This document shows, in pieces, positions 1 to 64,000 of a stretch of DNA of 64,000 nucleotides (positions are counted from its first letter, which is position 1; the number at the start of each line of letters is the position of its first letter). The position numbers and the translations under genes are program-made. The stretch lies in assembly GCA_023249675.1 (NCBI GenBank), contig JAHFCE010000016.1, positions 247 to 64,246 of the forward strand, written 5' to 3'. The notes beneath the pieces were generated by a model. It worked only from the letters and a program-made list of their open reading frames with translations. It was not told the DNA's origin and did no database searches. Source of the DNA: Elusimicrobiota bacterium. Its GTDB lineage: Bacteria; Elusimicrobiota; Elusimicrobia; UBA1565; UBA9628.

Positions 1-342
1 TTCTACATGGCCGACATGATCCCCAACTCCGAGCATTGGCGCCTGTCGATCGCCGAGGGCATGAAGCTCCAGCACGACATCATGGGCTACCTGCCCGGTT
101 TCGCCACGCCGCGCGTGACCGTCGACGTGCCGTATGTCGGCAAGCGTTGGATACATCAGCTCGCCGACTACGATCGGGTCAAAGGCATCTCGTACTGGAC
201 CAAGAGCTACCGCACCGGCATTGAAACCGATGATGCGGGCGCGCTCACGCGCCGCTACGAATATCTGGACCCCGTCTACACCTTGCCCCCCGAAGGCCAA
301 GACTTCTGGCGCAAGCACCAGAAGTCGGCCCTCGTCGCCTAA
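1..342 (+). CDS. KamA-family radical SAM (lysine 2,3-aminomutase-like), C-terminal part, truncated by window start
   Basis: Frame open from base 1; GYLPGFATPRVTVDVPYVGK resembles the KamA C-terminal GxxxPxxVxDxPGGGK segment. The CxxxCxxC motif is not in the window. Confidence 0.65.
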   Translation, partial: FYMADMIPNSEHWRLSIAEGMKLQHDIMGYLPGFATPRVTVDVPYVGKRWIHQLADYDRVKGISYWTKSYRTGIETDDAGALTRRYEYLDPVYTLPPEGQDFWRKHQKSALVA

Positions 343-896
343 TGGCCTTCAACTTCACTCCGTATGGCGGCCTCGAAGGCCTGCTCCTCGTCGAAGGGTC
401 CTTTTTTCCCGATGAGCGCGGATTCTTCTTTGAGTCGTTCCGCGCCGATGAGTGGGCCAAGGCCGGCCTGCCGCCGCTTCTGCAGGACAATCTGTCGCGC
501 TCAAAAAAGGGCGTCGTGCGCGGCCTCCACTATCAGACCCCCCCTCAGGCGATCGGCAAGCTCGTGCGCTGCGCGCGCGGCCGGATCTTCGACGCGGTCG
601 TCGACATCCGCCGCAAGTCGCCGACCTACGGCCAGTCCGCCGCGATCGAGCTCGATGATGCCGGCAACCGCATGTTCTGGGTGCCCCCAGGCTTCGCGCA
701 CGGCTTCTGCGCGTTGAGCGAAGACGCGGTCGTCTCCTACAAAGTGACCGGCTACTGGAGCAAGGAAGTCGACGCCGGCATCCGCTGGAACGACCCCGCG
801 CTCGGCATCCGCTGGCCGATGCCCCTCTCCGAAGCGCTCGTGACCGCCAAGGACGCGGCGCTTCCCCTGCTCGCCGACGCCGCCAGCCCCTTCTAG
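342..896 (+). CDS. rfbC: dTDP-4-dehydrorhamnose 3,5-epimerase
   Basis: DERGFFFE, QDNLSRSKKGVVRGLHYQ, WVPPGFAHGF, IRWNDP motifs. Confidence 0.95.
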   Translation: MAFNFTPYGGLEGLLLVEGSFFPDERGFFFESFRADEWAKAGLPPLLQDNLSRSKKGVVRGLHYQTPPQAIGKLVRCARGRIFDAVVDIRRKSPTYGQSAAIELDDAGNRMFWVPPGFAHGFCALSEDAVVSYKVTGYWSKEVDAGIRWNDPALGIRWPMPLSEALVTAKDAALPLLADAASPF

Positions 897-898
897 CG

Positions 899-1987
899 TT
901 GGCCATCTCGTCCGCTCTGCTGATCGAACAGGTGCGCATGGCAGCACCCTTTCTATTCGACGGCCCCGAGCCCCCGGGAGCCGCTCTGCGCTATCTGCGC
1001 GTGCTGCGCGGCTACAACGGCCGACCGCTGAACGCCCTGGACTACTACGAGCTGTGCCTGTGCGCGCACTGGGCCACGGCCGGCAGCTTCGTGCCGACCG
1101 ATGTCGACAACGGAATTCGCTGGAAGCACTGGCAGGACGCACAACCCGGCCTCATCGAGGAACAGGCCAAGCTCGTGCTCGAGGCGCTCACCTGGGACTA
1201 CGCTCCGGTCACCGCCCGCATCGCGGGAGAGGGCCCGTTACGCCTGTCCACGCATGAGGGCACCTGGTTCTCGGTCGCCGTCGGCGCCTATGCCGCCTGC
1301 CTCGAGATCCGGCCCGGTGTCTCGAAGATCGTGCTCGACGCGATGATCGACGAAGCTGCGCGCGAGGACGCCGCCTTCGCGGCGATCACGAAGGCCGGCG
1401 ACGCCCTTGAAATTCTCAAGGCCTCGGCGCTGATTGCCCACAATTTCGGCGACCTCTCCCGCGTCGCCGACCAGTGGGAACTGAAGGCCGACGATGCACT
1501 TCGCGTCTCTTTGTACGAGGCGGCAAAGCCCGCCTCGCCTCTGTTCGGCGGACGCCTCGGGCACGCCGGCGACCTCAACAAACGCTTCATGAGCGCTGAC
1601 AACCACCGGCATTATCCTCTGCGCGCCGCAAAGGGCCTGCGCAAATCCGCGGATCTGCTCCTTCCTGTCGGCCCCTTCTTCGACGCCTGGGGCCGCCGCG
1701 TGGGCCGCCACCCAGGCCTTTCGCCCGAGGAAGTCGCCGAGGCCGTGCGCGCCCTGACCGACGGCTGGGTGCGCCTGCACGAGCCTGCGGGCTACGCGCG
1801 CGCGCTGTCCGGCATCCTCGAGGTGTTCGCGGGCGGACGCCGCGCGCTCGGCAAGCTCCTTCCCGCGAAGGACCTGCGCATGCTCGAGTCGGGACCACTC
1901 AAGGCCGCGCTCGACGTGCCGCAAGCACGGTTTGAGGCCCAATGGGCCAACCGCGTGACCAAGCTCCACCTCGACAGGAAAAGCTAG
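899..1987 (+). CDS. hypothetical protein, His/Glu-rich motifs
   Basis: 362-aa ORF tightly packed between rfbC and the ABC ATPase; motifs CAHWAT, STHEGTWFS, AHNFGDLSR, DNHRH; no family recognised. Confidence 0.7.
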   Translation: MAISSALLIEQVRMAAPFLFDGPEPPGAALRYLRVLRGYNGRPLNALDYYELCLCAHWATAGSFVPTDVDNGIRWKHWQDAQPGLIEEQAKLVLEALTWDYAPVTARIAGEGPLRLSTHEGTWFSVAVGAYAACLEIRPGVSKIVLDAMIDEAAREDAAFAAITKAGDALEILKASALIAHNFGDLSRVADQWELKADDALRVSLYEAAKPASPLFGGRLGHAGDLNKRFMSADNHRHYPLRAAKGLRKSADLLLPVGPFFDAWGRRVGRHPGLSPEEVAEAVRALTDGWVRLHEPAGYARALSGILEVFAGGRRALGKLLPAKDLRMLESGPLKAALDVPQARFEAQWANRVTKLHLDRKS

Positions 1988-1996
1988 AATACGGCG

Positions 1997-2728
1997 ATGC
2001 TCGTCGCCAAAGGACTGTGCAAGACGTTTCATGGCCGGCAGGTGCTCAGGGGAGTGGACTTTGAGGCCGGGCCGGGCGAGCTGATCGTCATCGTGGGCCG
2101 CTCCGGCTGCGGCAAGTCCACCTTGCTGCGCTGCCTCAACGGCCTTGAGTTGTTCGATGAAGGCTCCATCCGCTTCGGCAACCTCGTCCTCGATGGGGGC
2201 CGCGACGACCGAAAGATCCGGGCCCTGCGCGCGAATTTCGGCATGGTCTTCCAAAGCTTCAACTTATTTCCCCATCTCGACCTCCTCGGCAACCTCGTCG
2301 CCGCGCCCATGATCGTCAAAGGCATGTCGCGCAAACAGGCCGAGGCCATCGCGCTTCCACTGCTTGAAAAAGTGGGGCTCACCGGCCACGCCCGCCACTA
2401 TCCGGGGCAGATGTCGGGCGGCCAACAGCAGCGCGCCGCGATCGCCCGCGCTCTGGCGATGTCGCCCACGGTCATGCTCTACGACGAGCCCACCTCGGCG
2501 CTGGACCCTTGGCTCGTCGATGAGGTCTTCGACGTCATGCGCAAGCTCAACGCCGAGGGCATGACCCAGATCGTGGTCACGCACGAGACGCGATTTGCCC
2601 GCGAGGTCGCGCGCGAGATCGTGTTCATGGAAGACGGCGGCGTCGTCGAAAAGGGGGCGCCCGAGCAAATCTTCAACCGCCCACGCGACCCGCGCACGAT
2701 CAAGTACATGAGCCGGTTCGCCGCGTGA
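1997..2728 (+). CDS. polar amino acid ABC transporter ATP-binding protein (GlnQ-like)
   Basis: Walker A GRSGCGKST, GMVFQSFNLFPH, signature MSGGQQQR, LYDEPTSALDP, H-loop VTHE. Confidence 0.95.
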   Translation: MLVAKGLCKTFHGRQVLRGVDFEAGPGELIVIVGRSGCGKSTLLRCLNGLELFDEGSIRFGNLVLDGGRDDRKIRALRANFGMVFQSFNLFPHLDLLGNLVAAPMIVKGMSRKQAEAIALPLLEKVGLTGHARHYPGQMSGGQQQRAAIARALAMSPTVMLYDEPTSALDPWLVDEVFDVMRKLNAEGMTQIVVTHETRFAREVAREIVFMEDGGVVEKGAPEQIFNRPRDPRTIKYMSRFAA

Positions 2729-4233
2729 CGCGCTCCGGGACGGCCCTGCTCCTGCTCGCCTGCGCCCTGAGCGCTCGCGCCGCGCCCGTTAAGACCGGCG
2801 TCCTGCGCTGGGGCGGCGACTCAGCCGGGGGCGCGCCCTTCGTCTTCCAAGATCCCAAGGATCTCGCCAAGACCGTTGGTTTCGAGGTTGATCTCGCGGA
2901 GGCGCTCGCCGCCGAGCTTGGGCTCAAGGCTCTGTTCGTCCAGAATCAATGGGACAGCCTGGTTCCCGGCCTCAAGCGCGGCGACTATGACGTCGTCCTC
3001 AACGGGCTTGAGATCACCGAAGACCGCAAAGCCGAAGTGGAGTTCTCCGAGCCCTACTACCTGACCTACGAGGCCTTGACGGTCCGCAAGAATTCCGACG
3101 ACATCGCCGCCCTCGCCGATCTCAAGGGCCGCCGGGCCGGAACGCTCAAGGGCGCTTTGGCCGAGAGACTCCTCGCGCGGATTGCCGGCGTCGCCGTGGT
3201 CGGCTACGACACGCAGACGATGCTCTACGATGATTTAGCACTCGGCCGTATCGACGCCGTCCTGCTCGATCACCCGGCCGCCGTCTATTACGCCATCGAC
3301 CCGCGTCTCAAAAACCTCCCCGGCCGCTTCGGCCGCATGGCCTACGGCGCGGCCATCCGCAAAGGCGACGCCCAGCTGTTGGCCCGCGTGAACGCGGCGC
3401 TCGCGCGCCTCATGAAGTCGGGGCGGCTGCGCGAGATTTACGAGCGCTGGGGCATCTGGAATCCGGTCATGGCCGCCGCCTTCGTCGATGACCATCCCGA
3501 GCGGCGCGCCGAAGCCTCCGCCTACGCCGGCTACCTCGCCGCGCGCGGCGTGCGCCTGGGATGGCGGGCCAAGCTCGCCAAATATGCCGGTTACGTGCCG
3601 CTCCTCGCCAAGGGTGCTGTGACGACCGTCGAGCTCTCCCTTCTGGCGATGGGCATCGCCGTCGTCCTGGGCTTGGCGCTCGCGCTGATGAAGCTGTACG
3701 GGCCGATGCCCGTGTCGGCACTCGCCACGGTCTACGTGGAGGTCATCCGCGGCAGCCCGCTCCTCATTCAGCTTTTCCTCATCTTCTACGGCCTGCCCAC
3801 TCTCGGCATCAAGCTCCAGCCCTTCACGGCGGCCGTCCTGGGCCTGGCGCTCAACTACGGCGCCTACGAGGCCGAGGTCTATCGCGCGGGCATCCAATCC
3901 ATCCCCCACGCGCAGATGGAAGCGGCGTTCGCCTTGGGCATGACTCGATGGCAGGCCTTGCGCCACATCATCATCCCCCAGGCCCTGCGCGTGGTCCTGC
4001 CACCCACGACGAATGATTTCATCGCCTTGCTCAAGGATTCCTCGCTTGTGTCCGTGATCACCATGGTCGAGCTGACTCGCGTTTACGGCCAGCTCGCCGG
4101 ATCGACCTACGACTACATGGGCATCGGGATTCTGACGGCCCTGATGTACGTCCTCATCGGCCTGCCCTTCGTGCGCCTCTCGCGCTGGGCGGAGGCGCGA
4201 TTGGCCGTGGAGAGAAGGCCGAGAATTTCCTAA
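2725..4233 (+). CDS. fused amino acid ABC substrate-binding protein plus permease
   Basis: Signal peptide, family-3 SBP (GFEVDLA, FSEPYY) followed by HisM-type permease (IRGSPLLIQLF, AEVYRAGIQSI, LKDSSL). Confidence 0.93.
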   Translation: MTRSGTALLLLACALSARAAPVKTGVLRWGGDSAGGAPFVFQDPKDLAKTVGFEVDLAEALAAELGLKALFVQNQWDSLVPGLKRGDYDVVLNGLEITEDRKAEVEFSEPYYLTYEALTVRKNSDDIAALADLKGRRAGTLKGALAERLLARIAGVAVVGYDTQTMLYDDLALGRIDAVLLDHPAAVYYAIDPRLKNLPGRFGRMAYGAAIRKGDAQLLARVNAALARLMKSGRLREIYERWGIWNPVMAAAFVDDHPERRAEASAYAGYLAARGVRLGWRAKLAKYAGYVPLLAKGAVTTVELSLLAMGIAVVLGLALALMKLYGPMPVSALATVYVEVIRGSPLLIQLFLIFYGLPTLGIKLQPFTAAVLGLALNYGAYEAEVYRAGIQSIPHAQMEAAFALGMTRWQALRHIIIPQALRVVLPPTTNDFIALLKDSSLVSVITMVELTRVYGQLAGSTYDYMGIGILTALMYVLIGLPFVRLSRWAEARLAVERRPRIS

Positions 4234-4241
4234 GGAGAACG

Positions 4242-5600
4242 ATGACCATGGGACAGGACCTCAAAGCCGCGAAAGACACCTCCGCTTACGTGCTCGGCCT
4301 CATCGGCAAAAAGACGCTCACCGCCGGCGAGAAAAAGAAAGTCATCGCGGAGTCGGTCAAGTACTGGATCGACCACGTCAACGAGGGCTTCCTCAAGTAC
4401 CGCAAGTCCGTCAGCACCGACTACACGGCCGTCGAGTGGGAGGACGACGGCGCCGTCTTTCGCGACATCAACGGCAAGGAATTCATCGACATGCTCGGCG
4501 GCTTTGGCGTCTACGTCACCGGCCACCGCCATCCCAAAGTCCTCAAGGCCGTCCTCGACCAGCTCAAGCGCCAGGGCATCCACTCCCAGGAACTCATCGA
4601 CCCTCTGCGCACTTATCTCGCCCGCCTCGTCTCGCTGATCACGCCCGGCGACCTCAAATACGCCTTCCTCACCAACTCCGGCACCGAGTCCGTCGAGGGC
4701 TGCCTGAAGATGGCCGTGCTCACCACGGGCCGGCACAAGTTCATCGGCGCCATCGGCGGCTTTCACGGCAAAAGCATGGGGTCTTTGGGCGGAACGTCCA
4801 AGGCGGTCTTTCGCGAGCCCTTCTTGCCCCTCTTGAACTGGTCGCACGTGCCCTTCGGCAACGTCGACGCCTTGAAGACGATGATGGAGTCCTGCGACTT
4901 CTCCGGCGACCGCGTGGCCGCCGTCGTGCTCGAGCCCATCCTCGGCGAGGGCGGCATCGTCGTCGCCCCCCCCGGCTACCTCGCCGCCGCGCGCGAGCTG
5001 TGCGACAAGTACGGAGCCATGCTCGTCTTCGATGAAATCCAGTCGGGCATGGGACGCACCGGCAAGATGTTCGCCTGCGATCACGACGGCGTGGTTCCCG
5101 ACCTCATGGCGCGGGGCAAGGGCTTCGGCGGCGGCATCATGCCCATCGGCGCATGCGTGGGCACGGCCAAGACCTGGGAGCGCTACATCGACAACCCCTT
5201 CCTGCACACGACGACTTTCGGCGGCAATCCCCCCGCGTGCGCGGCGGCCATCGCCACGATCAACGTGCTGCTCGATGAGGACCTGCCCCGGCAGGCCGCG
5301 GAGAAAGGCGCCTACTTGCTCAAAGCGCTCGCCGCTTTGGCCGCCAAATACCCAAAAGCCCTCGTGCTCGCGCGCGGACGCGGCCTGATGCTCGGCATGG
5401 AGTTCGCCGACAACGACCTGGGCTACGAGGTCGCCAAGCAGCTCTTCAGCCGGAGCATCTTGATCAGCGGGACCTACATCAACGCCCGAGTCCTGCGCCT
5501 GGAACCCGCCCTGACGATCAGCCGCGCGCAACTCGACGTCTTCCTCGGCGCGCTCGAGGACTCCCTCAAGGCGGTGTGCAAGGCGCGCGGGCTTAAGTAA
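4242..5600 (+). CDS. patA: putrescine aminotransferase (class III PLP enzyme)
   Basis: FIDMLGGFG, HSQELIDPLR, NSGTESVE, DEIQSGMGRTG, GKGFGGG (PLP lysine), TTFGGNP, matching E. coli PatA/YgjG as I recall it. Confidence 0.85.
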   Translation: MTMGQDLKAAKDTSAYVLGLIGKKTLTAGEKKKVIAESVKYWIDHVNEGFLKYRKSVSTDYTAVEWEDDGAVFRDINGKEFIDMLGGFGVYVTGHRHPKVLKAVLDQLKRQGIHSQELIDPLRTYLARLVSLITPGDLKYAFLTNSGTESVEGCLKMAVLTTGRHKFIGAIGGFHGKSMGSLGGTSKAVFREPFLPLLNWSHVPFGNVDALKTMMESCDFSGDRVAAVVLEPILGEGGIVVAPPGYLAAARELCDKYGAMLVFDEIQSGMGRTGKMFACDHDGVVPDLMARGKGFGGGIMPIGACVGTAKTWERYIDNPFLHTTTFGGNPPACAAAIATINVLLDEDLPRQAAEKGAYLLKALAALAAKYPKALVLARGRGLMLGMEFADNDLGYEVAKQLFSRSILISGTYINARVLRLEPALTISRAQLDVFLGALEDSLKAVCKARGLK

Positions 5601-5627
5601 TCTCGTCGCCACCTCGAGTCTATCGAT

Positions 5628-5746
5628 GAAAATTCCCGCGTTTTCTTAAAAATAATAGCGCAAAAACAAACACTATTCGCATCTCGCGCGAGATACGAAT
5701 AGTGTTTGTTTTTACTGACTTATTTTTTCAATTTCGCGGGAAATTC
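5628..5746. repeat. AT-rich long imperfect palindrome between convergent genes (possible bidirectional terminator)
   Basis: Perfect 18-bp arms 5662-5679 / 5696-5713 (AAAAACAAACACTATTCG) around palindrome ATCTCGCGCGAGAT; outer arms 5628-5640 / 5735-5746. Confidence 0.8.
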
Positions 5747-5841
5747 AGATGTTATCGCCGTCGATCGGTACCCGCTAAATCTTGTTCGTAGTCCGGCCGC
5801 CGGTCAATGCACCGGTGTCTTGGCGGGTGGCCGCGGGATGA

Positions 5842-8800
5842 TTAGGACCTGGGCACGTCGTCGGGAAGGATGTCCGGAAGATCTCCCTTCGGCTCGGCGC
5901 CGCGGCGCGAGAATGACGGGTTGCGCGCGTAGGCGATCGCGCGCAGAGCCGCGGCGGCGAACATCGGCCGCATCCGATTCGTCAGCATGTCCTGAAGCTT
6001 GGAGGGCTTCGGCGAACCGTCGGTGTTGAGGCCCTGCGAGCGCGAGTACTCCTCGAACTTGCCGCTGCGAATTAAAGCGCGCGCCCAAGCGTCGGGCGCG
6101 CTGAAGTAGGACTGTTCGTTTTTAGGCGCGACGTCGCCCGGAGACTGATTCATCAGTCCCTCGAGGGCTCCCAGCGTGTCGGCGCCGCCGGCCAAGGCGG
6201 CGGCCGCGACGTAGGCGTACAGAATCGGCCAGCTCGAGTCGCGGCTGGAGTTGCCCACGCCGCACGCATCGAGGTAGCGCTTCATCGCATCGCCAAGCCC
6301 GCGCGTGAGGCCCTCGCGGGCGACGATCGCGGCCCACGCACGCGACATCTCATAGCCCGTGCGTGAATAGCTCGTTTGCGTCTTCATCATGTTCTTGAGG
6401 CGGTTGAGGGCCACGTCACCCGTTTCTGTCTCGCCCGCGAGCTTGAGCGCGGCTTGGCGCACGGGTTCGGCGCTGTTCTCGCCCCAGAGCGCTGTGTCCC
6501 GGAAGATCCGACTCAGCTCCTCCTCGCGTCCAAGGCGCCTCATCATCGCGAGGTAGCCGTCGGCGTCGGACTGGGCGCTGTCGATGTCGACGGGCATGCC
6601 GACCGCGCCGAGCGCACGCTTGGCGGCGTCGGTGATGTCGGTTGAACGGCCGGTCTGCATCGAGAGCGCGCGGATCAGCGCCGAGCGTGTCGCGGCGAGG
6701 CCCAAGCGCGTGTAGATCGCCGACAGCGCCGAGACGAGCGCGCCGTGGACCGGAACCTCATAGTGCGTGGTGTCGGTCACACGACGAGCCACGTTCTCCA
6801 ACATTTCGACGTCCTCGGCGCCGCCGAAACGCTCGAGGATCAGCGCGGCCGTCATGGCCAGCGGCCAATCCGCGCCCACTGTGGCCTTGGCGTTCGCGAT
6901 CATGCCTCCCCACGTCATCGTTGCTTCGACGTCCCCGACCCAACCCTTCGCCTTGATCCACTCCCGCGCGGCCGCGAGGTCCGCGGGCGAGGCGAGCAGC
7001 GCATAGCCCTCGGCCGCGGCGATCCGGATCGCGTGGCCGTCGCGCTCGTGGCTTTGGAGACGCGACTGATCGATCACTGTCATCAGAAGCTCCCGGGTCT
7101 TGGCCATCTCCCGAACCTGATGCGGCGTCGCGGCGGGCCTATCGCCAGACTTTGCCGCGACAGCTTTGGGCTCCGCCGCGGGCGCTGGTGCTTCGCGCTT
7201 GATCTCAATCCAGATCTGGGTGCCTTCGGGGCCGGTCTTAAAACCCATGCGCGCGCCCGGGATCGCCGCGAGGCGGCGATACACGTCGAGCAGGTTATGG
7301 TCCCACAACAGGCGCGCGCTCAGGTTCAGACCGTTGGCCTTTTTCTGGGCCTCGAGGTAGGAGGCCGCCGGCGCGCCGCTGAAGTGCATCTCGAGAACCC
7401 GCTGATCGTCCTCCGACAGCGTGTACGCGCCGCCGATCGCGATCTGGATCACGTTCTTATTGGCGTATGAGGCAACCGTGACCGGCGACGTCGCGCCGGC
7501 CTTCGTTGCCTGCTCCTTGGCGAGCTTGATGATGAGCTTGATCCAGCCTTCGCCCGGACCGGAGACCGGACCGTTGAGAGCCTCCAGAACATCCGCAGGC
7601 CAGCCCAGCAACGGCACCGCGCCGATAAGTCCTTTGGCGAAAAAGCGCGCCGCCGCGTCCTTCTTCTGCGCGTTATTGTGATCGACGTTGCTTGTTGGGC
7701 CGTTCACCGCGAGCCCCATTCCCGGCGCGAAAAAGGCCTTCGTTCGGGATGCGGCCGCGTCGTCGGCGGTCCCCGCCGACGATTTTCCCGTCATAGGCCT
7801 CGCTTTGCGCATAATCTTGTCGAACAGATTCTCGGAAGGTTCCTCCCCCGTGCCGTCGCCCGAGAGGCGCTCGATCAAGGCAAAGAGCTCGGCCGCGACG
7901 GCTTCGGAGGCGCCCTGAACCGTCGCGCGCGCCGTGTTCTTCTCCGGCTTCGGACTCGCCGCAAAAGCGATCTTGCCCTCCGCGTAGACGACCTTGATCA
8001 GCGCGCCGCGCACGTCCTTCTTGCCCGCCTCGGCTTCCTTCAGAATCCACTGCGCGAGAGGGTCGATGATGTGCTTCTCGATGGCCGCCGTCATCGGCCG
8101 GGCGCCGTACAAGGGAGAGTAGCCCTCGACCGCGAGGAAGTCCACGACCGACGGGTCGAACTGAATCTCGGTGTCGTGCCGGTCGATCAGAAGCTGCGCG
8201 AACTCCTTGAGCTGGATGCTCGCGATCTTGGCGATGTCCTCGGGCCGCAGGCGATTGACGCGGATCCACTTGTTCTTCGACAGCGGGTCCTCATCGAGGC
8301 GGTTTAAGAACTCGGGGCGGAAGCGTTCCTTAATGGATGCACCGACCATGAGGTCGATCTCCTCGTCCCAGAGCTTGTTGATCTCCGCGATCTTATTATG
8401 GTTCTCCGCCTTGGCGAGCAGCTTGGCGTACTTCTCGCCGTCCACGCCCGACATGCCGCCATTGGAGGTCATGATGATGACGGTGTTCTTGAAATCGACG
8501 GTGCGGCCCTGACCATCGGTGAGGCGGCCGTCGTCCAAGATCTGCAGAAGCACGTCGAAGACCTTGGGATGGGCCTTCTCGATCTCATCGAAGAGGAGAA
8601 CGGAGTAGGGTTTCTTGCGCACGGCCTCGGTGAGCTGCCCGCCCGCCTCGTAGCCGACGTAACTGGGAGGCGCGCCGGTCATGCGCTGCACCGTGTGCTC
8701 CTCCATGTACTCGGACATGTCGAGACGAATCATGGCGTTGGGATCCTTGAACAGAAAGCGCGCCAGCTCCTTGGCGAGGTAGGTCTTGCCGACACCGGTC

Positions 8801-11800
8801 GGGCCGGTGAGCAGGAACTTGCCCATGGGGCGGTTCGGGTTCGAGAGGCCGGCCTTGTTGCGGCGCACGGCGTTGGCGATCGCCGTCAGGGCCGGGTCCT
8901 GGTTGATGACGCGCCGGCCGATCTCCTCCTCCATCTTCGTGTAGCGTGACGCGTCGTCCTCGCCCAAGTTCAGCTGGCCCGAGGCGATGCCCGTCTTGGC
9001 GGCGATCACCCGCTTGACCACATCCGTCGTGACCTGGCCCTTGCCCTCGGCCACGGCCTCGCGCTCGGCGTAAAGGGCCTCGGCCTTCGCCACGAGGGCC
9101 GCGATCTTGTTGTAGAGGTCCACCGGCAGCGCCAAGATGGACGCGATGCCCTTGTCCACGAGCGCTTGGCGCGCCTCGTTGACGGCCAGTACCACCTCGC
9201 CCCACGTCTCGCGCAGGTCAAGCGTGACCGCGGCGCGCAGGTTGTCCGGGCGGGAGAGCTCGGCCGCGTCCTGCACGGCCTTGATCGCCTTGTCCGGGTT
9301 GAAGTTCGTCTTGTCGAACTGGTCGGCGAGCTTGGCCGCCGACACGAGCGCCTCATCCGGGATCACGGCGTCGTGCAGGCTCTGCAGCCAGGCCTTCATC
9401 GCGCGCAGAATCGCGATCGTCTGCGGAACGGTCGGCTCGGCCACGTCGATCTTCTCGAAGCGGCGGCGGAACGCGTCGTCGGTCTCGATGAACTTCTTGT
9501 ACTCCGCGCTCGTCGTCGTCGCGATCACCGAGATCTTGCCGTCGCGCAGAGGACCCTTGAGCGTGTTGGCGATCTTCTGGCCCGCTTTATCGAGGAAGAA
9601 CTTCTGGATCTCGTCCATCAGAACGATGATGTCGTTGCCCCGCGACGGCCCGCCCGTGTTGAAGCGGGGCAAAAGGTCGAGGATCGCGGACAGGAGGCCG
9701 ACAGGATCCTCATCGGTCAGAACTTTGTTGATGTCAAGCTCGACGAGCCAGCGGCCCTTGAGGCGCTCAAACTGCAGAAACGCCTGGCTGTCGGCCGCGA
9801 CGGCGGCCTCGGCGTCCTCGATCATCTCAGCCAAGCCCTCGGCGACGGCGGTCTTGCCCACGCCCGCCTCGCCCACCAGGATGACCGAGTTGCGCATCCC
9901 GCGCGGAGACGTCACGATCGGCAGCATCCGCTTGACCTCGTCGTTGCGCGAAACGATCGGCGGGCGCGGCGCGTCGGGCTGATGCGCGAGCGGCTTGAGC
10001 AGCACGGTCAGTTTCTGGATCTGCGGGTCGGTGAGCTTGCTCTTGCCGTCGCTGAGCGTGACGTTCTGCAGGTACTCCAGCCAGGCCTGCGCTGGATCGC
10101 GGCGGGCGGCGGCGACCTCGGGCCGGCTTTCCTCAACGGCGGCGGGCGGCGCCCTGCGGCTCAGCTCGGGCTCGCCGGGCTGCTCCTGGAAGGGACGCAC
10201 GGACTCGGCCGCGGAGTGCGGCGCCGCGGTTTCGTCGGCGAGCATCTCCAAAGTGGCGCGCACGCCCGCGCCCTCCGGAACCTCGAACAAGGCGGTTCGC
10301 TCGGAGCCGCGGAAATTCGGGTGGACCAGGCGCAGGCGGCGCACCTCGGCGTAGTCCTTGATCGCCTCGGCGCTCATGTCCTCGCGGAACTCCACGAGAA
10401 TCGCGCGCACGTGATCGTAGCTCGGAGCGTTGGGGTAGGGAGGCGCGTCCTCGATCATCGCGGTGGCGACGTTCGGGTGGACCTTGACGGCCGCGACGCT
10501 CGCCTCGGCGGCCAGCGCGACGGCCGTTGAACGCGCCTCCTCGGCGCTCTTGGCGGACACGGTGTACATGTCGTTCTGGCGGTACAAAGTGCCCTGGCCG
10601 TGGCGGGAGAGGGCCGCGCGGATGTCGGCCTCGTCGGTCCCCGAGAGGAACCTCGCCAGGACCACGTTCGCGCCATACTCGGCCTTGCCGTGGTTCGTCA
10701 CCTTCGCGGGCAAGGTCGGCGGCGGCAGGAGGATGCGCTTGACGTCCGCGGCCACGCCGACGCTGCGCACGTCCATCCTCCCGGCGATCTCGCGAGCGAT
10801 CTCGGCGGCACGGCGCACGTCGGAGACAGAGATCTTCCAAGCATGCGCCGAGATATTCTCGTGCGCGCCGTAACCGGCGAGGATCGCCCCGAATGCCTCC
10901 GCATCGTCCGAGGAATCGAACACGTGGATCTTGCCCTCCATCCCCTCCTCGCGGACGATCTTCGCCGCCCAATTCGGATCTGCGGGCGGGACGGGCGCAG
11001 GCTCCGCCTGCCGCACGGGCGCTTGTCCGGTCATCATGGCGGCAACGGCGAGATGTACGTGGACGGCCTCGACGCTCGCCTCGGCGGCGAGGGCGAGGGC
11101 CTTCTCGCGCGCCTGCTCGGCGCTTGCAGCGATCAAGGTCTGCATGTAGCTGGAATAGGCCACGACATCTAGACCGTGGCGAGCCACGAGTGCGTGGATA
11201 TCAGCCTCGGAAGTCGCCGCGGAAAACTTCACCCGAAGAACCTTCACGTCGCTGTGTCCAACCTCACTGTAACTGGCGATCTTCGCCGGTAAAGCCTGCT
11301 GCACGGGCACGACAGCGGCAGCGGTTCGGTAAATATGGACAGCCTCCACGCTCGCCTCGGCGGCAAGGGCGACGGCCTTCTCGAGCGCCTGCTCCGCGCT
11401 CGCCGCGGATAGGGTCTGCATGTGGCTGGAATAGAGCACGACATCCAGGCCGTGGCGAGCCAAGAGTGCGTGGATATCAGCCTCGGCCGTCCCCTCGATG
11501 AACTTCACCCGGATCGTCTTCGTGTTATGCTCAATACGCCCTTCGTGGATCACGATCTTGGCGGGCAAAGCCGGCTGCACGGACGGCGCGGGCGCCGACT
11601 CGGAGACCGTCTCCGCGGGCACCGCGCCCATCAGGCGGTCGTGTACGGCAGGCGAGACAAAGACGTACCTGATGCGCACGTCCCCCGCAAGCTCACGCAC
11701 GAGTTCTCTGGCACGGCTCATATCGAAGAAGCTCATCTTCCACTCATGGGACGAAACCTGCAGCTGCGGGCCGAAGCCACGCAGTCTGTAGTCAGCGAGA

Positions 11801-14800
11801 ATCGCCGCGACCGCCTCGGCATCGACCGAAGGATCGAAGATCACTCCAATATTCCACTCACTGCTGACCGTGATGAGGCCAATCTTCGCCCACCCGTTCG
11901 GGTCCGCGGCCGCCCGCGGAGCAGGCGCCGCCTGGGGCGCCGGCGCGGCCCGCTCTTCGGCGCGAGGCGTCGACGTCGTGCCCGTCAGGCGGGCGTGCAC
12001 GTCGGGAGAGATGGTGACGCGCTCGACGTCCGCGTCCCCGGCAAAAGTCCGGGCGATCTCGGCGGCCTCATCGGTGGTCCGGGCGGTGACGGCCCAGCCA
12101 AGCTCGGCCGCGTGCCGAGAGCTGAAGCTGTATCGGCTCAGGCGCTCGCGAATGCGCGCGACGTCAAGAACGGGGTTGAACACGATGCGGATCTCGTCGC
12201 GCCTGACTGCCGCGCGGACGAGCTTCGACTCCCAGCGGACACTCGCGCGCGGCGAGCCGACAGGCACGGGCACGGGCAGGGCCATCGCCGCATACAGCTC
12301 GGAGGAAACAACCACGGACTCAACCGCAGCGTCGCGGGCAATGCGGCGGGCGATGAGATTCGCGTTGGCGGGATTATCCAGGGTAACAGTGTAGACCTCC
12401 GAAGGCACCCCATGGATGTGTTGAAGACCATCAAATATCCGCCGCACATTGTCATCATTATTTGCGTTCGCCGCGAACGTGACGACTGCAAGACCGGGCG
12501 ACAGCTCCAAATCGCGCCTCACCTTGGCCATGGGATCCTGCACGGCGGGCGTTCCCTGGGAGACGGGAGTCCGAGGCTCTTGAGCCGCGTCGCCGCTTGT
12601 GGGCAGAAGGGAACGAACCAACGCTGAGACCATCACCGAAACCACATCCGAGCGCTCCGCAAGGGAGCGGGCGAGCTCGGCTGCTTCAAGCGGCGTGTTC
12701 GAGGTCGTCTCTACAGAATCTCCATGCAGCTCCCTTGGCGAGGGCAGACGGCTAGAGTTCCTGAGCGCGTCAAGCTGGCTCGCGAACACCGCGCGCACGC
12801 GCGCTTGAGAAATGAATCCGTCGCTCCTGATCTTCTCGATCCACGACGCGCCACGCGGCACAGCGTGGTCGTCCTGGAATATGCGGACAGGGGGCGAAAC
12901 CGTCGCCGTATACAGTTCGGGATGGACGGTCACGACGGCAACCGCGATGTCGCGGGCAAAGCTTTCCACTAGGCGGGTCGAGTCTCCGCGGCCCCCAAGG
13001 GTCACGCGATAGGTATTCGACGCAGTACTGGGCTCGGTGTGGTTGTAGTTAAGGCCCGCAAATATCCGCTGCACATCATGCCAGTTCGCGTCCTCAATAA
13101 AAGTGACATCGATGACGTCGCGTGCGATCCCGGCATCGGCCCTCACCTTGGCCATGGGATCCGGAGCGGGCGTCACCTCGGGCTCCGCGTCCTCTGACGC
13201 GGGCTCGTTCTCGGCGACCGAGCCTCCAGAGCGGGGCGCGGCCATCAGACTGACATAGAGCTCCGGCGGAGCAACGATATGCGCAACCGCGACGTCGCCG
13301 GCGACACGACGCACGATCTCGATGGCATCTGCGCGTTGGCCGACGAGGGTGACTTGATAGGCCGGCTGCCCCTGCCTGGGCTGGACGTAGCCGAGGTCGC
13401 GGAAGACCCGTTCGACGTCGCTTTGGTTGGCGTTCTCAACGAGCTTGACAAGGATGACATCCTGGGGGGACACCTCGGCGGCAGCCGTTACCTTGGCCAG
13501 CGGATTGGGCGGAACGCGCATCTCAGGCCCTACGACGATGCGCGCGACCGCGGGATCCTGGGCGATGCGAAACGCGAGGAGATGCACCTCGACGATGTTG
13601 TCGGGGAGCACGTGGAAACCAGACATCCAGCGCGTGAAGCGCAGGCCCGCGAACACCCGCTGCACATCCTCCTCATTTGCATTCTCTACAAGCATGACGG
13701 AGATGATCGCAGGCGACATCTCCGGATCGACCGTCACCTTGGCCCGAGAATCCTGCGGCGCGGCTGCGCCGCTGCCGGTCAGGACGCCGAACATCCCGAA
13801 AACGCCAAGGCCCCCGAACGCCGCCGCGGCGTGCGGCGCCCAGTCCGGGAATAGACCCATGCCCGCGCCCAAGCCCAAGGCCGCGAGCGCAGAAATAACC
13901 GCGCCCCCGGAACCGCCGGCGCCGCGTTCCTGAAGCTTCTCCGCTTCCTCAATAGCGTCCTTGAGCTTGCCCCGCTGGTGCTGGTTGTCCCAACGCGCGA
14001 AAATCTCGTGCTCCGTGAACCACTTCCGCAGACGCTCATAGAACGGCCCGTTGCGCGGGTCGGCGAGGACGGCCTTGATCTTCTCAAGCGAATCCTCGGG
14101 CATCGCCGTTTTCTTCAAGTGCTCGGCGGCTTTATCCGGATACTCCTTCATCAGGGCCTCGAGTTTCTGCTCGGCGGACAGGGCGCGGAACTCCTCCTTG
14201 GCCGTCATCTCGTCGACCAAGCTCTCGAGCGCGTTCTTCATCGCGTGCTCGGTCTCGAAGGCGGAGACCTCGCTCTGGAGCCCGAGGTCCTCGGAAATCT
14301 GCACGATCACAGCGCTCCACTGGCTCATCAGCTCCATGAGGTCGCTCACGGCGGCCTCGGAGCGGACCTTTTCATGGATGCACCAGTAGTCGTAGGAGCA
14401 CGGCAGCGCCAGGAACAGCAGCGGCAGACCGAGGCCGAAGGAGAAGTACGCCGCCGCATAAAACGCCGCGAGCGCTGTGAACGTCACGGTGTTGGCGAGT
14501 CGATTGACGCCCTTCTGCGTGCGCACGCCCATCGAATCGGCAAGCCAGGTCAGGATGTTGGACGGGCCTTCATAAAGCCTGCGGAACACGCTTTGATATC
14601 CGCGTTGGACGCGCGGATTGAACACCCACTTGGTGTAGGCCCCTTCCGGAAAGACGCTCGCGAGGATCTTGCCGCCGTCAAGCTGGGGCAAGGGCAGCAT
14701 GTTGAACGCCGAGAGGGCCAAGTTCATCTTCGCCAGGCCCAAGGCCACGACGGCCAGCACGCCGCCCGCGGGCAACAGCGCCGCCGCGGCGAACGCGAGG

Positions 14801-15882
14801 CCCGCGATCAGGAGGTTCGTCGCGGGACCGGCCGCGGCGACCCAGAAAGCGTTGCGCGCCGAGCGCGGTCCGCCGAACGGAGAGTGCAGATTGTTAAAGT
14901 CCGCGTCCACGGGCTTGCCCGCGCCGAGCAAAATCGGAAACGGCAGCAGGAAACTTGAGAGCGCGAGCGACAGCGCCGGCACGATCACGGTCTTGACCGC
15001 GTCGATGTGGGCGAGAGGATTGAGGCTGTGAGACCCGGCGTGCTCGGCGGTGCGGTCGCCGAGGCGGTGGAGCACCGCGATGTGGGAGATCTCATGCGCC
15101 AGGACGGAAACGACCAGCCCGACCGCGAGTGTCAGCACCGGCACGGCGCCGAAGTGGATCGCAACGGCGACGGCGGCGGCGACGGACAGCGGAGCCACGA
15201 CCTTCGCCCACAGCGGCAGGACGAGCGAGCGGCGGATCTCGCCAACGCGGCGCGCGGCCTCGGGGGTCGGGATCGCACGGTCGTTGACGATCGCGGCCAC
15301 GCGAAGCGCAGGCCTGGAAAGACCTACGCTGCGAAATAGGGCCGTCCGTGCTGCGATCGGCGCGAGCGCCTCGCCGCCGCCGCGGGCGGCGGAGCCGTCG
15401 AACGTCTCGGAGCCGGAGCGGCCAAGGAAGGTCCGTAACTTCTCCAGCACGGCGCGCAGCCCCGTCTTCTTCGAACCGACCCAGCGCGGGCCGGCCTCGG
15501 GAGCCGGATGAACTTCTTTCTTCACCCAGCGAGGACCCGCGTCGGCCGGGGCCGACTTCTTCGCGGGCGAGGCCGCAGCCGCCGGCGTCGCGGGACGCTC
15601 GCTCTCCTTGGCGGCGGCAGGCATGGCAAACCCCAGAGCCGAGGGCGCCGCGACGGGAGAGAGCGCGGGAACCAGCAGAGCGGGAACGACCGGGAGAGGT
15701 TGGACGCCGTTGGGAATCGAGGGCGTAAAACCCGCGCGCGAAGACGCGCCGGCCTCGGCGGATTGCCCCGCGCGGAACGTCTGCGCGGCGACGGGCATGA
15801 CGGCCGTCGTCACGAACAACGAGCCGCTCACGATCACGGCCACGGCGGACTTCAGCGTCCTGGTTAAACGCAACGAGGTCAT
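5842..15882 (-). CDS. 3346-aa protein: signal peptide, Pro/Ala linker, M50 site-2 protease, 12 tandem repeats, ClpB/ClpC-type double AAA+, helical C-terminus
   Basis: HEISH at aa 263 (15096-15082) and NMLPLPQLDGG (M50); Walker A GEAGVGKT (9873-9850) with LMDEIQK; GPTGVGKT (8805-8782), RLDMSEYME, LFDEIEKAHP, RPEFLNRLD, YGARPM. Confidence 0.9.
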   Translation of the reverse strand: MTSLRLTRTLKSAVAVIVSGSLFVTTAVMPVAAQTFRAGQSAEAGASSRAGFTPSIPNGVQPLPVVPALLVPALSPVAAPSALGFAMPAAAKESERPATPAAAASPAKKSAPADAGPRWVKKEVHPAPEAGPRWVGSKKTGLRAVLEKLRTFLGRSGSETFDGSAARGGGEALAPIAARTALFRSVGLSRPALRVAAIVNDRAIPTPEAARRVGEIRRSLVLPLWAKVVAPLSVAAAVAVAIHFGAVPVLTLAVGLVVSVLAHEISHIAVLHRLGDRTAEHAGSHSLNPLAHIDAVKTVIVPALSLALSSFLLPFPILLGAGKPVDADFNNLHSPFGGPRSARNAFWVAAAGPATNLLIAGLAFAAAALLPAGGVLAVVALGLAKMNLALSAFNMLPLPQLDGGKILASVFPEGAYTKWVFNPRVQRGYQSVFRRLYEGPSNILTWLADSMGVRTQKGVNRLANTVTFTALAAFYAAAYFSFGLGLPLLFLALPCSYDYWCIHEKVRSEAAVSDLMELMSQWSAVIVQISEDLGLQSEVSAFETEHAMKNALESLVDEMTAKEEFRALSAEQKLEALMKEYPDKAAEHLKKTAMPEDSLEKIKAVLADPRNGPFYERLRKWFTEHEIFARWDNQHQRGKLKDAIEEAEKLQERGAGGSGGAVISALAALGLGAGMGLFPDWAPHAAAAFGGLGVFGMFGVLTGSGAAAPQDSRAKVTVDPEMSPAIISVMLVENANEEDVQRVFAGLRFTRWMSGFHVLPDNIVEVHLLAFRIAQDPAVARIVVGPEMRVPPNPLAKVTAAAEVSPQDVILVKLVENANQSDVERVFRDLGYVQPRQGQPAYQVTLVGQRADAIEIVRRVAGDVAVAHIVAPPELYVSLMAAPRSGGSVAENEPASEDAEPEVTPAPDPMAKVRADAGIARDVIDVTFIEDANWHDVQRIFAGLNYNHTEPSTASNTYRVTLGGRGDSTRLVESFARDIAVAVVTVHPELYTATVSPPVRIFQDDHAVPRGASWIEKIRSDGFISQARVRAVFASQLDALRNSSRLPSPRELHGDSVETTSNTPLEAAELARSLAERSDVVSVMVSALVRSLLPTSGDAAQEPRTPVSQGTPAVQDPMAKVRRDLELSPGLAVVTFAANANNDDNVRRIFDGLQHIHGVPSEVYTVTLDNPANANLIARRIARDAAVESVVVSSELYAAMALPVPVPVGSPRASVRWESKLVRAAVRRDEIRIVFNPVLDVARIRERLSRYSFSSRHAAELGWAVTARTTDEAAEIARTFAGDADVERVTISPDVHARLTGTTSTPRAEERAAPAPQAAPAPRAAADPNGWAKIGLITVSSEWNIGVIFDPSVDAEAVAAILADYRLRGFGPQLQVSSHEWKMSFFDMSRARELVRELAGDVRIRYVFVSPAVHDRLMGAVPAETVSESAPAPSVQPALPAKIVIHEGRIEHNTKTIRVKFIEGTAEADIHALLARHGLDVVLYSSHMQTLSAASAEQALEKAVALAAEASVEAVHIYRTAAAVVPVQQALPAKIASYSEVGHSDVKVLRVKFSAATSEADIHALVARHGLDVVAYSSYMQTLIAASAEQAREKALALAAEASVEAVHVHLAVAAMMTGQAPVRQAEPAPVPPADPNWAAKIVREEGMEGKIHVFDSSDDAEAFGAILAGYGAHENISAHAWKISVSDVRRAAEIAREIAGRMDVRSVGVAADVKRILLPPPTLPAKVTNHGKAEYGANVVLARFLSGTDEADIRAALSRHGQGTLYRQNDMYTVSAKSAEEARSTAVALAAEASVAAVKVHPNVATAMIEDAPPYPNAPSYDHVRAILVEFREDMSAEAIKDYAEVRRLRLVHPNFRGSERTALFEVPEGAGVRATLEMLADETAAPHSAAESVRPFQEQPGEPELSRRAPPAAVEESRPEVAAARRDPAQAWLEYLQNVTLSDGKSKLTDPQIQKLTVLLKPLAHQPDAPRPPIVSRNDEVKRMLPIVTSPRGMRNSVILVGEAGVGKTAVAEGLAEMIEDAEAAVAADSQAFLQFERLKGRWLVELDINKVLTDEDPVGLLSAILDLLPRFNTGGPSRGNDIIVLMDEIQKFFLDKAGQKIANTLKGPLRDGKISVIATTTSAEYKKFIETDDAFRRRFEKIDVAEPTVPQTIAILRAMKAWLQSLHDAVIPDEALVSAAKLADQFDKTNFNPDKAIKAVQDAAELSRPDNLRAAVTLDLRETWGEVVLAVNEARQALVDKGIASILALPVDLYNKIAALVAKAEALYAEREAVAEGKGQVTTDVVKRVIAAKTGIASGQLNLGEDDASRYTKMEEEIGRRVINQDPALTAIANAVRRNKAGLSNPNRPMGKFLLTGPTGVGKTYLAKELARFLFKDPNAMIRLDMSEYMEEHTVQRMTGAPPSYVGYEAGGQLTEAVRKKPYSVLLFDEIEKAHPKVFDVLLQILDDGRLTDGQGRTVDFKNTVIIMTSNGGMSGVDGEKYAKLLAKAENHNKIAEINKLWDEEIDLMVGASIKERFRPEFLNRLDEDPLSKNKWIRVNRLRPEDIAKIASIQLKEFAQLLIDRHDTEIQFDPSVVDFLAVEGYSPLYGARPMTAAIEKHIIDPLAQWILKEAEAGKKDVRGALIKVVYAEGKIAFAASPKPEKNTARATVQGASEAVAAELFALIERLSGDGTGEEPSENLFDKIMRKARPMTGKSSAGTADDAAASRTKAFFAPGMGLAVNGPTSNVDHNNAQKKDAAARFFAKGLIGAVPLLGWPADVLEALNGPVSGPGEGWIKLIIKLAKEQATKAGATSPVTVASYANKNVIQIAIGGAYTLSEDDQRVLEMHFSGAPAASYLEAQKKANGLNLSARLLWDHNLLDVYRRLAAIPGARMGFKTGPEGTQIWIEIKREAPAPAAEPKAVAAKSGDRPAATPHQVREMAKTRELLMTVIDQSRLQSHERDGHAIRIAAAEGYALLASPADLAAAREWIKAKGWVGDVEATMTWGGMIANAKATVGADWPLAMTAALILERFGGAEDVEMLENVARRVTDTTHYEVPVHGALVSALSAIYTRLGLAATRSALIRALSMQTGRSTDITDAAKRALGAVGMPVDIDSAQSDADGYLAMMRRLGREEELSRIFRDTALWGENSAEPVRQAALKLAGETETGDVALNRLKNMMKTQTSYSRTGYEMSRAWAAIVAREGLTRGLGDAMKRYLDACGVGNSSRDSSWPILYAYVAAAALAGGADTLGALEGLMNQSPGDVAPKNEQSYFSAPDAWARALIRSGKFEEYSRSQGLNTDGSPKPSKLQDMLTNRMRPMFAAAALRAIAYARNPSFSRRGAEPKGDLPDILPDDVPRS
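10195..13745 (-). repeat. 12 tandem ~80-90 aa repeats inside the giant protein (I9/fervidolysin prodomain-like pattern)
   Basis: Recurring AK(V/I)...V(K/T)F...D(V/I)...Y.V...A..A.LA....V..V pattern; repeats 8 and 9 nearly identical (ADIHALxARHGLDVVxYSSxMQTL). Confidence 0.8.
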
Positions 15883-16040
15883 TGGTTCTCTCTCCCGAGT
15901 ACCACTACAACGCCCTTCCCTTGCAGAGACAGGCAGATTCTAAGGAAGTGTTGATCTGAATCAATAGGGACCGAGGGCCCACAACGCGCGGAGATTTAGG
16001 CCCACGCTTGAACAGGCCTAATGGGAGGACTCAACGGCGC

Positions 16041-16190
16041 ACGTTGATATGGGCGGGGGCCGGCGGCGTGATGTCCGTCGGGACGGCGGGATTGACCCGC
16101 CTCCGGGTCAGACGCAACAACGACGCCCATGGTTGCGTCAGACCCAAGCCGCTCCGGACATCACGCCGCCGGCCCCCCTCATTTCAACGT
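16041..16190 (+). other. structured element copy 1 (long hairpin enclosing a three-way-junction motif)
   Basis: Outer arms ACGTTGA...GGCGTGATGTCCG / CGGACATCACGCC...TCAACGT; core AC-GGCGGG-ATTGA-CCCGCC-TCC-GGGTC..GACCC-AAG at about 16080-16148. Confidence 0.75.
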
Positions 16191-16260
16191 TCGCGCGTGT
16201 TCGTCGCTGCGCGACGTTGCGCTGATATGACGCACACAACGACGAGGAAACGCCTGAGAA

Positions 16261-16380
16261 GACGGACGCGGATTGATCTCCGCCGGGGCTTGGGTCGCGC
16301 GACCAGTGGCTCATGGTCGCGCAAGACCCGGAGCGCGGTCAATCCCGCGCGTCCCCGGCGGAGATCAATCCGCGTCCGTC
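16261..16380 (-). other. structured element copy 2, inverted relative to copy 1
   Basis: Perfect 28-bp IR 16261-16288 / 16353-16380; on the minus strand the core reads AC-GCGCGGG-ATTGA-CCGCGC-TCC-GGGTC..GACCC-AAG. Confidence 0.8.
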
Positions 16381-16393
16381 CCCCACATCGGCG

Positions 16394-16630
16394 TTACGCG
16401 CGAAGGCGGAGGATGACGCGGATGCCCGCGAGGTTGACCTTCTGCTCCATGAGCCCGCGGACGTCGCGCAGGCGTGCTAAGTCGGCGTCGTTGTACAGAC
16501 GCTGGCGGCCCTGCGTGCGCGAGGGCCGCAGCAGGCCGTGGCGCTCGATCCAGCGCAAGGTCCAGATCGGGATGCCCGTCAGGCGCGACGCGGCTCCGAT
16601 CGTGTAGACCGGGGTCGCCGTCGGTAGAGC
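16394..16630 (-). CDS. MerR-family HTH regulator (HspR/GlnR-like) lacking a canonical start codon
   Basis: Hand translation: ALPTATPVYTIGAASRLTGIPIWTLRWIERHGLLRPSRTQGRQRLYNDADLARLRDVRGLMEQKVNLAGIRVILRLRA*; not in the ORF track. Confidence 0.8.
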   Translation of the reverse strand, partial: ALPTATPVYTIGAASRLTGIPIWTLRWIERHGLLRPSRTQGRQRLYNDADLARLRDVRGLMEQKVNLAGIRVILRLRA

Positions 16631-16780
16631 CTACCCACGCGGGGGACGCCGCAGCCTGCGCGCCGGACGCGCGGCGGCGGCCGCCTCGGAGCGCGTGGCC
16701 TCCGAGCGGATCTTGACGTAGGGCGTCCAGGTCGCGGTTCTCTTCACGAACATCCAGGGCATCAGGTCCTTGGCGATCAT
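16631..16780 (-). CDS. 49-aa ORF in frame with, and separated by one TAG from, the MerR domain
   Basis: Strong RBS GAGGAGG 8 nt before ATG; MIAKDLMPWMFVKRTATWTPYVKIRS...RRPPRG*. Confidence 0.5.
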   Translation of the reverse strand: MIAKDLMPWMFVKRTATWTPYVKIRSEATRSEAAAAARPARRLRRPPRG

Positions 16781-16820
16781 GGGCTTGACCTCCTCAGAAC
16801 GTCTGGCGCGCTCAACTGTG

Positions 16821-16851
16821 AGTATATAATAGCTTAAATGATATTTGTCAA
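16821..16851 (-). promoter_or_regulatory. sigma70-type promoter for the small ORF/MerR unit
   Basis: TTGACA at 16851-16846; -10 either TATATA (17-bp spacer) or TATACT (19-bp spacer, typical of MerR-controlled promoters). Confidence 0.6.
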
Positions 16852-16915
16852 TAGGTTATCTAATAAATAATATCATGGGGTTCCGGCGCGTCCATTCTTT
16901 TGTTAGGATGAGGCT

Positions 16916-18274
16916 GTGAAGACGCTGCAGATCTATCTCGCCGACCTCAAGGAGCTGCTGGAAAGCCGCGACTTCGTCTCCGCGCGCACGCTTCTCAAGG
17001 AGATCGGCCCGATCGATCTCGCCGATGGCTGGGACCACTTCGACGCCGACGAGCGCGTCGCGATCTTCCGCCTCAGCACGCGGCAGAAGGCGATGCAGCT
17101 CTTCGAGGAGCTCGAAAGCCACCAGCAGGCCGCGCTCGTCGGCGGCCTGCAGCGCCGGGACGCCCAGGAGCTGCTCAGCGACCTCGATCCCTCCGCGACG
17201 AGCCGCATGATGCGCGATCTCCCCCAGCCGCTCGTGCGCCAGCTCAGTTCGATCATGAAGAAAGGCGGGCAGGAGTGCGTCCAGCAGTACCTCCAGCACC
17301 CCCCCGAGTCCGTCGGCGCGCTCATGCGCGGACGTTACATCACGCTCGACGAGAAGTGGACGACGAAAGCCGCGGTCGAGCGTATCCAGTACAGCACGCG
17401 CCTGCGCCGCATCGAGGAAACGCACCTCGACACCTTGATGGTCGTCGATTCCACGAACCATCTGCGCGGCGTCGTCGGCCTCAAATCCATCGTCGTTGCG
17501 CCCAAGGACATGCTCGTGCGCGAGCTGATGGATCAAGCACCCCGCACGTTGACGCCCGAGATGGACCAGGAAGAGGCGGTCAAGCTCTTCACCAAATACA
17601 AGCTCAAGAGCGCGCCGGTCGTCGACCAGGATGGGGCTTTGCTCGGCGTCGTGGTCTACCGCGACATCTTCGCGATCGCCCGGGCCGAGACCGAAGAGGA
17701 CTTCGCGAAGATGGCCGGCACGCAGACCGGCCTGCTCTCGCAGCCCGCGTGGCGCATCGCCAAGATCCGCCTGCCCTGGCTCGTCGCGACCTGCGCGGGC
17801 GAGATGCTCGTTTCAAGCATCATCAAGGGCCATGAGGAAACCCTCGCCCGAATCGTGGCGCTGGCAACCTTTATCCCCCTCATCGCCGCGATGGGCGGCA
17901 ACGTCGGAGCCCAGACCGCGACCGTCATGGTCCGCGGCCTGGCCACCGGGGAAATCGGCCGCGAGGACGAAGCCGAGGCCGTGGTCAAGGAAGTCGCCGT
18001 CGGCATGATGATCGGCGCCGTGTACGGCGTGCTGATCGGTTTCTGCGCGCACTTCTTCTACGGAGACCGCTACGGCTGGCCGTTCTCGGCGGTGGTAGGA
18101 TTTACGATGTTCATCTCGATGACGACGGCGGCCATGGCCGGCTCGATCGAACCCCTCGTCTTCCGCCGCCTCGGCATCGACCCGGCGACCGCGACCGGTC
18201 CGCTGATCACCACCTTCACCGACCTGCTCTCGACCTTGGTCTACTTCACGCTCGCCGCCAAGCTCCTCCTTTAG
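16916..18274 (+). CDS. mgtE: magnesium transporter MgtE
   Basis: N-domain, CBS pair, TM region with FIPLIAAMGGNVGAQT and GPLITTFTD. Confidence 0.95.
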   Translation: MKTLQIYLADLKELLESRDFVSARTLLKEIGPIDLADGWDHFDADERVAIFRLSTRQKAMQLFEELESHQQAALVGGLQRRDAQELLSDLDPSATSRMMRDLPQPLVRQLSSIMKKGGQECVQQYLQHPPESVGALMRGRYITLDEKWTTKAAVERIQYSTRLRRIEETHLDTLMVVDSTNHLRGVVGLKSIVVAPKDMLVRELMDQAPRTLTPEMDQEEAVKLFTKYKLKSAPVVDQDGALLGVVVYRDIFAIARAETEEDFAKMAGTQTGLLSQPAWRIAKIRLPWLVATCAGEMLVSSIIKGHEETLARIVALATFIPLIAAMGGNVGAQTATVMVRGLATGEIGREDEAEAVVKEVAVGMMIGAVYGVLIGFCAHFFYGDRYGWPFSAVVGFTMFISMTTAAMAGSIEPLVFRRLGIDPATATGPLITTFTDLLSTLVYFTLAAKLLL

Positions 18275-18910
18275 TCAGCCGCCGCGCGAGGCCAGGACGG
18301 CCAGAAAGTCGGGACCGGGCTCGGCCTTGAGCTCATAGCCCAGGTCCAAGTGAAGGGTGTGGGCGTGCAGCATCAAGCGTTTGGCCCCCCCAATAGGACG
18401 CGGCGGCGGCCCGTAGCGGGGATCGCCTAGAATGGGATGGGCTTCGGAACTGAAGTGAGCCCGGATCTGGTGCTTGCGGCCGGTCAAGGTCTCCACGCGC
18501 AGAAGCGTGGCCCCGTTCAAAGTCCGTTCCACGCGCCATTTCGTCACCGCCCGCTTTCCATCCGGAGCCGGGGCCACTCGCCCGGAGCTGAACTCGCGCA
18601 GAGGCTTGTCGATCTCTCCGCTGCCGGCCATGACTCCCAAAACGGCGACGAGGTAGTCCTTCCTCGCGCGGCGCTCCTCGAACTCCAGAGACAGCAGGCG
18701 GTGCGTCTGCGCGTCCTTGGCGAACACCAGGATGCCGCTCGCGTCGAGGTCGAGGCGATGCACCGTGAAAATCCTCTTGCGCAGGCGCCGCTCGATTTCG
18801 ATGTTGATCGCAATGCCGATCTCCCCGCGCCCCGGGATCGTGGGCAGCCCAACGGGCTTGTTGACGGCGATGATGCGGTCGTCCTCGAAAATGACGGGCG
18901 TTTCGATCAC
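18275..18910 (-). CDS. RluA-family pseudouridine synthase
   Basis: AVNKPVGL, VHRLDLDASG (catalytic Asp), LTGRKHQIRAH, GDPRYG, LMLHA; GTG start at 18910 inferred. Confidence 0.9.
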   Translation of the reverse strand: MIETPVIFEDDRIIAVNKPVGLPTIPGRGEIGIAINIEIERRLRKRIFTVHRLDLDASGILVFAKDAQTHRLLSLEFEERRARKDYLVAVLGVMAGSGEIDKPLREFSSGRVAPAPDGKRAVTKWRVERTLNGATLLRVETLTGRKHQIRAHFSSEAHPILGDPRYGPPPRPIGGAKRLMLHAHTLHLDLGYELKAEPGPDFLAVLASRGG

Positions 18911-18953
18911 AGGGAGGATATAGCAGGCGGACGGCAAACACGCCAGGGGTCCA

Positions 18954-19772
18954 CTAAGACTCCGCCGCCTCGAGCGCGGCCAGCGCGAGCAGCCAGCGCT
19001 CCTCGCACGAGACGTCCTCAAACGACTCGTAGGCGAGTTCCCCCGATGGGGCCTTCGCCAGGAGAGAGCGCGCCCCCCGCCCGCGCAGCGCTCCCGGCGT
19101 AAGGACGGCGAGCTCGGCTACCAGCGCCCGAAAATTGAGCTCGGCACTGTAGCTCATCTTGGGGCCGAGCGCTGTGTACTCGAACTCCGCGGCGAATATT
19201 CGAATGCGCCGCGCGGGCGCGGCGAAGACCATATCGATGAACGGCGTGCGCCGCTCCTCTGCCACCTGGCGCGTTTTCGCTTTGCCGCCCATCAGGGGCA
19301 GGCCGGTCGCCAAGGTCATGCCCAGGCGCACGGATTTCTCCGCAAGCGTGGGTCCCTCGGTCACCGTCTTAAGCGCGCTCTCCGTCACGACGCCCGCAGA
19401 CAGCACCTTCAAGTGCGTCCAGATGAGGCGCTCGCGTTGGGCGCCGCCGCGCCCGGCAAGCACGTCGAAGCCGTCGCCGGACAATTCTGCCTTGGTCACG
19501 GTAATCGCAACCGAAGGCTCCTCTAGGAGGCCGACGGGCACGGCGACGGCGGCAAGCCCCGCCGCGCTCAACGCCGCCGCGAGCGCCTCCGCCTCCTCGG
19601 CGGCGGACGGTTCCGCCACGATTCCCCAGGAACGCCGAACGACGGGAAGCCAGGTTTCCGCCGGCAGGCGCCCGCGGCCGGCCAAAATGGCCGCGACGGC
19701 CTTCGCGTCAAAGCGCGCCGGCGCGCGAAGCAACACAGCGTGCGGCGGCCGGGTGGCGCCCATTCCGGACAT
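18954..19772 (-). CDS. hypothetical protein
   Basis: 272-aa ORF with coding-like composition, contiguous with the RluA gene. Confidence 0.65.
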   Translation of the reverse strand: MSGMGATRPPHAVLLRAPARFDAKAVAAILAGRGRLPAETWLPVVRRSWGIVAEPSAAEEAEALAAALSAAGLAAVAVPVGLLEEPSVAITVTKAELSGDGFDVLAGRGGAQRERLIWTHLKVLSAGVVTESALKTVTEGPTLAEKSVRLGMTLATGLPLMGGKAKTRQVAEERRTPFIDMVFAAPARRIRIFAAEFEYTALGPKMSYSAELNFRALVAELAVLTPGALRGRGARSLLAKAPSGELAYESFEDVSCEERWLLALAALEAAES

Positions 19773-19818
19773 GCTAGCAAGATAATGCTAGAATCAGCCG
19801 CGACAAATTGGAGGAAGC

Positions 19819-20238
19819 ATGGCTTTTTACCGCAAGAAGCGCCGGAAAGCGGGCCCCAGCAAGAACGACGAGAAGGTCCTGCGCGCCCAAACGGCCGTGG
19901 ACAACGAGCGCGCCGCCGGCACCCTCTCCACTCGCTTTCCCACCCTGCGCTCCCTGCGCGTGAAGGTCTCGATCGCCACGCCCCAGGGCGTAATCCTCGA
20001 GGAGTCCGAAGAGACCTACGGCCCCAACGACCCGTTCTTTCTCGAGGCGGACTGCCCCGGCTCGTGCGGCTCGGGCTCCTACGACTTCGCCGTCCTCATC
20101 GCCCAGTCGCTCGAGACTCTCCAGAAGCGCGGTGCGGCGCAGATCATCTGCTCCGAGCCCTCGTACAGCGGCGCTGCCGGCACTGTCTGCGGCTGCATCG
20201 CGAAATGCGAATTCACCGCCGAAACCGCGCCGTCCTGA
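19819..20238 (+). CDS. small Cys-containing hypothetical protein (possible Zn-binding)
   Basis: RBS GGAGG; CPGSC and ICSE...VCGC cysteines. Confidence 0.7.
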   Translation: MAFYRKKRRKAGPSKNDEKVLRAQTAVDNERAAGTLSTRFPTLRSLRVKVSIATPQGVILEESEETYGPNDPFFLEADCPGSCGSGSYDFAVLIAQSLETLQKRGAAQIICSEPSYSGAAGTVCGCIAKCEFTAETAPS

Positions 20239-20245
20239 AAACGCC

Positions 20246-20554
20246 ATGAGCCACGAGGCGCGGCGAGCCGCCGCCCTCCTCCTCGGCGCGCTCCTGTTCG
20301 GCGCCTGCGCCTCGGCGGATAAGGAGCGCGAGCCCTTCCTCGAGGGCGATCGGCCCCACTCCGTATCGGCAAAGTCCGACACCGGCTCGTGCAAGCCCTT
20401 CTTCGTTTCCCCCGCCCTCGACTGGGGCGAGGGCGCAGCGCGCCACTCCTGTTGGAACCGCCTCTGGGAAGTCCCCACCGCCCTCGTTGTGGCACCGATC
20501 GCGCTCGGAGTCGCGACGGCCCCGGTCTGGGTTCCGATCGTCCTGCTGCTATGA
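20246..20554 (+). CDS. lipoprotein with C-terminal TM segment
   Basis: Lipobox LFGAC after hydrophobic stretch; start moved to ATG 20246. Confidence 0.65.
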   Translation: MSHEARRAAALLLGALLFGACASADKEREPFLEGDRPHSVSAKSDTGSCKPFFVSPALDWGEGAARHSCWNRLWEVPTALVVAPIALGVATAPVWVPIVLLL

Positions 20555-21262
20555 GAAGCGCTGAAAGCCAACGACGAAGGCCATGGACAGCAGCGGGTAC
20601 ATGCAGCCTCGCAGCAGCGAATTCCAGACCGGGTGGTTCATGTCCACCAAACGCATCAGGCACGCGCTTCCGGCAAGCCAGGCGATCGGCGGCAGGATCA
20701 ACTCGTTAGGAATCAGCGGCCAGGGATTCATCTTGGTCGCCACGGCCAGTCCCACGATGGCCCAGGACACCGCGCCCAGCCAAAGCCTGGACCCGCCACA
20801 GCCGAGCTCCGCCGCCCAACGCGCATAAGCCGCCTGCGAAAAAGCCATCGCCGCAAAACCCAAAGTCAGAACTCCAAAAGGCACGATCCAAAGCCATGCC
20901 GAGACCTTCGGCCCCAATGCGCGGTATCCCTTTTGCGCGAGAAGCCAGAAGCCCCGCGCCCGATCCGAGAGTGTTGCCGTGTGGCGCCGCTTCTGCTGCA
21001 AAGTGCGCATCAGATTATCGAGCACCGGCGATTGCCCCTGACCCGCCGCCCGAATTTGCCTCAAATCATCGGCCAGCTCCCCTTGCGGCTCGGAGGCATC
21101 GCTCGCCGCCTGACCCGCTTGCCGCAACATCTGCAGCAGCTCGGCAGAAACAACGGGAGCGGTCTCCATCTGCGGCTCCGCGGGCAACACGGACATCGCC
21201 CGCGGTCCGTAATGGACCGCGCTTCCCAAACTCAGCAACAGCATCAGCCGGCCGAAGCTCAC
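20549..21262 (-). CDS. hypothetical membrane protein
   Basis: N-terminal hydrophobic leader and about 4 C-terminal TM segments. Confidence 0.6.
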   Translation of the reverse strand: MSFGRLMLLLSLGSAVHYGPRAMSVLPAEPQMETAPVVSAELLQMLRQAGQAASDASEPQGELADDLRQIRAAGQGQSPVLDNLMRTLQQKRRHTATLSDRARGFWLLAQKGYRALGPKVSAWLWIVPFGVLTLGFAAMAFSQAAYARWAAELGCGGSRLWLGAVSWAIVGLAVATKMNPWPLIPNELILPPIAWLAGSACLMRLVDMNHPVWNSLLRGCMYPLLSMAFVVGFQRFS

Positions 21263-21597
21263 GCGCCCCCCGCTCCGCTCGGATTCGGCCTGAAACCGAC
21301 CGCTTTGACCACCTCTTGAACGTAAGCGAAGCCCTGGCCCGGTTGATCCAGCTCCCCGGCCGCCGTGACCGCCTCAAGCACCGCGTCCACCTTCTCCGGG
21401 CTCGTCACGAGAAAGACCACCTGCTTCTCGGCTTCGATGAACATCCCCAGCAGACCCATGGCCTGGCGGACGCCGGTGCCCTGGGCGTAGAAGAACGTCG
21501 CCCCCGTCGCCCCCGCCTTCATCGCCGCGTCCAAGACGCGGTCGCCCCTTTTACGCTGCACAACCACCGTCAGCAGCCTCAAGGGATCCTTTTCCAT
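21259..21597 (-). CDS. P-II superfamily signal transduction protein
   Basis: 112 aa; AMKAGATGAT..AQGTG, EKQVVFLV, PGQGFAYV B-loop-like motif. Confidence 0.85.
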   Translation of the reverse strand: MEKDPLRLLTVVVQRKRGDRVLDAAMKAGATGATFFYAQGTGVRQAMGLLGMFIEAEKQVVFLVTSPEKVDAVLEAVTAAGELDQPGQGFAYVQEVVKAVGFRPNPSGAGGA

Positions 21598-21654
21598 GCG
21601 CTCATTTTAGCATAGCGAGGAAAGGCATTCGCACTGCCGGTCGACGCGCTCGCG

Positions 21655-21683
21655 TTGACAAATTCCCATCCGTGTATTACAAT
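21655..21683 (+). promoter_or_regulatory. sigma70 promoter of the radical SAM gene
   Basis: TTGACA-17 bp-TACAAT. Confidence 0.8.
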
Positions 21684-21743
21684 GGTCGAAATGTTGCCCA
21701 GACGGTTGTTCGCCGGGTATCGTTTAATTCTGTTGGATAATTA

Positions 21744-23720
21744 ATGAAAATTTCATTATGCACAGTGCCCGTCGGCCTGGATGATGGCGACACGATCGCT
21801 AAAGTCAAGCCGGGCGTAGACACTTTCGTTTCACCCCGCTCCGGCGGCCGCCACCCGGTCATGCCCAAGATAGCCATAGTCAGTCTCATGCACTGGATGG
21901 AGAAGCACGGCTACCCGCGGCAGACATGCGATTACTACGACATCGACATGGAGATGCCTACGGATGCAAGACTGGAACACTATTTCCGGGAGTATCAACC
22001 CGACGTGGTCGGCTTAAGCGCGGTGGTTTCAACCTGTTACTACCAGGTCTGCCGCCTTTCGAAGATCATCCGCGCGACCTGTCCCGATGCCTGGATCGTC
22101 ATGGGTGGAAGCATGTCCGCCTCCGCCAACTCCGTGCTGCGCAGGACGGACGTGGATATCTGCGTGGCCGGAGACGGCGAGATGCCCTGGGTCAAGTTCC
22201 TGGACTATGTCAAGCAGCATGGACGCAGGCGCGACTACGCGGCTCTCTCTGATATCCGCGGCCTTGCCTACCTGGATGACAACGGTGAGCTGCAATCCAC
22301 CGGCTACGGGCAGTCCATTCCCGCCGATGATATCCCTTTCCCCGACTACGACATCCTCCAGGCAGGCCTGAAGGACAGGCCGCAGGACCTCGCGTATTAC
22401 TTTCGCGTCGGTTCCGAGGCCATCGACTTCCAAACCGATCCGCGCTCTTTCGATAAACACCGGAACCCGATGCTGGCCGATCTCTGGAGCTCGAAAGGCT
22501 GCGTGGCACGCTGCACCTTCTGTCAGCGCTCGACCAAAGGCTACCGCGTCCCCCTGATCGAATCCCTTGACAGCCACATCGCTATGCTCAAGGAACGATT
22601 TAATGTTGGTTTCATCAATGTCATTGACGAGAATTTCGCCTCTAACCGCGAATACGCCTATGACTTCGCACGGACCATGAAGAAACACGACATGCTCTGG
22701 ATAGCCGTCGGCGTGCGTGTTTCCTCCATCGAGCGCGAGGATGTGCGCTTCTTCAAGGAGCACGGCTGCACCTGCCTTAAGTTCGGCGTCGAAACCGGAA
22801 GCCAGAAAATCATGAACGTCATGGAGAAAAAATTTACGGTGGAAAGGGTCTACCAAACCCTCAAGCATTGCGCCGACTACGACATCTTCTCCCCTCTGGC
22901 GGTCATGGTCGGAATGCCCGGAGAAACCAACGAGACGGCACTGGCGACCGGCCGATTCTTGGGCCGCGTCGCGCACATGCAGGGAACAGACCCCCAACTC
23001 ATGGAGGAGATGTCCATTTTCTACGCCCTGCCTCTTCCCGGCACCCCGCTCTACGTCTACGGACAGCGCATCGGTCTTATCGGATCCAGCCCCAAAGAGG
23101 AGGAAGACTACCTACTGCAGGTCTCCGGAACGGGCGCCAGCAAGCTCAATTACGTCAACCTCAACGGCGCTCCATTGCGAGACGTCATCTTTTGGGACTG
23201 GCTGGTCCGGCTCGAGATGGCAAGAACATTCCTCGAACTGGACAAAAAATCTCCCATCAGCCGAGACAGTTTCTTTTACCGCGCCGTCAGCGACACGGAC
23301 GGTCTGGCCCGCCGCAAGGATGACCTGCACAAGCCGCTGACAGTATACGGAATCATCAGCCGCATCAAGTCGGGCTTGCGTACCGGTGTTCGAGCCAAGC
23401 TGTTCTACGCCCTGGACCATTTCATTGAAAAATTCGTCCTCTTCAACCCCTGGGCGCACAAACTACCGCGCTGGCTGCTCTATGGGACTCTAAAGAACAT
23501 GCTGTATGCGATGTACTTGCTGCAGCGCGCACTGGTCCGATCGATGGGGCGTAATTTCAACCTCTACAAGGCCAGGCCTCAAATCAAGTCCCTGAATCTC
23601 GAGGAACAGCCCGCGAAAGTCGACATCACCATGTCTATTCGAAGCATCGTACAGAAAAAACCCGCCGCCCACTCAACGGTAGGCGAACGCAATCGGGAGA
23701 TTCTCGCTATCGGCCTCTAG
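21744..23720 (+). CDS. B12-binding domain radical SAM protein
   Basis: Cobalamin-binding N-domain (PDVVGLSAV, IVMGG), GCVARCTFC cluster motif, FGVETGSQK, MVGMPGET. Confidence 0.9.
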   Translation: MKISLCTVPVGLDDGDTIAKVKPGVDTFVSPRSGGRHPVMPKIAIVSLMHWMEKHGYPRQTCDYYDIDMEMPTDARLEHYFREYQPDVVGLSAVVSTCYYQVCRLSKIIRATCPDAWIVMGGSMSASANSVLRRTDVDICVAGDGEMPWVKFLDYVKQHGRRRDYAALSDIRGLAYLDDNGELQSTGYGQSIPADDIPFPDYDILQAGLKDRPQDLAYYFRVGSEAIDFQTDPRSFDKHRNPMLADLWSSKGCVARCTFCQRSTKGYRVPLIESLDSHIAMLKERFNVGFINVIDENFASNREYAYDFARTMKKHDMLWIAVGVRVSSIEREDVRFFKEHGCTCLKFGVETGSQKIMNVMEKKFTVERVYQTLKHCADYDIFSPLAVMVGMPGETNETALATGRFLGRVAHMQGTDPQLMEEMSIFYALPLPGTPLYVYGQRIGLIGSSPKEEEDYLLQVSGTGASKLNYVNLNGAPLRDVIFWDWLVRLEMARTFLELDKKSPISRDSFFYRAVSDTDGLARRKDDLHKPLTVYGIISRIKSGLRTGVRAKLFYALDHFIEKFVLFNPWAHKLPRWLLYGTLKNMLYAMYLLQRALVRSMGRNFNLYKARPQIKSLNLEEQPAKVDITMSIRSIVQKKPAAHSTVGERNREILAIGL

Positions 23721-23734
23721 GCTGACCCGCCCCC

Positions 23735-24790
23735 ATGATGAATGTCGGCATCCTGGGCGGCACTCGCTTCATCGGCTTTCACTTGGCGGAAGCTTTCCTG
23801 GCCCGCGGCGACAAGGTGACGATCCTGCACCGCGGCCGGCAGATCGAGCCCCATCCATTTTCGGGCTCCGTCAACCGCGTCTTCGGCGATCGAAGCAAGC
23901 CTGACACGCTCGAGCCTTTCTTCAGCGCCAGCTACGACGCCCTCATCGACCTTTCCGGCTACACCACCGCCCACGTCGAACCCCTGTTATCGCGTTGGAG
24001 AGGCAAGATCGGGCACTACGTCTTCTGCAGCACCACCGCGGTCTACCGCCGGCCGCCGCCGCTGCCGTTCGACGAACAAGCCGCCCGCGCGCTTGAGCCG
24101 GGCACCTATGGAGGAGACAAGGCCCGAGCCGAGGACGCCATCCTCAATGCCGCGCGACGGCACTGCTGGCCGGCCACCGTGCTGCGTCCGCAGGGCGTCT
24201 TCGGCCCATTCGACCCAGGTCCATGGCTCGTTTACATATGGCAACGACTCCGCGCCACGCAACCCATTCCCATCCGACCTGAAACCAGCGGCAAGAAAAT
24301 AACCCCGCTTTGGATCGGCGATTTAACGAATATTTTCCTGTGTGCCGTCGGCAATCCCAAGGCCTTCGGGCAAATCTTCAACGCCACCGGAACCGAAGCG
24401 ATCACGCCAGAGCACCTTACCATTCTGGCCGCCAAAACGGCGCAGATGGAAAAATGCGAATCATTCGTCCTGGAACGGCAAGTGTCTCAAGGACTGCCGC
24501 ATTTGGGCTTGCCTTGGGAACGGCACGATCTGGTCGCCGATGCCCGGAAAGTATGGCGCGAATTGGAATTGGCCGCCACGCCCCTAGAGCAGGCTCTGCA
24601 TCACACCTGGGACTGGTGCCGTAGCCAGCCAGGCTTGCTCGAGTGGCGGCCACAACGCTGGGAGCAACAGGCCCGGCAAGACCGTCCGCCGCCTACTTGG
24701 AAACACTTGTACTGGCGCCTGCGCGACCATCTGCGCCTCCTGCCGATAGTCGATCGCTGCGTCCAACGACTCAGGCGAAAACGCCATTAA
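23735..24790 (+). CDS. NAD-dependent epimerase/dehydratase (extended SDR)
   Basis: GGTRFIG, YGGDK (YxxxK), LRPQGVFGP. Confidence 0.85.
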   Translation: MMNVGILGGTRFIGFHLAEAFLARGDKVTILHRGRQIEPHPFSGSVNRVFGDRSKPDTLEPFFSASYDALIDLSGYTTAHVEPLLSRWRGKIGHYVFCSTTAVYRRPPPLPFDEQAARALEPGTYGGDKARAEDAILNAARRHCWPATVLRPQGVFGPFDPGPWLVYIWQRLRATQPIPIRPETSGKKITPLWIGDLTNIFLCAVGNPKAFGQIFNATGTEAITPEHLTILAAKTAQMEKCESFVLERQVSQGLPHLGLPWERHDLVADARKVWRELELAATPLEQALHHTWDWCRSQPGLLEWRPQRWEQQARQDRPPPTWKHLYWRLRDHLRLLPIVDRCVQRLRRKRH

Positions 24791-24867
24791 CCCCACAACC
24801 GATCGTAAATCCGATCAGCACATCGCAGCCATCGATTTCGCGAATGATATTCTCCCCCCGATTCTCC

Positions 24868-24896
24868 TTGAAATGACTGGCCGACTCTGCTACCAT
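24868..24896 (+). promoter_or_regulatory. tRNA promoter
   Basis: TTGAAA-17 bp-TACCAT ending 4 nt before the tRNA. Confidence 0.7.
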
Positions 24897-24900
24897 AAAG

Positions 24901-24974
24901 CGCGGGGTAGAGCAGCCCGGTAGCTCGCAAGGCTCATAACCTTGAGGTCGCTGGTTCAAATCCAGCCCCCGCAA
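24901..24974 (+). tRNA. tRNA-fMet (initiator, anticodon CAT), CCA not encoded
   Basis: CGCGGGG/CCCCGCA acceptor stem with C1:A72 mismatch, CAAGG-CTCATAA-CCTTG anticodon arm, GCTGG-TTCAAAT-CCAGC T arm; followed by CGG. Confidence 0.95.
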
Positions 24975-26671
24975 CGGTCTGGAATGCGGACTGGCAGCTC
25001 CGCCGGGAAGTCCGGCCAAGCCTCACGGAGCGTCAACAGAGCGGTCGGATCGATAACGATCCGACCGCTCTTGTCTTTATCCACCACGATCTCCCTGATG
25101 ACGTGGGTGAGAACCGCACGTCGGAGCTCCATCCCGACGCCGAAGTAGAATCCCCGGAAGCGTTCCGCCCACAGCACCAGCTCTTTGTCCTTCCAAGTCA
25201 GCGCACCCGGATCTCCGCCGGGGACCGCCGCCACCGACAACTGCTCCAGTCTTTTCTCACGTCGCGCGATCTCGGCGACGAGGCTGGCGGCCTGCGCGCC
25301 GGCGGCGGCGATAGCCCTAGTGAAATTCTCTATCTCACCTTGAAGCTTCGTCCGCTCCTTCTCAGCAGTTCGGCGCGTCTCATCAATGCGGTCCCCCTCG
25401 GCGGACGTCCATTCATTGACAGCCTCGAATAGCGACCGAAGCGAGTCAGGATCGGTGATGGCTTTGAGCACGGCCTCTTCGATGACTTCCTCGGCCATGT
25501 CCATGACTATCGGCCGCGTCGGGCAGGATGCCCAGCCGTGCCGCGTCTTATTCCCGCAAACCAGATATGCAAACGCCTTGCCGTTCTTCTTCTTGCTGTT
25601 GATCACGAAGCCTGAACCACACGCGCCGCACTTCAACAGGCCGGCCAGGAGCTGTCGACGTACGCTTGTTTTCGAGTGCTTGCGCGCCTCGAAACGTGTC
25701 CAAAGCGTTTGAAACTCCTCTCGCGTAAAAATAGCCGGATGGGTCGCCTCCCGAGACCAAACCCATTCCTCGATGGGATTCTCCGTCCATCGCCGCTTGC
25801 CCGACGCCTTCTTCCATTTCCGAACGTTCCAAACAAGAAAGCCCGTGTATCGCGCGTTCTTGAACGCGCTCCGGATGTTCGATGGATTCAAGTGGCGTCC
25901 TTTCTTTGGCCCCCTGAAGCCGAGGACGTGGAGCTCGTTGGCGATGGTCCGCAGCCCCTTAGCTTGCTTCAGGTGCATGTCGACGGCAAGCCGTACCCAT
26001 CGCCATCGCGGCTCCGACGTCGAATCTTGCGGACCTGGCTTCTCATCCAGATCTAGACGGTACCTGAAGCGCTCTTCGCCGCGAGTATTCTTGAGGCCCA
26101 GCGAAACCGGACGGGAGACATAGCCGTCCGGCGCCTTTCCCCCGTTGAGGTAGCCTTCTTCGCAGTTCCCCGTCATCATCGCATGGGTCGTAATCCCAGT
26201 CTGTTTCGAGAAAAATGCGTTGACCTTTTGGATGATTCCCCGCATGAGGTCGCCGTGGGCGCCCTCCGCTTGAAAAGCGGGCTCGGTGGCGCTCATGATG
26301 CGGATGCCCTTTCCGTTGAGGATCATGAAGTCTATCTCGCTATCCTCAGCTCGACCCCAGCGGCTAGAGCTAAAGATAACGATACCGACGAATCGGCGGG
26401 TAGTGGTCATAGCCTCTGCGAGCAGCGCCTTATACCGCTTCCGATTCTCGGTTGAGGTTCCGCTTAGCGCCTCGTCGTAGAACACATCGACGATGCGGAT
26501 ATTGTTTTTTTGGGCGAACTCGCGACAGCGGTTCTGGCGGTTCACCCCCGTGCTTGTATCTTGGAGGTCAGAGGAGTAGCGGTCGTAAATGACGAAGGGC
26601 GCAGGTTCCTGCGTCCGCTTACGCCACTCCTCGTAGGTCAACGCCTTCATCGTCGTCTCCAGCCTTGCCAT
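24956..26671 (-). CDS. large serine recombinase (integrase)
   Basis: YDRYSS catalytic Ser, SRWGR, recombinase domain, CGACG...C...C zinc ribbon, coiled coil; C-terminus reads across attL into the tRNA antisense. Confidence 0.92.
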   Translation of the reverse strand: MARLETTMKALTYEEWRKRTQEPAPFVIYDRYSSDLQDTSTGVNRQNRCREFAQKNNIRIVDVFYDEALSGTSTENRKRYKALLAEAMTTTRRFVGIVIFSSSRWGRAEDSEIDFMILNGKGIRIMSATEPAFQAEGAHGDLMRGIIQKVNAFFSKQTGITTHAMMTGNCEEGYLNGGKAPDGYVSRPVSLGLKNTRGEERFRYRLDLDEKPGPQDSTSEPRWRWVRLAVDMHLKQAKGLRTIANELHVLGFRGPKKGRHLNPSNIRSAFKNARYTGFLVWNVRKWKKASGKRRWTENPIEEWVWSREATHPAIFTREEFQTLWTRFEARKHSKTSVRRQLLAGLLKCGACGSGFVINSKKKNGKAFAYLVCGNKTRHGWASCPTRPIVMDMAEEVIEEAVLKAITDPDSLRSLFEAVNEWTSAEGDRIDETRRTAEKERTKLQGEIENFTRAIAAAGAQAASLVAEIARREKRLEQLSVAAVPGGDPGALTWKDKELVLWAERFRGFYFGVGMELRRAVLTHVIREIVVDKDKSGRIVIDPTALLTLREAWPDFPAELPVRIPDRCGGWI

Positions 26672-26886
26672 ACACGGCCAAGCCTATTCATAATGACCAG
26701 GGATCCATCCTCTTCGAGCCTCATCAGCGGTACGAGGACGATTACCTCGCCTTTATGGACGAAGAGCCTTCCTTGTCGCTTAAGTTCCTTGCCAGCCTCA
26801 AGCATTAGCTCCGTAATTCTCGTCCTTCGCTGCCTGCCTTCTTTAATCGCCATTTTAATCTCCGTGCTAATTCTCATTTCGACCAT
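26647..26886 (-). CDS. small hypothetical protein upstream of the serine integrase (possible directionality factor)
   Basis: 79-aa basic ORF abutting the integrase start; function is positional inference only. Confidence 0.45.
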   Translation of the reverse strand: MVEMRISTEIKMAIKEGRQRRTRITELMLEAGKELKRQGRLFVHKGEVIVLVPLMRLEEDGSLVIMNRLGRVWQGWRRR

Positions 26887-26894
26887 GCCATTGT

Positions 26895-27079
26895 GGTGTC
26901 CACCTGGGTGTCCACTGCACAGCTAGAACGATCCATCTCCGTCAAGGTCAGGCGCTCTCCGTTTGCGCTTTTGACAAGCAGTACGAGCGCCATCAAACTC
27001 CAACAAACTCACTCAACCGCTTAAAAGGCGAGTGCTCTCTCATCGAAGAACTAGACTTGGTGTCCATCAGGGTGTCCAT
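26895..27079. other. attP-like site of the tyrosine integrase (arm repeats plus core)
   Basis: GGTGTCCAY at 26895, 26907, 27059, 27071 (two pairs, 12-bp period) flanking CGC-TTAAAAG-GCG at 27018-27030. Confidence 0.6.
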
Positions 27080-28088
27080 CGAGGGATTTCCCGCTGATGA
27101 CGGGAATGATCGAATCCATGGAAGCCATCTGCGCGGCGATATGCTCGTCAGCCAGATGAGCGTATCTTCCGGTCATGGCGGGGGTCGCGTGACCAAGCAC
27201 TCGCTGCAGCGTTAGCATGTCGCGCGTCTTCATTGCGAAATACGATGCGAATGTATGCCTGGTATCATGGAACTTGAAATCTACAAGCCCCGCCCGCGTA
27301 CGGGCGCGATCGAATCTAGACCTGAGGGCAGCCTTACCCAGATTTATAACGAGCCCCTGCGAACGAGGCCCCAGTGTTTCGAGAACTTCTTTCAGCTTCG
27401 GAGAGATCGGAATACTTCGCGGCTTTTCGGCTTTCGTCTTAACTACCCGTATTACGCCGGCCGAAAACATGACATGTTTCCAGTCCAGACGGAGCAATTC
27501 GCCCCTCCGCATGCCAGTTAAGATCGCGATTAAGAGGACGCTCCTCGTCTCCACATCAGCGGCTTCCAAAAGCCTCACCATTTCCTCGGGCTCAAGATAT
27601 CGCGTCCTTTCGTTATCTTCTTTTTTTCTCGTTACAGCCTTCACCGGATTGTCTCCGAAAAAGTCACCCCAAAGTTTTGCCTTGTTAAAGATCAACAGCA
27701 GAAGGGTCCTATATCTATTCGCATTGGCTGGGCTACCATTTTGCCCACTGTCGACCAGGAGTTCGTTGTAGAATTCCTGGATTTCAGTCGCCTTAATATC
27801 GGCGAGCATTCTGCCCATAAAGCGCGCAACGATCCTCGGCATCATGTTTTTCCACGATGGCGATTTCATGCTCTGCCCGTGAAGGCGCCAGAACTTTGAA
27901 CACTGCTCATCGAAGGATCTCTTAAGAATTTGTCGCTCTGGAAAAAACTTCTGTTCGGCCATCTCAACTTTTCGTTTCTGAAGAAGCTCAACAGCTAGCC
28001 GGTGATTTGGGCCAACCTTTTCTCGCTTCCTGCGTCCCCGCTCACGATAATCGATGTACCAGTCATTCCCCTTTTTATATGTAGCCAT
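27051..28088 (-). CDS. phage-type tyrosine integrase
   Basis: Arm-binding N-terminus (WYIDYRERGRRKREKVG); GMRRGEL, TK, FHDTRH, LGH, RYAH catalytic residues intact. Confidence 0.93.
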   Translation of the reverse strand: MATYKKGNDWYIDYRERGRRKREKVGPNHRLAVELLQKRKVEMAEQKFFPERQILKRSFDEQCSKFWRLHGQSMKSPSWKNMMPRIVARFMGRMLADIKATEIQEFYNELLVDSGQNGSPANANRYRTLLLLIFNKAKLWGDFFGDNPVKAVTRKKEDNERTRYLEPEEMVRLLEAADVETRSVLLIAILTGMRRGELLRLDWKHVMFSAGVIRVVKTKAEKPRSIPISPKLKEVLETLGPRSQGLVINLGKAALRSRFDRARTRAGLVDFKFHDTRHTFASYFAMKTRDMLTLQRVLGHATPAMTGRYAHLADEHIAAQMASMDSIIPVISGKSLDGHPDGHQV

Positions 28089-28147
28089 TACCTATCCTCC
28101 GGCACTCCGAATCTATACCCCATTCAATTCACGGAACTTGGACCCCC

Positions 28148-28639
28148 TCATGCTTGGGAGTTATTATCGACCCCGTACATGCGTAAAATTTCCGCAGGAA
28201 CGATCTGCCCAAGTCGATAAGCCAATACTTTCTCAGGGCATCCTGAGCGCAAAAAATCGTGCATATACTCGTATCGAAGCGCGCCAAACGAAAGGTACGT
28301 TTGGCCGCTTAGGCTGGCAGCCAACTTTAACTGCGCAATCAGTTCTTCTGGGCTGGATTTAAAGACTAGGCCGGTTCTTTGCGGTGAGAGAGCACCCAGT
28401 GCTTTTCGCATGTCCGGCGTGAGCGGTATTCTTCGGAATTCGCCCTTAAAGTCTGGGATATCGATATCTCTGGCTGCGATATAGACGTTCTCCCATACCA
28501 AACTGGAAATTTCCGAAAGGCGGAGACCTCCATCGACAGCAAGAAGCGTGGCAGCGTAGACCTCAGGATAATGTTTGCGACAGGCTGCAAGAAGGCCGTC
28601 AATTGAGGCTCTTGAGGGCATTTTGGCGACTGTTTTCAT
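28148..28639 (-). CDS. short tyrosine-recombinase catalytic-domain-like protein with degenerate active site
   Basis: GLRLSEI and RRIPL kept; HxxR is GALR, LGH is LGQ; 163 aa, no core-binding domain. Confidence 0.7.
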   Translation of the reverse strand: MKTVAKMPSRASIDGLLAACRKHYPEVYAATLLAVDGGLRLSEISSLVWENVYIAARDIDIPDFKGEFRRIPLTPDMRKALGALSPQRTGLVFKSSPEELIAQLKLAASLSGQTYLSFGALRYEYMHDFLRSGCPEKVLAYRLGQIVPAEILRMYGVDNNSQA

Positions 28640-28688
28640 ATTTCCTCCTCCGCGGGTATACCCGCATACGATAACGGACAGTATTAGA

Positions 28689-28751
28689 ATGATAACATAT
28701 GCTCACAGCTATGTCAATGGTATTGACACACTATTTGTCTGATACTATAAT
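28689..28751. promoter_or_regulatory. back-to-back divergent sigma70 promoters
   Basis: Plus: TTGACA(28723)-17-TATAAT(28746). Minus: TTGACA(28717)-17-TATCAT(28694). The -35 boxes are 5 bp apart. Confidence 0.85.
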
Positions 28752-28757
28752 GCGGCC

Positions 28758-29027
28758 ATGAAGAAAACAGGGCACCGCGGTCCCAGCATTCAAATCGGCA
28801 TCCGTATCCCCCAAGCACTACACCAGCGCCTTGTGGCGATTGCGACCACTGAGCGGCGATCTCTAAACGATCAGATCCTGCATCTGATGGAGACTGGCTG
28901 CCGCTTTTATCCAACAGAAAAAACCTCTCTACTCGAGATGTTTGCGGCGGAAGTCAAAGAAAAGCAACGCGACTCCTCGCCGAGCAATACTGCGCCGGCA
29001 AAGAGTCACGATTCACCTCGGCGTTGA
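28758..29027 (+). CDS. Arc/ribbon-helix-helix DNA-binding protein
   Basis: IQIGIRIPQALHQRLVAIATTERRSLNDQILHLM. Confidence 0.85.
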   Translation: MKKTGHRGPSIQIGIRIPQALHQRLVAIATTERRSLNDQILHLMETGCRFYPTEKTSLLEMFAAEVKEKQRDSSPSNTAPAKSHDSPRR

Positions 29028-29219
29028 GCTCGTCTTCTGTCTTTCGACCCACTGATCGATTGCTTGGCGATCGAATCTCAGTGCTCGTCCGAGCCGCACG
29101 ATCGCTTCTCCTGGTATCTTCCCCATGCTGACCCACGTATAGATCGTTGCCCGCGGTAACGCCAGGTAATCGCTTAGTCCGGACACATCTAAAAGCCGTC
29201 GATCCCGTTCAGAGTTCAT
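29013..29219 (-). CDS. excisionase / AlpA-like HTH
   Basis: LLDVSGLSDYLALPRATIYTWVSMGKIP..VRLGRALRFDRQAIDQWV; ATG 29219 with RBS GGAGG. Confidence 0.85.
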   Translation of the reverse strand: MNSERDRRLLDVSGLSDYLALPRATIYTWVSMGKIPGEAIVRLGRALRFDRQAIDQWVERQKTSSTPR

Positions 29220-29242
29220 AAAGCCTCCAAGTACTAACCGAT

Positions 29243-30082
29243 CTAAGACAACCGATAGTCCTCTAAGGTCTGCAGGAGATCCGAATTCCCCACCAGCGCG
29301 CCCGGTATATGCCGGCGCAGTATCCCTAGCGCCACTTCGGCGGAACATCCCAGGAATTCGCGTAGGACACATGCTGCGATCATCTCGGCACAGGGTTCGT
29401 CGGCGTAGATAAGCACCCGCTGATTCGCTCCTCGGACCACTGCCGCAGTCATTCGGACGATACCGGCCAGAAACATCCCATCAACTTGCTCTGTCCATTC
29501 GCACTCCAACAACCCAAACCCTTGGCGCTTTCCGAGGCTCACGGCTGACCAATTAACAAGCAGGGTGTAACTGTCGAGATTCGCGGGGGTATTGGGTGCA
29601 GCGGCAAGGAACAGACGGTTTGGGATGATAGCCGTCGGCCCTAAAGCCGGCGACGACAACGCAGGCGGCGTCGCCGCTTTGGGCGTCGCACTCAGATTCT
29701 TGCCGCCGCGGAACGACCACGGGTCATCTCCCCTGGCCTCGAAGGCGGCGTCGATGAGATCCGATGCCTCCACGCGAGTCGCATTAGGAGAAAGCGACTT
29801 TCCCGTCAATTTGGTATAGAGAACCTGCTGTTTTGTTGACGCGGGAAGGTCGGCAGCCGGTCTTTTGTTGCGGAGGCCTCGCCGCTTGGGCCGAACAATG
29901 CCGTTCGTGCACGGAACCAAGATAAATGGCTCCAGCCCCTTCTTCTCGAGTTCGGGAAGGAGATACTCAACTTCATCTGAGTCGTAGGATTTCGCCCCGA
30001 TGCCTCCGGCCGGGATAACTTCCCCACCATCGAGGATCTTATGAGCATCTGTCGGGTTGTGTATGGCGAAGCGTAAGCGCAT
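29243..30082 (-). CDS. hypothetical protein with C-terminal dual-specificity-phosphatase-like fold lacking the CX5R motif
   Basis: IIPNRLFLA...RVLIYADEPCAEMIAACVLREFLGCSAEVALGILRRHIP follows the DSP pattern; RBS AAGGAGG before ATG 30082. Confidence 0.55.
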   Translation of the reverse strand: MRLRFAIHNPTDAHKILDGGEVIPAGGIGAKSYDSDEVEYLLPELEKKGLEPFILVPCTNGIVRPKRRGLRNKRPAADLPASTKQQVLYTKLTGKSLSPNATRVEASDLIDAAFEARGDDPWSFRGGKNLSATPKAATPPALSSPALGPTAIIPNRLFLAAAPNTPANLDSYTLLVNWSAVSLGKRQGFGLLECEWTEQVDGMFLAGIVRMTAAVVRGANQRVLIYADEPCAEMIAACVLREFLGCSAEVALGILRRHIPGALVGNSDLLQTLEDYRLS

Positions 30083-30157
30083 AGAAGAAGTCCTCCTTGC
30101 CAGCCGCCGCTCGATGTCATACAATGCTGTCTAATGCGGAAGGCATCTATACGCTTC

Positions 30158-30186
30158 AGTATAATGTATTTCACATTGTTTGTCAA
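30158..30186 (-). promoter_or_regulatory. sigma70 promoter for the 29243-30082 / excisionase unit
   Basis: TTGACA-17 bp-TATACT. Confidence 0.75.
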
Positions 30187-30198
30187 GGGGGGTGGGAT

Positions 30199-30360
30199 AT
30201 GCGCACCAAGCAAAAGAGAGAGGGTCTCGTTCCGCTCAGCGTTTACGTCCCGCAAGAACTCCGCGAAAGGATAGAGAAGATTGCAGAAAAGGAACGTCGC
30301 TCTCTATCGAATCAAACAGTCCTGCTTCTCGAGAGCGCCCTAGAAAAGACTCCCCGCTAA
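30199..30360 (+). CDS. second Arc/RHH protein
   Basis: LSVYVPQELRERIEKIAEKERRSLSNQTVLLLE. Confidence 0.85.
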   Translation: MRTKQKREGLVPLSVYVPQELRERIEKIAEKERRSLSNQTVLLLESALEKTPR

Positions 30361-30426
30361 ATTAGACGCCGGCACCCCACCATCGGGGCACCGGCGCTGT
30401 GAAACCGCCGCGTAGTGCCTCGGTCG

Positions 30427-31164
30427 CTATGCGACTTGCCCCCCATAACACTCCGCGAGCCAATTACAGACCTTGCAGTCGTCCGCTGCCGCCGGCATGG
30501 GCCCTCTGATGATCTCGGCCGCGCGCCTCACTGCCTCCAAGGCCGCTTCAGGATCGACCTGTAGCTCGGCAACCTCAATGTGCCACGCCAGCTCCAGCTC
30601 ACGCAGGTCGGGCGCGAAGAAAACAAGATACGCTCTGCCGCTCAGTGGCGGGAATCCTTCGTTCATTTGCGCAAGAAGGGCATAGCTGCTCATCTGAAGC
30701 TGATACGATGGATAAATTTCCAATTTATTCGAAAAGCCGCGCGTTTTATAGTCTAGGACTGAGAGACTTCCGTCTGACTCTAAAACCCACTCATCTGGTG
30801 TTCCTCCAAAGCGCACCCCCTGCTCTTCCCACATCCAGGATATTTTTTTAGGAAGTTCGTGATATAGCCGTCGCCCCGGCAGATCACTTCCCCACAAGGA
30901 CGGCAACTGCCCCCCAAGCCGGTGAAGATTGGAAAGCTCATGCAGCGCGATATCGACGCCGCCGGGCAACGAAGGGTACTTCATCCGCGGCACCGCCAAG
31001 CCATGCGCCTTACGGAACCCACAGCGCTCACAATCCAGAAATTCACCGAGACCTGTCGGACTAAGGGAAATAATGCCGTCATCCTGCCTGCGCTTCGCCG
31101 TCGAAATCCAACCGTTTTCATCCATAAGGATCCTCCAGATAACTTCCCGTGTAGAATGCTGCAA
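30427..31164 (-). CDS. PD-(D/E)XK nuclease, Cas4/RecB-like with four Cys
   Basis: LSPTG..CERC, GTPD, LDYKT, QMSSY (QxxxY), CKVC. Confidence 0.85.
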   Translation of the reverse strand: MQHSTREVIWRILMDENGWISTAKRRQDDGIISLSPTGLGEFLDCERCGFRKAHGLAVPRMKYPSLPGGVDIALHELSNLHRLGGQLPSLWGSDLPGRRLYHELPKKISWMWEEQGVRFGGTPDEWVLESDGSLSVLDYKTRGFSNKLEIYPSYQLQMSSYALLAQMNEGFPPLSGRAYLVFFAPDLRELELAWHIEVAELQVDPEAALEAVRRAAEIIRGPMPAAADDCKVCNWLAECYGGQVA

Positions 31165-31247
31165 ACCTTCTACTTACCGGCGAATCCTGAACGGCTATAG
31201 CAAGATTCGTAGATGGATAGCTGGAATCAGACGGGCGAGGAGGTCTT

Positions 31248-31451
31248 ATGAACGACTGCCGATATTGCGCGAACACGAGGAAGTGCCGATACTGCTCGGG
31301 CACGGGAGCCGCGAATCCCGAGAAGTTTAATTGCCTCGATGACTATGCTTCCTGCGAGCGATGCGGGGGTAGCGCGAGGTGCGAATGGTGTAGCAGGTCC
31401 AAGAAGGGAACCCGCTCCGCGCACGAATCCGCACGCAAAGGCATTCTCTAG
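31248..31451 (+). CDS. small Cys-rich zinc-finger protein (DnaJ-type CxxCxGxG)
   Basis: CRYC, CRYCSGTG, CERCGG, CEWC; RBS GAGGAGG. Confidence 0.65.
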   Translation: MNDCRYCANTRKCRYCSGTGAANPEKFNCLDDYASCERCGGSARCEWCSRSKKGTRSAHESARKGIL

Positions 31452-31463
31452 CGGGAGTGGAAG

Positions 31464-31682
31464 GTGAAACGCACTCCCATTTCGGGCTCCTCAACCATCG
31501 CCGAGGCAGGCTACAACTCGGAGACGGAAGTACTCGAAGTGATGTTCTCTAACGGGACCGTTTACCAGTTTCATCGTGTTCCGGAGGAAGTGGCCGCCGG
31601 CCTATTGAGCCCCTGGGTCGGCTCCGCCGGGCAATATTTCGAGAGGAACATTCGCCACGCCTTCCCGTATAAGAAGCTCTAG
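31464..31682 (+). CDS. KTSC domain protein
   Basis: SSTIAEAGYN....LEVMFSNGTVYQF..VP.....S.GQYF..NIR. Confidence 0.9.
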   Translation: MKRTPISGSSTIAEAGYNSETEVLEVMFSNGTVYQFHRVPEEVAAGLLSPWVGSAGQYFERNIRHAFPYKKL

Positions 31683-31789
31683 CGCCGGCTGATCGGCACT
31701 CGTCGATGTTGGTCTTCTGAGGCTTCAGCAAACGAGGAGCCAGGCCAATAGGATTGCGCGTATCGCTGCCCTTGTTATACTCTCGCTAC

Positions 31790-32776
31790 ATGGCAGCCAA
31801 GAAAAAAACACCCCGGAAGCCTCGAACGAGAAAATTCCAACTTTACGATGCTCCTGGGCAACCGGCAGTCGGATTCAATAAAGCCATTTACGGCTGGCTT
31901 ACAGGCGAAATGGTCGTGATGGAACATTCGCCTCCGATGGCATTCGGAGCGCATCGACTAGCGTATGATGCAAGCGTTGCGGCGATAATGAGGACGGGGG
32001 CGTCAAAGTTAGAGGCCCATAAAAAAGCATTATCGAATCTAACAGCGTTGCTTTTCAGTATCGACAACAACACGGAAATGGCCGCGCGTCTGGCCAGTGC
32101 CCCGATTAATCCGACGGGATTTAGGAGCACGCTTTCGCAAGGTATGGCCAAGAATGCTGGCGAGAATTTCATCAATACGATCGTATATGCACTATCGGAC
32201 ATTCTCGCGGATCAGAACGACGTTCTAGTTGACAAAGGCTGCCCGCCCTTATTAAAAAAATTCCTCACGGTAAAACGACGATTCAACGGTAAAAATGGAA
32301 CTTCACGGGACTTAGACCTAAAGATTGAAGTGGATTTCTGCATCTTTTCAAAAGCCGACCCACTCAACGCAATTATAGTCAGCGGGAAGACTCGACTAAA
32401 AGAAGTATTCCACATAGGAACAATGTGGAAGCTTTTCTTCGACATGATTGGGGATCCCCACTGCATGGAAAAATGGGGGCTACAAAGCGAGGAGCTAGGC
32501 GAACAGAAATTGATCTATGCGTTTGCTACGGCGGACATGATTGCTGAGGGTGGCCGAAAAACGCAAGGCCCCGATGTAGGGCCCGATGGCGTTCGAAACC
32601 TGCTCGCCCTCGACGCATCCTTCTTCGACTACGTCTTCGTATCGAAAACCTACCCGACAACAGCTACGCATGTCTCGCCCACACTGGATCTCGCTGCCGG
32701 ACGCGAAGCGCTTTTCCACCAGATGGGATGCCTGCTAGATCTTGTTCAGCAGAAGTTCAACCTGCGGCTTTCGTAA
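31790..32776 (+). CDS. putative type II restriction endonuclease (PD-(D/E)XK)
   Basis: AGENF, IEVD...SGKTRLKE resembling the SxKxxxRER motif; convergent with a C5 MTase; ATG 31790 chosen. Confidence 0.7.
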   Translation: MAAKKKTPRKPRTRKFQLYDAPGQPAVGFNKAIYGWLTGEMVVMEHSPPMAFGAHRLAYDASVAAIMRTGASKLEAHKKALSNLTALLFSIDNNTEMAARLASAPINPTGFRSTLSQGMAKNAGENFINTIVYALSDILADQNDVLVDKGCPPLLKKFLTVKRRFNGKNGTSRDLDLKIEVDFCIFSKADPLNAIIVSGKTRLKEVFHIGTMWKLFFDMIGDPHCMEKWGLQSEELGEQKLIYAFATADMIAEGGRKTQGPDVGPDGVRNLLALDASFFDYVFVSKTYPTTATHVSPTLDLAAGREALFHQMGCLLDLVQQKFNLRLS

Positions 32777-34888
32777 AGAACGTTTTATCGCGCGGCTAAC
32801 GCCCCGCTCGAACGCAAACAGCCCGTCGCTCACATCGAGCGAGTTTAGCCGCTCAGCGAATTTATGAGCGAGAAGCGGCGGGACCGCATTTCCGATCATC
32901 GAATAACCCTCAACCACTCCTACCGAACCGAACGAAAACCAATCCGGAAATGATTGGACTCGCGCCGCTTCCCGCATACTAAGGCCGCGCGCTTCGAACG
33001 GGTGGGAATACCCGTAAGTATCTTTGCCGATGTGCGCAACTATGGTCTTGCACGGCCGACTCGCATCCAATCTTTCGAACCAGTCTCCATGCACATTGTG
33101 ACCACGACCGAGATAGGCCTGGTCCAAGAGATGGTTCTTCCCCTCCAACTCGGCCGGCAACTTGCACTCCTCAATCATAAGGCGAAGCAGCAAACTGCCA
33201 TTGATCCGACTTGACAGATCTCCCAATTGCTCCGCCGTCGGCAAACCTTTTATTTTTCCCTTCTGTTTTTTAACAAACGCATGGACTTGGGAAATTACCG
33301 ACTCCAATTCAAGATAGGTTGGTGAACGACGCAGCTTGTAATCCATCCACCTCTGTCCCGGAGCGAATTTCTCTAACAGCGCTTTGTCATCAGCCCTTAG
33401 TCTTCTGGCAATATGAGCATCGACGAGCGCTGGGGAATCGATACTGCCAACCTGCGGCTGCCGCACCCATTCGATGTACTGTTTTTCTGCTTCATCCATT
33501 CGTCCATCAACCAGGGTATAAGCGGCAACTTTATCACCAGTTCGACACTGAGCGCCCCCAGGAACGAATTGAAGTGGGGCATCAAGACCCGCCAATGCGA
33601 CTCCCAAGGAAACTCGTTTACTGTGAGTCGGAATCGAAAAGAACTTTTCGGCGGTGCCCTTTGGGGTCGTGGCCGAATTAAATCCGGCCATTATATAACG
33701 CAGCCGATTTTGGGGAATTCCAAAATCTGATGCTGTAATGACTTTAGAGACAACATGATAATTTAGGCGCGCACCAGAGAGTTGCGCGATAGCTTCCTCG
33801 AGCAAAGCGGGTGCATCCATCGTCCCGTTGGGGGTTTTTAGAACACTTTCAAAATTACGCACATTTTCGAAAATGAAAACATTCGGCTTAAGAGCTTCAA
33901 GAAACAGGACATAGCGGTATAGCAACGCGTTGCGCTCGTCACCGAACTCTTCTGACGACCATGAATATGATCCCTGTTCCCGCAACCTACTCATCACTGG
34001 CCGGCCAATACGACTAAACCCTTTACATGGCGGCCCTCCGAGAATGAGGTGAACGCGACGATCGTCAGTATAAAGCGCCACGATGGCTTTTGATTTTGCC
34101 GCAAGAAAAGCGATGCGCGTAGCAGCACGTTCCGCTCGCCATTCGATCCAGAGAGCTCTCAAAGCCTTGCCTTGCTCCGAACCAAGAAACGCAACAACCG
34201 ACTTCGCTCGCTTCGGAACAGGACTCTGCTGACCTGAAGCCGTCTTTTGTGCGGCCTCACGCAATTTCCCGATTTCCGAATTCCAAAGAGAGTTGGCGAT
34301 TTTTTTCTCTCTCCGCAAAACCTCATCGATAGAATGGACGCGCCCTGTCGGAGGGGTCTCCAGCAAGGAATATTCCTGCCCCCAAGGCAGGCCGATTCCG
34401 CTCAGCAAACTGTCTGCCTTGTACACAGAGCCGAGTCCCAATCGATCAAGAAACGCTCTACAAATTCCAGTCTTAAAGGCCTCTTTGTCAATCGAGCCTG
34501 CGGATTGGACATAATCAGGCGATTCAAATAGAGTTCGAGTCTTTATCTGAAAGGATTCATCGAGTCTACGAAGTTGGCCGAGAAAGATATTTAGCCCCAA
34601 CGCCGAAAGATCCCCCTGGAGAGCCCTATCCGGTGTCGCATATGCGTAGTGAACGAGGTAGTAAAGGAGCACCTCATCGGCACTGCCGAACCACGTAATA
34701 TCGCAAAGGCGACCCGTTGTCCATTCTCCAGCATGCGAATGGTTGCTGTTATAGCAGCGCACAGCGGCTGCATCAATATCAATACCGAGAATCGTCCGAT
34801 AAGTCCGATCGCCCTTGAAGCTGTCGAAGCCCAAACTGAGCCCCCCACAGCCGCAAAACAGATCTACGACTTTAATTTCTCTGGTCAT
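32735..34888 (-). CDS. DNA (cytosine-5) methyltransferase, 717 aa
   Basis: DLFCGCGG (I), GGPPCKGFS (IV, Cys at aa 288), FENV (VI), QNRLR (VIII), REAARVQSFP and IGNAVPP (IX/X). Confidence 0.93.
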   Translation of the reverse strand: MTREIKVVDLFCGCGGLSLGFDSFKGDRTYRTILGIDIDAAAVRCYNSNHSHAGEWTTGRLCDITWFGSADEVLLYYLVHYAYATPDRALQGDLSALGLNIFLGQLRRLDESFQIKTRTLFESPDYVQSAGSIDKEAFKTGICRAFLDRLGLGSVYKADSLLSGIGLPWGQEYSLLETPPTGRVHSIDEVLRREKKIANSLWNSEIGKLREAAQKTASGQQSPVPKRAKSVVAFLGSEQGKALRALWIEWRAERAATRIAFLAAKSKAIVALYTDDRRVHLILGGPPCKGFSRIGRPVMSRLREQGSYSWSSEEFGDERNALLYRYVLFLEALKPNVFIFENVRNFESVLKTPNGTMDAPALLEEAIAQLSGARLNYHVVSKVITASDFGIPQNRLRYIMAGFNSATTPKGTAEKFFSIPTHSKRVSLGVALAGLDAPLQFVPGGAQCRTGDKVAAYTLVDGRMDEAEKQYIEWVRQPQVGSIDSPALVDAHIARRLRADDKALLEKFAPGQRWMDYKLRRSPTYLELESVISQVHAFVKKQKGKIKGLPTAEQLGDLSSRINGSLLLRLMIEECKLPAELEGKNHLLDQAYLGRGHNVHGDWFERLDASRPCKTIVAHIGKDTYGYSHPFEARGLSMREAARVQSFPDWFSFGSVGVVEGYSMIGNAVPPLLAHKFAERLNSLDVSDGLFAFERGVSRAIKRSLRKPQVELLLNKI

Positions 34889-35100
34889 TCTATGGTGTTA
34901 TTAATCTTCAAATTTTCTGTTCGGATTCTTGTTTTGATTATCCCTCTCAATAACTGGAATATCCCGAGAGGCAAAGAAATCCTTCGACGGAGGCCAGCGT
35001 CGATCTTGTGACGAGATTATATCATGAGACTGATGCAAGCCTTCTCGAATACACCGCGCCCCCATCTGCCTGAATTCAAGATCGCTTCGCGTCACCATGT

Positions 35101-35144
35101 CGTACATATGTTCGATTATATACTAAGAAGGGCGTTTCCGTCAA
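35101..35144 (-). promoter_or_regulatory. promoter upstream of the MTase with overlapping LexA (Cheo)-like box
   Basis: TTGACG-18-TATAAT followed directly by CGAAC-ATAT-GTACG (35114-35101). Confidence 0.55.
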
Positions 35145-35161
35145 GGTCCTGCCACTACTAA

Positions 35162-35213
35162 TCGGAATCCATCCCCATCTGAGTCCGCGATCGGCAGAAT
35201 CGGATGGTTCGAC
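35162..35213 (-). other. degenerate attC-like site
   Basis: GTCGAAC, 5-nt spacer, GATTCTGCCG (compare GTTTCTGCCG at the 38113 site), hairpin; R' box decayed. Confidence 0.4.
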
Positions 35214-35225
35214 GGCTGCCGCTGA

Positions 35226-36947
35226 TCACTGTGCCGCGACTATCTCGATATCTATTTTGCCGCCACCATCGCGAAGAATTCTAATTCCGTTGGCGGTATT
35301 TTCAAAATCGACATAATCCCGAAGCCGTTCTCTGTCATATCTGCGCTGAAATTCAGAAACCAGTGATTTCAACAATTCTCTCGCACCATTCTCATTAAAG
35401 AGAACATCATCCCAATCGATCGCAGCAGCAATCAGAGCGCCAAGATAGGGGGCGTCGTTTTCATGTTCATATGTCCCCCCAACAAGAAGTATCGCCAAAA
35501 AAGCTTCCGCGTATCTGCCGCCGTTTTGCATTTTATTCAGTTCAACGTACTGACTAAAAGCCTGTTCTGCGAGATCGTTCTTAAAGCGAATGGGGATACG
35601 GGCGCACGTTATGACTGAATGTATATGTTGACCCAGCGCGATCATGCTGCTCTTTATGGGATTTCCATTCTCATGATCAGCAGCGGTACTGGCAAGATTG
35701 ATGTTTTGCTGAACAACCGGCAGTTCTTCAAGAGTGGAAATCCAAGAACGGAGGGCTCTCGTGATCTCATAAAGCACGAAACTGTATTTCGTGGGGAACT
35801 CCCGAGTCAAATCAATCTTCTCAGATCGCGGTGAATAGTTGTCACAAATTCGATCGGTCACATGTGTCATGTAGTAAAGCCACATGTGCCATTTTATTCC
35901 CTTGTGGATAGCCTCACTGACCATCAGATCAAAGAAAAAAATGCCGGCGGAAAGAGGCGATTCATAGCGCTGGTTGTCCATGTAATCTTCAAGAGGAAGG
36001 TTATAGTCGTCCTGTTCGGGGTGCTTTCCCAATTCAGAAAGATACGCGATCATTTTTTCGCCGATTGGGCGCCAAATCTGCACTCGTTCAGCCTCAGCTG
36101 GATCCCCCAGGACTTGAGATAAGATCCGATTGCTCTCGGGAAATTGATACCGATGGCCGCGCGCCATGTTCTGGTTATTTTTTAGTTCCGAGTACAGGAC
36201 GCTTGAACTGTCGCCAAGCTGAGCCTGAAAGAAGTTCTCAATGAAGGGGCCTCCGATTGAAGCTTCAAGCTTAAGAATTGAAAGAGCGACGTATGGTCGA
36301 TTCTCTGAGCACCATACGGCGAAAGGTTTATTGCTCAAAATTGTCGTAAGGATTTGGCTGGCCAACGATTCTGCAGCTTTGCCGGATGGAACAAAATCAA
36401 CTATCCAACGGAGTTGCCGGGGCACATTTAATCGCTTTCTATTTTCAATGGAGTCAAAGAAGCTGGGCGGTCCCAGTAATCGATGGAAATTGGAACGAAA
36501 GAATCGTCCTCGCGAAATATCAACGAGAGCTTTAATGTGGTCCTCAACAACGGTTGCGAGACTTGAGAAATCCTTCCCCCCGATTTCCGCATCTACGAGA
36601 TTCTTGAAAGCAGCGAGCCCGGATGGCCGGAGACGGAATCTGGACATTCTAAGAATCAGAATCAAAGAAACCAGGAGAATTATCAGGTAACTTAAGCTTT
36701 GTTCGGAAAGTGAGTAGGCCGCGAATTCCGTATCTTTCCACTCACCCAGAGGCAAGATTTTTCTCAAGAAGCTGTAGTACTGAAGGGCGTGGGTGATAAC
36801 GAGGCCGGTTACGGCCAAAAGCAAATCGAAAGTGCGGAATCGAAGCACTAACTCTCGTTGTCGCTCTTTAGGCAGTATCGCGTAAACGGCGAGAACCAGC
36901 GCGATGATGGTGAGGAGCCCGTTAGTGTCCACTACGCGCCCCCACAT
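35226..36947 (-). CDS. uncharacterised 573-aa protein with 3 N-terminal TM helices and large helical soluble domain
   Basis: LLTIIALVLAVYAIL, LLLAVTGLVITHAL, LSYLIILLVSLILIL; motif GIFFFDLMV..HMWLYY; real start may be GTG 36932. Confidence 0.85.
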   Translation of the reverse strand: MWGRVVDTNGLLTIIALVLAVYAILPKERQRELVLRFRTFDLLLAVTGLVITHALQYYSFLRKILPLGEWKDTEFAAYSLSEQSLSYLIILLVSLILILRMSRFRLRPSGLAAFKNLVDAEIGGKDFSSLATVVEDHIKALVDISRGRFFRSNFHRLLGPPSFFDSIENRKRLNVPRQLRWIVDFVPSGKAAESLASQILTTILSNKPFAVWCSENRPYVALSILKLEASIGGPFIENFFQAQLGDSSSVLYSELKNNQNMARGHRYQFPESNRILSQVLGDPAEAERVQIWRPIGEKMIAYLSELGKHPEQDDYNLPLEDYMDNQRYESPLSAGIFFFDLMVSEAIHKGIKWHMWLYYMTHVTDRICDNYSPRSEKIDLTREFPTKYSFVLYEITRALRSWISTLEELPVVQQNINLASTAADHENGNPIKSSMIALGQHIHSVITCARIPIRFKNDLAEQAFSQYVELNKMQNGGRYAEAFLAILLVGGTYEHENDAPYLGALIAAAIDWDDVLFNENGARELLKSLVSEFQRRYDRERLRDYVDFENTANGIRILRDGGGKIDIEIVAAQ

Positions 36948-36971
36948 GGCCGAGCTTTCCCTTTAGCCAGT

Positions 36972-38099
36972 TCACTCGTAAACCTCGATCGTTCCGTTAT
37001 TCGCCGCTCGGATAGCACGCGATCCTCCGTCTTGAGAGCAAACGACTGCCATGCACTGCGGAAGAGAGTGGCAGAAACGGAATGCGGATCGGTGTCTCGT
37101 GCCGAATGCTTCGACTTCAACACTACGATGATCCGGCATGACGGATATCTCATCAACGTCCGCCTTGGAGATGATTTCTGCACCAAACCCTAGAATTCGC
37201 AAACGATCAGTGAGAACAACGGCTCCGTCAACGGTTGCAAGATCTCCCACCCGATCGACAAGTTCTTTAAGCTCCGATTCCGCGCTTTCAATCTTGTGCC
37301 GATCCGTGTCTTCGCTAAATTGCCGCATAGCCGTTTTTAGAATCGGCCAAATCTGATTATCATCACATTGATATTTTGAGCGGACATGGGGTACAAGGCT
37401 CTCCCTAGCCAGGGTGTCGGGCACAAGAAGGACGGTCCCGCCATGTCCACTGTGAGCGATGCGGGAAAAGATGCTCATAAAATGACCCGGATATACGACA
37501 ACTTGCGGTGACCAGCCACCTTCGTAGCTGAGATCGGCCCAAAGCTCCGTGTTGACTGCCGAAATAAATTCCGAGACAGGACCGAAGATTCCGGACTTAA
37601 AATTCTCAGGGATTAGTTGCCCACCGCGTAGAGTCAAAAAGACCTTCTCATCTCGACCGACCTCCAGGGTGCCAGGAGAGATTGCCGAGATCTTTAGTTG
37701 GCTCCAGGCCGAACCGCATAGGCCCCAAATTGATGGGGGACCAAAAGCGCTTGGCCAATTGATACCAATCAACGCTTGGCCACTCATTGCGACGGGTGCC
37801 AGTCGTCGTAGCTCATGGACCGAGAACTCTCTAGGCTCAGAGAACACCGTTGGCTGCCTCGTCTTGTCCGGATTACACATTACCGCGCTAAACTGTGTTT
37901 TTCGGCGCTCCTCCATTGTGAAGCTTGCGTGGTAAATGGTGTCGAGAAGTTGGCCGAGAGAATGATCGTTAGGTAGCGGAGGTACATCCATATCGTAGCG
38001 GCGCCACTCTGGCCAAGTCTTTTTGAGTGGCTCAATAATGTCGATTGGATATCTGCTCGTCGTTTGCGGCCGATTGAAGAGACGGTTAAATATGCCCAT
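36972..38099 (-). CDS. diadenylate cyclase (DAC/DisA_N) domain protein with N-terminal putative sensor domain
   Basis: ATVDGAVVL (DGA) and FGTRHRSA (RHR), then VVCSQDG; no TM or HhH, so not CdaA/DisA; N-terminus resembles DACNV-type domains from memory. Confidence 0.85.
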   Translation of the reverse strand: MGIFNRLFNRPQTTSRYPIDIIEPLKKTWPEWRRYDMDVPPLPNDHSLGQLLDTIYHASFTMEERRKTQFSAVMCNPDKTRQPTVFSEPREFSVHELRRLAPVAMSGQALIGINWPSAFGPPSIWGLCGSAWSQLKISAISPGTLEVGRDEKVFLTLRGGQLIPENFKSGIFGPVSEFISAVNTELWADLSYEGGWSPQVVVYPGHFMSIFSRIAHSGHGGTVLLVPDTLARESLVPHVRSKYQCDDNQIWPILKTAMRQFSEDTDRHKIESAESELKELVDRVGDLATVDGAVVLTDRLRILGFGAEIISKADVDEISVMPDHRSVEVEAFGTRHRSAFRFCHSLPQCMAVVCSQDGGSRAIRAANNGTIEVYE

Positions 38100-38112
38100 T
38101 TGATTTCTGTCC

Positions 38113-38193
38113 GGCTAACGCAGACGCTCTTCCGCAGCGGCTTCAACGGTCCAACCAAACGAGGCCGCTGGCGGCAGAAACGAATGGCTAGAA
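38113..38193 (-). other. attC-like site
   Basis: Minus: TTCTAGC-cattc-GTTTCTGCCGC...AGCGGC/GCCGCT stem...GCGGAAGAGCG-tctgc-GTTAGCC, 13 nt before the DAC ATG. Confidence 0.7.
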
Positions 38194-38204
38194 AGCATCT
38201 AATT

Positions 38205-38546
38205 TCAACTTACTGGCGAGTCTGCCTTATTTAATATTGGCCGGCGACCATGCGTCGTCTGGTACTGGTTGAGCCAGGTACGCTCCAGCTTGGGTAAATT
38301 ATTTTTGTCGTACTCTGAGAAGTGAAACCAAAATGCTTTTCCATTTTCCGTTAGTCCTATCTTTCCCGGGTTATCGAGGTGCTGCTGGAATCGTTTATTA
38401 AGATCAACACTTAAGCCGATGTATAGAATTGCACCGTTGAATGTCGACAATATGTAGCACCCTGCGATTTTGGGAACCTTACGGAAATCCAGTAATTTGA
38501 AAAGGACTCTAGTTGAGGGTTGAGGGGCGAGTTCTGCCACATTCAC
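38205..38546 (-). CDS. GIY-YIG nuclease
   Basis: GCYIL..ILYIGLSVDLNKRFQQH, LE, PILN; 4-nt overlap with the DGQHR gene. Confidence 0.85.
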   Translation of the reverse strand: MNVAELAPQPSTRVLFKLLDFRKVPKIAGCYILSTFNGAILYIGLSVDLNKRFQQHLDNPGKIGLTENGKAFWFHFSEYDKNNLPKLERTWLNQYQTTHGRRPILNKADSPVS

Positions 38547-39670
38547 AGCTCAATATCTCCGCGACCGCTCGATTTGTGAAGGGCTTTGGCCATCTCCGTA
38601 TTAATCACATTCACAGCGCCTGAGTTGAGATAGCTAGCTTTGCCACCCTTAACCCAGAATTCAGTGTGACCGACGCCGGCATAATCGCCGTCCACATTCT
38701 CAAACGTCTGACGCAAGAGAGCCTCCATCGTGGCCACCTTAAAGTTCGGCATATTTATCATCTTGTTCATAAATGGCACGCAGAATTTGCAAAAAAGTTC
38801 TACGCCGTTGTATTTAAAAAGAACAGTCGGCTCATCAGTTCCGAGGATATTTGTTATCGCCTTCCAGTAATTAAGAAAGATGCCGAGTTGTTTGTCCTCG
38901 GGGAATGCTGCAATTGGATTGTTGGCGACTAGAACATAGCGCTTGATCGACTTCACAAAGCTTTTCTGGTTTACGGTGGCCTCGTCATTTTCCTCATTTG
39001 CCATTTCGATTCTGTTGAGCCAAGGGCTCTCTTGATGGGTATTCAGAAAGTCGACATATTTGAGCGCCTTCTCATCTTCACCTTTGTGAACCGTATTAGC
39101 GATCCATTTGGGTAAATTGGGAATATCCTCCAGCTCCATTGACTGCGTAAGACGCGCGAAGATTCGCTGCTCAACACCCTTTTCAACGCTCTTCTGCGTG
39201 GTATTTACAATCAAGAAATGGCACATCTGAGCGATTTTCGGCAGATTGATTGCGATGTTGACTGGGACTTCAAAACTGAGGACCCGCGGGTCTTTTCCCG
39301 CTGCCATCTTAAGTCCTTCCACCCGGTGCTGCCCGTCAACAACGCTAAAGGGGCCGATTTTCTCAATGTCTATCTCGATCGTGTTATCAGCAGAGCTAAA
39401 AGGGATGCTCTTGTGAGTCGCCAAGAAAATGCTTGTGGGCAGAAAGGCATCTAGGGTTTCTTGACCAGCTTCAATATAGTCAGCCAATTTTTTTGCCCGC
39501 CCCTTGTTCAATAATCGCTGATACCCCTTATCGTTAACATTCTCTGGATCTAGTGTCTCTACGCTGTAGAAGCTTGGTATTAAAAGGTCTGAGACTCTAA
39601 GGGATGTCGCATAAAGAGTGAGGGAGCCTTGTTTGACGAGTGCCGCCGGACGCTTAATTACTTTAGACAT
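38543..39670 (-). CDS. DGQHR domain protein (ParB-like / DndB superfamily)
   Basis: YQRLL..R...LADY, LPTSIFL, VVDGQHR, F..VNTTQKSV. Confidence 0.9.
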   Translation of the reverse strand: MSKVIKRPAALVKQGSLTLYATSLRVSDLLIPSFYSVETLDPENVNDKGYQRLLNKGRAKKLADYIEAGQETLDAFLPTSIFLATHKSIPFSSADNTIEIDIEKIGPFSVVDGQHRVEGLKMAAGKDPRVLSFEVPVNIAINLPKIAQMCHFLIVNTTQKSVEKGVEQRIFARLTQSMELEDIPNLPKWIANTVHKGEDEKALKYVDFLNTHQESPWLNRIEMANEENDEATVNQKSFVKSIKRYVLVANNPIAAFPEDKQLGIFLNYWKAITNILGTDEPTVLFKYNGVELFCKFCVPFMNKMINMPNFKVATMEALLRQTFENVDGDYAGVGHTEFWVKGGKASYLNSGAVNVINTEMAKALHKSSGRGDIEL

Positions 39671-39696
39671 GTTGTCTCCTTCCGAATCCGTCTACC

Positions 39697-39724
39697 CTTC
39701 AACGCAGAGGGCGAGCGGCGGCCG
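39697..39724 (-). other. right half of an attC-like site
   Basis: CGGCCGCCGCTCGCCC-tctgc-GTTGAAG, close to the right half of the 40533 site (CGGCCGCCGCCCACCC-tcggc-GTAAGAA). Confidence 0.5.
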
Positions 39725-39728
39725 ATAC

Positions 39729-40526
39729 TCACTTTGACAAATCAATAAACATAGGCAGTTTCACCAGGCCAGCTTGTACGAGTGTGAGGAGCGCAATCAT
39801 GAGCGTTAGTCCGACCATCGCCCATTGAATCCGAGTATTTTCCCGATGCCTACGCTCGTCTTCTTCAAACTTTTCGATAGTCGAAATTGTGCGTCCCGTA
39901 ACTACATACCGATGGTTTTGCTTGCCTAACTCGCCACTTTCACAGAGCGACTCAAGATGCAGTTCAACCTTCCTCTGCTCGGTATCCCGATTAGGATGAA
40001 GCACCCACATCAGAGAATTCAATTCAGTCATTACGTCTATAACTGAAAGCGGATGTCCGTTGTCGACATGGCGGTCCCTAAGTAATTTCAGTATCCGGAG
40101 GCGTTCAACTCGCTCGAGACTCCGCATGTTAAATACATACTGCTGAATTCTACTGAGAAGTCGTTGTAAGTGTATCTTGAGATAGAGAACGGGGAAGAAC
40201 CATGTTCGAGCCACATCGTGCATCCCCCGATAGCGGACCTCACTCAATCCGTAATAGTGCAGGATCTGAATGGTGGCGGGATCAATATCCGTGTAATTCA
40301 ATTCGAAATCTGTAGCGAATGAATGTCCATCCCAACGTTTCCCACGAAGAATCGCCCCCTCCATGCTGCGCGCCCAAAAATAAGGATTAGCGGCATCGTC
40401 TATCCGTACGCTAAAGCAGTTGATCCGCTCCCCAGCTTCACCTGAACGAGGAACTCTATCGGAGCAGCTTCGATTCAGAATGAATTTCAATAACCGTCTA
40501 TAGAGCTTGTCGATAAATTGGTTCAT
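39729..40526 (-). CDS. hypothetical protein, winged-helix-like region plus C-terminal TM
   Basis: LHLESLCESGEL..YVVTGRTISTIEKFEEDERRH followed by IQWAMVGLTLMIALLTLVQAGLV. Confidence 0.8.
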   Translation of the reverse strand: MNQFIDKLYRRLLKFILNRSCSDRVPRSGEAGERINCFSVRIDDAANPYFWARSMEGAILRGKRWDGHSFATDFELNYTDIDPATIQILHYYGLSEVRYRGMHDVARTWFFPVLYLKIHLQRLLSRIQQYVFNMRSLERVERLRILKLLRDRHVDNGHPLSVIDVMTELNSLMWVLHPNRDTEQRKVELHLESLCESGELGKQNHRYVVTGRTISTIEKFEEDERRHRENTRIQWAMVGLTLMIALLTLVQAGLVKLPMFIDLSK

Positions 40527-40532
40527 AGATTT

Positions 40533-40613
40533 TTCTTACGCCGAGGGTGGGCGGCGGCCGCTTCAACTGTCCCCCCAAACGAGGCGACCGGCCGCTCTAC
40601 CCAATAGTTAGAC
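40533..40613 (-). other. attC-like site
   Basis: GTCTAAC overlapping the TAA of the upstream gene, 5-nt spacer, L boxes GGTAGAGCGG/CCGCCCACC, R' GTAAGAA; centre GCTTCAAC.GTCC..CCAAACGAGGC shared with the 38113 site. Confidence 0.75.
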
Positions 40614-41366
40614 GCCACCTTGCCCCCTGCCCGACGGAAGCGGATACGACGTTTGCGTCGCCGTTACTGTAACGTCTCCGAACGTCAATTTGCCCGCATC
40701 TTCCGGGAGGCGCTGTTTCAGTAAATCCTGATCTTCTTCCGGTAAATCTTCGAGTGACTGCTTGAGGTTCTTAACTAGGTCCATCGGTTTGCCGCTGTGC
40801 GTTTTAGGTGCTCCGGAATTCAGATCAGCTAAGTAGTTTTCTACCGACGCTTTGAAATCAGCAGTGAACGTATCAATGTTGATGATGAGGCGATTGGAGT
40901 GAGCCGTCTTAGTTGCTGATGCCACTTGTCCAGCGAGATCAGTGAATTGCAGGTGCTTATCCGAAAGCAGCCTGCCGCGGCGAGTCGGATAAAATCCGGA
41001 ATCAGTCCCAAAGCCGAGATAATGGCTGTGCAGAAGCCCGCATCGGTAGCAGACATAGAGTGCCTTTGTGCTCCCCTGATAGGTCGCCGGAAAATAATGC
41101 GTCAGGAAGGCCGTAAAACTTTCCTCGGATTTCCCACCCTGATTCTTGTAGCCAAGCAGAGCCCGTCCGCAGGTTTCAATACCAACGCAGACGAGTTGCA
41201 AGGTGCCGCCATTGGATTCGCCCAGGGGGATGGGCCAGCCTCCAACCGACTGCTGAGGAGTTGATTTCCAGACTTCAGGCTTTGAGTGTAAATTGGCAAA
41301 GATGTCCTGAAAGATCATGCGGACAAACCGGCGCGACTTGCTTTCGAGCTTGGCATCCATTTTCAT
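40608..41366 (-). CDS. HEPN-like protein
   Basis: GIETCG...FTAFLTHYF...LYVCYRCGLLHS (RX4H); start moved to ATG 41366. Confidence 0.65.
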   Translation of the reverse strand: MKMDAKLESKSRRFVRMIFQDIFANLHSKPEVWKSTPQQSVGGWPIPLGESNGGTLQLVCVGIETCGRALLGYKNQGGKSEESFTAFLTHYFPATYQGSTKALYVCYRCGLLHSHYLGFGTDSGFYPTRRGRLLSDKHLQFTDLAGQVASATKTAHSNRLIINIDTFTADFKASVENYLADLNSGAPKTHSGKPMDLVKNLKQSLEDLPEEDQDLLKQRLPEDAGKLTFGDVTVTATQTSYPLPSGRGQGGV

Positions 41367-41373
41367 TGTTGGC

Positions 41374-41417
41374 GTCGAACGCTTAGCCGCCCCCTTTGCA
41401 TTCTGGCGGCAACGAGA
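41374..41417 (-). other. cassette-junction remnant (GCCGCC/GGCGGC hairpin plus GTTCGAC)
   Basis: GCCGCC-N-GGCGGC hairpin followed by GTTCGACGC just before the next ATG; same layout as 42075. Confidence 0.4.
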
Positions 41418-42063
41418 TAAATTGAAGATAGTCATCACCAATCTTCGTTGTCGTCTTCGCCATGATTCCGCTTCGGCTCATTGTTATGCCATAGCTGTCA
41501 CGCTTAAGCGACCCGAGGCTCTTTCGATAAATATCATCGAGCATTGATTCCAAATGCCCTCGCGTTAGTTTCGGGAAAGCCGGCTCAAGTAAAGCTCCGA
41601 TTCCGCCCATCGAAATTCCATCCAATCGCTTCTTCAAATCAGGCAAGGAATTAGCAAATGCTTCCGGGTTCGCCAAAATCTTTAGTAGCCGGATGTGTTC
41701 GCCAGTCAAATTCTCAGTAACGCCAAGGAAAAACTCGGCCTCAGATCCATCCGACGGTTTCAAAGCCTCATTCGCGACTATCCCCCTGAAGGCTTCAAGC
41801 TTATCAGGATGTCGCTCCAGGCTCATCATGCGCAGAGTTTTTACAAGAGTGATGTGAAACGCTTCGGACCTAAGCTTTGAGTCGTCGAGCCTTTTCTCAA
41901 GGCGCTTAAGGTCCTCACCAACAAGCCGCATCGCCTCCTTCTGTTTTTCCGCCATAGTACCCGGAATGTAATCCTGTAGCAAGACAGCCAGGGGACCGCC
42001 AATGGGTCCAAGCGCAGATGTCAGTGCTACCAGTGCAGTCTTCAGATGATCTTGTCGTTCCAT
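41383..42063 (-). CDS. hypothetical protein, Abi-alpha/DUF4393-like
   Basis: SEAFHITLVKT...DKLEAFRGIVAN...FFLGVTENLTGEHIRLLKIL pattern, recalled similarity only. Confidence 0.55.
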   Translation of the reverse strand: MERQDHLKTALVALTSALGPIGGPLAVLLQDYIPGTMAEKQKEAMRLVGEDLKRLEKRLDDSKLRSEAFHITLVKTLRMMSLERHPDKLEAFRGIVANEALKPSDGSEAEFFLGVTENLTGEHIRLLKILANPEAFANSLPDLKKRLDGISMGGIGALLEPAFPKLTRGHLESMLDDIYRKSLGSLKRDSYGITMSRSGIMAKTTTKIGDDYLQFISLPPECKGGG

Positions 42064-42074
42064 TTGTTATGTGC

Positions 42075-42138
42075 GTCTAACGCCGCCCCTGTGCTGTGGC
42101 GGCTATCGAGATTCTTACGCTAACTCAAGTGGTTAGTT
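42075..42138 (-). other. attC-like site
   Basis: AACTAAC overlapping the TAA of 42133 and GTTAGAC 11 nt before the ATG of 42063; inner L pairing poor. Confidence 0.55.
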
Positions 42139-42690
42139 GGACGCCTTGCCGGCAACAGGGATAGCGGAATAAATTTCACTGAGGCGTGAATCGCAATTAT
42201 TTTTTATGGCTTCATCGCTACTCATCTCTTCGTAAAAGCCGTCTAGGCCCTTTTCAAATGCATTCGTGAGGTTCTGAAACGATGTCGCGACCATCGTCTC
42301 GCTATTCGGTAGTGACAAGATAATCTTCTGGAGATCTGAAACTTGGCCGGATCCCCACGAGTAAAGCAGCCAACGAGCCTTCCCCGCGCTGCTTGCCGTG
42401 GATTCCGCAGACGCGGTGTGCAGGATTGAGCAGCGTGCTCCCCAAAGATCAAAGGCAGTGACCTCTGGGAGATGTGGAATGAGATACTTGTCGCAAAAGG
42501 CTCTAAACCGCGTCCCGGCCTCCTGATCACTCCCAGCACCACGTATGTATGCGAAGACGTCGATGCTGGCATAAAGAATCATGAGGTAGGGGAGAGGGAG
42601 CGTTGGCTTGCCCAATGCTCGAAGTGCTCCGAGCTGCTGCTCTCTGAGATAGTTAAAGAGGGTAAGCGTATCAGGCCTTTTTACATTCAT
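42133..42690 (-). CDS. HEPN-like protein
   Basis: YASIDVFAY...FRAFCDKYL...DLWGARCSILHT (RX4H). Confidence 0.7.
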   Translation of the reverse strand: MNVKRPDTLTLFNYLREQQLGALRALGKPTLPLPYLMILYASIDVFAYIRGAGSDQEAGTRFRAFCDKYLIPHLPEVTAFDLWGARCSILHTASAESTASSAGKARWLLYSWGSGQVSDLQKIILSLPNSETMVATSFQNLTNAFEKGLDGFYEEMSSDEAIKNNCDSRLSEIYSAIPVAGKASN

Positions 42691-42695
42691 AGTGC

Positions 42696-42812
42696 GTCTA
42701 ACCAGCGTTAGACCGACCGGCTAAATTCGGTGTCAAAATTACAATTCTCAGATTATATCGCTAATACAACCATTTAGTCGGAATCAATCTAGCTCTAGAC
42801 AATGCGTTAGAC
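42696..42812 (-). other. attC-like site at the array head
   Basis: Perfect GTCTAAC / GTTAGAC ends, inner IR CCGGCTAAAT / ATTTAGTCGG; GTGCGTCTAAC identical at 42071 and 42692. Confidence 0.65.
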
Positions 42813-42912
42813 TGCCGGCTTAAGCGTGGGGTCGCTATTTGCGCGCCGATGGTGGTGGGCTAAACTGCACAGGCAGTTCACGCAGGAAGCGGTCCGCATT
42901 CAAGAATTGACC

Positions 42913-42925
42913 GCCCCCGCAACCA
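42913..42925 (+). repeat. attR: displaced tRNA 3' end GCCCCCGCAACCA
   Basis: Identical to 24965-24975 plus CA. Confidence 0.9.
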
Positions 42926-42947
42926 TTTAGCATTGTTTTTCGTCGAG

Positions 42948-42992
42948 AAACGAGCGAAAACCCTGGTCCAAAAGGCCGGGGTTTTTCGTTTT
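42948..42992 (+). terminator. intrinsic terminator (original tRNA terminator)
   Basis: GAAAACCCTGG..CCGGGGTTTTTC stem followed by GTTTT. Confidence 0.7.
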
Positions 42993-43009
42993 CTGCCCCT
43001 CGCCAGGCG

Positions 43010-43124
43010 AAGTGGGACATGATCCCGACCGGGATCGATCTCCTGGTGACTCATGGGCCGCCTCATGGAATCCTTCGACGGGACAATGTTTATCGACGCG
43101 TCCGTCAGGAACGAGAAGCTGTGA
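43010..43124 (+). pseudogene. metallophosphoesterase remnant with internal deletion
   Basis: WDMIPTGIDLLVTHGPPHGIL joined, in the +1 frame, to DGTMFIDASVRNEKL, resembling the family C-terminus. Confidence 0.6.
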
Positions 43125-43180
43125 CCCGGAATGGAAGCTCTTTGTATTTTATCTGGCTTAATAATCAATATATTATTTAC

Positions 43181-43210
43181 TTGACAAATAGGACAATTAC
43201 CTGATATATA
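43181..43210 (+). promoter_or_regulatory. promoter of the AbiE pair
   Basis: TTGACA, 18 bp, extended -10 TGnTATATA in an AT-rich patch. Confidence 0.65.
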
Positions 43211-43223
43211 GAAAGAGGGGCTT

Positions 43224-43991
43224 ATGGCGACACGATCCTTTGAACTGCGCGAATTCTTCCACTTAGCCTTGCTGCGCCACCTTGCGACGAGGTTGTCCGG
43301 CCGCGACTACGCGGTCAAGGGAGGCATCTGCCTTCGTTTCTTCCACCGCTCGCCACGGCTCTCCCAGGACATGGACGTGGACATCGTCTCCAACGTCCGC
43401 CTCAAAACACTCCAGAACGCCGTGGATTCCATCCTCGAAGGCCAAGCCTTCGCCTCCTCGCTCCTGCAGCAGGGGATCACGCGCATCACCGCAAGCAAAC
43501 CTAAGCAGACTGAAACCACGCAGCGCTGGAAGGCGGCTCTCTACGCCGGCGCGGGCGAGCCGCTGTCCACCAAGGTCGAATTCAGCCGGCGCAACGACCG
43601 GATCACCGGCGCTACCGGCATGCCGGACGCCGAACTCCTGCGACAGTACCGTATGACGCCGTTCGCAGCACAGTTCTACGATGCGGCATCCATGACCGCC
43701 CAGAAAATCGCGGCCCTAGCCTCGCCGTCGCGCTACGCCCTGCGCGACCTCTTCGACCTCCACCACCTGCTGCGCGTCGTCCTCGTTAAGCCTGAGGACG
43801 CGGCCAAGATGCTCGATACGAAAACGTTGGAAAACGCCGCGGACAAGGTCGGGAGCTTCACCTTCGGCGACTTCAAGGAGCAGGTCCTGCCCTACCTGTC
43901 CAGCGACCTGATCGATCTCTATCGGAAAGAGGACGCCTTCGAACGGCAAAGCTCGGAGGTCGCGCAGGCGCTTCTGGAGATGCTCCAATGA
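43224..43991 (+). CDS. abiEii: AbiEii-family nucleotidyltransferase toxin (type IV TA)
   Basis: VKGGICLRFF..SPRLSQDMD, KIAAL, RDLFDL. Confidence 0.9.
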   Translation: MATRSFELREFFHLALLRHLATRLSGRDYAVKGGICLRFFHRSPRLSQDMDVDIVSNVRLKTLQNAVDSILEGQAFASSLLQQGITRITASKPKQTETTQRWKAALYAGAGEPLSTKVEFSRRNDRITGATGMPDAELLRQYRMTPFAAQFYDAASMTAQKIAALASPSRYALRDLFDLHHLLRVVLVKPEDAAKMLDTKTLENAADKVGSFTFGDFKEQVLPYLSSDLIDLYRKEDAFERQSSEVAQALLEMLQ

Positions 43992-44602
43992 GCGTCTCCG
44001 CGGCTTCGCTCCTCAAGCTGATCCAGCATCACGACCTGAGAGTCTTCACCTCGGCTGACATCATCACGCTCACCGGCCTCACGCCGGTCGCCGCAACCAA
44101 GGCGCTCACGCGTCTGGCCGGGCAGGACCTCGTCGGCCGGATCAAGAGGGGCGTGTGGGTCAGCAAGCTCTCCGCGGACCTGAACCCTTATGAGGCTGTG
44201 CCGTATCTCAGAGCGCCTTGGCCCGCCTATGTCTCGCTCTACAGCGCCCTGGCGGATTACGGAGTGGTCGAGGAGATTCCGCACGTCGTCTACGCTGTGT
44301 CCACCGCCCCGCCTAAACGCTACCGGACCTCCATCGGAGAGTTCAGCATCCACCACCTGCCCGAACGGCTGATTTGGGGCTACGCGATCAAGCAGCAGGG
44401 ACAAGCGCGCTATCCGATCGCCGATCCCGAGAAGGCTTTTTTGGACCTCGTCTACCTGGCGCTGATCCCGCGCTCCCCTCTGGAACTGCCGCACAAGCGG
44501 GAGCGCAAGTGGGACCTCGACAAAGAGAAGCTCAAACGCTATGCCGCGCGGTTCAAGTTCGAGCCGCTAACGAACTGGCTGAAGAAGGAGCGCCTGCACT
44601 AG
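43988..44602 (+). CDS. abiEi: AbiEi-family antitoxin
   Basis: N-terminal wHTH (LTRLA...RIKRGVW), YVSLYSALADYG, IADPEKAFLD; ATGA overlap with the toxin. Confidence 0.88.
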   Translation: MSVSAASLLKLIQHHDLRVFTSADIITLTGLTPVAATKALTRLAGQDLVGRIKRGVWVSKLSADLNPYEAVPYLRAPWPAYVSLYSALADYGVVEEIPHVVYAVSTAPPKRYRTSIGEFSIHHLPERLIWGYAIKQQGQARYPIADPEKAFLDLVYLALIPRSPLELPHKRERKWDLDKEKLKRYAARFKFEPLTNWLKKERLH

Positions 44603-44690
44603 ACAACCGGGCAGCAAGCATCGCACAAAGCTCAGGCCTTTCCCCCTGCCCCAAGGCCCCTGGCAATTCGGCGCTTATCCATCTACCCTA

Positions 44691-47600
44691 TTGCGGATGG
44701 CTAAAACCAAGAAGCTCTTTGCGGCGGCCCTATGGCTTTTGGCCGCCTCCGGCTGGGCCGCCCAGACGGGAAAACTCGGGGAGCCGATTGCCGTCACGTT
44801 CTCCGCCCCCTCAGCCATCGAGTCTCCCGCCGTCCCCGTTCTCCCGCCCTCCCTGACCGGAACCCCTGTCCTCCCTCCGGCCCTGGCCGCCCCGCCTTCC
44901 ATCTCGCTTCCCACCCCGCTCTCCGTCCCCCGCGCCCCCGAGGCAGCGCCCGCAAGCCGGGGGACCGTCCCGGCCGCCGCCCAGAAAGGCCTGAGGGCCA
45001 TCGGCGGACAGCTCTCGGCCGGGGAGGCCGAACACGCGGCCGCGCTCGACCGCGCCTGGGATCTCTCCTCCCCGCGCGAGGCCGCGCCCCTCGCGCCCGT
45101 CCAATCCCAGGAGATCCCCGCCCCCCGCGCCGCCCCCGCCACGGCGGACCTGGGCCGAGCCGCGATTCAGGACTTGCTGGTCCGAGGCCTCCCCTCGGGG
45201 ACCGCGCGCGTGGTCGAGGGCGAGATCCTCTTCTGGGACCCCAAGCGCCAGAACATGGACCCTTATTTGGCCTCCCCCCACGACGACAAGAACATGGTCT
45301 CGGCCAAGACGCGCAACGAGATCGAGGGCTTGCGCCGCGTCTGGCTCGACGTCCGCGGGGCGCTCGCTGGCAAAGTCTCGCCCGACACCCTGGTAGAGGC
45401 CGACGCCCTCGTCGCCAAGGCCAAGGACGAAATCGAGAGCAACCGGCTCCGCGCCGAGATCATCATCGAGAGGCTCGCCGCGCGCATCACAGCCGACCCC
45501 TCCCGGAGCATGGGGCAGACCGCCGCCATCCTGGAAAAGGAACTCGTCCCCGCCCTCAAGAGCCGCCCCTCTTTGCTTTATCTCGCCGATGCCGCGGCCA
45601 ACATGGACCTGGAAAAGTTCCACGACGACTTAAAGCGCCTCGAAAAGGATCTGATCATGACCAAGATCCACGACCGCTTCCTGCGCCTGCTCTACGGCTT
45701 CGACGCCAAGACCCCTGAGGACGTGTTCGGAGAGCGCCTGATCGCCCAGATGCGGCGCATGGCCATCGGCGAGTTCTTCCCCCTCATCAACCGGGAGGTG
45801 TCGGCCGGCAAGACCGCCGAGCAGGCCTTGAACGCGGCCCTCGCCAAGATCCGAAGCCAGATCGAGGTGTTCCGGACCCAAGTCCTCCAGAACCCCAAAA
45901 ACCAGCTAGCCAAGAGGAACTTCGCCACCCTCGAGGAGATCGCCGCGGCCATGGAGGCCGTGCGCGATAGCCTGCGCGTCTATGACTATACCTACGAGCA
46001 GACCGACCTGCCCGAGGTCGCCCAGTCCAAAAAAGAGAGCGAGTACGCCCGCCACGAGGAGGCCTGGGGCCAAGCCCAGTCCCGTCTCCAGGGCCAGGCG
46101 CCCTCCACCGAGCTGAGCGCCTTCCTCGATGAGATTCAGACTTATCTGCGCTCCGAAATCTTGACGTTCGGCCGCCCCCTGCAGTACGCCGCCGCCGGGT
46201 TCTTCTCCCGCAACGCCGGGCGGCTCCAAAAGGTCAACGGAAAATTCGCCGACCAAGGCCTCGAAGGCCCGCTTGACTTCCTCATGGCCTACTCCCACTT
46301 CGCGCGCGGCGGCGGCAAGCAAGCCGCCCAAACGCGGGAACTCGTGGTCATGACCCGCGAAATCCGCGACGAGGCCGACTACCAAGACCTGCGCCTGGAC
46401 TTCCGCGAGCATGGGCGCATCGTCGGCATCGTCACGACGGGCTCCGCCGAGAACGGCGGGGCCAGCCGCATGCCCCACTGGGTCATCTTCGCCAAGGCCG
46501 ACGGAATCGTTCCCGTCCCCTGGGCCGGCCTCGACACCCAGGGCCTTCCCCTGGCCGATCTGGCCAAGCGCTTCGAGCGCCCCGGGGGCCGCCCGGGCAG
46601 CGCTTTGATCAACGGCAGGCGGGGCCACCTCCTGATCAATCCCACGGCGAAAAACCACGCGGACTGGACGGCCCGCGGCCAAGCCTACGGGCGCCTGGAG
46701 GAGCACTACAAGTCCCGCGCCCGGAAGCCCGTCGCCTTCAATGGGGCCCCCGTGCGCTTCCTGGCGGACGAGGCCAAACCCGCGGCCTTCCAGGGCGAGG
46801 GGCCCTCGGCCATCGAGGCCAGCGGTGCGAGCGGCGTGGGCCTGCTGCGCATGGAGCAGTTCATGAGCGAGGTCGGCGTCGAGTGGGACCGCGCCCAGCT
46901 CGCCGCGGGGCTTAAAACCATACTCCAGCGGCCCCTCTTCAAGAACGGCGCGCCCCTCGTCGTGAGGCTCTTCGATTTCGAGGGCGACAAAATCCCGAAG
47001 TTCGTCCGCCGCGTGGAGGCGCGAGCGCTCCTCCAGACCCACTCCAACGCGCGCTTCTATCTCGATGAAGGCCGCCCCGAATTCCGCGAGTTCGGCAAGA
47101 TGCAGCTCAAGGCCCTCTTCGACGCCCACATGAGCGCCCGCCCCGGCGGCAATGTCCGCGTCCTGTTCTCGAACGTCCGCAGCGCCAAGGAAATCCGCTC
47201 CATCGAGAAGCTGGTCGATGAGGCCGCCGCCGAGTATGCTGCCGAAACCGAGGACCCGGAGGCCGCCGCCCGGGAGCTCCAGCGCCTGCCCATCGGTTAC
47301 ATGATCGAGGACCTCGAGACCGTCAAGACGCTCGGCTCCTTCATGGCCCAGATCCGCAGGCTCCGCCAGGAGCGGCCGGCCGAACGTTTCCTAGCCCTGG
47401 GCACCAACGACTACCAGAGCTCGCTCTTGCGCGACGATCCCGTCGCCATCGAGAAGCTCGCCAAGCTCCACCCGCGTCTGGTTGAGGGCATCTGGAAGGC
47501 GGCCAAGGCCGCCGCCGCCCAGGGCATCGAGTTCACCGTGGACGGAGAGTGGGGCTCCGACCCCAGAATGCTCATCGCCCTCCTGGCTCTGCGCTCCTTT

Positions 47601-47861
47601 CACGACGCGCAGGCGACTCCGGTGGTCTATCCCGGCAGGGCGCCCGAGCTCTCGGAGATCGTGCGTAACCTCACAAACAAGGACTTGACCATGGCGGCCG
47701 ATGACGCCAAGGAAAGCTTGAAGAGCCTTCTCGATCGCCTCGGCAGCGGGAAGCGGCCCCCCGGCCTCGAGGAGTTCGACGCGGCGGCCGCGGCCGTCGC
47801 CGAACGCGTCGAGGATCGCATCCTCGCCGGGCTCGCCTCAGACCCGGACCAGAAGCCTTAA
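44691..47861 (+). CDS. signal-peptide protein with C-terminal PTS enzyme I (PEP-utilising)-like domains
   Basis: GGASRMPHWVIFAK (phospho-His position), GVGLLRME, VRLFDFEGDK, YMIE, LGTND, HPRL, VDGEWG (Cys replaced by Asp). Confidence 0.8.
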   Translation: MRMAKTKKLFAAALWLLAASGWAAQTGKLGEPIAVTFSAPSAIESPAVPVLPPSLTGTPVLPPALAAPPSISLPTPLSVPRAPEAAPASRGTVPAAAQKGLRAIGGQLSAGEAEHAAALDRAWDLSSPREAAPLAPVQSQEIPAPRAAPATADLGRAAIQDLLVRGLPSGTARVVEGEILFWDPKRQNMDPYLASPHDDKNMVSAKTRNEIEGLRRVWLDVRGALAGKVSPDTLVEADALVAKAKDEIESNRLRAEIIIERLAARITADPSRSMGQTAAILEKELVPALKSRPSLLYLADAAANMDLEKFHDDLKRLEKDLIMTKIHDRFLRLLYGFDAKTPEDVFGERLIAQMRRMAIGEFFPLINREVSAGKTAEQALNAALAKIRSQIEVFRTQVLQNPKNQLAKRNFATLEEIAAAMEAVRDSLRVYDYTYEQTDLPEVAQSKKESEYARHEEAWGQAQSRLQGQAPSTELSAFLDEIQTYLRSEILTFGRPLQYAAAGFFSRNAGRLQKVNGKFADQGLEGPLDFLMAYSHFARGGGKQAAQTRELVVMTREIRDEADYQDLRLDFREHGRIVGIVTTGSAENGGASRMPHWVIFAKADGIVPVPWAGLDTQGLPLADLAKRFERPGGRPGSALINGRRGHLLINPTAKNHADWTARGQAYGRLEEHYKSRARKPVAFNGAPVRFLADEAKPAAFQGEGPSAIEASGASGVGLLRMEQFMSEVGVEWDRAQLAAGLKTILQRPLFKNGAPLVVRLFDFEGDKIPKFVRRVEARALLQTHSNARFYLDEGRPEFREFGKMQLKALFDAHMSARPGGNVRVLFSNVRSAKEIRSIEKLVDEAAAEYAAETEDPEAAARELQRLPIGYMIEDLETVKTLGSFMAQIRRLRQERPAERFLALGTNDYQSSLLRDDPVAIEKLAKLHPRLVEGIWKAAKAAAAQGIEFTVDGEWGSDPRMLIALLALRSFHDAQATPVVYPGRAPELSEIVRNLTNKDLTMAADDAKESLKSLLDRLGSGKRPPGLEEFDAAAAAVAERVEDRILAGLASDPDQKP

Positions 47862-47880
47862 AAATATTTTTCCGGCCCGG

Positions 47881-48531
47881 TCATCGCGTCTTGACCAAGG
47901 CCCGGATATCCCCGACGGTGTCTCCTCTCCACCAGACGCCGACCTGAGTGGTCGAGTATGTTTCTTGAACCAGGCCCTTTCTGATGTAATCCATTTTTTC
48001 TCGCCTCACGCGCAGGACCTCGACGGAAACGGCGTCCGCGGGCTTCCCATATCTTTTTGGATCGGAATAAACCAATACGTATTTATCCTTTTCATCCAGT
48101 TCAGTCTCGGCGACAAAATGGACTGGCTGAGCGAATGTCGGAGGATGAGTGGCAAATTTCATCTCATTTGTTTTGTTGAAATCCTTGTCCAGCAGCACTC
48201 CGATCGGAATAAACACGTTTTTTGTGAAGCCGAAACAGGCGCAGTAGCTTTTAATTTCGAGGGTGCTGGAAGCTTTGAAATCCGGCAGCTCGAATAAAAC
48301 GGCACGGCTCTTGCCTGTTTCGAAATCAAAGGCCTCGCTCTTTTGGGAAATCTTGTAGGAGTATTTTTTGTTGTGTTCAAGATTATAACGCGTCAGGTCG
48401 CTTAACCTCCGCGCGGACGCTGTCCCATCTAAAAACTTCTGGGACCTGACGGAATAACCTCCGCAGCCTGAAAGAGAGAGAGTCAACGACAGGGATAAGG
48501 TCACCGCGGGAACGAGGAGGCTGTGTCTCAT
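47881..48531 (-). CDS. lipoprotein, MalM-like
   Basis: Lipobox LSGC; KSRAVLFELP..LEIKS..VFIPIGVLLDKDF; start moved to ATG 48531; lower GC. Confidence 0.55.
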   Translation of the reverse strand: MRHSLLVPAVTLSLSLTLSLSGCGGYSVRSQKFLDGTASARRLSDLTRYNLEHNKKYSYKISQKSEAFDFETGKSRAVLFELPDFKASSTLEIKSYCACFGFTKNVFIPIGVLLDKDFNKTNEMKFATHPPTFAQPVHFVAETELDEKDKYVLVYSDPKRYGKPADAVSVEVLRVRREKMDYIRKGLVQETYSTTQVGVWWRGDTVGDIRALVKTR

Positions 48532-48655
48532 AGGGAGATCAGTATGCCCTAAAATCAGCTTTCTTTCCACCCCGCCGCGACCTGGGCCTTTTGACCCGCA
48601 TCGATCGTCCCAAGAGGCCCTGAGCAGGGGCCCTCGGAATGGGTACCCTAGTAGC

Positions 48656-50023
48656 ATGCGCAGATGCGCGGTCGTCTTTGCGGCGTTTTTCTTGGCCGGC
48701 CAATGGCCCCAGCCGAGCTGGGCGCAGACGCGCGTCGTCCTGGACGCCGCCGCGGAGGCCGCGTCTGGCGCCGTCGCGGGTTCGGCGACGGCCTTGTGGC
48801 TGCCCCGCGAGACGGGCCGCCTCCTGCTTCCCGATGTCCGCCTGGTCCTTCCCGCGCCGACCCCACTGATCGCGCCAAGCCTCCGCCTCGCTGTGCCAGC
48901 CGCCCAGCTCCGGATCATCCTCCCGCGTGCGGACGCTCAAGCCGCTTTCCGGGATCGCGCGCCGCTCGACGGACTCCGTCAATTTGGACAAGCTCTCCTG
49001 ACGGCCGGGGCCAAACCGGATGAGATTGATCGGGACGCTGCTCTTTTGGAGCGCTTCTATTCAGGTTCGGCGCCATCGAATCAGGCTTTCGTGACGGCAG
49101 CGCCGCATGCGAACCCGCCGGCCGCGGGCCCCTCCGACACAACGTCTCTCGACCGCGCGGCCACAGTCAACGAGCATGTCGCGAGCTATACACATATCCC
49201 CCTCCCGAAAACGGCGAACCCTTGGATCGCCGTCGGGGTTGTCGCCGCTTTGACCGCCCTGGCGACCGCCGCCATGATCCCACTCTCCCTGCCACGCGAC
49301 GGCTGGGTGGGGATCACGGGCTGGCTCGGAAGCGGGATTTTGGTCGCCTTTCCGCTCGTTCATATCGTCGAGATCTATCGCGAGATGAGGACGCTCAAGC
49401 GCGGCGGCGAGGAAGCGGCAACCGCCAAGGCGCATCTGGGCGGCGTGAGCGGCGACCTGCATATCATGCTCAAGGCGGGCAAGCTGCTCAAGTACCCGGG
49501 AATCTACGCCTCCGCAAGTCCCACCCTCATGGTCAACACGATCTCGCGGACTGTCTTGAGTTGGATCGTCCTCGCCATGCTCACCAAGACCGGAAATCTG
49601 GCCAAGGCGAAATTCGCGATTGTGACCGTCGCGGCGGCCTCCTTGGTGGCCGTCACGCCGCTGATCGCAGGCAACCATGCCTTGGTGACCGCCCTTGGGG
49701 TCCTGGGCGCGCTCATCTACGCCTTGTTCACCCTCCCGCAGTATCGGCTCAACTACGAAGCCCTGCTCAAGCTGCGCAGCGTCGATCCCGGTGTCGCCCT
49801 GGGAAGTCTTGAACGGTTGCGCGGCAACAGCGCCCTTTTTCTAATCCTCATCATTATCGGGAAAATTCTCATCATCCCGACTTATATCGCGACGAGCTTG
49901 GTCTATAACGCTTCCTCCAATCTCTTTTCGGGACTGGTGACCTTGCTCATCCTGTTCCAGATGGGCACGGTGGGCCTGCTTCCCTGGCAGAACCGCCTCG
50001 TGCAAAAAAAGGGAGCGCCATGA
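48656..50023 (+). CDS. signal-peptide protein with PQ-loop-like multi-pass membrane domain
   Basis: About 7 TM segments; LFTLPQYRLNY and AFPLVHIVEIY loops. Confidence 0.6.
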   Translation: MRRCAVVFAAFFLAGQWPQPSWAQTRVVLDAAAEAASGAVAGSATALWLPRETGRLLLPDVRLVLPAPTPLIAPSLRLAVPAAQLRIILPRADAQAAFRDRAPLDGLRQFGQALLTAGAKPDEIDRDAALLERFYSGSAPSNQAFVTAAPHANPPAAGPSDTTSLDRAATVNEHVASYTHIPLPKTANPWIAVGVVAALTALATAAMIPLSLPRDGWVGITGWLGSGILVAFPLVHIVEIYREMRTLKRGGEEAATAKAHLGGVSGDLHIMLKAGKLLKYPGIYASASPTLMVNTISRTVLSWIVLAMLTKTGNLAKAKFAIVTVAAASLVAVTPLIAGNHALVTALGVLGALIYALFTLPQYRLNYEALLKLRSVDPGVALGSLERLRGNSALFLILIIIGKILIIPTYIATSLVYNASSNLFSGLVTLLILFQMGTVGLLPWQNRLVQKKGAP

Positions 50024-52035
50024 GAAAACCAATCTCGGCGCTCCTGGCGGCGCTTCTTTTCCTCTCTCCCCTCCAACCGGTCGCAGCGCAGGTCAGAAGC
50101 GGCGCCTCCTTTGAGGCGCCCCCGGGCCTCGGAAAGGTCCTCATTCCTCTATCCTCTCCGGTTCCCGGCGCTGCGCTGGACGGAGCGCTCGCCGCGGCAC
50201 CCGCGTCCGCGGCGCCGCTTATCAACGCGCCGGCCCCCACGCCGCAGCCCGCGCCCATCGGGGAAAAAGAGACTCCCGCCAAACCCTACAAGCCGCGCCG
50301 GACGAGCTACGACTACGGCCGCATGTTCGATCTCGCGCGGCGCGTGCTCTCGCGGCCCGAGGCGAGGCAATTCATCAAGGAGGTATTCAAGGAGGAGCTG
50401 ACCGTCAGCGACGAAGACCAGAGCAAATACAACCTTCCGGACAAGATCAAGGAGATCTCCGAAAGCCAGTTCATGCTCCTGCTCCAGTACAATCCCAAGT
50501 ACTGGCCGCTCATCGATAAGTACCTGGCCTCGGTTCCCGCGGCAAGCGAATCCAAGGCCACCGAGGAAAAACGCGCCAAATGGCGCGCGGCCTTCCGGGA
50601 TCTCGTCAAGAAAGACGAGATCGGCGAGACGTTTAAGCGCCTCAACGATCCCGTCAATCCTCTGCACCTCCAACTCGCGGGCGACGCCCCCGCCTACGGC
50701 GGCGCCAAGCTCTACGCCAATCACCAGACGGTCCTCGACGGCCAGGTCTCGCCCCCCGCCGATCTCAAGCGGGTCCTCCTCGAATTCATCGCCTCGGCCA
50801 AGGGCGAGCTGATGTTCAACGTTTTCGACTTCGACCTTCCGGACGTCGCCGACGCCCTGATCGCGGCGGCCGAACGGGGAGTGAAGGTCACGGGCGGCAT
50901 CGACAAGGGCAACGTCGACGGCCGCCCCGAGGTCAAGGCCGTCTTCGACAAGCTCTCCGGACACAAGCATATCAAGATCGTCGCGGTGGACTCGGTGGGC
51001 CTCAACCACCAGAAAATCGTCCTGCGCGACTGGAGCGATGAGAAGCTGGCCGCCTCCCTGTTCTCCTCGGGGAACTTCACCCAGTCCTGCATCGGCCCGG
51101 AGGGAGACCTCAAGAACATCAAGCCCACGCCCGCGGTCTCGGTGCCCAACGCCAATCACATGGTCACCCTGGAAGGTTACCTACCGGCGCAGATCGCGGC
51201 CAATAATCTCATCAAGACCCTCGAATTCGGCCTGCGCGGAAACGCGTATCCCCTGGGCGGCGCCTTCAAAGTCACGGGCCCCGCGGCCGCGGGCGCCGCG
51301 CAAGCGCCGCAGTTGGTTATCGCCTTCTCTCCCAAGGGAGGTCTGGGCGACATCAACCGCGACATCCTGCGCCGGCTCATCGTGGGCACGCGGGGCATCA
51401 TCCGGATGCTCCAGTTCGCTTTCTCCTCCCAGACCGTCCTGGAGGCCCTCATCGAGCGCGCCCGGCTCGAGATAAAGGAAGGCAACGCCTTCGACTTCAA
51501 GAGCGTGGGCGACACCCCATTCTCCATGCGCCCATGGGCCGTCTTTCTCGCGATGGCGGGCAAGGCGCTCCTCGAGGACACGAAGCAGTACGTCGACTTG
51601 AAGGAGAACCCCCTCAAGGATATTATGGGCGCCGAGGCGTACGAGGCAATGCTCAAGGACATCCGCGTCGCGCCCAAGGAGTACGGCAACAACCGCTTCA
51701 CGGACTCCGACGGCGCTGTCCGGGAGGCCAACGCGAAGCTCCACCACAAGTCTCTCATCTCCGGCCCCTTCACCGTCTTCGGGACCTCCTTCAACTTCAG
51801 CGAGAACGCCGAGCACAACAACGAGCAGATCCTCCTCACCGACGACCCCGCCATCCGGGCGGCGATGCTGGCGGTCTTCGACGGCTTTTTCCGGCTCAGC
51901 ACCCGCACCCTCGTTGAGGAAGCCGAACGCCGCAACCGGATGACCCAGGAAGACCGGGACGCGGACGGGCGCGATGACGACGAGTCGAAGCACGTCGAGA
52001 AGGAATCGGCGCGGGCGGGCAAAAAGGGCCCATGA
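50020..52035 (+). CDS. signal-peptide phospholipase D family protein
   Basis: NHQKIVLRD..SGNFT (HKD1) and HHKSLISG..TSFNFS (HKD2, Asp replaced by Gly). Confidence 0.85.
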   Translation: MRKPISALLAALLFLSPLQPVAAQVRSGASFEAPPGLGKVLIPLSSPVPGAALDGALAAAPASAAPLINAPAPTPQPAPIGEKETPAKPYKPRRTSYDYGRMFDLARRVLSRPEARQFIKEVFKEELTVSDEDQSKYNLPDKIKEISESQFMLLLQYNPKYWPLIDKYLASVPAASESKATEEKRAKWRAAFRDLVKKDEIGETFKRLNDPVNPLHLQLAGDAPAYGGAKLYANHQTVLDGQVSPPADLKRVLLEFIASAKGELMFNVFDFDLPDVADALIAAAERGVKVTGGIDKGNVDGRPEVKAVFDKLSGHKHIKIVAVDSVGLNHQKIVLRDWSDEKLAASLFSSGNFTQSCIGPEGDLKNIKPTPAVSVPNANHMVTLEGYLPAQIAANNLIKTLEFGLRGNAYPLGGAFKVTGPAAAGAAQAPQLVIAFSPKGGLGDINRDILRRLIVGTRGIIRMLQFAFSSQTVLEALIERARLEIKEGNAFDFKSVGDTPFSMRPWAVFLAMAGKALLEDTKQYVDLKENPLKDIMGAEAYEAMLKDIRVAPKEYGNNRFTDSDGAVREANAKLHHKSLISGPFTVFGTSFNFSENAEHNNEQILLTDDPAIRAAMLAVFDGFFRLSTRTLVEEAERRNRMTQEDRDADGRDDDESKHVEKESARAGKKGP

Positions 52036-53150
52036 GAAAGAACGCGGCGCTTCTCGTACTTCTGGCGGCGGCCTTCCCGTCCTTTGCGGCGGCCCAGACC
52101 AAATTGGGAACGCCTCCCGGAGCCCATCTCGCGGGAACGCCCATCTCCCCCGTCCCGAACCTCGCTGCTCCGACCTTCCAGCTGTACGCCCCATCTCCAA
52201 CGGCGATCCTGGGCGCCCCCGCCGCGGCCGCGCCAACACCCGTCCCCACGGCCCTCGCCGCCATCCAGCCGTCCGTCGCGACGCCGGACAAGGCCGGTTC
52301 CGATGCGCTCCGAGCCTCGGCCGCCGCCCTATTCGACGGCGCGGGAAAACTCTCGCTCACCGCAGCCGCGGTCGAGCCCGAGACAAGCGTCGTGGCTGTT
52401 GCGAACCTCGACGCCGCGCTCAAAACCCTGCGCGCGGCCTCCCATCCGCGCCATGAAACCACGGACGGCGTGCTGGCCAAACTCTCCGCTCTGTACCCCG
52501 ATCTGCCGCTCTCCCCCGACTTTGTTTTTCTGGTCCGGGATCCGGCCGCGCTCGCGCCCTACGGCATCCCCTCGGCCGCGGCGGGCGCGGCGCGCATCCT
52601 CTCCGACGGCCGCGACGAGCGCAAAGTCATCCTTCTGGTCGCGGGCCAAGGCGTTTCGCTTGACGACTTCATCGAGTATTCCCTCCACGAGGCCGTCCAT
52701 CTCAAAGACGACGGCATACTGCGCCTGCCCCATGAACGATTCGTAGAGCATTGGTTCGCGGAGGGCTACACCCAGCTGCGCGCCCATTCCATGGCGAACG
52801 CCGGCCGGCGCGCCCTCGGCCGTCCCGAGCGCGCCAACGGCGCCTATTCCCGCGAGGTCGCCGTCATCGAGCGCTTGATCGCCAAATACGGCGAGGCCCC
52901 GCTCAAACTTCTCGTCGAGACGGGCAGCGACGCGGGCCTACGGCGCACGCTGGGCCGGCGCTGGCAGGACCTGCTCGCCCTGGCGCACGAGAACAGATCG
53001 AGCACGCAGCGCCAGCGCGATTATTTCCTGCGATTGGCCGAAGTCGTCATCGCGCATCCCGAGTTCGGTCCCGACTCCTTCAGGGAAGCCGCGCGTAGGC
53101 TCCATGGCGACACCCTGGTCGGCTCTGAGGAACATGCATTGGACCCATAA
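52032..53150 (+). CDS. signal-peptide zinc metallopeptidase-like protein
   Basis: LHEAVH followed by WFAEGYT (gluzincin-type third ligand). Confidence 0.7.
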   Translation: MRKNAALLVLLAAAFPSFAAAQTKLGTPPGAHLAGTPISPVPNLAAPTFQLYAPSPTAILGAPAAAAPTPVPTALAAIQPSVATPDKAGSDALRASAAALFDGAGKLSLTAAAVEPETSVVAVANLDAALKTLRAASHPRHETTDGVLAKLSALYPDLPLSPDFVFLVRDPAALAPYGIPSAAAGAARILSDGRDERKVILLVAGQGVSLDDFIEYSLHEAVHLKDDGILRLPHERFVEHWFAEGYTQLRAHSMANAGRRALGRPERANGAYSREVAVIERLIAKYGEAPLKLLVETGSDAGLRRTLGRRWQDLLALAHENRSSTQRQRDYFLRLAEVVIAHPEFGPDSFREAARRLHGDTLVGSEEHALDP

Positions 53151-53228
53151 TCAAGCGGGCCGTTTAACCCGCCGGGATTAGGACTGAAGACCCGCCCCAA
53201 AATGAGCCGTCTGTGCCAAACTAATGGC

Positions 53229-53801
53229 ATGAATACGATCATCGCCGCCTTGTTTCTCACGCTGTCCTCAGTCCCGGCCCAAGCCGCCCAAGCCATCCCG
53301 GCTCTTGCGCAGCTTGAGGCCGCCGCGGAAAACCCCGGCGGCGCCGCCGCGGCCCTCGATGGTAGCTCCTGCGCCGGACCCGGGCTTGAACTCGTCTCGG
53401 AACGGAGGGGAATCTTGCTGAGAACCAGGAAATATCCGGCCAGACGCGTTCCTCATCCCGGCCCCGGGGACGTCAAGGGCCATTATCACAACCACAACAA
53501 CCGATACATCAACACTCCCGCGCACACGGAAAGAATCTACGGAGACATCCAAACTGTGAGAATTTCCGATCGCAGCGCCTATCAGCGCAGCTCGGCCCGG
53601 ACGGGAATGCTCATCGGCGGCGGGATCGGACTCCTGGGCTTTGTGGCCCTGCTCTGCGGGCCCGTCGGCTGGACGGTGGGGGCTGCCACGACGATTGCGG
53701 GAGCCGTCATCGGCAGCAACGTCGGCTATAACGAGGCCGCGGCAAAGCCCGATGTTTTTCAACGCGCGGTCAATCGGCGTTCCGAGATCAGCTACCCGTA
53801 A
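53229..53801 (+). CDS. secreted hypothetical protein with Gly-zipper hydrophobic hairpin
   Basis: Signal peptide; GMLIGGGIGLLG..GPVGWTVGAATTIAGAVIG. Confidence 0.65.
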   Translation: MNTIIAALFLTLSSVPAQAAQAIPALAQLEAAAENPGGAAAALDGSSCAGPGLELVSERRGILLRTRKYPARRVPHPGPGDVKGHYHNHNNRYINTPAHTERIYGDIQTVRISDRSAYQRSSARTGMLIGGGIGLLGFVALLCGPVGWTVGAATTIAGAVIGSNVGYNEAAAKPDVFQRAVNRRSEISYP

Positions 53802-53830
53802 ACCAAACGTCCCTATCGTAGGAGTCTAAA

Positions 53831-54895
53831 ATGAAGCAAGCTATTTTTCTGACGGGAGTTCTTCTGTTGGCGGGCGGCGGCTCTTTCGCCCAGGATGCCG
53901 GACCGCTCTCCGGACCCGACGAACTCCGGCGCCTCTTTAAGGCGGGCACGCCCGAGCAGAAAAAACAAGTCTGTTTCCAAGGCCTCAAGGCGGACGAACC
54001 CGCCCGCCCCGCCGACAGCGCCCTCGTGGAGCTCGACAAGGCCAGACAACGGATCGCGGACGGGCTTTCGGGCTCGGACCTGGCCAGCGCCTTCGCTCTC
54101 ACGCCGAGTCTGCGCGAGGCCGCCTCTCTGGCGGCCGCCCCGCGCCCCCAGGCTCCCAAGCCTGAGCGGGTCCGGACTCTCAGCGCCTCCACCGACCGTT
54201 ACCAAGCTCCAGACAAGCCTCTGAGCATCCAGGGCGGAGCCGGAAGCCAAGATTCGTTCCAGCTGTCGATCTATTACCGAATCCCGATCGCCGGCAACCG
54301 CGATTCGGGCACTTTCGCCGTGAGCCCGGGCCTCGGCTGGAATGTCTCGGGAGGCCAGGATAAGACTTTGGAACGCCAGTGGGTGAGCTCCTACCAGGGA
54401 TACGGCCATTCTTCCTATGACTACAACGGCCAGCCGGGCCATTACTACCTGGACCGGGACGGCTACGTCGAGCGCAAGGTCTCCCGCCGGCGCGCGGGGC
54501 GCGACCTCGTGGAGCTGGTCCGTTTCGACTACGAGACGCCGCGCCTGGGAGCCGTCCGTTTTTACGGCGGGACCGGTCTTGGCTACGGCACTCTCGACAC
54601 CCGGACCAGGACCGTCCAAACCTACGAACAGCATGAGAGGACCTACGACCCCAAGACCGGGACCTACAGCATCTGGCGCACGAACACCTTGAGCAGTCAG
54701 ACGCTGTCGAGCGGACCAGGTGAAAGGGCCAGCGCGGGCTTTGCCACGGCTTTCGTCGGCTGCCGCATCGACGGCCAAGGGCTTTGGGGTCTTCCCTGCG
54801 ACATCGTCGTCGAGTGCGAGAAGATGTTCTTGCCGGACTCCTTCGGCAAGGATGACCCCGTCTCCGTCACCGCCGGGGTCGGCGTGGGATTTTAG
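53831..54895 (+). CDS. secreted protein, probable outer-membrane beta-barrel
   Basis: Signal peptide, amphipathic strands (RFYGGTGLGYG), C-terminal VTAGVGVGF. Confidence 0.6.
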   Translation: MKQAIFLTGVLLLAGGGSFAQDAGPLSGPDELRRLFKAGTPEQKKQVCFQGLKADEPARPADSALVELDKARQRIADGLSGSDLASAFALTPSLREAASLAAAPRPQAPKPERVRTLSASTDRYQAPDKPLSIQGGAGSQDSFQLSIYYRIPIAGNRDSGTFAVSPGLGWNVSGGQDKTLERQWVSSYQGYGHSSYDYNGQPGHYYLDRDGYVERKVSRRRAGRDLVELVRFDYETPRLGAVRFYGGTGLGYGTLDTRTRTVQTYEQHERTYDPKTGTYSIWRTNTLSSQTLSSGPGERASAGFATAFVGCRIDGQGLWGLPCDIVVECEKMFLPDSFGKDDPVSVTAGVGVGF

Positions 54896-54910
54896 GCCGA
54901 CGTCCCCGGT

Positions 54911-55825
54911 CTAATAATCGACTTCCCAGGGCAGCCTTCGAGCCCCGCGAGACCGGGCTTCGCTTTCAGCGAACGGGAAGCGCGTGCGCCGGTTGAAAAC
55001 AGCGCCCTTCAAGTCGGCTCCCGTCAAATCGGCCCCGGTCAGGTCCGCCTCTCTCAGATTGCTCTCGTAGCCCCCGCTCAAGGGAGTAAAATCGGCGTTC
55101 GCCGCTTGGACGTGGCGAAAGACCGCCGCCGTCATGTCGGCCGATCGAAACTTCGCCCCGCTCAAATCCGCATAGCTGAAGTCGGCCAAAACGAGATGCC
55201 CCCCGCCGAGATCGGCTCCGCTTAAAGTCGCCGAAGACAGAACGGCGTCGATGAGAGAAACCCGTCTCATCTGCGCCTGGGCGAGATTGGCGTGAGTCAG
55301 ATCGCAGCGGTCCAAGGTCGCGTCCCGCAAATGGGCCGCCTCCAGATCAATCCCCGTCAGCTTCGCGCCGGAAAGATCCGTAAAAATCAGGTTGGCCCCG
55401 GATAAATCCGCTCCGCTCAGGTCGGCCCCGACCAAGCGCGCGCGGCTTAAATCCGCTTTCCTCAAACGGGCGCCGCGGAGATTGACGTATTTCATGTCGA
55501 TCACCAGACTGACCGACCACGCGCTCCGAAGATCCGCTCCGCTTAAATCCGCGCATTCCCCCTGTTTTGTCTCCCGCAAGGTTTTGACGGAAACGGAATT
55601 GTAGCCCGCTTCTCCGCGCCCGTTGCGGCACGAAAAGCCGGTTCCATTCCACTGCCATCGATAGCGAGACAGTTCCTCTTGGCTGGAGGCCCTCAGAGCG
55701 CTCTCGGCCGCATTGATTTCACGCAGAAAAAAACGATCCCCGCCTTGCTGAGCCCTCAGCAAAGACGGCAGAAGAAAAAGGGCCGCTAAGAGAAAAGTTC
55801 TGCTCATCCTATTCATGGTCGTCAT
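54911..55825 (-). CDS. signal-peptide pentapeptide-repeat protein
   Basis: Long A(D/N)LxG runs (ADLSGADLSGANL). Confidence 0.9.
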   Translation of the reverse strand: MTTMNRMSRTFLLAALFLLPSLLRAQQGGDRFFLREINAAESALRASSQEELSRYRWQWNGTGFSCRNGRGEAGYNSVSVKTLRETKQGECADLSGADLRSAWSVSLVIDMKYVNLRGARLRKADLSRARLVGADLSGADLSGANLIFTDLSGAKLTGIDLEAAHLRDATLDRCDLTHANLAQAQMRRVSLIDAVLSSATLSGADLGGGHLVLADFSYADLSGAKFRSADMTAAVFRHVQAANADFTPLSGGYESNLREADLTGADLTGADLKGAVFNRRTRFPFAESEARSRGARRLPWEVDY

Positions 55826-56045
55826 AAAACCTCCACGTAGAGGTATTGTAGCTCTCCAGCTGGGGAACGCCTGGGCCCTCCGTTCCAGAAAACACCGACA
55901 AAAGACCTAGCGAATGAAGGACTTCTGCCGCCAAAAATTCTCCCCCCTCGCCGACGATCCGTGGTACAATGTAGGCAGAGATCAGCGATGATCTTGCCAC
56001 ACAGACGTATGTGAGCAATACGCAAAAAAAGAGGAAGCAAACAGA

Positions 56046-56249
56046 ATGGCTACGGGCAAAGTGAAGTGGTTCAACGATCAGAAGGGCTTCGGTTTCATCA
56101 CGCCGGACGACGGGTCCAAGGACCTGTTCGTCCACCACTCGTCCATCACGGGCGAGGGGTTCAAGACTTTGGCTGAGAATCAGGCCGTTGAGTTCGACGT
56201 GCAGCAGTCCGACAAGGGCCCGCGCGCCGCGAACGTCCGCAAGCTCTAA
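56046..56249 (+). CDS. cspA: cold shock protein
   Basis: [31 protein letters not shown]. Confidence 0.97.
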
Positions 56250-56270
56250 TTCGAGCGCTGACCTGAGAAC

Positions 56271-56308
56271 GCCCCCGGCGCCGCTCGCGGCGCCGGGGGC
56301 TATTTTTT
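56271..56308 (+). terminator. intrinsic terminator of cspA
   Basis: GCCCCCGGCGCCGC/GCGGCGCCGGGGGC stem then TATTTTTT. Confidence 0.85.
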
Positions 56309-56442
56309 GCGCGAGAAAAAGATGGACAACCGCGCCCAGACATGCTATAATGCCTTCGTCGCTTTCGAACCCGTAACGAGAAATGTCGGGACCTAGACCC
56401 TCCGCGAGTTAAGCGGGGGGTTTCGTGTTTATCGGACCGCCT

Positions 56443-58599
56443 TTAGTCCATAAGGATGGAAGGTTCGGCGAAGCGGGACTTGGCCTCTCCCGCGCTCCGC
56501 AGGAGCTCATTGTCTGGACGATCCCTCTTGAGGACGTAGTGCAGGGCGAGATCCTCCTTCCCCTTGGGGCGGTCCACCACGGCCACGAAGTCGGCGGTCA
56601 AGTCCATCGGGTCCACGAGCTGGACGAACACGCGCAAGGCGCGATCATAGGATAGGCCGCTCTGCCCCAAGCCCCCGAAAGCCTTGGCCAGCGCCGCGGA
56701 GCGAGACTCGTTGTCAGGCGCGTTGCGCACCGCGAGCAGGTCGGCGACCAGGCCGGAGGCCTCCTGGGCCAACGCCCGAAGCTCGTCTTTTTCATCTCTG
56801 CACCCGATGAAACACAGGAACCGATTCATGACGGACGGGGAATCGGCGACAGCGGCGTAGGATTTGACGATGTCCTCGGACGTCGCGGCCATCAGCTGCT
56901 TGACCGCCTCCTGATTGAAGACGAGAGTGAAGGCGATCGAGGCGTTCCGGTTGGAGGGCTCCTGATTGGCGCCGGGAGGAGCATAGGGATCGATGGGGCG
57001 GCCGAAATCGGGCTCGGGCGCCGGGGGCGGCACGGGGAAATATTGGGCAAGCGGCAGGGCCAGGCGCGGGTTCGCTCCGTTGCCGTGCGTGCCGGCCAAG
57101 GCCATGATGTCGCTGAACTGCGCGGCCGTCTCGCGGACGGAGGACTCCGTCGTGCGCAGGAAGCCGTGCTGTTGGATATAAACCACGATCGGGTCGCCGT
57201 AAGCCTCACCGGCCTTGGCCTGGGTCACGACCTGGACGTCGCGCTGAACGTTGTCCTTGATCATCGGCCCGACGAACGGGAGGATCACGTACTCGGAGGC
57301 ACGAGACTTGTCGGCGTGCTCGAAGTGATACTCGCCTCCCTCGCCGCCGTAGCGCGCCGTCGTGTCGTCGCCCTGAAGGGTCGCCCAGTTCTGGGCGGTC
57401 AGCAGAGGCAGGTTGAGCGTGGTCAACTCGGCCTTACGCGCGTAGGCGTTGATCGCCGCATAAGACGCCTCTCCCAACTGCGCGTCGTGCTCCGCCTTCA
57501 TGCGCAGGTAAGCGGCCTCCACATTCTCATCGGTGGCCTGCTGGGCGCTCATGCGCCAGCCCATCTTGACCAAGGATTCGAAGTCGCCGTGCAAGGCTGC
57601 GGCGACCGCCTCGGCCTGCGCGGGATCACGTGGGTCCACGACGTACTCGAGAAGGACGCGCTTGCCGTGCGAGCTGGAATGCTCGAACCCGAGCGAGGCC
57701 GCCGTGTAACTCTTGAGCCGGCGGGCGGCCTCGCGGTCGATGAATTTGGAGAGGATATCGGCCCCCAGAGAGGCGAACTGCGCCGCCGGGATGGTCTCGG
57801 CGATTTGGCCTCCCTTCGTGCGGACCTCGACGCGATCGACGCGGAATCGAAAGCGCAGCGCGGACTCGGAGAGGCGGTAGATCGTCAGCGCCGCCGCCCC
57901 GGTTTCAGCGCCGTTGAAGGAGAGCGAGATGTTGAGGTTTTCGGCCGCCGCGTCGGAAAGCGTCTCGGCGTGGCCGACGGTCAGGCGGAAGGGAAGGCGC
58001 CATAACTCGCCGATTTTCATCGCCGCGATGCGCTCGCCCTTCAAGGGCAGGATGGTCTTGATGTCGCGAAGATCCACGAGCGTGTCGAGCTCCTTGCACG
58101 TGGCTTTGCCCTCCAAAGGGCGGATGACCATGGAGGAGCCCTCGAGGCTGCCTCCAAGCCGCAAAGCCACCGCCGCACCCGCCGCTTGGCCGAGGGCCTC
58201 GGAAAAAGCATGGCTGTAGCCCACTCTCAAGGTCTCCTCATCGATGACCGTCAGGCGGCCGTCGGGACGCGGGGCCAGCCAACGCTTAAAGCCCGTCCCC
58301 GTGCCGCCGAAGTCTCCGGGAAGGTTATACTCGTAGCGGAGCCTGACGTTGCGGCAGAGCTGGTCGAGAACACGTTCGCGCATTTTCTCGCCGAAGCTCA
58401 CGCGTTCGGGAGCGGAAAAACCTCCTTCCGGCGTGGTCGGACCGACCGGCGAGGCAGGTGTGCTGCCCGGGTCGGCCGCAAGCGAGATGTAGGCCTGCCA
58501 CTCGCTGTCGCCGTCCGCGTCCGGAACGGCAGCCAGAACCGCCGAGCAAGACAGGGCGAAAGAGGCGATCAGGACGGCGCGGCTGAAACGTCCACTCAT
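56443..58599 (-). CDS. secreted hypothetical protein, 718 aa
   Basis: Signal peptide; no recognised domain. Confidence 0.75.
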   Translation of the reverse strand: MSGRFSRAVLIASFALSCSAVLAAVPDADGDSEWQAYISLAADPGSTPASPVGPTTPEGGFSAPERVSFGEKMRERVLDQLCRNVRLRYEYNLPGDFGGTGTGFKRWLAPRPDGRLTVIDEETLRVGYSHAFSEALGQAAGAAVALRLGGSLEGSSMVIRPLEGKATCKELDTLVDLRDIKTILPLKGERIAAMKIGELWRLPFRLTVGHAETLSDAAAENLNISLSFNGAETGAAALTIYRLSESALRFRFRVDRVEVRTKGGQIAETIPAAQFASLGADILSKFIDREAARRLKSYTAASLGFEHSSSHGKRVLLEYVVDPRDPAQAEAVAAALHGDFESLVKMGWRMSAQQATDENVEAAYLRMKAEHDAQLGEASYAAINAYARKAELTTLNLPLLTAQNWATLQGDDTTARYGGEGGEYHFEHADKSRASEYVILPFVGPMIKDNVQRDVQVVTQAKAGEAYGDPIVVYIQQHGFLRTTESSVRETAAQFSDIMALAGTHGNGANPRLALPLAQYFPVPPPAPEPDFGRPIDPYAPPGANQEPSNRNASIAFTLVFNQEAVKQLMAATSEDIVKSYAAVADSPSVMNRFLCFIGCRDEKDELRALAQEASGLVADLLAVRNAPDNESRSAALAKAFGGLGQSGLSYDRALRVFVQLVDPMDLTADFVAVVDRPKGKEDLALHYVLKRDRPDNELLRSAGEAKSRFAEPSILMD

Positions 58600-58759
58600 T
58601 TGGTTATTGTAAGTCCCTGACGCTCCCCGCGCCCGGGCCTTAGGGCCTAGAAACCCGCCGCTAAGCGGCCCGGGGGATACTAAATCGGTAACAAGGTTTG
58701 GCTACACTCAAGCTCAGACGGCGGCGGACGCCGACGGACCGCGACAGGATGACAACACG

Positions 58760-59524
58760 ATGATGAGCCGAGGCGTCCCCGCCGTCCCCCATCAGACTCA
58801 GGGTCCCGTTCAGGCTCTTTGCCTCGCGCTGATGCTCCTGGCCTGCCCCGCGCGCGCCGACGACTGGGCCGAGTCCGCCCGTCCCGTGTATCGAGGCGTG
58901 GAAGCCGTGGCCGACGGCGTGTATGGCCTCGTGCGCGGCCACCTGATCTCCGCACTCCTCCCCGGCCGCCTGTCGCGCCGCATGAGTGCCGTACCTGTCG
59001 GAACCTCCGAGAAGATTTTTTCCGAACGCCTACACGAACGCCAGGAGAAGGCATCCCGCCGTCTCCTGGACGCTCATCCCGTCGGCCCGCTCGGTCCCGC
59101 TGATACCGCCGCTTGGCGGCGGCGGGCCGTCAATTCGCAGGCGACCGTCGTCACCGACGCCATCGCCGACGCCTTGGTTCGCCGCTATCAGCTCGAGCGC
59201 TTCGGCAAGGACTCCGGCGCGTACGCCGCGAACGTCTCCAACTGGGACCCCGAGTTCCTCGTGTCCGCCGGCGTCCTCGGCGGCGCCTACCTGTATGTCG
59301 CAGGCCTGCGCACCGATTTTTCCATCGGTCCCCTGCGCGTGGACTTCGACACCCGCCCCGGCGCGGCCATGCAGGGCGCCCTCCAGGACGGCGACGCCCC
59401 CGGCTTGGCCGCGCTGACATTGTCTCGCCGCGGCTCCCCCCTCTCGTTCAAGACCGAGTGGGGCGTCAAGGACGGCCGCATGGCCGCCGACAAAATCGGC
59501 GTCAATTACTCAACGCGCTTCTAA
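58760..59524 (+). CDS. secreted hypothetical protein ending in Phe
   Basis: Signal peptide (LMLLACPARA); C-terminal KIGVNYSTRF. Confidence 0.65.
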   Translation: MMSRGVPAVPHQTQGPVQALCLALMLLACPARADDWAESARPVYRGVEAVADGVYGLVRGHLISALLPGRLSRRMSAVPVGTSEKIFSERLHERQEKASRRLLDAHPVGPLGPADTAAWRRRAVNSQATVVTDAIADALVRRYQLERFGKDSGAYAANVSNWDPEFLVSAGVLGGAYLYVAGLRTDFSIGPLRVDFDTRPGAAMQGALQDGDAPGLAALTLSRRGSPLSFKTEWGVKDGRMAADKIGVNYSTRF

Positions 59525-61440
59525 GCGGGACGCTTCATAAAAATCGCCGCCAGCGGCGGCAGCGACAGCTTCACCGAATAGGGTCGGCCGTGCCACGGCT
59601 CCTGGACGGCCTTGACAGGAGCGCCGCGAGCAACGCCTGAGCCGCCGAACTCGGCGGCATCCGAGTCGGCCAGCTCCGACCACTCCCCCGCGCACGGCAC
59701 GCCGACACGGTAGCCGCCGCGCGGCACCGGCGTGAAGTTGAACACGCACAACACTTCTTCATCGGCCGATGCGCCTTTTCTCAAGAAGGACAGCACCGAG
59801 TTGTCCGCGTCGGAGGCGTCCACCCACTCGAAGCCGGCCGGATCGCAGTCGCGCGCGTGCAGCGCGGACTCGGCGCGATAGACACGGTTGAGGTGAGAGA
59901 GCCAGCGCAGAACGCCGCGATGGCTCTCGTGCTCAAGAAGATGCCAGTCGAGACTGCGCTCATGGCTCCACTCCCGGCGCTGGGCAAGTTCGCCGCCCAT
60001 GAACAGGAGCTTTTTGCCGGGCATCGCCCACTGCCAGGCGTACAGCAGGCGCAGGTTCGCGAACTTACGCCAGTCGTCGCCGGGCATCTGCGCAAGCAAA
60101 GCGCCCTTGCCGTGCACGACCTCATCGTGCGAGAGCGGCATCACGAAGTTCTCGTGGAACTGATAGATCGCGCGGAAGGTGATCTCATTCTGGTGGTGCT
60201 TACGGTGGACCGGATCCTGGCGCATGTACTGCAGCGTGTCGTGCATCCAACCCATGTCCCACTTGAGGCCGAAGCCCAGTCCGCCAAGATAAGTCGGCTT
60301 CGAGACGCCCGGCCAGGCCGTGCTTTCCTCGGCGATCGTCTGGGCGTCGGGATGATTCTTGTAGATCGCTTCGTTGAGTTTCTTCAGAAAGTTGATGGCC
60401 TCGAGGTTCTCGCGCCCGCCGAACTTGTTCGGAATCCACTCCCCCTCCTTGCGGGAGTAGTCGAGGTAGAGCATCGACGCGACCGCGTCCACGCGCAGGC
60501 CGTCGGCATGGAACTTCTCCAGCCAGAACAGGGCGTTGGAAATAAGAAAGGCCCTCACTTCGTTGCGCCCGTAATTGTAGATGGCGCTTTTCCAGTCGGG
60601 GTGGAACCCGAGCTTTGGATCGGAGTGCTCGTAGAGCGCGGTGCCGTCAAAGAAGCCGAGGCCGTGCGCGTCCGTGGGAAAATGCGACGGCACCCAGTCG
60701 AGGATCACACCGATGCCTTCCTGATGAAGATGGTCCACGAGGAACATGAAGTCCTGCGCGCAGCCGTAGCGCGAGGTGGGCGCGAAGTAGCCTGTGGTCT
60801 GATAGCCCCAAGAACCGTAGAAGGGGTGCTCCATGACGGGCAAAAGTTCGACGTGAGTAAAGCCGAGTTCTTTGACGTGCGCGGCAAGCAAGGGCGCGAT
60901 CTCGCGGTAATTCAAAGACCGGTCGTTTTCCTCCGGCACGCGGCGCCAGGAACCCAGGTGCGCCTCGTAGATGGACATCGGAGCCGACAGCGCCGCGCGG
61001 TCCCGGCGGCCCTTCATCCACCCCGCGTCGCCCCATTCGTAGTCGAGATCCCAGACGACGGAGGCGGTGCGCGGCGGCTGCTCGTGGCGGAAGCCGCAGG
61101 GATCGGCCTTTTCGCCTTTGTGGCCGTTCACATGCGATGAAATCCAGTACTTGTACACGTCCCCCCGGAGCACGCCGGGGATGAAGCCCTCCCAAATGCC
61201 GGACGAGGCGCGGGGCTTCAGCGGATGCTTGGTCTTGGCCCAGCCGTTGAAGTCGCCCATGACGGCGACCTTCTTGGCGTTCGGGGCCCAGACGGCAAAG
61301 CGCGTGCCCGCCACGGCATCCCGCGTCTCCAAATGAGCGCCGAGCTTGTCGTGGAGGCGGACATAAGTGCCCTCGTTGAAGAGGTAGAGATCCAGGTCGG
61401 AGAAGGCCGACTCCCCATGGTCGACGGCCCCGGCGCTCAT
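59521..61440 (-). CDS. glgB: 1,4-alpha-glucan branching enzyme
   Basis: FAVWAPNA, IYEAHLGSW, SWGYQ, DWVPSHF, GLRVDAVASM, AEESTAWP, LPLSHDEVVHGK; ATG 61440 overlaps the malQ stop. Confidence 0.95.
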   Translation of the reverse strand: MSAGAVDHGESAFSDLDLYLFNEGTYVRLHDKLGAHLETRDAVAGTRFAVWAPNAKKVAVMGDFNGWAKTKHPLKPRASSGIWEGFIPGVLRGDVYKYWISSHVNGHKGEKADPCGFRHEQPPRTASVVWDLDYEWGDAGWMKGRRDRAALSAPMSIYEAHLGSWRRVPEENDRSLNYREIAPLLAAHVKELGFTHVELLPVMEHPFYGSWGYQTTGYFAPTSRYGCAQDFMFLVDHLHQEGIGVILDWVPSHFPTDAHGLGFFDGTALYEHSDPKLGFHPDWKSAIYNYGRNEVRAFLISNALFWLEKFHADGLRVDAVASMLYLDYSRKEGEWIPNKFGGRENLEAINFLKKLNEAIYKNHPDAQTIAEESTAWPGVSKPTYLGGLGFGLKWDMGWMHDTLQYMRQDPVHRKHHQNEITFRAIYQFHENFVMPLSHDEVVHGKGALLAQMPGDDWRKFANLRLLYAWQWAMPGKKLLFMGGELAQRREWSHERSLDWHLLEHESHRGVLRWLSHLNRVYRAESALHARDCDPAGFEWVDASDADNSVLSFLRKGASADEEVLCVFNFTPVPRGGYRVGVPCAGEWSELADSDAAEFGGSGVARGAPVKAVQEPWHGRPYSVKLSLPPLAAIFMKRPA

Positions 61441-62942
61441 TGCGGGTGCGGCGCGCGGCTGCAAGCGCCGGTGAGCAAAGCCAGGCGCGCGGCCAAACTC
61501 GCGGTGAGCGCGCCCGCCTCCATGCGCCAACGCCAGTTGTTCTCGGCGCTGCCGGGCCGATTCATGCGTCCATCGCCGCCGAGATTGAGCACATCCTGCA
61601 TCGGGACGATCACGGTGCGCGCGGGCGAACGCCAAACGAGGCTCAGCAGGTCCCACGAAGGCAGCTCCGGCTCGCGGCCGAGCGCCCGGCTAAACGCGCG
61701 CCGCTCCTTCTCCGCCGTCTCCGCTGGACGCTGCGCGTTCGACGCGCCGGCATCCTCCCACCAGCCGCGCGCCGTGTCGTTGTCGTGCGTGCCGGTGTAG
61801 CCCACGCAGTTCTCCGGCCAATTCTCCGGCCAGTCTTTTTCGCTCCCGCCGAACGAGAACTGCGCCAAGCGCATGCCTGGAAATTTGAACTGGTCGCGCA
61901 GCGCAAGGACTTCGGGCGTGGCCACGCCGAGATCCTCGGCGACGATCTCAAGGCCCTCAACCTCGCGCCGCACGGCCTTAAAGAGCTCCTCTCCCGGCGC
62001 CTCGACCCAGCGGCCCTTGACCGCGGTCGTCTCGCCCGCGGGAATCTCCCAATAATTGCGAAAGCCGATGAAATGATCGAGGCGCAAGGCGTCGAAGCGC
62101 TCGGCGCAGGCCTTCAAACGCGCGGTCCACCACGCAAAGCCCGTCTCCTGGTGGCGGTCCCAACGGTACAGCGGATTGCCCCACAGCTGGCCCGTCGCGG
62201 AGAAGTAGTCCGGCGGCACGCCCGCGACCGCGGTCGGTCGACCCTCGTTGTCAAGGAAGAACAGGTCCTGGTGGGCCCAGCAGTCCGCGCTGTCATGGCG
62301 GACGTAGATCGGGGCGTCGCCCATGAGGCTGACGCCGCGCGCGGCGGCGTGCCGGCGCACGGCCTGCCACTGGCGAGCGAACAACCACTGCGCGAACTCA
62401 TGATAGCGCAACTCATCGGGCACGTTCGCGCGGGCCTCATCAAGGCGCGCGGGCTCGCGGCGGCGCAGGCGCTCGTCCCACTCGGTCCAGGGCCGGCCGT
62501 GGTTGGCGTCCTTGAGCGCGAAGAACAAGGCGTGGTCGGCAAGCCACCAAGCCTCGCGGACGCGAAAGGCCTCAAAGTCCTCCTTTTTCTCGCGCGAGGC
62601 GCGCTTGCGGAATTGGCCGAATGCGGCGCGCAGGGCTTTTTCCTTGCTCTGACCAAGCTCGGACTTCTTCAGCAAGCCCTCAACAGCCAAGAGATCCGCG
62701 CAGATCAGCCCCGGGCTGCCCGCGAAACTCGAGGGCGAGGCGTACGGCGAGCCGAGCTCATCGGGCGGGCACACCGGCAGCATCTGCCACCACGATTGGC
62801 CGCAGTCCGCGAGGAAGTCCACGAAGCGCAGGGCTTCCGCGCCCAAGGTCCCGCCGCGCAGACCGAGAAGGGACGTCGGATGCAGGAGCAGGCCGCTAGA
62901 ACGGCGCGACAAAGACGGTTTTGATGGCACCTTGGCCTGCAT
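61437..62942 (-). CDS. malQ: 4-alpha-glucanotransferase (amylomaltase)
   Basis: GLLLHPTSL, WQMLP, SPYASPS, GDAPIYV, GVPPDYFSATGQLWGNP, RLDHFIGF, AEDLG, YTGTHDNDT; start set at ATG 62942. Confidence 0.95.
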   Translation of the reverse strand: MQAKVPSKPSLSRRSSGLLLHPTSLLGLRGGTLGAEALRFVDFLADCGQSWWQMLPVCPPDELGSPYASPSSFAGSPGLICADLLAVEGLLKKSELGQSKEKALRAAFGQFRKRASREKKEDFEAFRVREAWWLADHALFFALKDANHGRPWTEWDERLRRREPARLDEARANVPDELRYHEFAQWLFARQWQAVRRHAAARGVSLMGDAPIYVRHDSADCWAHQDLFFLDNEGRPTAVAGVPPDYFSATGQLWGNPLYRWDRHQETGFAWWTARLKACAERFDALRLDHFIGFRNYWEIPAGETTAVKGRWVEAPGEELFKAVRREVEGLEIVAEDLGVATPEVLALRDQFKFPGMRLAQFSFGGSEKDWPENWPENCVGYTGTHDNDTARGWWEDAGASNAQRPAETAEKERRAFSRALGREPELPSWDLLSLVWRSPARTVIVPMQDVLNLGGDGRMNRPGSAENNWRWRMEAGALTASLAARLALLTGACSRAPHPQ

Positions 62943-63003
62943 TCTAGCAGAAGCGTCCGAAGTGTTGGACGCCGATGCCGACCGCATGATCTCTCTCATG
63001 AAA

Positions 63004-63027
63004 AATTGTCTATAAAAATAGACAATT
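63004..63027. promoter_or_regulatory. perfect palindrome, candidate operator between malQ and the divergent kinase gene
   Basis: AATTGTCTAT-AAAA-ATAGACAATT. Confidence 0.55.
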
Positions 63028-63176
63028 GGTGGAAACACGTTCAAGTCTCCGAGCCGGCATAGCAAGCCCCGGGCGAAGTTGTCTATGTCATTGATTAACA
63101 CTTGCAGGTCTCTTGGCCCCGCCGCCTAGGACCTTTGCACCTGGCTGCGCATCCCTCTAGAAGGCCATACTGACGT

Positions 63177-64000
63177 ATGGGTAGAAAAGCCTTCTGCAGC
63201 CTTCTGGGCTTGCTCTCGGCAACCGTCCCGGCTTCGGGCTGGGCGACGAAGATCGTTGGGTCCGTTGCGGCCGCGCCGCCGGCGATCCATGTGCCCCCGG
63301 CTGCGCCGTCTTGGACTCAGCCGTCTCACCCCGGACTTGCCTCCTCGATTCCAGTCCTCCCGTCTCTGGTTGCCGCGGCGCCAGCGTCGCCTCCGGCATC
63401 GCCTCTTCCGGTCCTGAAGCAAATCGACGTTTTCTCGAGCCAAGCCCTGAAGGTGTCTTCTCCAGAAGAGGGCGTCCGCGCCACCGGATCAGTTTTCGAT
63501 CGGGCGGCCGGCGAGGAAGGCACGGTCGTCGCGCCGGACGGATCGCTTGACCCTCTCCAGCTCGGCGGCCTCCGGCACAGCTGGGGCAAGCCTCGTCTGA
63601 AGGATCGGAAGCTGGAAGTCTTGGGCAAAGGCTCTTTCGGCACGGTGTACGCGCACCCCCTCATGCCGAGCGCTGTCATCAAGATAATGGCGACCCTCTC
63701 ATCCAAGGACGCGCGGCTGGAAGCCGAACGAGAACGACAAGTCGGCCAGGCTTTGGCGCGAGCCGGGGCTGGCCCCCAAGTCTTGGGCGTGGCGTCCCTC
63801 CCCCGCAGCTCCTCTGGCCTACAGCGCTGGCTCTGGAACCGACTCGGAATCAACGACCGGGCGCTCGTGATCAAAGAAAGGGTCTATGGCCGAACCGTCG
63901 AAGACATGATTCGGAAGCGTCGTTTTACTCGAAACGACTACGAGCTGATCCAGCGGATGCTGGAACGCATGGCGCAGGCCCGCATCCGGGCCCAGGATCT
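63177..64000 (+). CDS. signal-peptide protein-kinase-like protein, truncated by window end
   Basis: Hand translation: MGRKAFCSLLGLLSATVPASGWA, Pro/Ala linker, LGKGSFGTVY, AVIK, EAERE, IKERVYG, ending RIRAQD; not in the ORF track. Confidence 0.8.
   Translation, partial: MGRKAFCSLLGLLSATVPASGWATKIVGSVAAAPPAIHVPPAAPSWTQPSHPGLASSIPVLPSLVAAAPASPPASPLPVLKQIDVFSSQALKVSSPEEGVRATGSVFDRAAGEEGTVVAPDGSLDPLQLGGLRHSWGKPRLKDRKLEVLGKGSFGTVYAHPLMPSAVIKIMATLSSKDARLEAERERQVGQALARAGAGPQVLGVASLPRSSSGLQRWLWNRLGINDRALVIKERVYGRTVEDMIRKRRFTRNDYELIQRMLERMAQARIRAQD

Follow-up and report, generated by a model that had tools for sequence, protein, structure and literature searches.

Can a row of co-oriented genes with no integrase beside it still be recognised as an integron, and in what state has it been preserved? 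The locus considered here lies in a 64,000-nucleotide stretch of an Elusimicrobiota genome (contig JAHFCE010000016.1), hereafter the window, and a preliminary description had taken it for an integrase-less array of attC-like sites packed with defence-like genes. Eight co-oriented genes had been proposed, and eight ORFs were indeed called at 35226-42690, all on the minus strand. The GC content of this part is 47-53%, compared with ~65% for the genome, and reading of the short gaps between genes revealed R-box-like heptamers adjoining stops and starts, as described; the positions by which the sites had been named are the 3' ends of GTTRRRY-like boxes. The core of the attC-array idea holds, and the array represents an element type already known, here in a phylum that has received little study. 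We consider it likely that we are dealing with an integron from a lineage specific to Elusimicrobiota, without an adjacent integrase gene, in which the attI and leader are kept and six cassettes with eight genes form a largely frozen array.

attC sites of the window and of related loci

In established integron biology, the tyrosine recombinase IntI uses the G|TT of attI as the insertion point for circular cassettes. The attC that comes with each of them is a hairpin folded from single-stranded DNA, which has R''/R' boxes, bulged bases and an L stem that pairs imperfectly. Among the seven sites of the preliminary description only two are full-length attCs, the rest being truncated, unsupported or an attI. 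The two (38109-38197 and 40529-40617, both on the minus strand and 2,420 nt apart) correspond to two of the three sites presented as clear (38113 and 40533). The attC covariance-model check proposed there was positive: they scored 89.8 bits (E 1.5e-22) and 82 bits (E 2.3e-20), respectively, with the R1 model, which is family-specific and was built from integrase-linked arrays of other genomes, with the window left out. No other window site passes this model. The central sequence that two sites had been said to share, CTCGTTTGGnnGGACnGTTGAAG, is present in both (38141-38163 and 40561-40583), with a chance expectation of none.

In each of the full attCs, one of the two boxes is off consensus. 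R' of 38109-38197 (GTTAGCC, 38119-38113) is intact, and in its R'' (TTCTAGC, 38193-38187) AAC is changed to AGC at a position where 126/131 family sites have A. In 40529-40617, R'' (GTCTAAC, 40613-40607) overlaps the G3 stop codon, and R' (GTAAGAA, 40539-40533) carries GTA instead of GTT, the substituted position being T in 131 of the 132 family sites. The consensus folds reach -9.8 kcal/mol for 38109-38197 (91% of family sites are more stable) and -10.0 kcal/mol for 40529-40617 (family mean -16.7). The latter site shares 83% identity with a site in a related locus (L033).

The central motif was found in 83 loci from metagenomes and in 41 loci of 22 assemblies, each of which bears the label Elusimicrobiota, Elusimicrobia or Endomicrobium; among assemblies, the repeat family was found only in Elusimicrobiota. 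An alignment of 49 copies gave the consensus boxes gCCTAAC ... GTTAGgC (the RYYYAAC ... GTTRRRY pattern), a 17-bp L stem (94% paired, with 8 compensatory pairs) and two single-base bulges on the R''/L'' arm (columns 19 and 27). The covariation score of the stem was reached by 0/500 shuffles, and slid controls were only 27-55% paired. Across 284 kb of related loci there are 133 family sites with a median spacing of 643 nt, and no related contig carries them on both strands. In the relatives, R'' complements the R' that belongs to the previous site in 89/97 junctions and that of its own site in 9/97 (random partners, 2.38/4). These junction signatures back the account of array build-up by cassette insertion, and the cassette shuffling anticipated in the preliminary description is evident in the relatives as exchange. 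In six loci IntI lies upstream of the family array and in the same orientation. The integrase of one of them (L030) scored 433 bits with the TIGR02249 profile (cut-off 265), and its homologues (70-86% identity) are encoded in L050, L051, L061 and L120, with a C-terminal fragment in L003. All six complete relatives have intI co-oriented with the cassettes, an arrangement that presumably resembles the 'inverted integrase' of Treponema-type integrons, and in four of the six a BrnT/BrnA pair is placed between intI and attI. No paper linking Elusimicrobiota with integrons and attC was found in full-text literature searches.

The four sites described as partial fared differently, and all lie on the minus strand. 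The first (35162) is significant: after G8 there is the 5' half of an attC (35175-35215; R'' GTCGAAC, spacer and L'' arm), the third-best nhmmer match of the window (E 0.0036), sharing 75% identity over 32 nt with the 5' half of 38109-38197, while its 3' half is unrecognisable. The second (39697) is marginal. It consists of a 3' half (39698-39726, the fourth-best window match, E 0.22) with the L' arm and R' GTTGAAG (39703-39697), and over 23 nt shares 87% identity with the corresponding segment of 40529-40617, its 5' half being gone; the score alone is marginal, and place and orientation are right. The third (42075) is weak. A degraded remnant after G1 (42071-42146) scored 15.3 bits (E 0.11) with the broader R2 model, and nhmmer aligned its 3' arm (42104-42074) with E 2.4; an R''-like AACTAAC shares bases with the stop codon, and of the remainder the 3' arm and R' GTTAGAC (42081-42075) survive, without the 5' arm and loop. 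The fourth (41374) is supported by neither attC model nor by nhmmer. From sequence reading, GGCTAAG-C-GTTCGAC (41374-41388) may be a fully collapsed attC of which the R boxes alone are left; a relaxed pattern of R'', short spacer and R' shows no enrichment in the window (12 occurrences against 7.4 expected). At the four window junctions in which both boxes are readable, complementarity of R'' to the previous R' is 3/4, 3/4, 2/4 and 2/4, and 4/4 at none; as this is near the chance value (~2.4/4), we inferred the outer cassette boundaries.

attI, missing integrase and classification of the array

The third supposedly clear site (42696) was rejected as an attC, since it has no L stem and instead matches an attI/leader profile. 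This profile was derived from the intI-proximal leaders of the 6 complete Elusimicrobiota integrons, with the window excluded, and it identified attI and leader at 42694-42774 (minus strand; 18.4 bits, E 4e-5), the next window match having E 0.88 and the best score in 30 shuffled windows being 6.1 bits. The match covers only part of the model, positions 77-160 of 163, and is the weakest of 33. The attI core, GCCGGTCGGTCTAACGCTG|GTTAGAC, occupies 42721-42696, and its crossover-type GTTAGAC (42702-42696) ends 5 nt before the ATG of G1. In 30/31 arrays of the relatives, R'' of the first attC complements the leader-terminal GTTRRRY, a pattern by which the role of attI as crossover point is shown there. 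TATAAT at 42752-42747 aligns with the conserved TAyAAT box of the relatives; the -35 region is not conserved, and a sigma-70 promoter scan reported nothing at 42694-42774. On the same strand, GCCGGCAGTCTAACGC (42804-42819) copies the left part of the attI core 96 nt upstream, and it may correspond to the comparable repeat found ~105-120 nt upstream of the attI core in relatives.

The preliminary description had seen no IntI, and within the window neither IntI nor a remnant of it was detected with the TIGR02249 profile or with tblastn using IntI1 and Elusimicrobiota IntI. The only two tyrosine recombinase genes nearby were discarded as IntI candidates by their TIGR02249 scores: that at 27051-28088, 15 kb from the array, reached 52 bits (cut-off 265), and the truncated one at 28148-28639 gave no match. 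Together with a large serine recombinase gene (24956-26671) adjoining a tRNA-Met gene (24901-24975), they belong to a stretch of 47-57% GC, compared with ~65% in the flanks, and a recombinase gene next to a tRNA gene in a region of deviant base composition is what characterises a tRNA island. The supposed carriage of the array by an integrative element is plausible on the basis of the tRNA-Met gene, the three recombinase genes and the GC drop, whereas the flanking att repeats were not found: a search for another copy of the tRNA 3' end, tolerating as many as 3 mismatches, gave nothing, and there is no suitable flanking direct repeat (attL/attR) between 20 and 48 kb of the window. That the host belongs to Elusimicrobiota is borne out by its GlgB, which shares 75-86% identity with named Elusimicrobia proteins.

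Taken as a single locus, the window array is an ordinary CALIN, as the preliminary description had it. The term denotes a cluster of attC sites lacking an integron integrase (IntegronFinder, Cury et al. 2016; PMC4889954), in which two or more attC sites lie on one strand, spaced by less than 4 kb, in a neighbourhood free of intI; the two same-strand attCs 2.4 kb apart fall under this definition. Further features shared with CALINs are that the attCs are less alike than in large arrays, that most cassettes are of unknown function and that such elements are thought to be degraded integrons. In CALINs, however, attI is not normally identifiable, whereas the window keeps attI and leader at the head of the array, so that a breakpoint directly upstream of attI can be assigned. 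Of the parts of a complete integron, the window has the attI at the array head and lacks intI, and since 42696 is an attI with its leader, the locus is more aptly called an integron that has attI and no adjacent integrase than a stray array fragment.

Sedentary chromosomal integrons (the Vibrio superintegron, Xanthomonas with inactivated intI) share with it an attC family that is specific to the lineage and highly similar, long arrays of co-oriented cassettes with GC below that of the genome, toxin-antitoxin genes in the platform, and decay after integrase loss; they differ in phylum, and many Elusimicrobiota arrays have an attI without an adjacent intI. Class 1 attI1 is likewise a short double-stranded site that has a direct repeat upstream and the G|TT crossover at its end. 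Its promoter Pc drives promoterless cassettes, and the conserved TAyAAT box alone suggests a putative counterpart here; attI1 and the window attI have no sequence similarity.

Cassette cargo

The first four putative cassettes hold one gene each, all without a Pfam domain: G1 (42133-42690, 185 aa; PHROG 12390, E 2e-6), G2 (41383-42063, 226 aa; PHROG 26838, E 1e-12), G3 (40608-41366, 252 aa counted from the ATG at 41366) and G4 (39729-40526, 265 aa, with a C-terminal hydrophobic helix; PHROG 7611, E 2e-22). A full-length homologue of G1 (23% identity, E 2.7e-9) is located directly behind an attC in the metagenome locus L116, and the 5' boundaries are similar (GTTGACGCAC at the homologue, GTTAGACGCAC at G1).

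Cassette 5 consists of G5 (38543-39670, 375 aa), with a DndB/DpdB-like DGQHR domain (TIGR03187, 105.9 bits; PF14072), and G6 (38205-38546, 113 aa), which overlaps it by 4 nt and encodes a GIY-YIG nuclease domain (PF01541, 34.7 bits). PADLOC gave a weak single DpdB/DndB match for G5 (DpdB, 1.4e-11) and a weak UzuA match for G6 (E 0.002). The DGQHR domain is shared with DndB and DpdB of the Dnd and Dpd systems; unlike there, Dnd or Dpd partners are absent and the cassette pairs the gene with that of a small GIY-YIG nuclease.

Cassette 6 also comprises two genes. G7 (36972-38099, 375 aa) encodes a DACNV sensor (PF21751, 69.6 bits) and a DisA-type diadenylate cyclase (DAC) domain, for which PF02457 gave 25.1 bits, just under the cut-off of 27, with the DGA and RHR motifs present. 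Of its 471 homologues, three were examined in their context; each has a variable gene close behind it, with McrBC, TIR or DUF4238 genes in the neighbourhood. G8 (35226-36947, 573 aa; PHROG 13820, E 8.6e-48) begins 24 nt after G7, and its product has an all-alpha body preceded by three hydrophobic helices at the N-terminus; its AF2 model (pLDDT 75.5) matched no PDB fold. Only 8 homologues of G8 were found, in contexts that include a Pseudomonas prophage tail region and a spot beside QatB/QueC/KAP genes, and they show no consistent linkage to DAC genes.

DAC-based anti-phage signalling is described for DS-2C (DACNG + DACNH), in a CBASS variant, and for Panoptoo (PanS/PanE, or a minimal PanS with an S2TM-beta effector) (bioRxiv 10.64898/2026.08.10.743927). 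G7 resembles these in its DisA-type DAC with DGA and RHR motifs behind an N-terminal sensor-type 'DACN' domain, and in the defence-island-like neighbourhoods of its homologues, each followed by a variable partner gene. Its N-terminal domain, however, is DACNV and not DACNG or DACNH, and the partner G8 is a 573-aa all-alpha protein with N-terminal hydrophobic helices and not an S2TM-beta effector; on these grounds the G7-G8 pair was assigned to neither system. PADLOC called no complete known defence system and gave no match for G1-G4, G7 and G8. Judging from domain content and homologue neighbourhoods, defence against phages or mobile elements is a plausible, and the most likely, role of the cargo.

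Decay of the array and its meaning

Whether cassettes still move is the point on which the strongest alternative turns, namely that the array is a working cassette store served in trans by an IntI encoded elsewhere in the genome. Unlinked arrays seem normal in Elusimicrobiota, since 15 of the 21 determinable leader-bearing arrays of relatives have no intI within 1.5-7 kb upstream and nevertheless show perfect attI/attC junction signatures; half of published CALINs lie in genomes that also encode IntI (PMC4889954), and the intact GTT in R' of 38109-38197 would suit such a store. We nonetheless regard it as unlikely, because both full attCs are substituted in near-invariant triplets and are among the ~10% least stable family folds, three or four sites are truncated, the window junctions no longer show the signature, four metagenome runs contain the identical array, with neither joints nor variants, and few other family attCs occur in the same sample, none at the depth of the host.

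Less probable still is that two or three true cassettes were inserted into an older defence-island operon, G1, G2, G7 and G8 never having been cassettes and their flanking sites being due to chance. The attI/leader immediately upstream of G1, the cassette position of the G1 homologue in L116, the significant half-site after G8 and the very short, cassette-like 5' leaders of the eight co-oriented genes argue against such an origin, even though the sites at 41374 and 42075 are without statistical support, no attC remnant separates G7 from G8, and the putative cassette of these two genes would measure ~3 kb, a length matched by only 4% of the intervals in arrays. That the hairpins are REP-like repeats or transcription terminators is barely credible, for although they are intergenic and GC-rich in a window without integrase, they have no T tract, match no Rfam family and belong to a family linked to IntI and attI, strictly co-oriented in arrays, with a junction complementarity explained only by site-specific cassette exchange.

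For an integron with attI and without an adjacent integrase, the following course may be proposed. The attI and the leader with its -10-like TATAAT have been retained with six co-oriented cassettes downstream, of whose attCs two are still full length, a near-invariant triplet being substituted in each, and the others truncated or collapsed. Transcription would probably start in the leader and run through all cassettes, and the array may persist for its cargo, i.e. the DACNV-diadenylate-cyclase gene with its membrane-protein partner, the DGQHR and GIY-YIG pair, and four orphans. Because of the triplet substitutions and weak folds in both full attCs the array is probably fossilised, and the degradation of the sites makes present-day cassette mobility doubtful.

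These data extend integron features (attC structure, attI, junction signatures) to Elusimicrobiota and yield an attC model and an attI/leader profile usable for this lineage. One after another, the sites of the window show how an integrase-less array decays, through triplet substitutions, half-sites and collapsed R boxes, and the cassettes, above all G7-G8 and G5-G6, offer small self-contained candidates for defence screens. As a more tentative proposal, which we hold to be possible rather than probable, Elusimicrobiota integrons may form a distinct lineage, not described to date, in whose genomes several arrays headed by attI would routinely lie apart from the integrase, many of them being served by one IntI acting in trans; the window would then hold one such array in decay, and the DACNV-diadenylate-cyclase cassette with its membrane partner might represent a new class of DAC-signalling anti-phage systems spread as an integron cassette.

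The array and its attC family

Eight ORFs, all on the minus strand, occupy 35226-42690, in line with the eight co-oriented genes of the preliminary description. In downstream order these are G1 (42690-42133), G2 (42063-41383), G3 (41366-40608), G4 (40526-39729), G5 (39670-38543), G6 (38546-38205), G7 (38099-36972) and G8 (36947-35226). The array has a GC content of 47-53%, and the genome on its flanks 62-69%. Its gaps carry RYYYAAC-like heptamers by the stop codons and GTTRRRY-like heptamers directly ahead of the start codons; the coordinates by which candidate sites had been named mark where these GTTRRRY-like boxes end on their 3' side. A central sequence, CTCGTTTGGnnGGACnGTTGAAG, is indeed shared by two of the gaps, and it is reproduced in no shuffle of the window.

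When this shared 20-base pattern was searched for in one genome of each prokaryotic species, it turned up at 41 loci in 22 assemblies, all labelled Elusimicrobiota, Elusimicrobia or Endomicrobium, often with several copies per locus and always on one strand; a further 83 loci with this pattern were found in metagenomes. An alignment of 49 copies (the window left out) gave the architecture of the family: R'' (gCCTAAC), a 4-nt spacer, a 17-bp imperfect stem with two single-base bulges (both in the 5' arm), a 22-nt loop, a 5-nt spacer and R' (GTTAGgC), with 81 nt between the outer box ends. Pairing in the stem reached 94%, both-sided changes occurred in 8 of the 17 pairs, and neither any of 500 shuffles nor any slid control reached the covariation score (0.351). 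That the loop looks conserved among these copies is an artefact of their retrieval, because the model later found sub-families with other loops. One of them, with the same stems and R boxes and the loop TCGGTGArGA..., was seen at locus L116 (653-763, minus strand) and locus L030 (5496-5583, plus strand), and the 22-nt loop is therefore not universal.

A covariance model built without the window (R1) identified 133 sites across 284 kb of related loci (median spacing 643 nt), including 33 within 32 kb of one complete Elusimicrobiota chromosome. As the loci are mostly MAG contigs, per-genome counts are uncertain. None of the contigs had sites on both strands. In six loci an integron integrase is encoded upstream of the array on the same strand: that of L030 scores 433 bits with TIGR02249 (cut-off 265), its homologues in L050, L051, L061 and L120 are 70-86% identical, and L003 retains a C-terminal fragment. 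Across 97 junctions, R'' is fully complementary at its four variable positions to the R' of the site before it in 89 cases and to the R' of its own site in just 9 (random partners average 2.38 of 4), the pattern left by circular cassettes that excise and insert at G|TT. The integrase co-located upstream and this cassette-junction signature show that the family represents integron attC sites, beyond mere hairpins. Rfam, searched with gathering thresholds and at E <= 1, contained no family matching the window sites. The host, a groundwater Elusimicrobiota bacterium, encodes a GlgB that shares 75-86% identity with named Elusimicrobia proteins and no more than 70% with those named for other phyla, which makes the attC family native to its host's phylum.

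The six complete integrons share the order intI, conserved leader of ~160 nt (with a TAyAAT box within and the terminus GCCGACCAgCATAATCAcAA|GTTRRRY) and first cassette. In four of them (L030, L120, L051 and L003) a two-gene pair is placed between intI and the leader; in L030 (4531-5056) it matches BrnT toxin (PF04365, 93 bits) and, weakly and below cut-off, a BrnA/CopG-like antitoxin. A leader profile, also built without the window, had a single match in each of 32 related loci, in every case on the strand of the attCs and upstream of them. In 30 of 31 arrays, R'' of the first attC is complementary to the GTTRRRY that closes the leader, whose terminus is therefore the attI crossover point. 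Between this point and the first attC, L030 contains ~200 nt of degenerate AACGGCG-type tandem repeats (5268-5476), and a similar stretch lies 3' of an attC in L002.

Recombination sites of the window and their probable decay

When R1 was run with filters off over the whole 64 kb, it scored two sites, both on the minus strand: 38109-38197 (89.8 bits, E 1.5e-22) and 40529-40617 (82 bits, E 2.3e-20), with all other matches at E > 0.3. Thus, two of the three sites initially considered clear (38113 and 40533) are full attCs. The third (42696) coincides with the only match of the leader profile in the window, 42774-42694 on the minus strand (18.4 bits, E 4e-5; next match E 0.88; maximum in 30 locally shuffled windows 6.1 bits), and it is an attI, not an attC. 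It ends with GTTAGAC, 5 nt before the start codon of G1, and has the 10-mer GCCGGTCGGT in common with the site of L120. This match covers only part of the model (positions 77-160) and scores lowest of all. A direct repeat of 16 nt lies 96 nt upstream (42819-42804) and may be the upstream repeat of the leader.

The four sites previously described as partial fared unevenly. Local profile searches recovered, on the minus strand, an attC 5' half downstream of G8 (35215-35175, E 0.0036; site 35162) and a 3' half downstream of G4 (39726-39698, E 0.22, fourth in rank in the window; site 39697). At 42075, downstream of G1, they found a weak 3' arm (42104-42074, minus strand, E 2.4), and the broader second iteration of the model (R2) scored the site after G1 at 15.3 bits (E 0.11). 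R2 added no new site in the window; its third-best match (41711-41767) is located within the coding sequence of G2 and was taken as chance. The gap after G2 (41374) contains GGCTAAG-C-GTTCGAC alone. The relaxed pattern of R'', short spacer and R' is not enriched in the window (12 observed, 7.4 expected), and hence neither this gap, now no longer counted as a site, nor the 5' part of 42075 can be claimed.

The absence of IntI from the window was corroborated with both the integron-integrase model and tblastn. The sole full-length tyrosine recombinase (27051-28088) reaches 52 bits with that model (cut-off 265), a truncated one (28148-28639) matches no NCBIfam model, and tblastn with the L030 IntI and with IntI1 (a probe only) detected nothing further in the window. 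Upstream of the window leader, no convincing remnants of intI or BrnT/BrnA were found. With two attCs 2,420 nt apart on one strand and without intI, the locus is, as first proposed, a CALIN in the sense of IntegronFinder (PMC4889954).

Both full attCs carry a substitution in a triplet that is nearly invariant in the family: AAC to AGC in R'' of 38109-38197 (A in 126 of 131 sites) and GTT to GTA in R' of 40529-40617 (T in 131 of 132). Their bottom-strand consensus folds (-9.8 and -10.0 kcal/mol, respectively; family mean -16.7) are less stable than those of ~90% of the family sites, and the unremarkable z-scores of free MFE folds of individual window sites are consistent with decay. The remaining sites comprise two halves and one or two that have collapsed. 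At the four readable junctions of the window the complementarity signature does not exceed chance, and within the same population the array is identical in four groundwater metagenome runs, with no joints indicative of cassette shuffling. From the triplet substitutions, weak folds, truncations, lost signature and identical runs we infer that the array is largely fossilised. An integron integrase may be encoded elsewhere in the host genome, and arrays unlinked from intI seem common in the phylum.

Cassette cargo

G5 encodes a DGQHR-domain protein (TIGR03187, 105.9 bits) and overlaps by 4 nt with G6, encoding a GIY-YIG nuclease; the two therefore constitute one cassette. G7 combines a DACNV domain with a DisA-type DAC domain, in which the DGA and RHR motifs can be read. 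A role in anti-phage signalling was recently shown for DAC enzymes that carry other 'DACN' domains (bioRxiv 10.64898/2026.08.10.743927). G7 has 471 homologues; in the three contexts inspected, a variable gene follows tightly and McrBC, TIR or DUF4238 genes are neighbours. G8, which starts 24 nt past G7, encodes an all-alpha protein of 573 aa with hydrophobic helices at its N terminus. The protein is rare, with 8 homologues, and its relatives occur in a Pseudomonas prophage tail region, beside an Hsp70-like gene and near QatB/QueC/KAP genes. A conserved G7-G8 pair was ruled out, since G8 homologues keep other neighbours, without DAC genes. PDB sequence searches (G5, G7 and G8) and a fold search (G8) gave nothing useful.

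No Pfam domains were detected in G1-G4, and the PHROGs matched by G1, G2 and G4 have no assigned function. A loose motif, hydrophobic-I-D/E ... R-C-x-L-L-H, is common to G1 and G3, which were rejected as paralogues after a non-significant pairwise comparison (E 0.23). A search for homologues of G1-G8 across related arrays totalling 0.66 Mb yielded one for G1 alone: a cassette behind an attC on an unrelated metagenome contig (L116), with other neighbours and a similar 5' boundary. This is the single direct sign here of a window gene circulating as a cassette. PADLOC recognized no known defence system in the window cargo. Cassette-borne defence is documented in other integrons (bioRxiv 10.1101/2024.07.02.601719), and it is a reasonable hypothesis that the window cassettes are defence genes too.

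Genomic setting and arrays unlinked from intI

The low-GC region extends from tRNA-Met (24901-24975) to ~43.2 kb. Directly after the tRNA gene, whose 3' end its ORF overlaps by 20 nt, comes a large serine recombinase (571 aa), followed within 24901-28639 by two tyrosine recombinases, the first of 345 aa and the second truncated. The region also encodes a PD-(D/E)XK protein and, immediately past the downstream end of the array, a C5 cytosine methyltransferase of 717 aa that contains a long insertion (32735-34888, minus strand). A homologue of the latter is present within a related cassette array (L046, 2122-3252, plus strand), on the strand opposite to the attCs. The best regional sigma-70-like match (35115-35144, minus strand; TTGACG-18-TATAAT, 11/12) is situated where the 3' half of the last attC has degraded and faces a 68-aa ORF (35107-34901) and the methyltransferase gene. 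Elsewhere in the window, a single ORF of 3,346 aa occupies 5842-15882 (minus strand).

The array is possibly carried on an integrative element, as originally suggested; a search for tRNA-derived direct or att repeats marking the far end of the island found none. The truncated leader coincides with the right edge of the low-GC region, and an equally possible reading of that region is a decayed chromosomal integron locus next to which other elements have inserted. The AbiEii toxin/AbiEi antitoxin genes (43224-44602, plus strand) lie just beyond the low-GC region and diverge from the array; the interval separating them from the leader, 42835-43204, holds only short overlapping ORFs without a Pfam match. 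One of these reads ...DLLVTHGPPHGIL... and by eye resembles part of a metallophosphoesterase; this interval probably consists of pseudogene debris at the breakpoint.

Like the chromosomal integrons of Vibrio and Xanthomonas, the window locus belongs to a lineage-specific family. Unlike them, this family is found in another phylum, with intI co-oriented with the cassettes, a BrnT/BrnA pair in the platform and an identifiable attI. Full-text literature searches found no paper linking Elusimicrobia, integrons and attC, and the phylum Elusimicrobiota goes unmentioned in the IntegronFinder 2.0 paper.

In 21 leader-bearing arrays the upstream sequence is long enough to look for intI, and in 15 of these none lies within 1.5-7 kb upstream (L008, L010, L013, L016, L023, L028, L029, L032, L033, L041, L058, L078, L082, L108 and L122). 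In these 15 arrays ordinary core genes adjoin the leader and the junctions of attI with the first attC are perfect, with the exception of L041, in which the leader-terminal GTT was not located. Moreover, the MAG STA_59 contains three leaders (L009, L025 and L028). The frequent lack of a nearby intI, the perfect junctions and the three-leader MAG together suggest that intI-unlinked arrays are the norm in this phylum, an observation that may outweigh the window locus itself.

What the first reader, a model, noticed from the sequence alone, without database searches (positions are those of the whole stretch)
38205..39670. DGQHR (ParB-like) protein translationally coupled to a minimal GIY-YIG nuclease, outside any dnd/dpd cluster
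The two genes overlap by 4 nt and form one cassette. DGQHR proteins (DndB, DpdB) are nucleotide-binding ParB relatives usually tied to DNA modification clusters, which are absent here. The pairing parallels DUF262-HNH modification-dependent enzymes (GmrSD, SspE), suggesting an NTP- or modification-sensing nuclease defence.
Basis: partly seen in the sequence, partly recalled or inferred. Interest (0 to 1): 0.65.

Follow-up and report, generated by a model that had tools for sequence, protein, structure and literature searches.

The report
ParB-like plus GIY-YIG nuclease cassette
Two overlapping genes, one for a nucleotide-binding ParB-like (DGQHR) protein and one for a minimal DNA-cutting GIY-YIG enzyme, form a conserved, uncharacterised unit that moves between distant bacteria, here as an integron-type cassette, and most likely cuts foreign DNA.

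Summary
ORF 38543-39670(-) is a 375-aa DGQHR-domain protein and ORF 38205-38546(-) is a 113-aa GIY-YIG nuclease; they share a GTGA stop/start overlap. The pairing is far from chance. In 38 of 39 genome loci from more than 10 phyla the nuclease follows directly, and the exception ends at a contig edge. The NTGA overlap is kept in 35 of 36 intact loci. No third gene is conserved. The two trees co-vary (Mantel r 0.82). Both genes are under strong purifying selection. The host genome has no DndC or DpdA, and the pair is absent from 60 relatives. It also sits in attC-type arrays in two other phyla, so it travels as a gene cassette. The nuclease keeps all catalytic residues and has no DNA-binding domain. 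The DGQHR protein has a ParB/Noc-like fold with invariant QR, DGQHR and FxxxN motifs. The best reading is a stand-alone, split analogue of GmrSD-type enzymes: the ParB-like subunit targets or licenses the nuclease against invading DNA. The defence role and the trigger are inferred, not shown. No paper found describes the pair.

The parts
39697..39726 (-). Upstream attC remnant, 3' half only: ATCGGCCGCCGC (39726-39715) ... CTCTGC + R' box GTTGAAG (39703-39697). It marks the 5' boundary of the cassette.
   Evidence: It closely resembles the 3' halves of the IntI-linked sites on contig C28 (ATAGCCGCCGCTCG..CCTCTGCGTTAGGG). On its own the profile hit is weak (E 1.9 genome-wide). No matching R'' half was found.
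39675..39683 (-). Shine-Dalgarno-like GGAAGGAGA, 4 nt before the ATG of the DGQHR gene
   Evidence: Read directly from the sequence. No sigma-70-like promoter was found upstream.
38543..39670 (-). DGQHR-domain (DndB/DpdB-like, ParB/Srx-fold) protein, 375 aa. The proposed role is nucleotide-binding targeting or licensing subunit.
   Evidence: TIGR03187 scores 105.9 bits. Q51-R52, D112-G-Q-H-R116 and F152xxxN156 are invariant in 35 sequences. The AF2 model has pLDDT 82 and its best PDB matches are Noc, pNOB8 ParB-N and PadC. dN/dS is about 0.02-0.03.
38543..38546 (-). GTGA overlap: the stop of the DGQHR gene and the start of the nuclease gene (translational coupling)
   Evidence: Seen. An NTGA overlap is conserved in 35 of 36 intact loci.
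38205..38546 (-). Minimal GIY-YIG nuclease, 113 aa, with no DNA-binding domain
   Evidence: PF01541 scores 34.7 bits. Y31, Y42, G44, R52, H56, E88, N93 and N106 are invariant in 36 sequences. The AF2 model has pLDDT 89.8 and matches the UvrC GIY-YIG domain (1yd6) and R.Eco29kI. All of the best 150 relatives are stand-alone proteins of about 110-116 aa or shorter fragments.
38113..38192 (-). Downstream attC-like site. It has a degenerate R'' TCTAGCC (38192-38186), an imperfect stem, a core CTCGTTTGGTTGGACCGTTGAAGC (38163-38140) and R' GTTAGCC (38119-38113). It marks the 3' boundary of the cassette.
   Evidence: An iterated profile seeded only on the IntI-linked C28 sites hits 38098-38172 (E 0.04 genome-wide). 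The bottom strand folds with z -2.7. A separate metagenome contig has the same core between CCTAAC-CATTGG and CTGC-GTTAGGAC.
40533..40613 (-). Neighbouring attC-like site of the same array (R'' GTCTAAC 40613-40607; R' decayed to GTAAGAA 40539-40533), which bounds the next cassette upstream

Best explanation
The two genes are one self-contained module that moves as a unit. Here the unit is an integron-type gene cassette of about 1.58 kb (39702 to 38119) in an attC array that has no integrase of its own. The array lies inside a low-GC island next to tRNA-Met.

Shown:
- The two proteins are always encoded together, with a stop/start overlap.
- They co-evolve and are both strongly constrained.
- The nuclease has a complete GIY-YIG active site but nothing else.
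- The DGQHR protein has a ParB-like nucleotide-binding fold followed by a helical domain with no known match.
- No methylase or other partner belongs to the unit.

Inferred:
- Translational coupling yields a complex.
- The DGQHR subunit binds a nucleoside triphosphate and DNA, and positions or licenses the otherwise untargeted nuclease.
- The complex cuts invading DNA from phages, plasmids or other mobile elements.
- With no modification gene in the unit, self DNA is spared either because the target feature (for example a modified base) is absent from the host, or because cutting is gated by nucleotide binding.

Functionally it is a split analogue of GmrSD/BrxU/SspE enzymes, built from a different ParB-like clade and a different nuclease fold.
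For: - Conserved pair: the nuclease follows DGQHR in 38 of 39 genome loci over more than 10 phyla, with the NTGA overlap kept.
- No third conserved gene within 8 kb, and no recurrent neighbour family among 129 neighbours.
- Co-evolution: Mantel r 0.82, reached by 0 of 2000 permutations.
- Purifying selection: dN/dS about 0.02-0.08.
- Catalytic residues of the nuclease are invariant, and its fold matches UvrC and Eco29kI.
- The DGQHR motifs are invariant, and the fold matches Noc, ParB-N and PadC.
- A DGQHR-like domain fused to an HNH nuclease exists.
- Accessory distribution: 1 of 61 related genomes; on 5 megaplasmids; in 3 IMG/VR contigs, one next to a tape-measure gene; in 0 of 50,697 isolate phages.
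- Some neighbours are defence or mobile-element genes: AriA, MADS, a DRT-type protein and relaxase, and PD-(D/E)XK plus UvrD helicase genes, a WYL-domain gene and a transposase on a Sinorhizobium plasmid.
- The unit decays by a nonsense mutation, a frameshift and IS insertions in 4 loci, as costly accessory genes do.
- Cassette context: attC-like flanks match the genome's IntI-linked sites. The pair lies inside attC-type arrays in Sediminibacterium and Competibacteraceae.
- Integron cassettes are documented carriers of defence systems (10.1101/2024.07.02.601719, PMC12614218).
Against: - There is no experimental datum for any member, and no hit to any PADLOC system beyond weak DpdB, DndB and UzuA matches.
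- Many neighbourhoods are housekeeping genes, so defence-island enrichment is not demonstrated.
- The very low dN/dS is unusual for proteins in an arms race.
- A C5 methylase in the same island argues against broad m5C-dependent cutting.
- Physical interaction, NTP binding and the trigger were not testable here.
- No DGQHR-GIY-YIG fusion exists among the best 150 relatives of the nuclease.
Confidence: 0.55

Rival explanations
1. Addiction (toxin-antitoxin-like) module. The GIY-YIG nuclease is a toxin and the DGQHR protein is its neutraliser or repressor. The pair then stabilises cassette arrays and islands against loss instead of acting on invaders.
For: Chromosomal cassette arrays commonly carry such modules (own knowledge). 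The pair lies in attC arrays. The two genes are translationally coupled. DndB is reported to act as an ATP-modulated repressor (PMC10853773). PIN and HEPN genes are neighbours in some loci.
Against: In four independent loci the DGQHR gene is broken (nonsense at codon 51, a frameshift, two IS insertions) while the nuclease ORF and all its catalytic residues stay intact. That is hard to reconcile with a free toxin. A 375-aa, extremely constrained upstream 'antitoxin' is atypical. The nuclease lacks any DNA-binding part.
Confidence: 0.12
2. Selfish mobility module. The nuclease cuts empty target sites, as homing GIY-YIG enzymes do, and the DGQHR protein supplies site recognition, so the pair promotes its own spread.
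For: Many GIY-YIG enzymes are homing endonucleases (TIGR01453 gives a weak hit). The unit is compact, occurs across phyla and is often solitary.
Against: Insertion sites share no conserved flank or target gene. Where ends are recognisable they are attC-type GTT.../...AAC boxes used by tyrosine recombinases. Synonymous sites are saturated even between close copies, so spread is old and slow. No empty-site variants appear in four metagenome runs.
Confidence: 0.08
3. Interference with plasmids or conjugation instead of phages. By analogy with the ParB/Srx-superfamily enzyme Osa, the pair would degrade incoming single- or double-stranded DNA during transfer between competing mobile elements.
For: The pair is carried on 4 conjugative and 1 non-mobilisable megaplasmids. 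Relaxase genes are among its neighbours. ParB/Srx enzymes with nuclease and NTPase activity act in plasmid conflict (reference 19 cited in PMC10853773).
Against: Most copies are chromosomal and not next to transfer genes. This is a special case of the main explanation and not a distinct mechanism.
Confidence: 0.12
4. A remnant or satellite of a DNA-modification system (Dnd or Dpd type), or a DNA-repair nuclease related to UvrC or Cho.
For: Pfam DndB, PADLOC DpdB and weak UvrC and Cho hits.
Against: Scores are far below the DndB-type and DpdB equivalog cut-offs (63 against 450, 44 against 300). DndC and DpdA are absent from the genome. No modification gene is linked in any of 39 loci. The pair is absent from 60 of 61 related genomes, so it is not housekeeping.
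Confidence: 0.04

Closest known systems
GmrSD / BrxU / SspE family (DUF262 ParB-like NTPase + DUF1524 His-Me/HNH nuclease; Type IV or phosphorothioate-sensing restriction)
   Same: A ParB/Srx-fold nucleotide-binding module with QR, DGQ[Q/H]R and FxxxN motifs (PMC4619093) is combined with a nuclease. The system is stand-alone, without a methylase, and is horizontally mobile. GmrS and GmrD also occur as separate genes (PMC4619093 abstract).
   Different: There is no Pfam GmrSD_N/DUF262 or DUF1524 hit. The nuclease fold is GIY-YIG, not HNH. Among the relatives examined the unit is always two genes with a stop/start overlap and never a fusion. BrxU is only rank 19 and not significant in the fold search. 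The trigger is unknown.
DndB and DpdB (DGQHR proteins of phosphorothioate and 7-deazaguanine DNA modification clusters)
   Same: They share the DGQHR domain (TIGR03187, PF14072) and the signature motifs.
   Different: Scores are far below the equivalog cut-offs. No dnd or dpd genes are present in the genome. The partner here is a nuclease, not a modification machine.
Minimal and restriction-type GIY-YIG nucleases (UvrC N-terminal domain, R.Eco29kI, R.Hpy188I)
   Same: The fold and the catalytic Tyr, Tyr, Arg, His, Glu and Asn set are the same.
   Different: There is no DNA-binding extension and no cognate methylase (0 of 39 loci). It forms a distinct 110-116-aa clade of about 188 clusters at 50% identity.
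Phage-defence integron cassettes (BRiCs of mobile integrons; defence cassettes of sedentary chromosomal integrons)
   Same: It is a compact one- or two-gene unit bounded by attC sites and carried in arrays with other defence-like cassettes (10.1101/2024.07.02.601719; PMC12614218).
   Different: This pair is not mentioned in the two cassette papers whose text was searched. The array here lacks an adjacent integrase and its sites are partly decayed. Most other copies are solitary, in genomes without IntI.

Membership tests
DGQHR domain family (TIGR03187) | Score above the curated cut-off, and the signature motifs QR, DGQHR and FxxxN | tested here: met
   It scores 105.9 bits against a cut-off of 58.85. 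Q51-R52, D112-R116 and F152/N156 are invariant in 35 sequences.
DndB (Dnd phosphorothioation system) | Equivalog-level score (TIGR04172) and linkage to dndACDE | tested here: not met
   TIGR04172 scores 63.2 bits against a cut-off of 450. The Pfam DndB hit covers only profile positions 2-143 of 338. DndC is absent from the whole genome.
DpdB (7-deazaguanine Dpd system) | NF041060 score above cut-off and linkage to DpdA | tested here: not met
   NF041060 scores 43.8 bits against a cut-off of 300. DpdA is absent from the genome.
GmrSD / BrxU / SspE | DUF262 (PF03235) N-domain | tested here: not met
   There is no PF03235 hit at E <= 0.01. The relationship holds only at motif and fold level.
GmrSD / BrxU / SspE | DUF1524 / HNH-type nuclease domain | tested here: not met
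   The partner is GIY-YIG (PF01541) with a UvrC-like fold.
GmrSD / BrxU / SspE | NTP-dependent, modification-dependent DNA cleavage | not testable with these tools
   This needs biochemistry and phage plating.
GIY-YIG nuclease superfamily | Pfam score, catalytic residues and fold | tested here: met
   PF01541 scores 34.7 bits against a cut-off of 22.6. Y31, Y42, R52, H56, E88 and N93/N106 are invariant. Foldseek matches 1yd6 and 3mx4.
Type II restriction-modification (GIY-YIG class, e.g. Eco29kI) | Adjacent cognate DNA methyltransferase | tested here: not met
   The window's C5 methylase recurs in 0 of 39 loci. No DNA methylase is listed among the 25 neighbour families that recur most, none of which is found in more than 2 of 129 neighbours.
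Integron gene cassette | An attC site at the 3' end, related to attC sites beside an integron integrase | tested here: met
   A profile seeded on the IntI-linked C28 sites hits 38098-38172 (E 0.04) and 40516-40620 (E 2e-18 after iteration). Boxes and the stem are present but R'' is degenerate. The same core lies between textbook boxes in another contig.
Integron gene cassette | An R' box of the preceding attC at the 5' end | tested here: inconclusive
   A 3' half-site with GTTGAAG lies at 39703-39697 and resembles the C28 sites, but the profile hit is only E 1.9 and no R'' half was found.
Integron gene cassette | An integron integrase available in the genome | tested here: met
   TIGR02249 scores 427.8 bits against a cut-off of 265 at C28:71788-72990, on another contig. 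Only 5 of 39 other host genomes have one.
Toxin-antitoxin module | The toxin is lethal without the partner | tested here: inconclusive
   Four loci have a broken DGQHR gene with an intact nuclease ORF, which argues against it. Expression was not tested.

The most novel reading that the evidence does not exclude
The pair is a widespread, so far unnamed stand-alone immune system in which a DndB-like ParB-fold NTPase licenses a minimal GIY-YIG nuclease. Its extreme sequence constraint (dN/dS about 0.02, 75-80% identity across phyla) would mean that it reads a universal, slowly changing feature of invading DNA or of the nucleotide pool, and not a fast-evolving phage protein. It spreads as a cassette through attC-type arrays, including arrays in Bacteroidota genomes that lack a canonical integron integrase.
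Probability: 0.35. Interest if true: 0.7.

Novelty: new variant of a known kind. Interest (0 to 1): 0.55.

Why it matters
If the pair is a defence system, it adds a compact (1.5 kb), very widespread module to the ParB-like-NTPase/nuclease class. A word-indexed search found at least 2,016 DGQHR relatives, and the nuclease subfamily has about 188 clusters at 50% identity. It uses a different nuclease fold from the known members. It would also give the large set of orphan DGQHR-domain proteins a role outside DNA-modification clusters. Its carriage in attC arrays in three phyla supports the view that integron-like platforms store immune genes well beyond Proteobacteria. The strict two-gene architecture and the invariant motifs make it directly testable with a handful of point mutants.

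Tried and rejected
- A home-made attC finder (R''/R' boxes plus folding) returned only GC-rich noise and missed the true sites. It was replaced by profiles seeded on the IntI-linked sites.
- The shared core motif occurs only twice in the genome, both times in the window.
- Integrase co-occurrence is weak: 5 of 39 host genomes have IntI.
- An apparent IntI next to the pair in genome G032 was a contig-numbering coincidence; L032 has no IntI.
- Laying four metagenome runs showed no cassette-less joints.
- No sequence-level PDB relative exists for the DGQHR protein, and only a marginal UvrC hit for the nuclease.
- There is no named PADLOC system and no informative PHROG match.
- The neighbour tallies gave no recurrent partner.
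- No DGQHR-nuclease fusion was found among the best 150 relatives of the nuclease. The longer database entries are over-called N-termini.
- Literature searches for DGQHR or DndB together with GIY-YIG found no description of the pair.
- Linkage to the adjacent DACNV-DAC cyclase, the 573-aa membrane protein, the 265-aa protein or the C5 methylase was rejected: 0 of 39 loci.
- Complex prediction was not possible with the tools available.

Full report
**Observation**

On the minus strand, ORF 38543-39670 (375 aa, ATG) and ORF 38205-38546 (113 aa, GTG) overlap by the four bases GTGA.
- The first ORF passes the DGQHR domain model TIGR03187 (105.9 bits, cut-off 58.85). It also passes Pfam DndB, but only over that model's N-terminal 143 positions.
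- The second ORF passes Pfam GIY-YIG (34.7 bits, cut-off 22.6).
- PADLOC gives only weak DpdB, DndB and UzuA matches and no system.

The pair lies in a low-GC stretch (about 47-52% GC) of a 65% GC genome. The stretch runs from tRNA-Met (24901-24975) to about 43.5 kb. It carries a serine recombinase, a tyrosine integrase, a Cas4-like PD-(D/E)XK protein, a 717-aa C5 methylase, a DACNV-DAC cyclase and several unknown genes, nearly all on the same strand.

**Is the pairing real?**

A scan of one genome per species returned 39 loci from Elusimicrobiota, Melainabacteria, Bacteroidota, Acidobacteriota, Planctomycetota, Verrucomicrobiota, Nitrospirota, Armatimonadota, Patescibacteria and Alpha-, Beta- and Gammaproteobacteria.
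- The nuclease follows directly in 38 loci. The exception, L039, ends at the contig edge.
- In 35 of the 36 intact loci the junction is ATGA, GTGA or TTGA. L027 has a 2-nt gap instead.
- None of the other 13 genes of the window's island recurs next to the pair, apart from a generic tyrosine integrase match in two loci.
- De novo clustering of all ORFs within 8 kb finds no third conserved gene.
- Among 129 nearest neighbours, no Pfam or PADLOC family recurs more than twice.
- Pairwise distances of the two proteins co-vary (Mantel r 0.82, reached by 0 of 2000 permutations). The nuclease diverges about 1.6 times faster.
- Both genes are under strong purifying selection. dN/dS is about 0.02-0.03 for DGQHR and about 0.06-0.08 for the nuclease.
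- Synonymous sites are saturated even between the 90%-identical copies. The striking 75-80% identity across phyla therefore reflects constraint, not recent transfer.

**Distribution**

- The pair is absent from 60 of 61 related genomes, including 36 species of the same genus.
- It occurs on five rhizobial or Cupriavidus megaplasmids.
- Close relatives occur in three IMG/VR contigs. Two of them show the nuclease gene as well, and one of those lies next to a tape-measure gene.
- It is in none of 50,697 isolate phage genomes.
- On a Sinorhizobium plasmid it sits among PD-(D/E)XK and UvrD-helicase genes, a WYL-domain gene and a transposase.
- Other contexts mix housekeeping genes with PIN, HEPN, caspase-like, AriA, MADS and DRT-type genes.
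- Four loci show decay, and always in the DGQHR gene: a nonsense codon (L013), a frameshift (L034) and two IS insertions (L037 rve-type, L038 IS1595). In all four the nuclease ORF and its catalytic residues are intact.

- The genome has a true integron integrase on another contig (TIGR02249 427.8 bits, cut-off 265; C28:71788-72990).
- Textbook attC sites lie beside it: CCTAAC-CAATGG ... ATAGCCGCCGC ... CTGC-GTTAGGC.
- A profile built only from those four sites finds window 40524-40611 as its best hit elsewhere in the genome (E 0.0017).
- After iteration the profile finds window 38098-38172, directly after the nuclease gene (E 0.04 genome-wide). Weaker hits lie at 42068-42118 and 39700-39724. 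All are on the gene strand and in intergenic gaps.
- The boxes are: upstream R' GTTGAAG 39703-39697; downstream R''-like TCTAGCC 38192-38186; core 38163-38140; R' GTTAGCC 38119-38113.
- The bottom strand of the downstream site folds better than shuffles (z -2.7).
- A separate metagenome contig carries the same core between CCTAAC-CATTGG and CTGC-GTTAGGAC.
- So the two genes form one cassette of about 1.58 kb in an integrase-less array. Several boxes are decayed, so the array may no longer be mobile. No cassette-less variant was seen in four runs.

Elsewhere the picture is mixed.
- The pair lies inside a 12-copy array of 180-nt attC-like repeats in Sediminibacterium.
- It lies between textbook attC sites in a Competibacteraceae genome.
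- Complementary GTT.../...AAC ends bracket it in about a quarter of loci.
- In a Chitinophagaceae contig an Xer/IntI-like recombinase sits directly upstream.
- Only 5 of 39 host genomes encode IntI, and most copies look solitary.

**The proteins**

- Nuclease. Y31 (the GCY triplet), Y42 and G44 (the YIG triplet), R52, H56, E88, N93 and N106 are invariant in 36 sequences. The model is confident (pLDDT 89.8) and matches the UvrC GIY-YIG domain and R.Eco29kI. There is no DNA-binding extension.
- Nuclease relatives. All of the best 150 relatives in 1.84 billion representatives are stand-alone proteins of about 110-116 aa or shorter fragments, never fusions. Invariant residues in the first 24 residues and in the C-terminal P-x-L-N-x-x-x-S-P tail are candidates for a partner interface (an inference).
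- DGQHR protein. Q51-R52, D112-G-Q-H-R116 and F152xxxN156 are invariant, as is a long run at 145-170. The model (pLDDT 82) matches the ParB-family nucleotide-binding proteins Noc, pNOB8 ParB-N and PadC in its N-terminal half. The helical C-terminal half has no match, and BrxU appears only at rank 19.
- Distant relatives are modular. Two DndB-like genes overlap RelA/SpoT-like genes. One VDGQHRLE domain is fused to an HNH nuclease, and it aligns with the family profile (probability 87.5%, E 3.6e-6).

**Mechanism**

- Shown: co-inheritance, coupling geometry, an intact active site, a ParB-like fold with its nucleotide-binding motifs, and the absence of any modification partner.
- Inferred: the two proteins form a complex. 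The DGQHR subunit binds an NTP and DNA and targets or licenses the nuclease. The substrate is invading DNA. Self DNA is spared because the recognised feature is absent from it, or because cutting is nucleotide-gated.
- The C5 methylase in the same island argues weakly against broad m5C dependence.
- The addiction-module rival is weakened by the four loci that lost DGQHR but kept the nuclease.
- The homing rival is weakened by unrelated insertion sites and recombinase-type ends.
- The Dnd/Dpd and repair rivals fail on scores, on the absence of DndC and DpdA and on the patchy distribution.

**Comparison with what is known**

The closest analogue in logic is GmrSD/BrxU/SspE. PMC4619093 documents the motif-level relationship of DGQHR to DUF262. 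Membership fails, because there is no DUF262 or DUF1524 hit and the nuclease fold differs. The protein is a member of the DGQHR domain family and of the GIY-YIG superfamily, but not of DndB or DpdB. Full-text searches found no paper describing the pair. The Dnd reappraisal and the two integron-cassette defence papers whose text was searched do not mention it.

Two earlier follow-ups of this scan reached the same reading for copies in other genomes. Those are AI notes, not independent evidence. I re-derived the conservation here and added the cassette context.

**Verdict**

This is a real, strictly conserved, uncharacterised two-gene nuclease module. It is a new variant of the ParB-like-NTPase-plus-nuclease kind, carried here as an integron-type cassette. 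The structural claims are solid. The defence function is likely (about 0.55) but untested.

Noticed in passing
L040 (= L008) 9200-20750, Sediminibacterium ginsengisoli: About 12 copies of a 180-nt attC-like repeat (..CTAAC-ATT-GGTTTTGCAAAAGTTGGGC ... GCCCAACCTTCGCAAAGCC-TTTAAC-GTTAG..) separate co-oriented small ORFs, including a HEPN_AbiV gene and a guanylate-cyclase-domain gene. The genome has no integron integrase above the TIGR02249 cut-off. This is a large cassette array in Bacteroidota whose recombinase is unidentified.
   Followed up: partly
L004 8564-9832 and 9947-9961, Chitinophagaceae MAG: A 423-aa Xer/IntI-like tyrosine recombinase (TIGR02249 171 bits, cut-off 265; XerA_Arch 200 bits, cut-off 220) ends 115 nt before the cassette's left box GTTGCCTGCCATTAT. 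The contig breaks just after the cassette. This may be an integron-like platform with a non-canonical integrase.
   Followed up: partly
L056 4362-7215 and L057 4389-7038 (IMG/VR contigs): Distant DndB/DGQHR-like genes (26-28% identity) are each preceded by an overlapping gene of about 540 aa with a RelA/SpoT domain. This is a second, different DGQHR-plus-effector pairing.
   Followed up: no
L058 5845-7032 (IMG/VR contig): A single 396-aa protein has a VDGQHRLE ParB-like domain (weak GmrSD_N and DndB hits) fused to a C-terminal HNH nuclease. An Exo_endo_phos-family protein is encoded downstream.
   Followed up: partly
Own genome C28:67500-73000: The integron integrase (C28:71788-72990, minus strand) and its attC sites (68080-70030, minus strand) are co-oriented, with the low-GC cassettes lying downstream of intI. 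This differs from the usual divergent arrangement.
   Followed up: no
Own genome C50:36449-38030 and C14:9426-9500: Further attC-like sites match the IntI-linked profile (E 1.6e-13, 2.7e-9 and 1.7e-6). They suggest at least one more integrase-less cassette cluster in this genome.
   Followed up: no
L037 10742-11872; L038 10640-13024; L013 codon 51; L034: The DGQHR gene is inactivated independently four times: by an rve-type IS, by an IS1595-family element, by a CAA-to-TAA nonsense codon in the isolate Flavobacterium restrictum, and by a frameshift. The nuclease gene stays intact each time.
   Followed up: yes
window 32735-34888 (-) and 30427-31164 (-): The same island holds an unusually long (717 aa) C5 cytosine methylase whose Pfam match is split into three stretches, and a Cas4-like PD-(D/E)XK protein. 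Neither is linked to the pair elsewhere.
   Followed up: no

Follow-up and report, generated by a model that had tools for sequence, protein, structure and literature searches.

A three-part N-terminal leader, consisting of a signal peptide, a Pro/Ala spacer and often a short helix that ends in [F/Y/W]-[D/S]-G, is common to at least seven proteins encoded in the window (the whole 64,000-nucleotide stretch of Elusimicrobiota DNA under analysis). Comparative genomics establishes it, at the level of sequence, as an N-terminal module specific to the high-GC Elusimicrobiota lineage, with an architecture that exists and is restricted to the clade, and supports its marking a real, distinct class of proteins, with at least 12 unrelated families in ~0.5 Mb of related Elusimicrobia loci. 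The class excludes cysteine. The chances are about even that the leader serves, after Sec export, as a sorting or tethering module specific to this lineage.

Leader architecture and the proteins that carry it

The leader begins with a Sec/SPase-I-type signal peptide (A-x-A|Q, often with T-x-R/K after the cleavage site), which in the seven window ORFs has a positively charged n-region followed by a hydrophobic region of 12-20 aa, a Pro or Gly 4-7 residues upstream of a small-x-small site, and in most cases Q at +1, as called by a home-made heuristic rather than SignalP. The AQ ending recorded in an earlier note on this DNA is common among these proteins, but it reflects cleavage-site usage throughout the clade and does not set them apart. 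The spacer, 60-190 aa of Pro, Ala, Leu, Val and Ser, is almost charge-free and fast-evolving; the longest stretch free of charge has a median length of 34.5 aa in leader proteins versus 16 aa in other signal-peptide proteins (p=0.006), and the beginning of the mature region is basic, not acidic (Fisher p=0.01). Last comes a short amphipathic helix capped by an island, [F/Y/W]-[D/S]-G-[A/S], ~30 aa upstream of the cargo. Its in-frame translation is supported by GC3, which peaks in frame 0, and by conservation of the signal peptide. Its cargoes are unrelated (PLD, HExxH proteins, a small kinase, an EI-like PEP-utilising enzyme), their genes have very few homologs, and the leader also forms N-terminal extensions of membrane proteins. 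Each leader protein of the window has one cargo and 350-1050 aa, apart from a giant of 3346 aa. All the ORFs named in the earlier note are present and could be read from the sequence, and the domain calls (M50 with two AAA+ modules of ClpB type, PEP-utilizers_C, two HKD motifs, YrbL-type kinase) hold; the leader that it described on unrelated proteins is borne out for the signal peptide and spacer, but the island occurs in a subset only.

The EI-like protein (44691..47861, + strand, 1056 aa from a TTG start, or from 44697 according to the gene caller; assigned by sequence and domain matches) comprises a leader (aa 1-174) and a cargo made up of a helical N-domain of ~460 aa, a segment with the swivel His and a TIM barrel that binds PEP. 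Its signal peptide (aa 1-24, ...SGWAA|QTGKLG, 44691..44762) has 22 of 25 codons identical in an 86%-identical ortholog. The spacer, helix and island that follow (44763..45212), including G100-LRAIGGQL (44988-45014) and W123-D-L (45057-45065), evolve fast, with nonsynonymous exceeding synonymous changes relative to that ortholog; deeper relatives retain LRxLG...(I/L)W(D/T)G. Where enzyme I has its catalytic Cys this protein has Asp, and the mature part has 0 Cys in 1038 residues. The cargo is 31-36% identical over ~850 aa to modules within giants of 2.9-7.6 thousand aa, which bear signal peptides and are Cys-free.

An operon on the + strand (48656-54895), with 4-nt overlaps between genes, opens with p455 (48656-50023; sequence and TM scan). 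The signal peptide of p455 (48656-48724) precedes a charged, Pro-rich leader with GLRQFGQAL...ERFYSGS (Y-S-G at 49058-49066) and 5-7 TM segments; it has 0 Cys and no match in Pfam, NCBIfam or PDB. Next is a PLD-superfamily protein with two HKD motifs (50020-52035; sequence, domain matches and 222 homologs), in which a signal peptide (50020-50088) and a Pro/Ala spacer (50089-50304) lead to the conserved cargo start, SYDYGRMFDL..., from 50305. The HExxH ("zincin") protein (52032-53150), read from sequence and with no family or PDB match in Pfam, NCBIfam or PDB, has a signal peptide (52032-52094), a 61-aa charge-free spacer, ALRASAAALFDGA with F-D-G at 52332-52340, and 0 Cys. A weak member of the class is p199 (53202-53801), with a signal peptide, a short leader containing AAALDGS (L-D-G at 53355-53363), a C-terminal Gly-zipper/TM segment and 2 Cys. 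The last gene encodes p354 (53831-54895), which has a signal peptide, no spacer and 4 Cys and ends in ...VTAGVGVGF like an outer-membrane beta-barrel; it is not a leader protein but a context gene and candidate partner.

At the window end a small YrbL-type kinase (63177..64000, + strand) is cut off; the full-length protein, P0003, has 351 aa. Its signal peptide (63177-63245) is followed by a 55-aa charge-free spacer and VLKQI...VRATGSVFDRA (F-D-R at 63495-63503), and the kinase motifs GKGSFG, VIK, DLRTSN and DGD are kept after the leader. Both the kinase and the EI-like enzyme are without a TM segment after the leader.

The giant (5842..15882, - strand; ORF and translation, Pfam/NCBIfam matches, TM scan) falls outside 44691-64000, the coordinates that the earlier note gave for the family. 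It possesses a signal or anchor segment, a Pro/Ala spacer with GPRWV repeats, an FDG island and an M50 site-2-protease-like membrane domain, then ~12 repeats, two ClpB-like AAA+ modules with conserved Walker A/B motifs, and a HEAT-like tail; its only cysteines are a conserved pair, C-x5-C. It adjoins mgtE syntenically in at least 15 Elusimicrobia loci. A scan with mgtE assigns the window to Elusimicrobiota, the genome being a high-GC one from groundwater. The signal peptide or signal anchor (aa 1-33, ...MPVAA|QTFRAG, 15784..15882, read from sequence) has a hydrophobic segment of 21-24 aa, which is TM length. Because 7-8 predicted TM segments separate the leader from the AAA+ modules, the proposal that an Hsp100 is exported is unsafe; the ATPase most likely lies in the cytoplasm.

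Constraint on the island and origin of the spacer

Among 15 orthologs of the giant, the only parts of the ~200-aa leader conserved at 90% or more are a Lys-Ser pair in the signal peptide, AAQ at its end, and F161-D162-G163 (GLRAVLEKLRTFLGRSGSETFDGS, 15394..15402), flanked on both sides by variable sequence. FDG occurs in 4 of 9 leader families from outside the window, with 0.49 expected (Poisson p=0.0016), and [FYW][DSG]G in 9 of 29 spacers of PLD orthologs versus 1.0 in shuffles, always 28-51 aa upstream of the cargo. By these comparisons the island is shown to be under selective constraint, although the strict form is found in only ~40% of families. Enrichment is confined to a subset: FDG is enriched in non-window families and [FYW][DSG]G in PLD spacers, but a Gibbs search of the seven window leaders against block shuffles gave z=0.2-0.9, not significant. 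A de novo search with 12-14 families reached z=1.5-1.9, below significance, leave-one-family-out HMMs were not significant either, and a PSSM cross-test (p=9e-5) is biased because its training sites were chosen by eye. The RMFDLA of the PLD protein, listed earlier as a leader motif, was rejected; it is the conserved first helix of the cargo and is also present in Bdellovibrio homologs that have no spacer.

The spacer was found in 0 of 35 signal-peptide proteins from 218 kb of other high-GC contigs versus ~28 of 91 in Elusimicrobia. In the PLD family (222 homologs compared), a median of 121 aa separates signal peptide and cargo in Elusimicrobia versus 7 aa in Bdellovibrionota/Oligoflexia, where 59 of 64 homologs have a signal peptide or lipobox; the PLD cargo is therefore ancestrally exported, and on this comparison the spacer is shown to be an insertion into an already exported enzyme. 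It is highly improbable, and largely refuted, that the leader merely reflects high-GC low-complexity sequence joined to generic signal peptides, with a motif picked by eye: such an origin accords with the Gibbs, PSSM and leave-one-out tests on the window proteins, none of them significant, but not with spacer-free high-GC controls, with an FDG that is enriched, invariant in the giant family and fixed in position upstream of the cargo, or with the cysteine exclusion.

Cysteine exclusion and membrane topology

The cargo of leader proteins contains 2 Cys in 6,147 residues versus ~57 expected, a depletion of ~30-fold (P ~1e-20), with other amino acids at normal levels. Its Cys content is 0.03%, compared with 0.92% in cytoplasmic-like proteins and 1.0-1.1% in other signal-peptide proteins of the same genomes. 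Disulfides prevent autotransporter passengers from crossing the outer membrane (PMC1533851), and by analogy the exclusion is the pattern expected of substrates that, like these passengers, have to remain free of disulfides once exported by Sec.

A passive role seems unlikely for the leader, as a disordered linker spanning periplasm or peptidoglycan on exported and N-out membrane proteins, with the helix and FDG as a structural cap or oligomerisation element and no second sorting. It would fit the near-neutral evolution of the spacer, the lack of a significant shared linear motif in de novo tests, the presence of the leader on both membrane and soluble proteins, and the export of PLD cargo without a spacer in Bdellovibrionota. 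It leaves unexplained a cysteine exclusion specific to leader proteins, other exported proteins keeping Cys, and also the invariance and positional constancy of the island; moreover, an N-terminal linker that is free after signal-peptide cleavage tethers nothing.

The periplasm contains neither ATP nor PEP, and catalytic motifs are kept in the kinase, the EI-like enzyme and the AAA+ modules; ATP- and PEP-dependent cargoes count against sorting in the envelope, as does the leader on polytopic inner-membrane proteins (the giant, p455, an MFS transporter and L001-448), which are unable to leave the cell. In the MFS-577 family, both the canonical 12-TM N-in topology and the charge bias under the positive-inside rule (23 K/R in in-loops versus 3 in out-loops) put the C-terminal end of the leader in the cytoplasm, and the ambiguous topologies of p455 and the giant tend in the same direction. 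An uncleaved N-terminal anchor, with the spacer holding cytoplasmic enzymes at the inner membrane face, would account for these cargoes, for the N-in start of the MFS-577 core, for the positive-inside patterns of p455 and the giant, for the TM-length segment of the giant, and for the basic early mature region, which disfavours Sec export. Such an arrangement is nevertheless quite improbable: 2-4 K/R on the N-terminal flank versus 0-1 net on the C-terminal side predict N-in/C-out, bona fide periplasmic and outer-membrane proteins encoded in the same genomes have matching c-regions, Bdellovibrionota orthologs export the PLD cargo, Pro-rich spacers cannot form a returning TM helix, and the cysteine exclusion is left unexplained.

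Known systems and the proposed role

The N22 segment of curli CsgA (type VIII, CsgG channel), 22 Gly/Asn-rich residues behind a Sec signal peptide, directs an unfolded Cys-free substrate to an outer-membrane step. The leader proteins share the signal peptide, the N-terminal segment and the Cys-free substrate, a second step being a proposal in their case; N22 has no Pro/Ala spacer or FDG island, and leader cargoes are large enzymes, not amyloid subunits. No csgG-like gene was seen in the window. Colicins and pyocins have intrinsically unstructured translocation domains, with the TolB box DGSGW and a TonB box, ahead of nuclease cargo, and may be alike in layout (a long disordered N-terminal region with short linear docking epitopes, including the D-G-S type). 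Colicins, however, lack a Sec signal peptide, are rich in Gly/Ser/Asn and have epitopes that act in the periplasm of the target cell, unlike leader proteins with their Sec signal peptide and Pro/Ala-rich spacer. Extended Pro-rich envelope segments that set distance (TonB, TolA, the OmpA hinge, disordered lipoprotein linkers) differ too, TonB/TolA-type spacers being anchored at one end by a TM helix or lipid and highly charged (EP/KP repeats), whereas the leader spacer is almost charge-free and its N-terminus would be free after cleavage. Type V passengers (autotransporters, TpsA) are likewise Sec-exported and Cys-poor and cross the outer membrane largely unfolded (PMC1533851). TpsA carries targeting information at its N-terminus, in the TPS domain, but the leader combines a disordered spacer with a short linear motif and is not a folded 250-aa domain, and Pfam detected neither a TPS (Haemagg_act) domain nor an autotransporter beta-domain nor a POTRA partner.

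The giant archaeovorins of predatory Omnitrophota are reported to pose the same localisation puzzle, with signal/TM segments before PPDK/PEP-utilising, HATPase_c, AAA and HEAT domains predicted to be extracellular (10.1101/2023.11.21.568195), and the giants with an EI-like module resemble them; the EI-like, PLD, HExxH, p455 and kinase proteins of the window are, in contrast, single-cargo proteins of 350-1050 aa. The earlier note had read the leader as a second-step signal that sends effector-like cargoes (kinase, EI-like, PLD/nuclease, proteases) into a host or prey cytoplasm, where ATP and PEP are present. Supported within that reading is a distinct protein class with a clade-specific spacer and a constrained island, and the cysteine exclusion suits translocated substrates; the catalytic motifs and lack of later TM segments in the kinase and EI-like enzyme, the PLD homologs among signal-peptide proteins of predatory Bdellovibrionota, the Cys-free giants like those of Omnitrophota, and the scarcity of cargo homologs, as often with effectors, also agree with it. 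Delivery is improbable all the same, with no evidence of a host or prey, genomes of 3-3.8 Mb, MAG names that indicate 0.1-0.2 um groundwater filter fractions, no machinery for injection or at the outer membrane seen in the window, and the leader on an MFS transporter, p455 and the giant, all bound to stay in the producer's membrane.

As a sorting or tethering module, the leader would, after Sec export and cleavage, provide in its spacer an extended disulfide-free tether and in its helix and island a docking element for a shared envelope partner, which may route or hold leader proteins in a way that does not apply to ordinary periplasmic proteins. Most likely this would involve a second step (passage through the outer membrane or display on the surface) for which substrates have to be unfolded and Cys-free; no partner, channel or secretion genes were identified in the loci covered, which are portions of genomes. 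The same leader on many unrelated, near-Cys-free proteins points to an undescribed sorting step.

Leader genes and their surroundings

The window derives from a groundwater metagenome and is a 65% GC contig with an island of 49-57% GC at about 21.7-44.6 kb. A scan with its MgtE protein (16916-18274) assigns it to Elusimicrobiota, every one of the best matches (61-93% identity) belonging to an Elusimicrobia MAG of groundwater or soil origin. Judging by their names, several of these MAGs come from filter fractions of 0.1-0.2 um; the sizes of two related genomes are 3.1 and 3.8 Mb. In a search for expression data, the locus was found only in DNA groundwater metagenomes. The low-GC genomic island (21700-44650), at whose edge the cluster of leader genes directly starts, adjoins tRNA-Met (24901-24975) and encodes a serine recombinase, a tyrosine integrase, a DndB/DpdB-like protein, a DAC-domain protein, an AbiEii/AbiEi pair and a 717-aa C5 DNA methyltransferase (DrmMII-like).

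Every open reading frame named in the earlier note was present on reading: a 3346-aa M50/AAA+ protein, here called the giant (5842-15882, minus strand), the enzyme I-like protein (EI-like; 44691-47861), the multi-transmembrane (TM) protein p455 (48656-50023), the PLD protein (50020-52035), an HExxH protein (52032-53150), p199, a weak member of the class (53202-53801), and a kinase-like gene that begins at 63177 and runs past the window end (full protein P0003, 351 aa). Overlaps of 4 nt (ATGA) join the genes of p455, PLD and the HExxH protein. Next on that strand come p199 and p354, the latter outer-membrane-protein-like, an arrangement suggesting that all five genes form one operon. The kinase gene (window 63177-64000) is likewise translationally coupled, by a 4-nt overlap just past the window end, to a downstream gene for a 388-aa HExxH protein with a signal peptide (L164 2066-3232; a homolog of L111 5592-6776); thus, pairs of an enzyme and an HExxH protein recur. 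A lipid operon for the kinase was rejected, as a CDP-alcohol phosphatidyltransferase lies behind it only in a relative genome and not in the window strain.

Signal peptide, spacer and island

The leader is real: an N-terminal module specific to Elusimicrobiota, in which a signal peptide is followed first by an uncharged Pro/Ala spacer and then by a helix-[F/Y/W]-[D/S]-G island. The proteins marked by it form a Cys-free class. Signal peptides were assigned solely with a home-made heuristic, by which every leader protein has the features of a Sec/signal peptidase I substrate: a basic n-region, a hydrophobic stretch that is 7-15 and at most 20 aa long, a helix breaker at -4 to -6 (Pro/Gly 4-7 residues ahead of the small-x-small site), small residues at -3/-1 and usually Gln at +1. 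The Tat motif S/T-R-R-x-F-L-K was not found in any of them, RR occurring only in p455 (MRRCAVVF, off consensus) and the others starting with MRK, MGRK or MRMAKTKK; nor was a lipobox (L-x-x-C), no Cys being at or near the cleavage site of any leader protein, whereas the neighbouring gene at 47881-48531 (minus strand) does have one (LSGC). The ending AQ, which had been taken as a trait of the leader, is not specific to it, for the same c-region (A-x-A followed by Gln) recurs across the clade's signal-peptide proteins, including cytochromes and outer-membrane-protein-like ones. In the first residues past the cleavage site, seven leader proteins are basic-only and none acidic-only, versus eight and 11 of the other signal-peptide proteins (p=0.01).

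Searches of Pfam, NCBIfam and PDB sequences found nothing that covers the leader, p455, the HExxH protein or p354. The spacer is evidently translated in frame, because GC3 is highest in frame 0 across it. Between the window and an ortholog 86% identical, 22 of 25 signal-peptide codons are conserved, while the spacer is fast-evolving, with more nonsynonymous than synonymous changes. The spacer has hardly any charge: the median of the longest run free of D, E, K and R is 34.5 aa in leader proteins, and 16 aa (p=0.006) in signal-peptide proteins of other kinds. The earlier note's proposal of one leader shared by unrelated proteins holds more generally than it could see: in about 0.5 Mb of Elusimicrobia loci, approximately 28 of 91 signal-peptide-like proteins, spanning at least 12 unrelated families, have a Pro/Ala-rich segment directly past the signal peptide, the apparent exceptions being over-extended open reading frames. 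No such segment was found in the 35 signal-peptide proteins of 218 kb of other metagenome contigs with GC of at least 60%, which, with the contrast within the PLD family, argues against a mere habit of high-GC genomes. A type-I topology with the Pro-rich stretch as stop-transfer anchor was also rejected, since each candidate segment contains 5-12 prolines and the orthologs of the giant are not hydrophobic there.

The window PLD protein has 222 homologs. Those of at least 45% identity are from Elusimicrobia, and a median of 121 aa (42% Pro+Ala) separates their signal peptide from the cargo; those of 44% identity or less are from Bdellovibrio, Bdellovibrionales and Oligoflexia. Of the 64 in this group, 59 carry a signal peptide or lipobox, behind which the cargo begins after a median of 7 aa. 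The spacer is therefore an insertion, specific to Elusimicrobia, into an enzyme that was already exported ancestrally. The segment RMFDLA of PLD, previously read as a leader motif, is instead the conserved first helix of the cargo (SYDYxxIFDL in Bdellovibrio). The protein has the two HxK(x)4D motifs of its superfamily (NHQKIVLRD and HHKSLISG...GTSFNFS), with two stretches matched by PLDc_2, and is a predicted nuclease or phospholipase. The family (window 50020-52035, P0054-P0125) is almost confined to Elusimicrobia and, at 38-44% identity, predatory Bdellovibrionota/Oligoflexia, and a single Cys (SSGNFTQSC) is conserved throughout.

The motif that the leaders had been said to share is a constrained island in a subset of families; tests confined to the window were non-significant. 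In 15 deeply divergent orthologs of the giant, only K-S, A-A-Q and F-D-G are conserved at 90% or more within the leader of approximately 200 aa, and the sequence is variable on both sides of FDG. Among nine non-window families chosen solely by signal peptide and spacer, FDG ends the spacer in four, versus 0.49 expected (p=0.0016); the FDG families outside the window are L001-448, L028-271 (ALRAYFDGAA), L083-442 (RRFDGAANRE) and a 294-aa family. The pattern [FYW][DSG]G occurs in nine of 29 PLD-ortholog spacers (1.0 +/- 1.0 when shuffled, maximum 4 in 1000), always 28-51 aa ahead of the cargo (LDKGFDGT, LDLAYDGA, LGPVFDGS, LRRLYSGI), in spacers that have otherwise diverged. Helix and island are both upheld in the EI-like family, distant relatives of which (33-46% identity) keep LRxLGxANxxLxRF and, about 25 aa further on, E(I/L)W(D/T)G. 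A PSSM built from sites of six relatives and applied to the window leaders, leave-one-family-out HMMs on leaders, and OOPS Gibbs sampling of window leaders against block shuffles (z=0.2-0.9) were all non-significant, and Gibbs sampling of 12-14 families gave [GA]A[AL][FL]DG at only z=1.5-1.9. Therefore, neither a universal motif nor, outside the EI-like family, a significant 'L(R/K)xx' helix is claimed; a PSSM cross-test (p=9e-5) is discounted, its training sites having been picked by eye when the window motif was already known. We infer that the island is an amphipathic helix capped by aromatic-Asp-Gly. An AlphaFold2 model of the kinase, on an alignment of three sequences, is of very low confidence (pLDDT 36). 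That the whole leader is a passive linker, fast-evolving as its spacer is, is considered unlikely beside these constrained residues.

Cysteine exclusion and the enzyme domains of the cargoes

Stripped of their leaders, the cargoes of the giant, EI-like, PLD, the HExxH protein, L083-442, a 520-aa family, a four-domain PLD protein (L030) and L111-394 contain two Cys in 6,147 residues (0.03%), compared to 0.92% in 71 cytoplasmic-like families and 1.10% in spacer-less signal-peptide proteins (P about 1e-20); the levels of Trp, Tyr, Phe, His and Met are normal. The polytopic leader proteins have none (MFS, p455) or one (L001-448; not homologous to p455). Exported non-leader neighbours retain even numbers of Cys (four in p354, four in the 718-aa protein p718, more in cytochromes), and thus Cys exclusion is a mark of the leader class and not of export as such, a new class-level property. 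Internal contrasts, in which cysteines are kept or the leader is absent, are three proteins with signal peptides and no spacer: a pentapeptide-repeat protein (54911-55825, minus strand), p718 (56443-58599, minus strand; a tandem duplicate in the relative L083) and an outer-membrane-protein-like 254-aa protein ending in YSTRF (58760-59524, plus strand). There is a precedent: periplasmic disulfides are known to stop the passage of autotransporter passengers across the outer membrane (PMC1533851).

Pfam and NCBIfam identify peptidase M50 and two ClpB-like AAA+ modules in the giant. The former is a site-2-protease-like domain with HEISH at residues 263-267 and NMLPLPQLDG at about 391-400 (PF02163, score 28.9 versus a cutoff of 27.2); the latter have AAA_2, AAA_lid_9 and ClpB_D2-small matches, and nearly all orthologs keep Walker A (GxxGVGKT) and Walker B (hhhhDE) in both. 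The ClpB equivalog level is not reached (TIGR03346, 498 bits versus a cutoff of 1232), and the modules occupy residues 1950-2640 within a membrane protein of 3346 aa, unlike the free-standing, soluble ClpB of approximately 860 aa. The 'exported Hsp100' of the earlier note is not established, because 7-8 predicted TM segments precede these modules; the region of 2,600 aa is probably cytoplasmic, a location with which its exclusion of Cys does not fit. Nearly all of the 11 orthologs (2,300-3,350 aa) have exactly two Cys, a conserved C-x5-C after the sixth TM segment (C495/C501, PCSYDYWC, window 14380-14400, minus strand; same position in orthologs L007-L028) that opens an acidic loop of approximately 160 aa. 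The overall layout is an M50 membrane domain, about 12 repeats of an alpha/beta unit of approximately 100 aa, a double ClpB-like AAA+ unfoldase and a HEAT-like tail; the gene adjoins mgtE and is syntenic in at least 15 Elusimicrobia genomes (2,300-3,350 aa). We know of no described fusion of an intramembrane protease with an Hsp100 like this one. GPRWV(K/G) is found two or three times in its leader (window 15490-15650, minus strand, and orthologs) and, in some orthologs, again right ahead of the core's first TM segment; this placement suggests a motif of Arg and Trp at the membrane interface.

The other cargoes called by Pfam and NCBIfam are PEP-utilizers_C (EI-like), PLDc_2 (PLD) and a YrbL-type kinase. 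EI-like has the PEP-binding TIM barrel (equivalents of R296/R332/K340/E431/N454/D455; PF02896 at 3e-19), and its alignment with enzyme I 2BG5 keeps GLLRME, VRLFDFEGDK, MIED and GTND. However, Asp replaces the catalytic Cys502 of CGE (motif DGEWGSD), no match to PEP-utilisers_N was found, and the TIGR01417 score is 61 bits versus a cutoff of 342; hence it is EI-like, not PtsI. Canonical enzyme I homologs have 1.04% Cys, and the CGE motif in 61 of 95. A word-indexed search returned only one close homolog, but an exhaustive HMMER search found the EI-like cargo of approximately 850 aa (helical N-domain, swivel-His segment and PEP barrel) at 31-36% identity within proteins of 2,891-7,647 aa. Most of these begin like a signal peptide and have 0-6 Cys in total (none in P0134, 7,647 aa); ACT, HATPase_c or PTS-HPr domains are also present. 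Within P0131-P0145 (module equivalent to window 45200-47840), one has HPr directly past the PEP-utilising domain and others ACT or HATPase_c, and an 'IPExLGxIxE...IQDAH' motif is common to their N-termini.

The earlier note had held that enzymes requiring ATP or PEP were placed where these are lacking. The paradox stands for the kinase and EI-like, which have no TM segment past the leader and keep their catalytic motifs. The same localisation puzzle is reported in a preprint on the 'archaeovorin' giants of predatory Omnitrophota, where predictions place PPDK, glycolytic, HATPase_c and HEAT domains outside the cell, topology calls that the authors themselves doubt (10.1101/2023.11.21.568195).

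Topology and possible roles of the leader

The leader also heads polytopic membrane proteins, which does not fit simple export. The relatives' transporter family MFS-577 (L027 5589-7322 and L033 13247-15010, both plus strand) combines a 150-aa Pro/Ala leader with a canonical, N-in, 12-TM MFS core that has motif A behind TM2 and 23 K/R on the predicted cytoplasmic side versus three outside; by topology rules, the leader end (KKSVRW) must therefore be cytoplasmic. Its start is signal-peptide-like (MR-TILAIWIAVLPGVSAA, then QTVTR past the predicted cleavage site), but since there is only one basic residue on each flank, the first segment could be an N-out anchor, and MFS-577 may be a 13-TM protein with a long, disordered cytoplasmic loop. 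An N-out start is expected behind a signal peptide: the PLD cargo is exported in its Bdellovibrionota orthologs, whereas the MFS-577 core is N-in. The giant and p455 lean towards a cytoplasmic leader end like MFS-577, ambiguously, because a weak or short hydrophobic segment (T2 of p455, 'TMx' of the giant) changes the parity. That the leader is in general a cytoplasmic tether, as these membrane proteins might indicate, is judged improbable.

The module is matched by no described family or system. Pfam scans of ten window proteins and ten proteins of relatives found no Haemagg_act/TPS domain or C-terminal beta-barrel translocator of type V secretion, and no curli-type (type VIII) domain was among the Pfam matches of the window open reading frames scanned. 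Curli subunits are targeted by a CsgG-family channel and a Gly/Asn-rich N22 segment. In function, the module comes closest to N-terminal segments that target proteins after Sec (curli N22, TPS domains) and to the docking epitopes of disordered colicin translocation domains. On the most likely reading, given about an even chance, the leader is exported and serves in sorting or tethering, its island docking to an envelope partner that the leader proteins share; such docking would probably serve a step whose substrates have to be extended and free of disulfides. Host or prey delivery, as the earlier note proposed, would agree with Cys exclusion and with the kinds of cargo, but no result here demonstrates it, and it is regarded as rather improbable. 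An undescribed two-step export pathway of high-GC Elusimicrobiota, in which spacer and [F/Y/W]-D-G island would be the signal by which unfolded, Cys-free enzymes pass from the periplasm across the outer membrane, to the surface or into another cell, is rather improbable; if true, it would explain the Sec signals on the kinase, the EI-like enzyme and similar cytoplasmic-type domains, and might also exist in organisms encoding the related signal-peptide-bearing, Cys-free giants.

To our knowledge, Elusimicrobiota are almost uncultured, and the sorting of their envelope and secreted proteins is undescribed. With its constrained short motif and strict Cys exclusion, the clade-wide module delimits a protein class open to counting across genomes and to simple tests by reporter fusions. 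Should the leader be no more than a tether, the proteins that carry it would still be misread by gene callers and by predictors of localisation; the MFS case presents the reverse risk, that a signal-peptide call may be over-trusted. If the leader is a sorting signal, it would constitute a new post-Sec route and a handle on the ATP- and PEP-dependent domains found behind export signals in the giants of ultra-small predatory bacteria.
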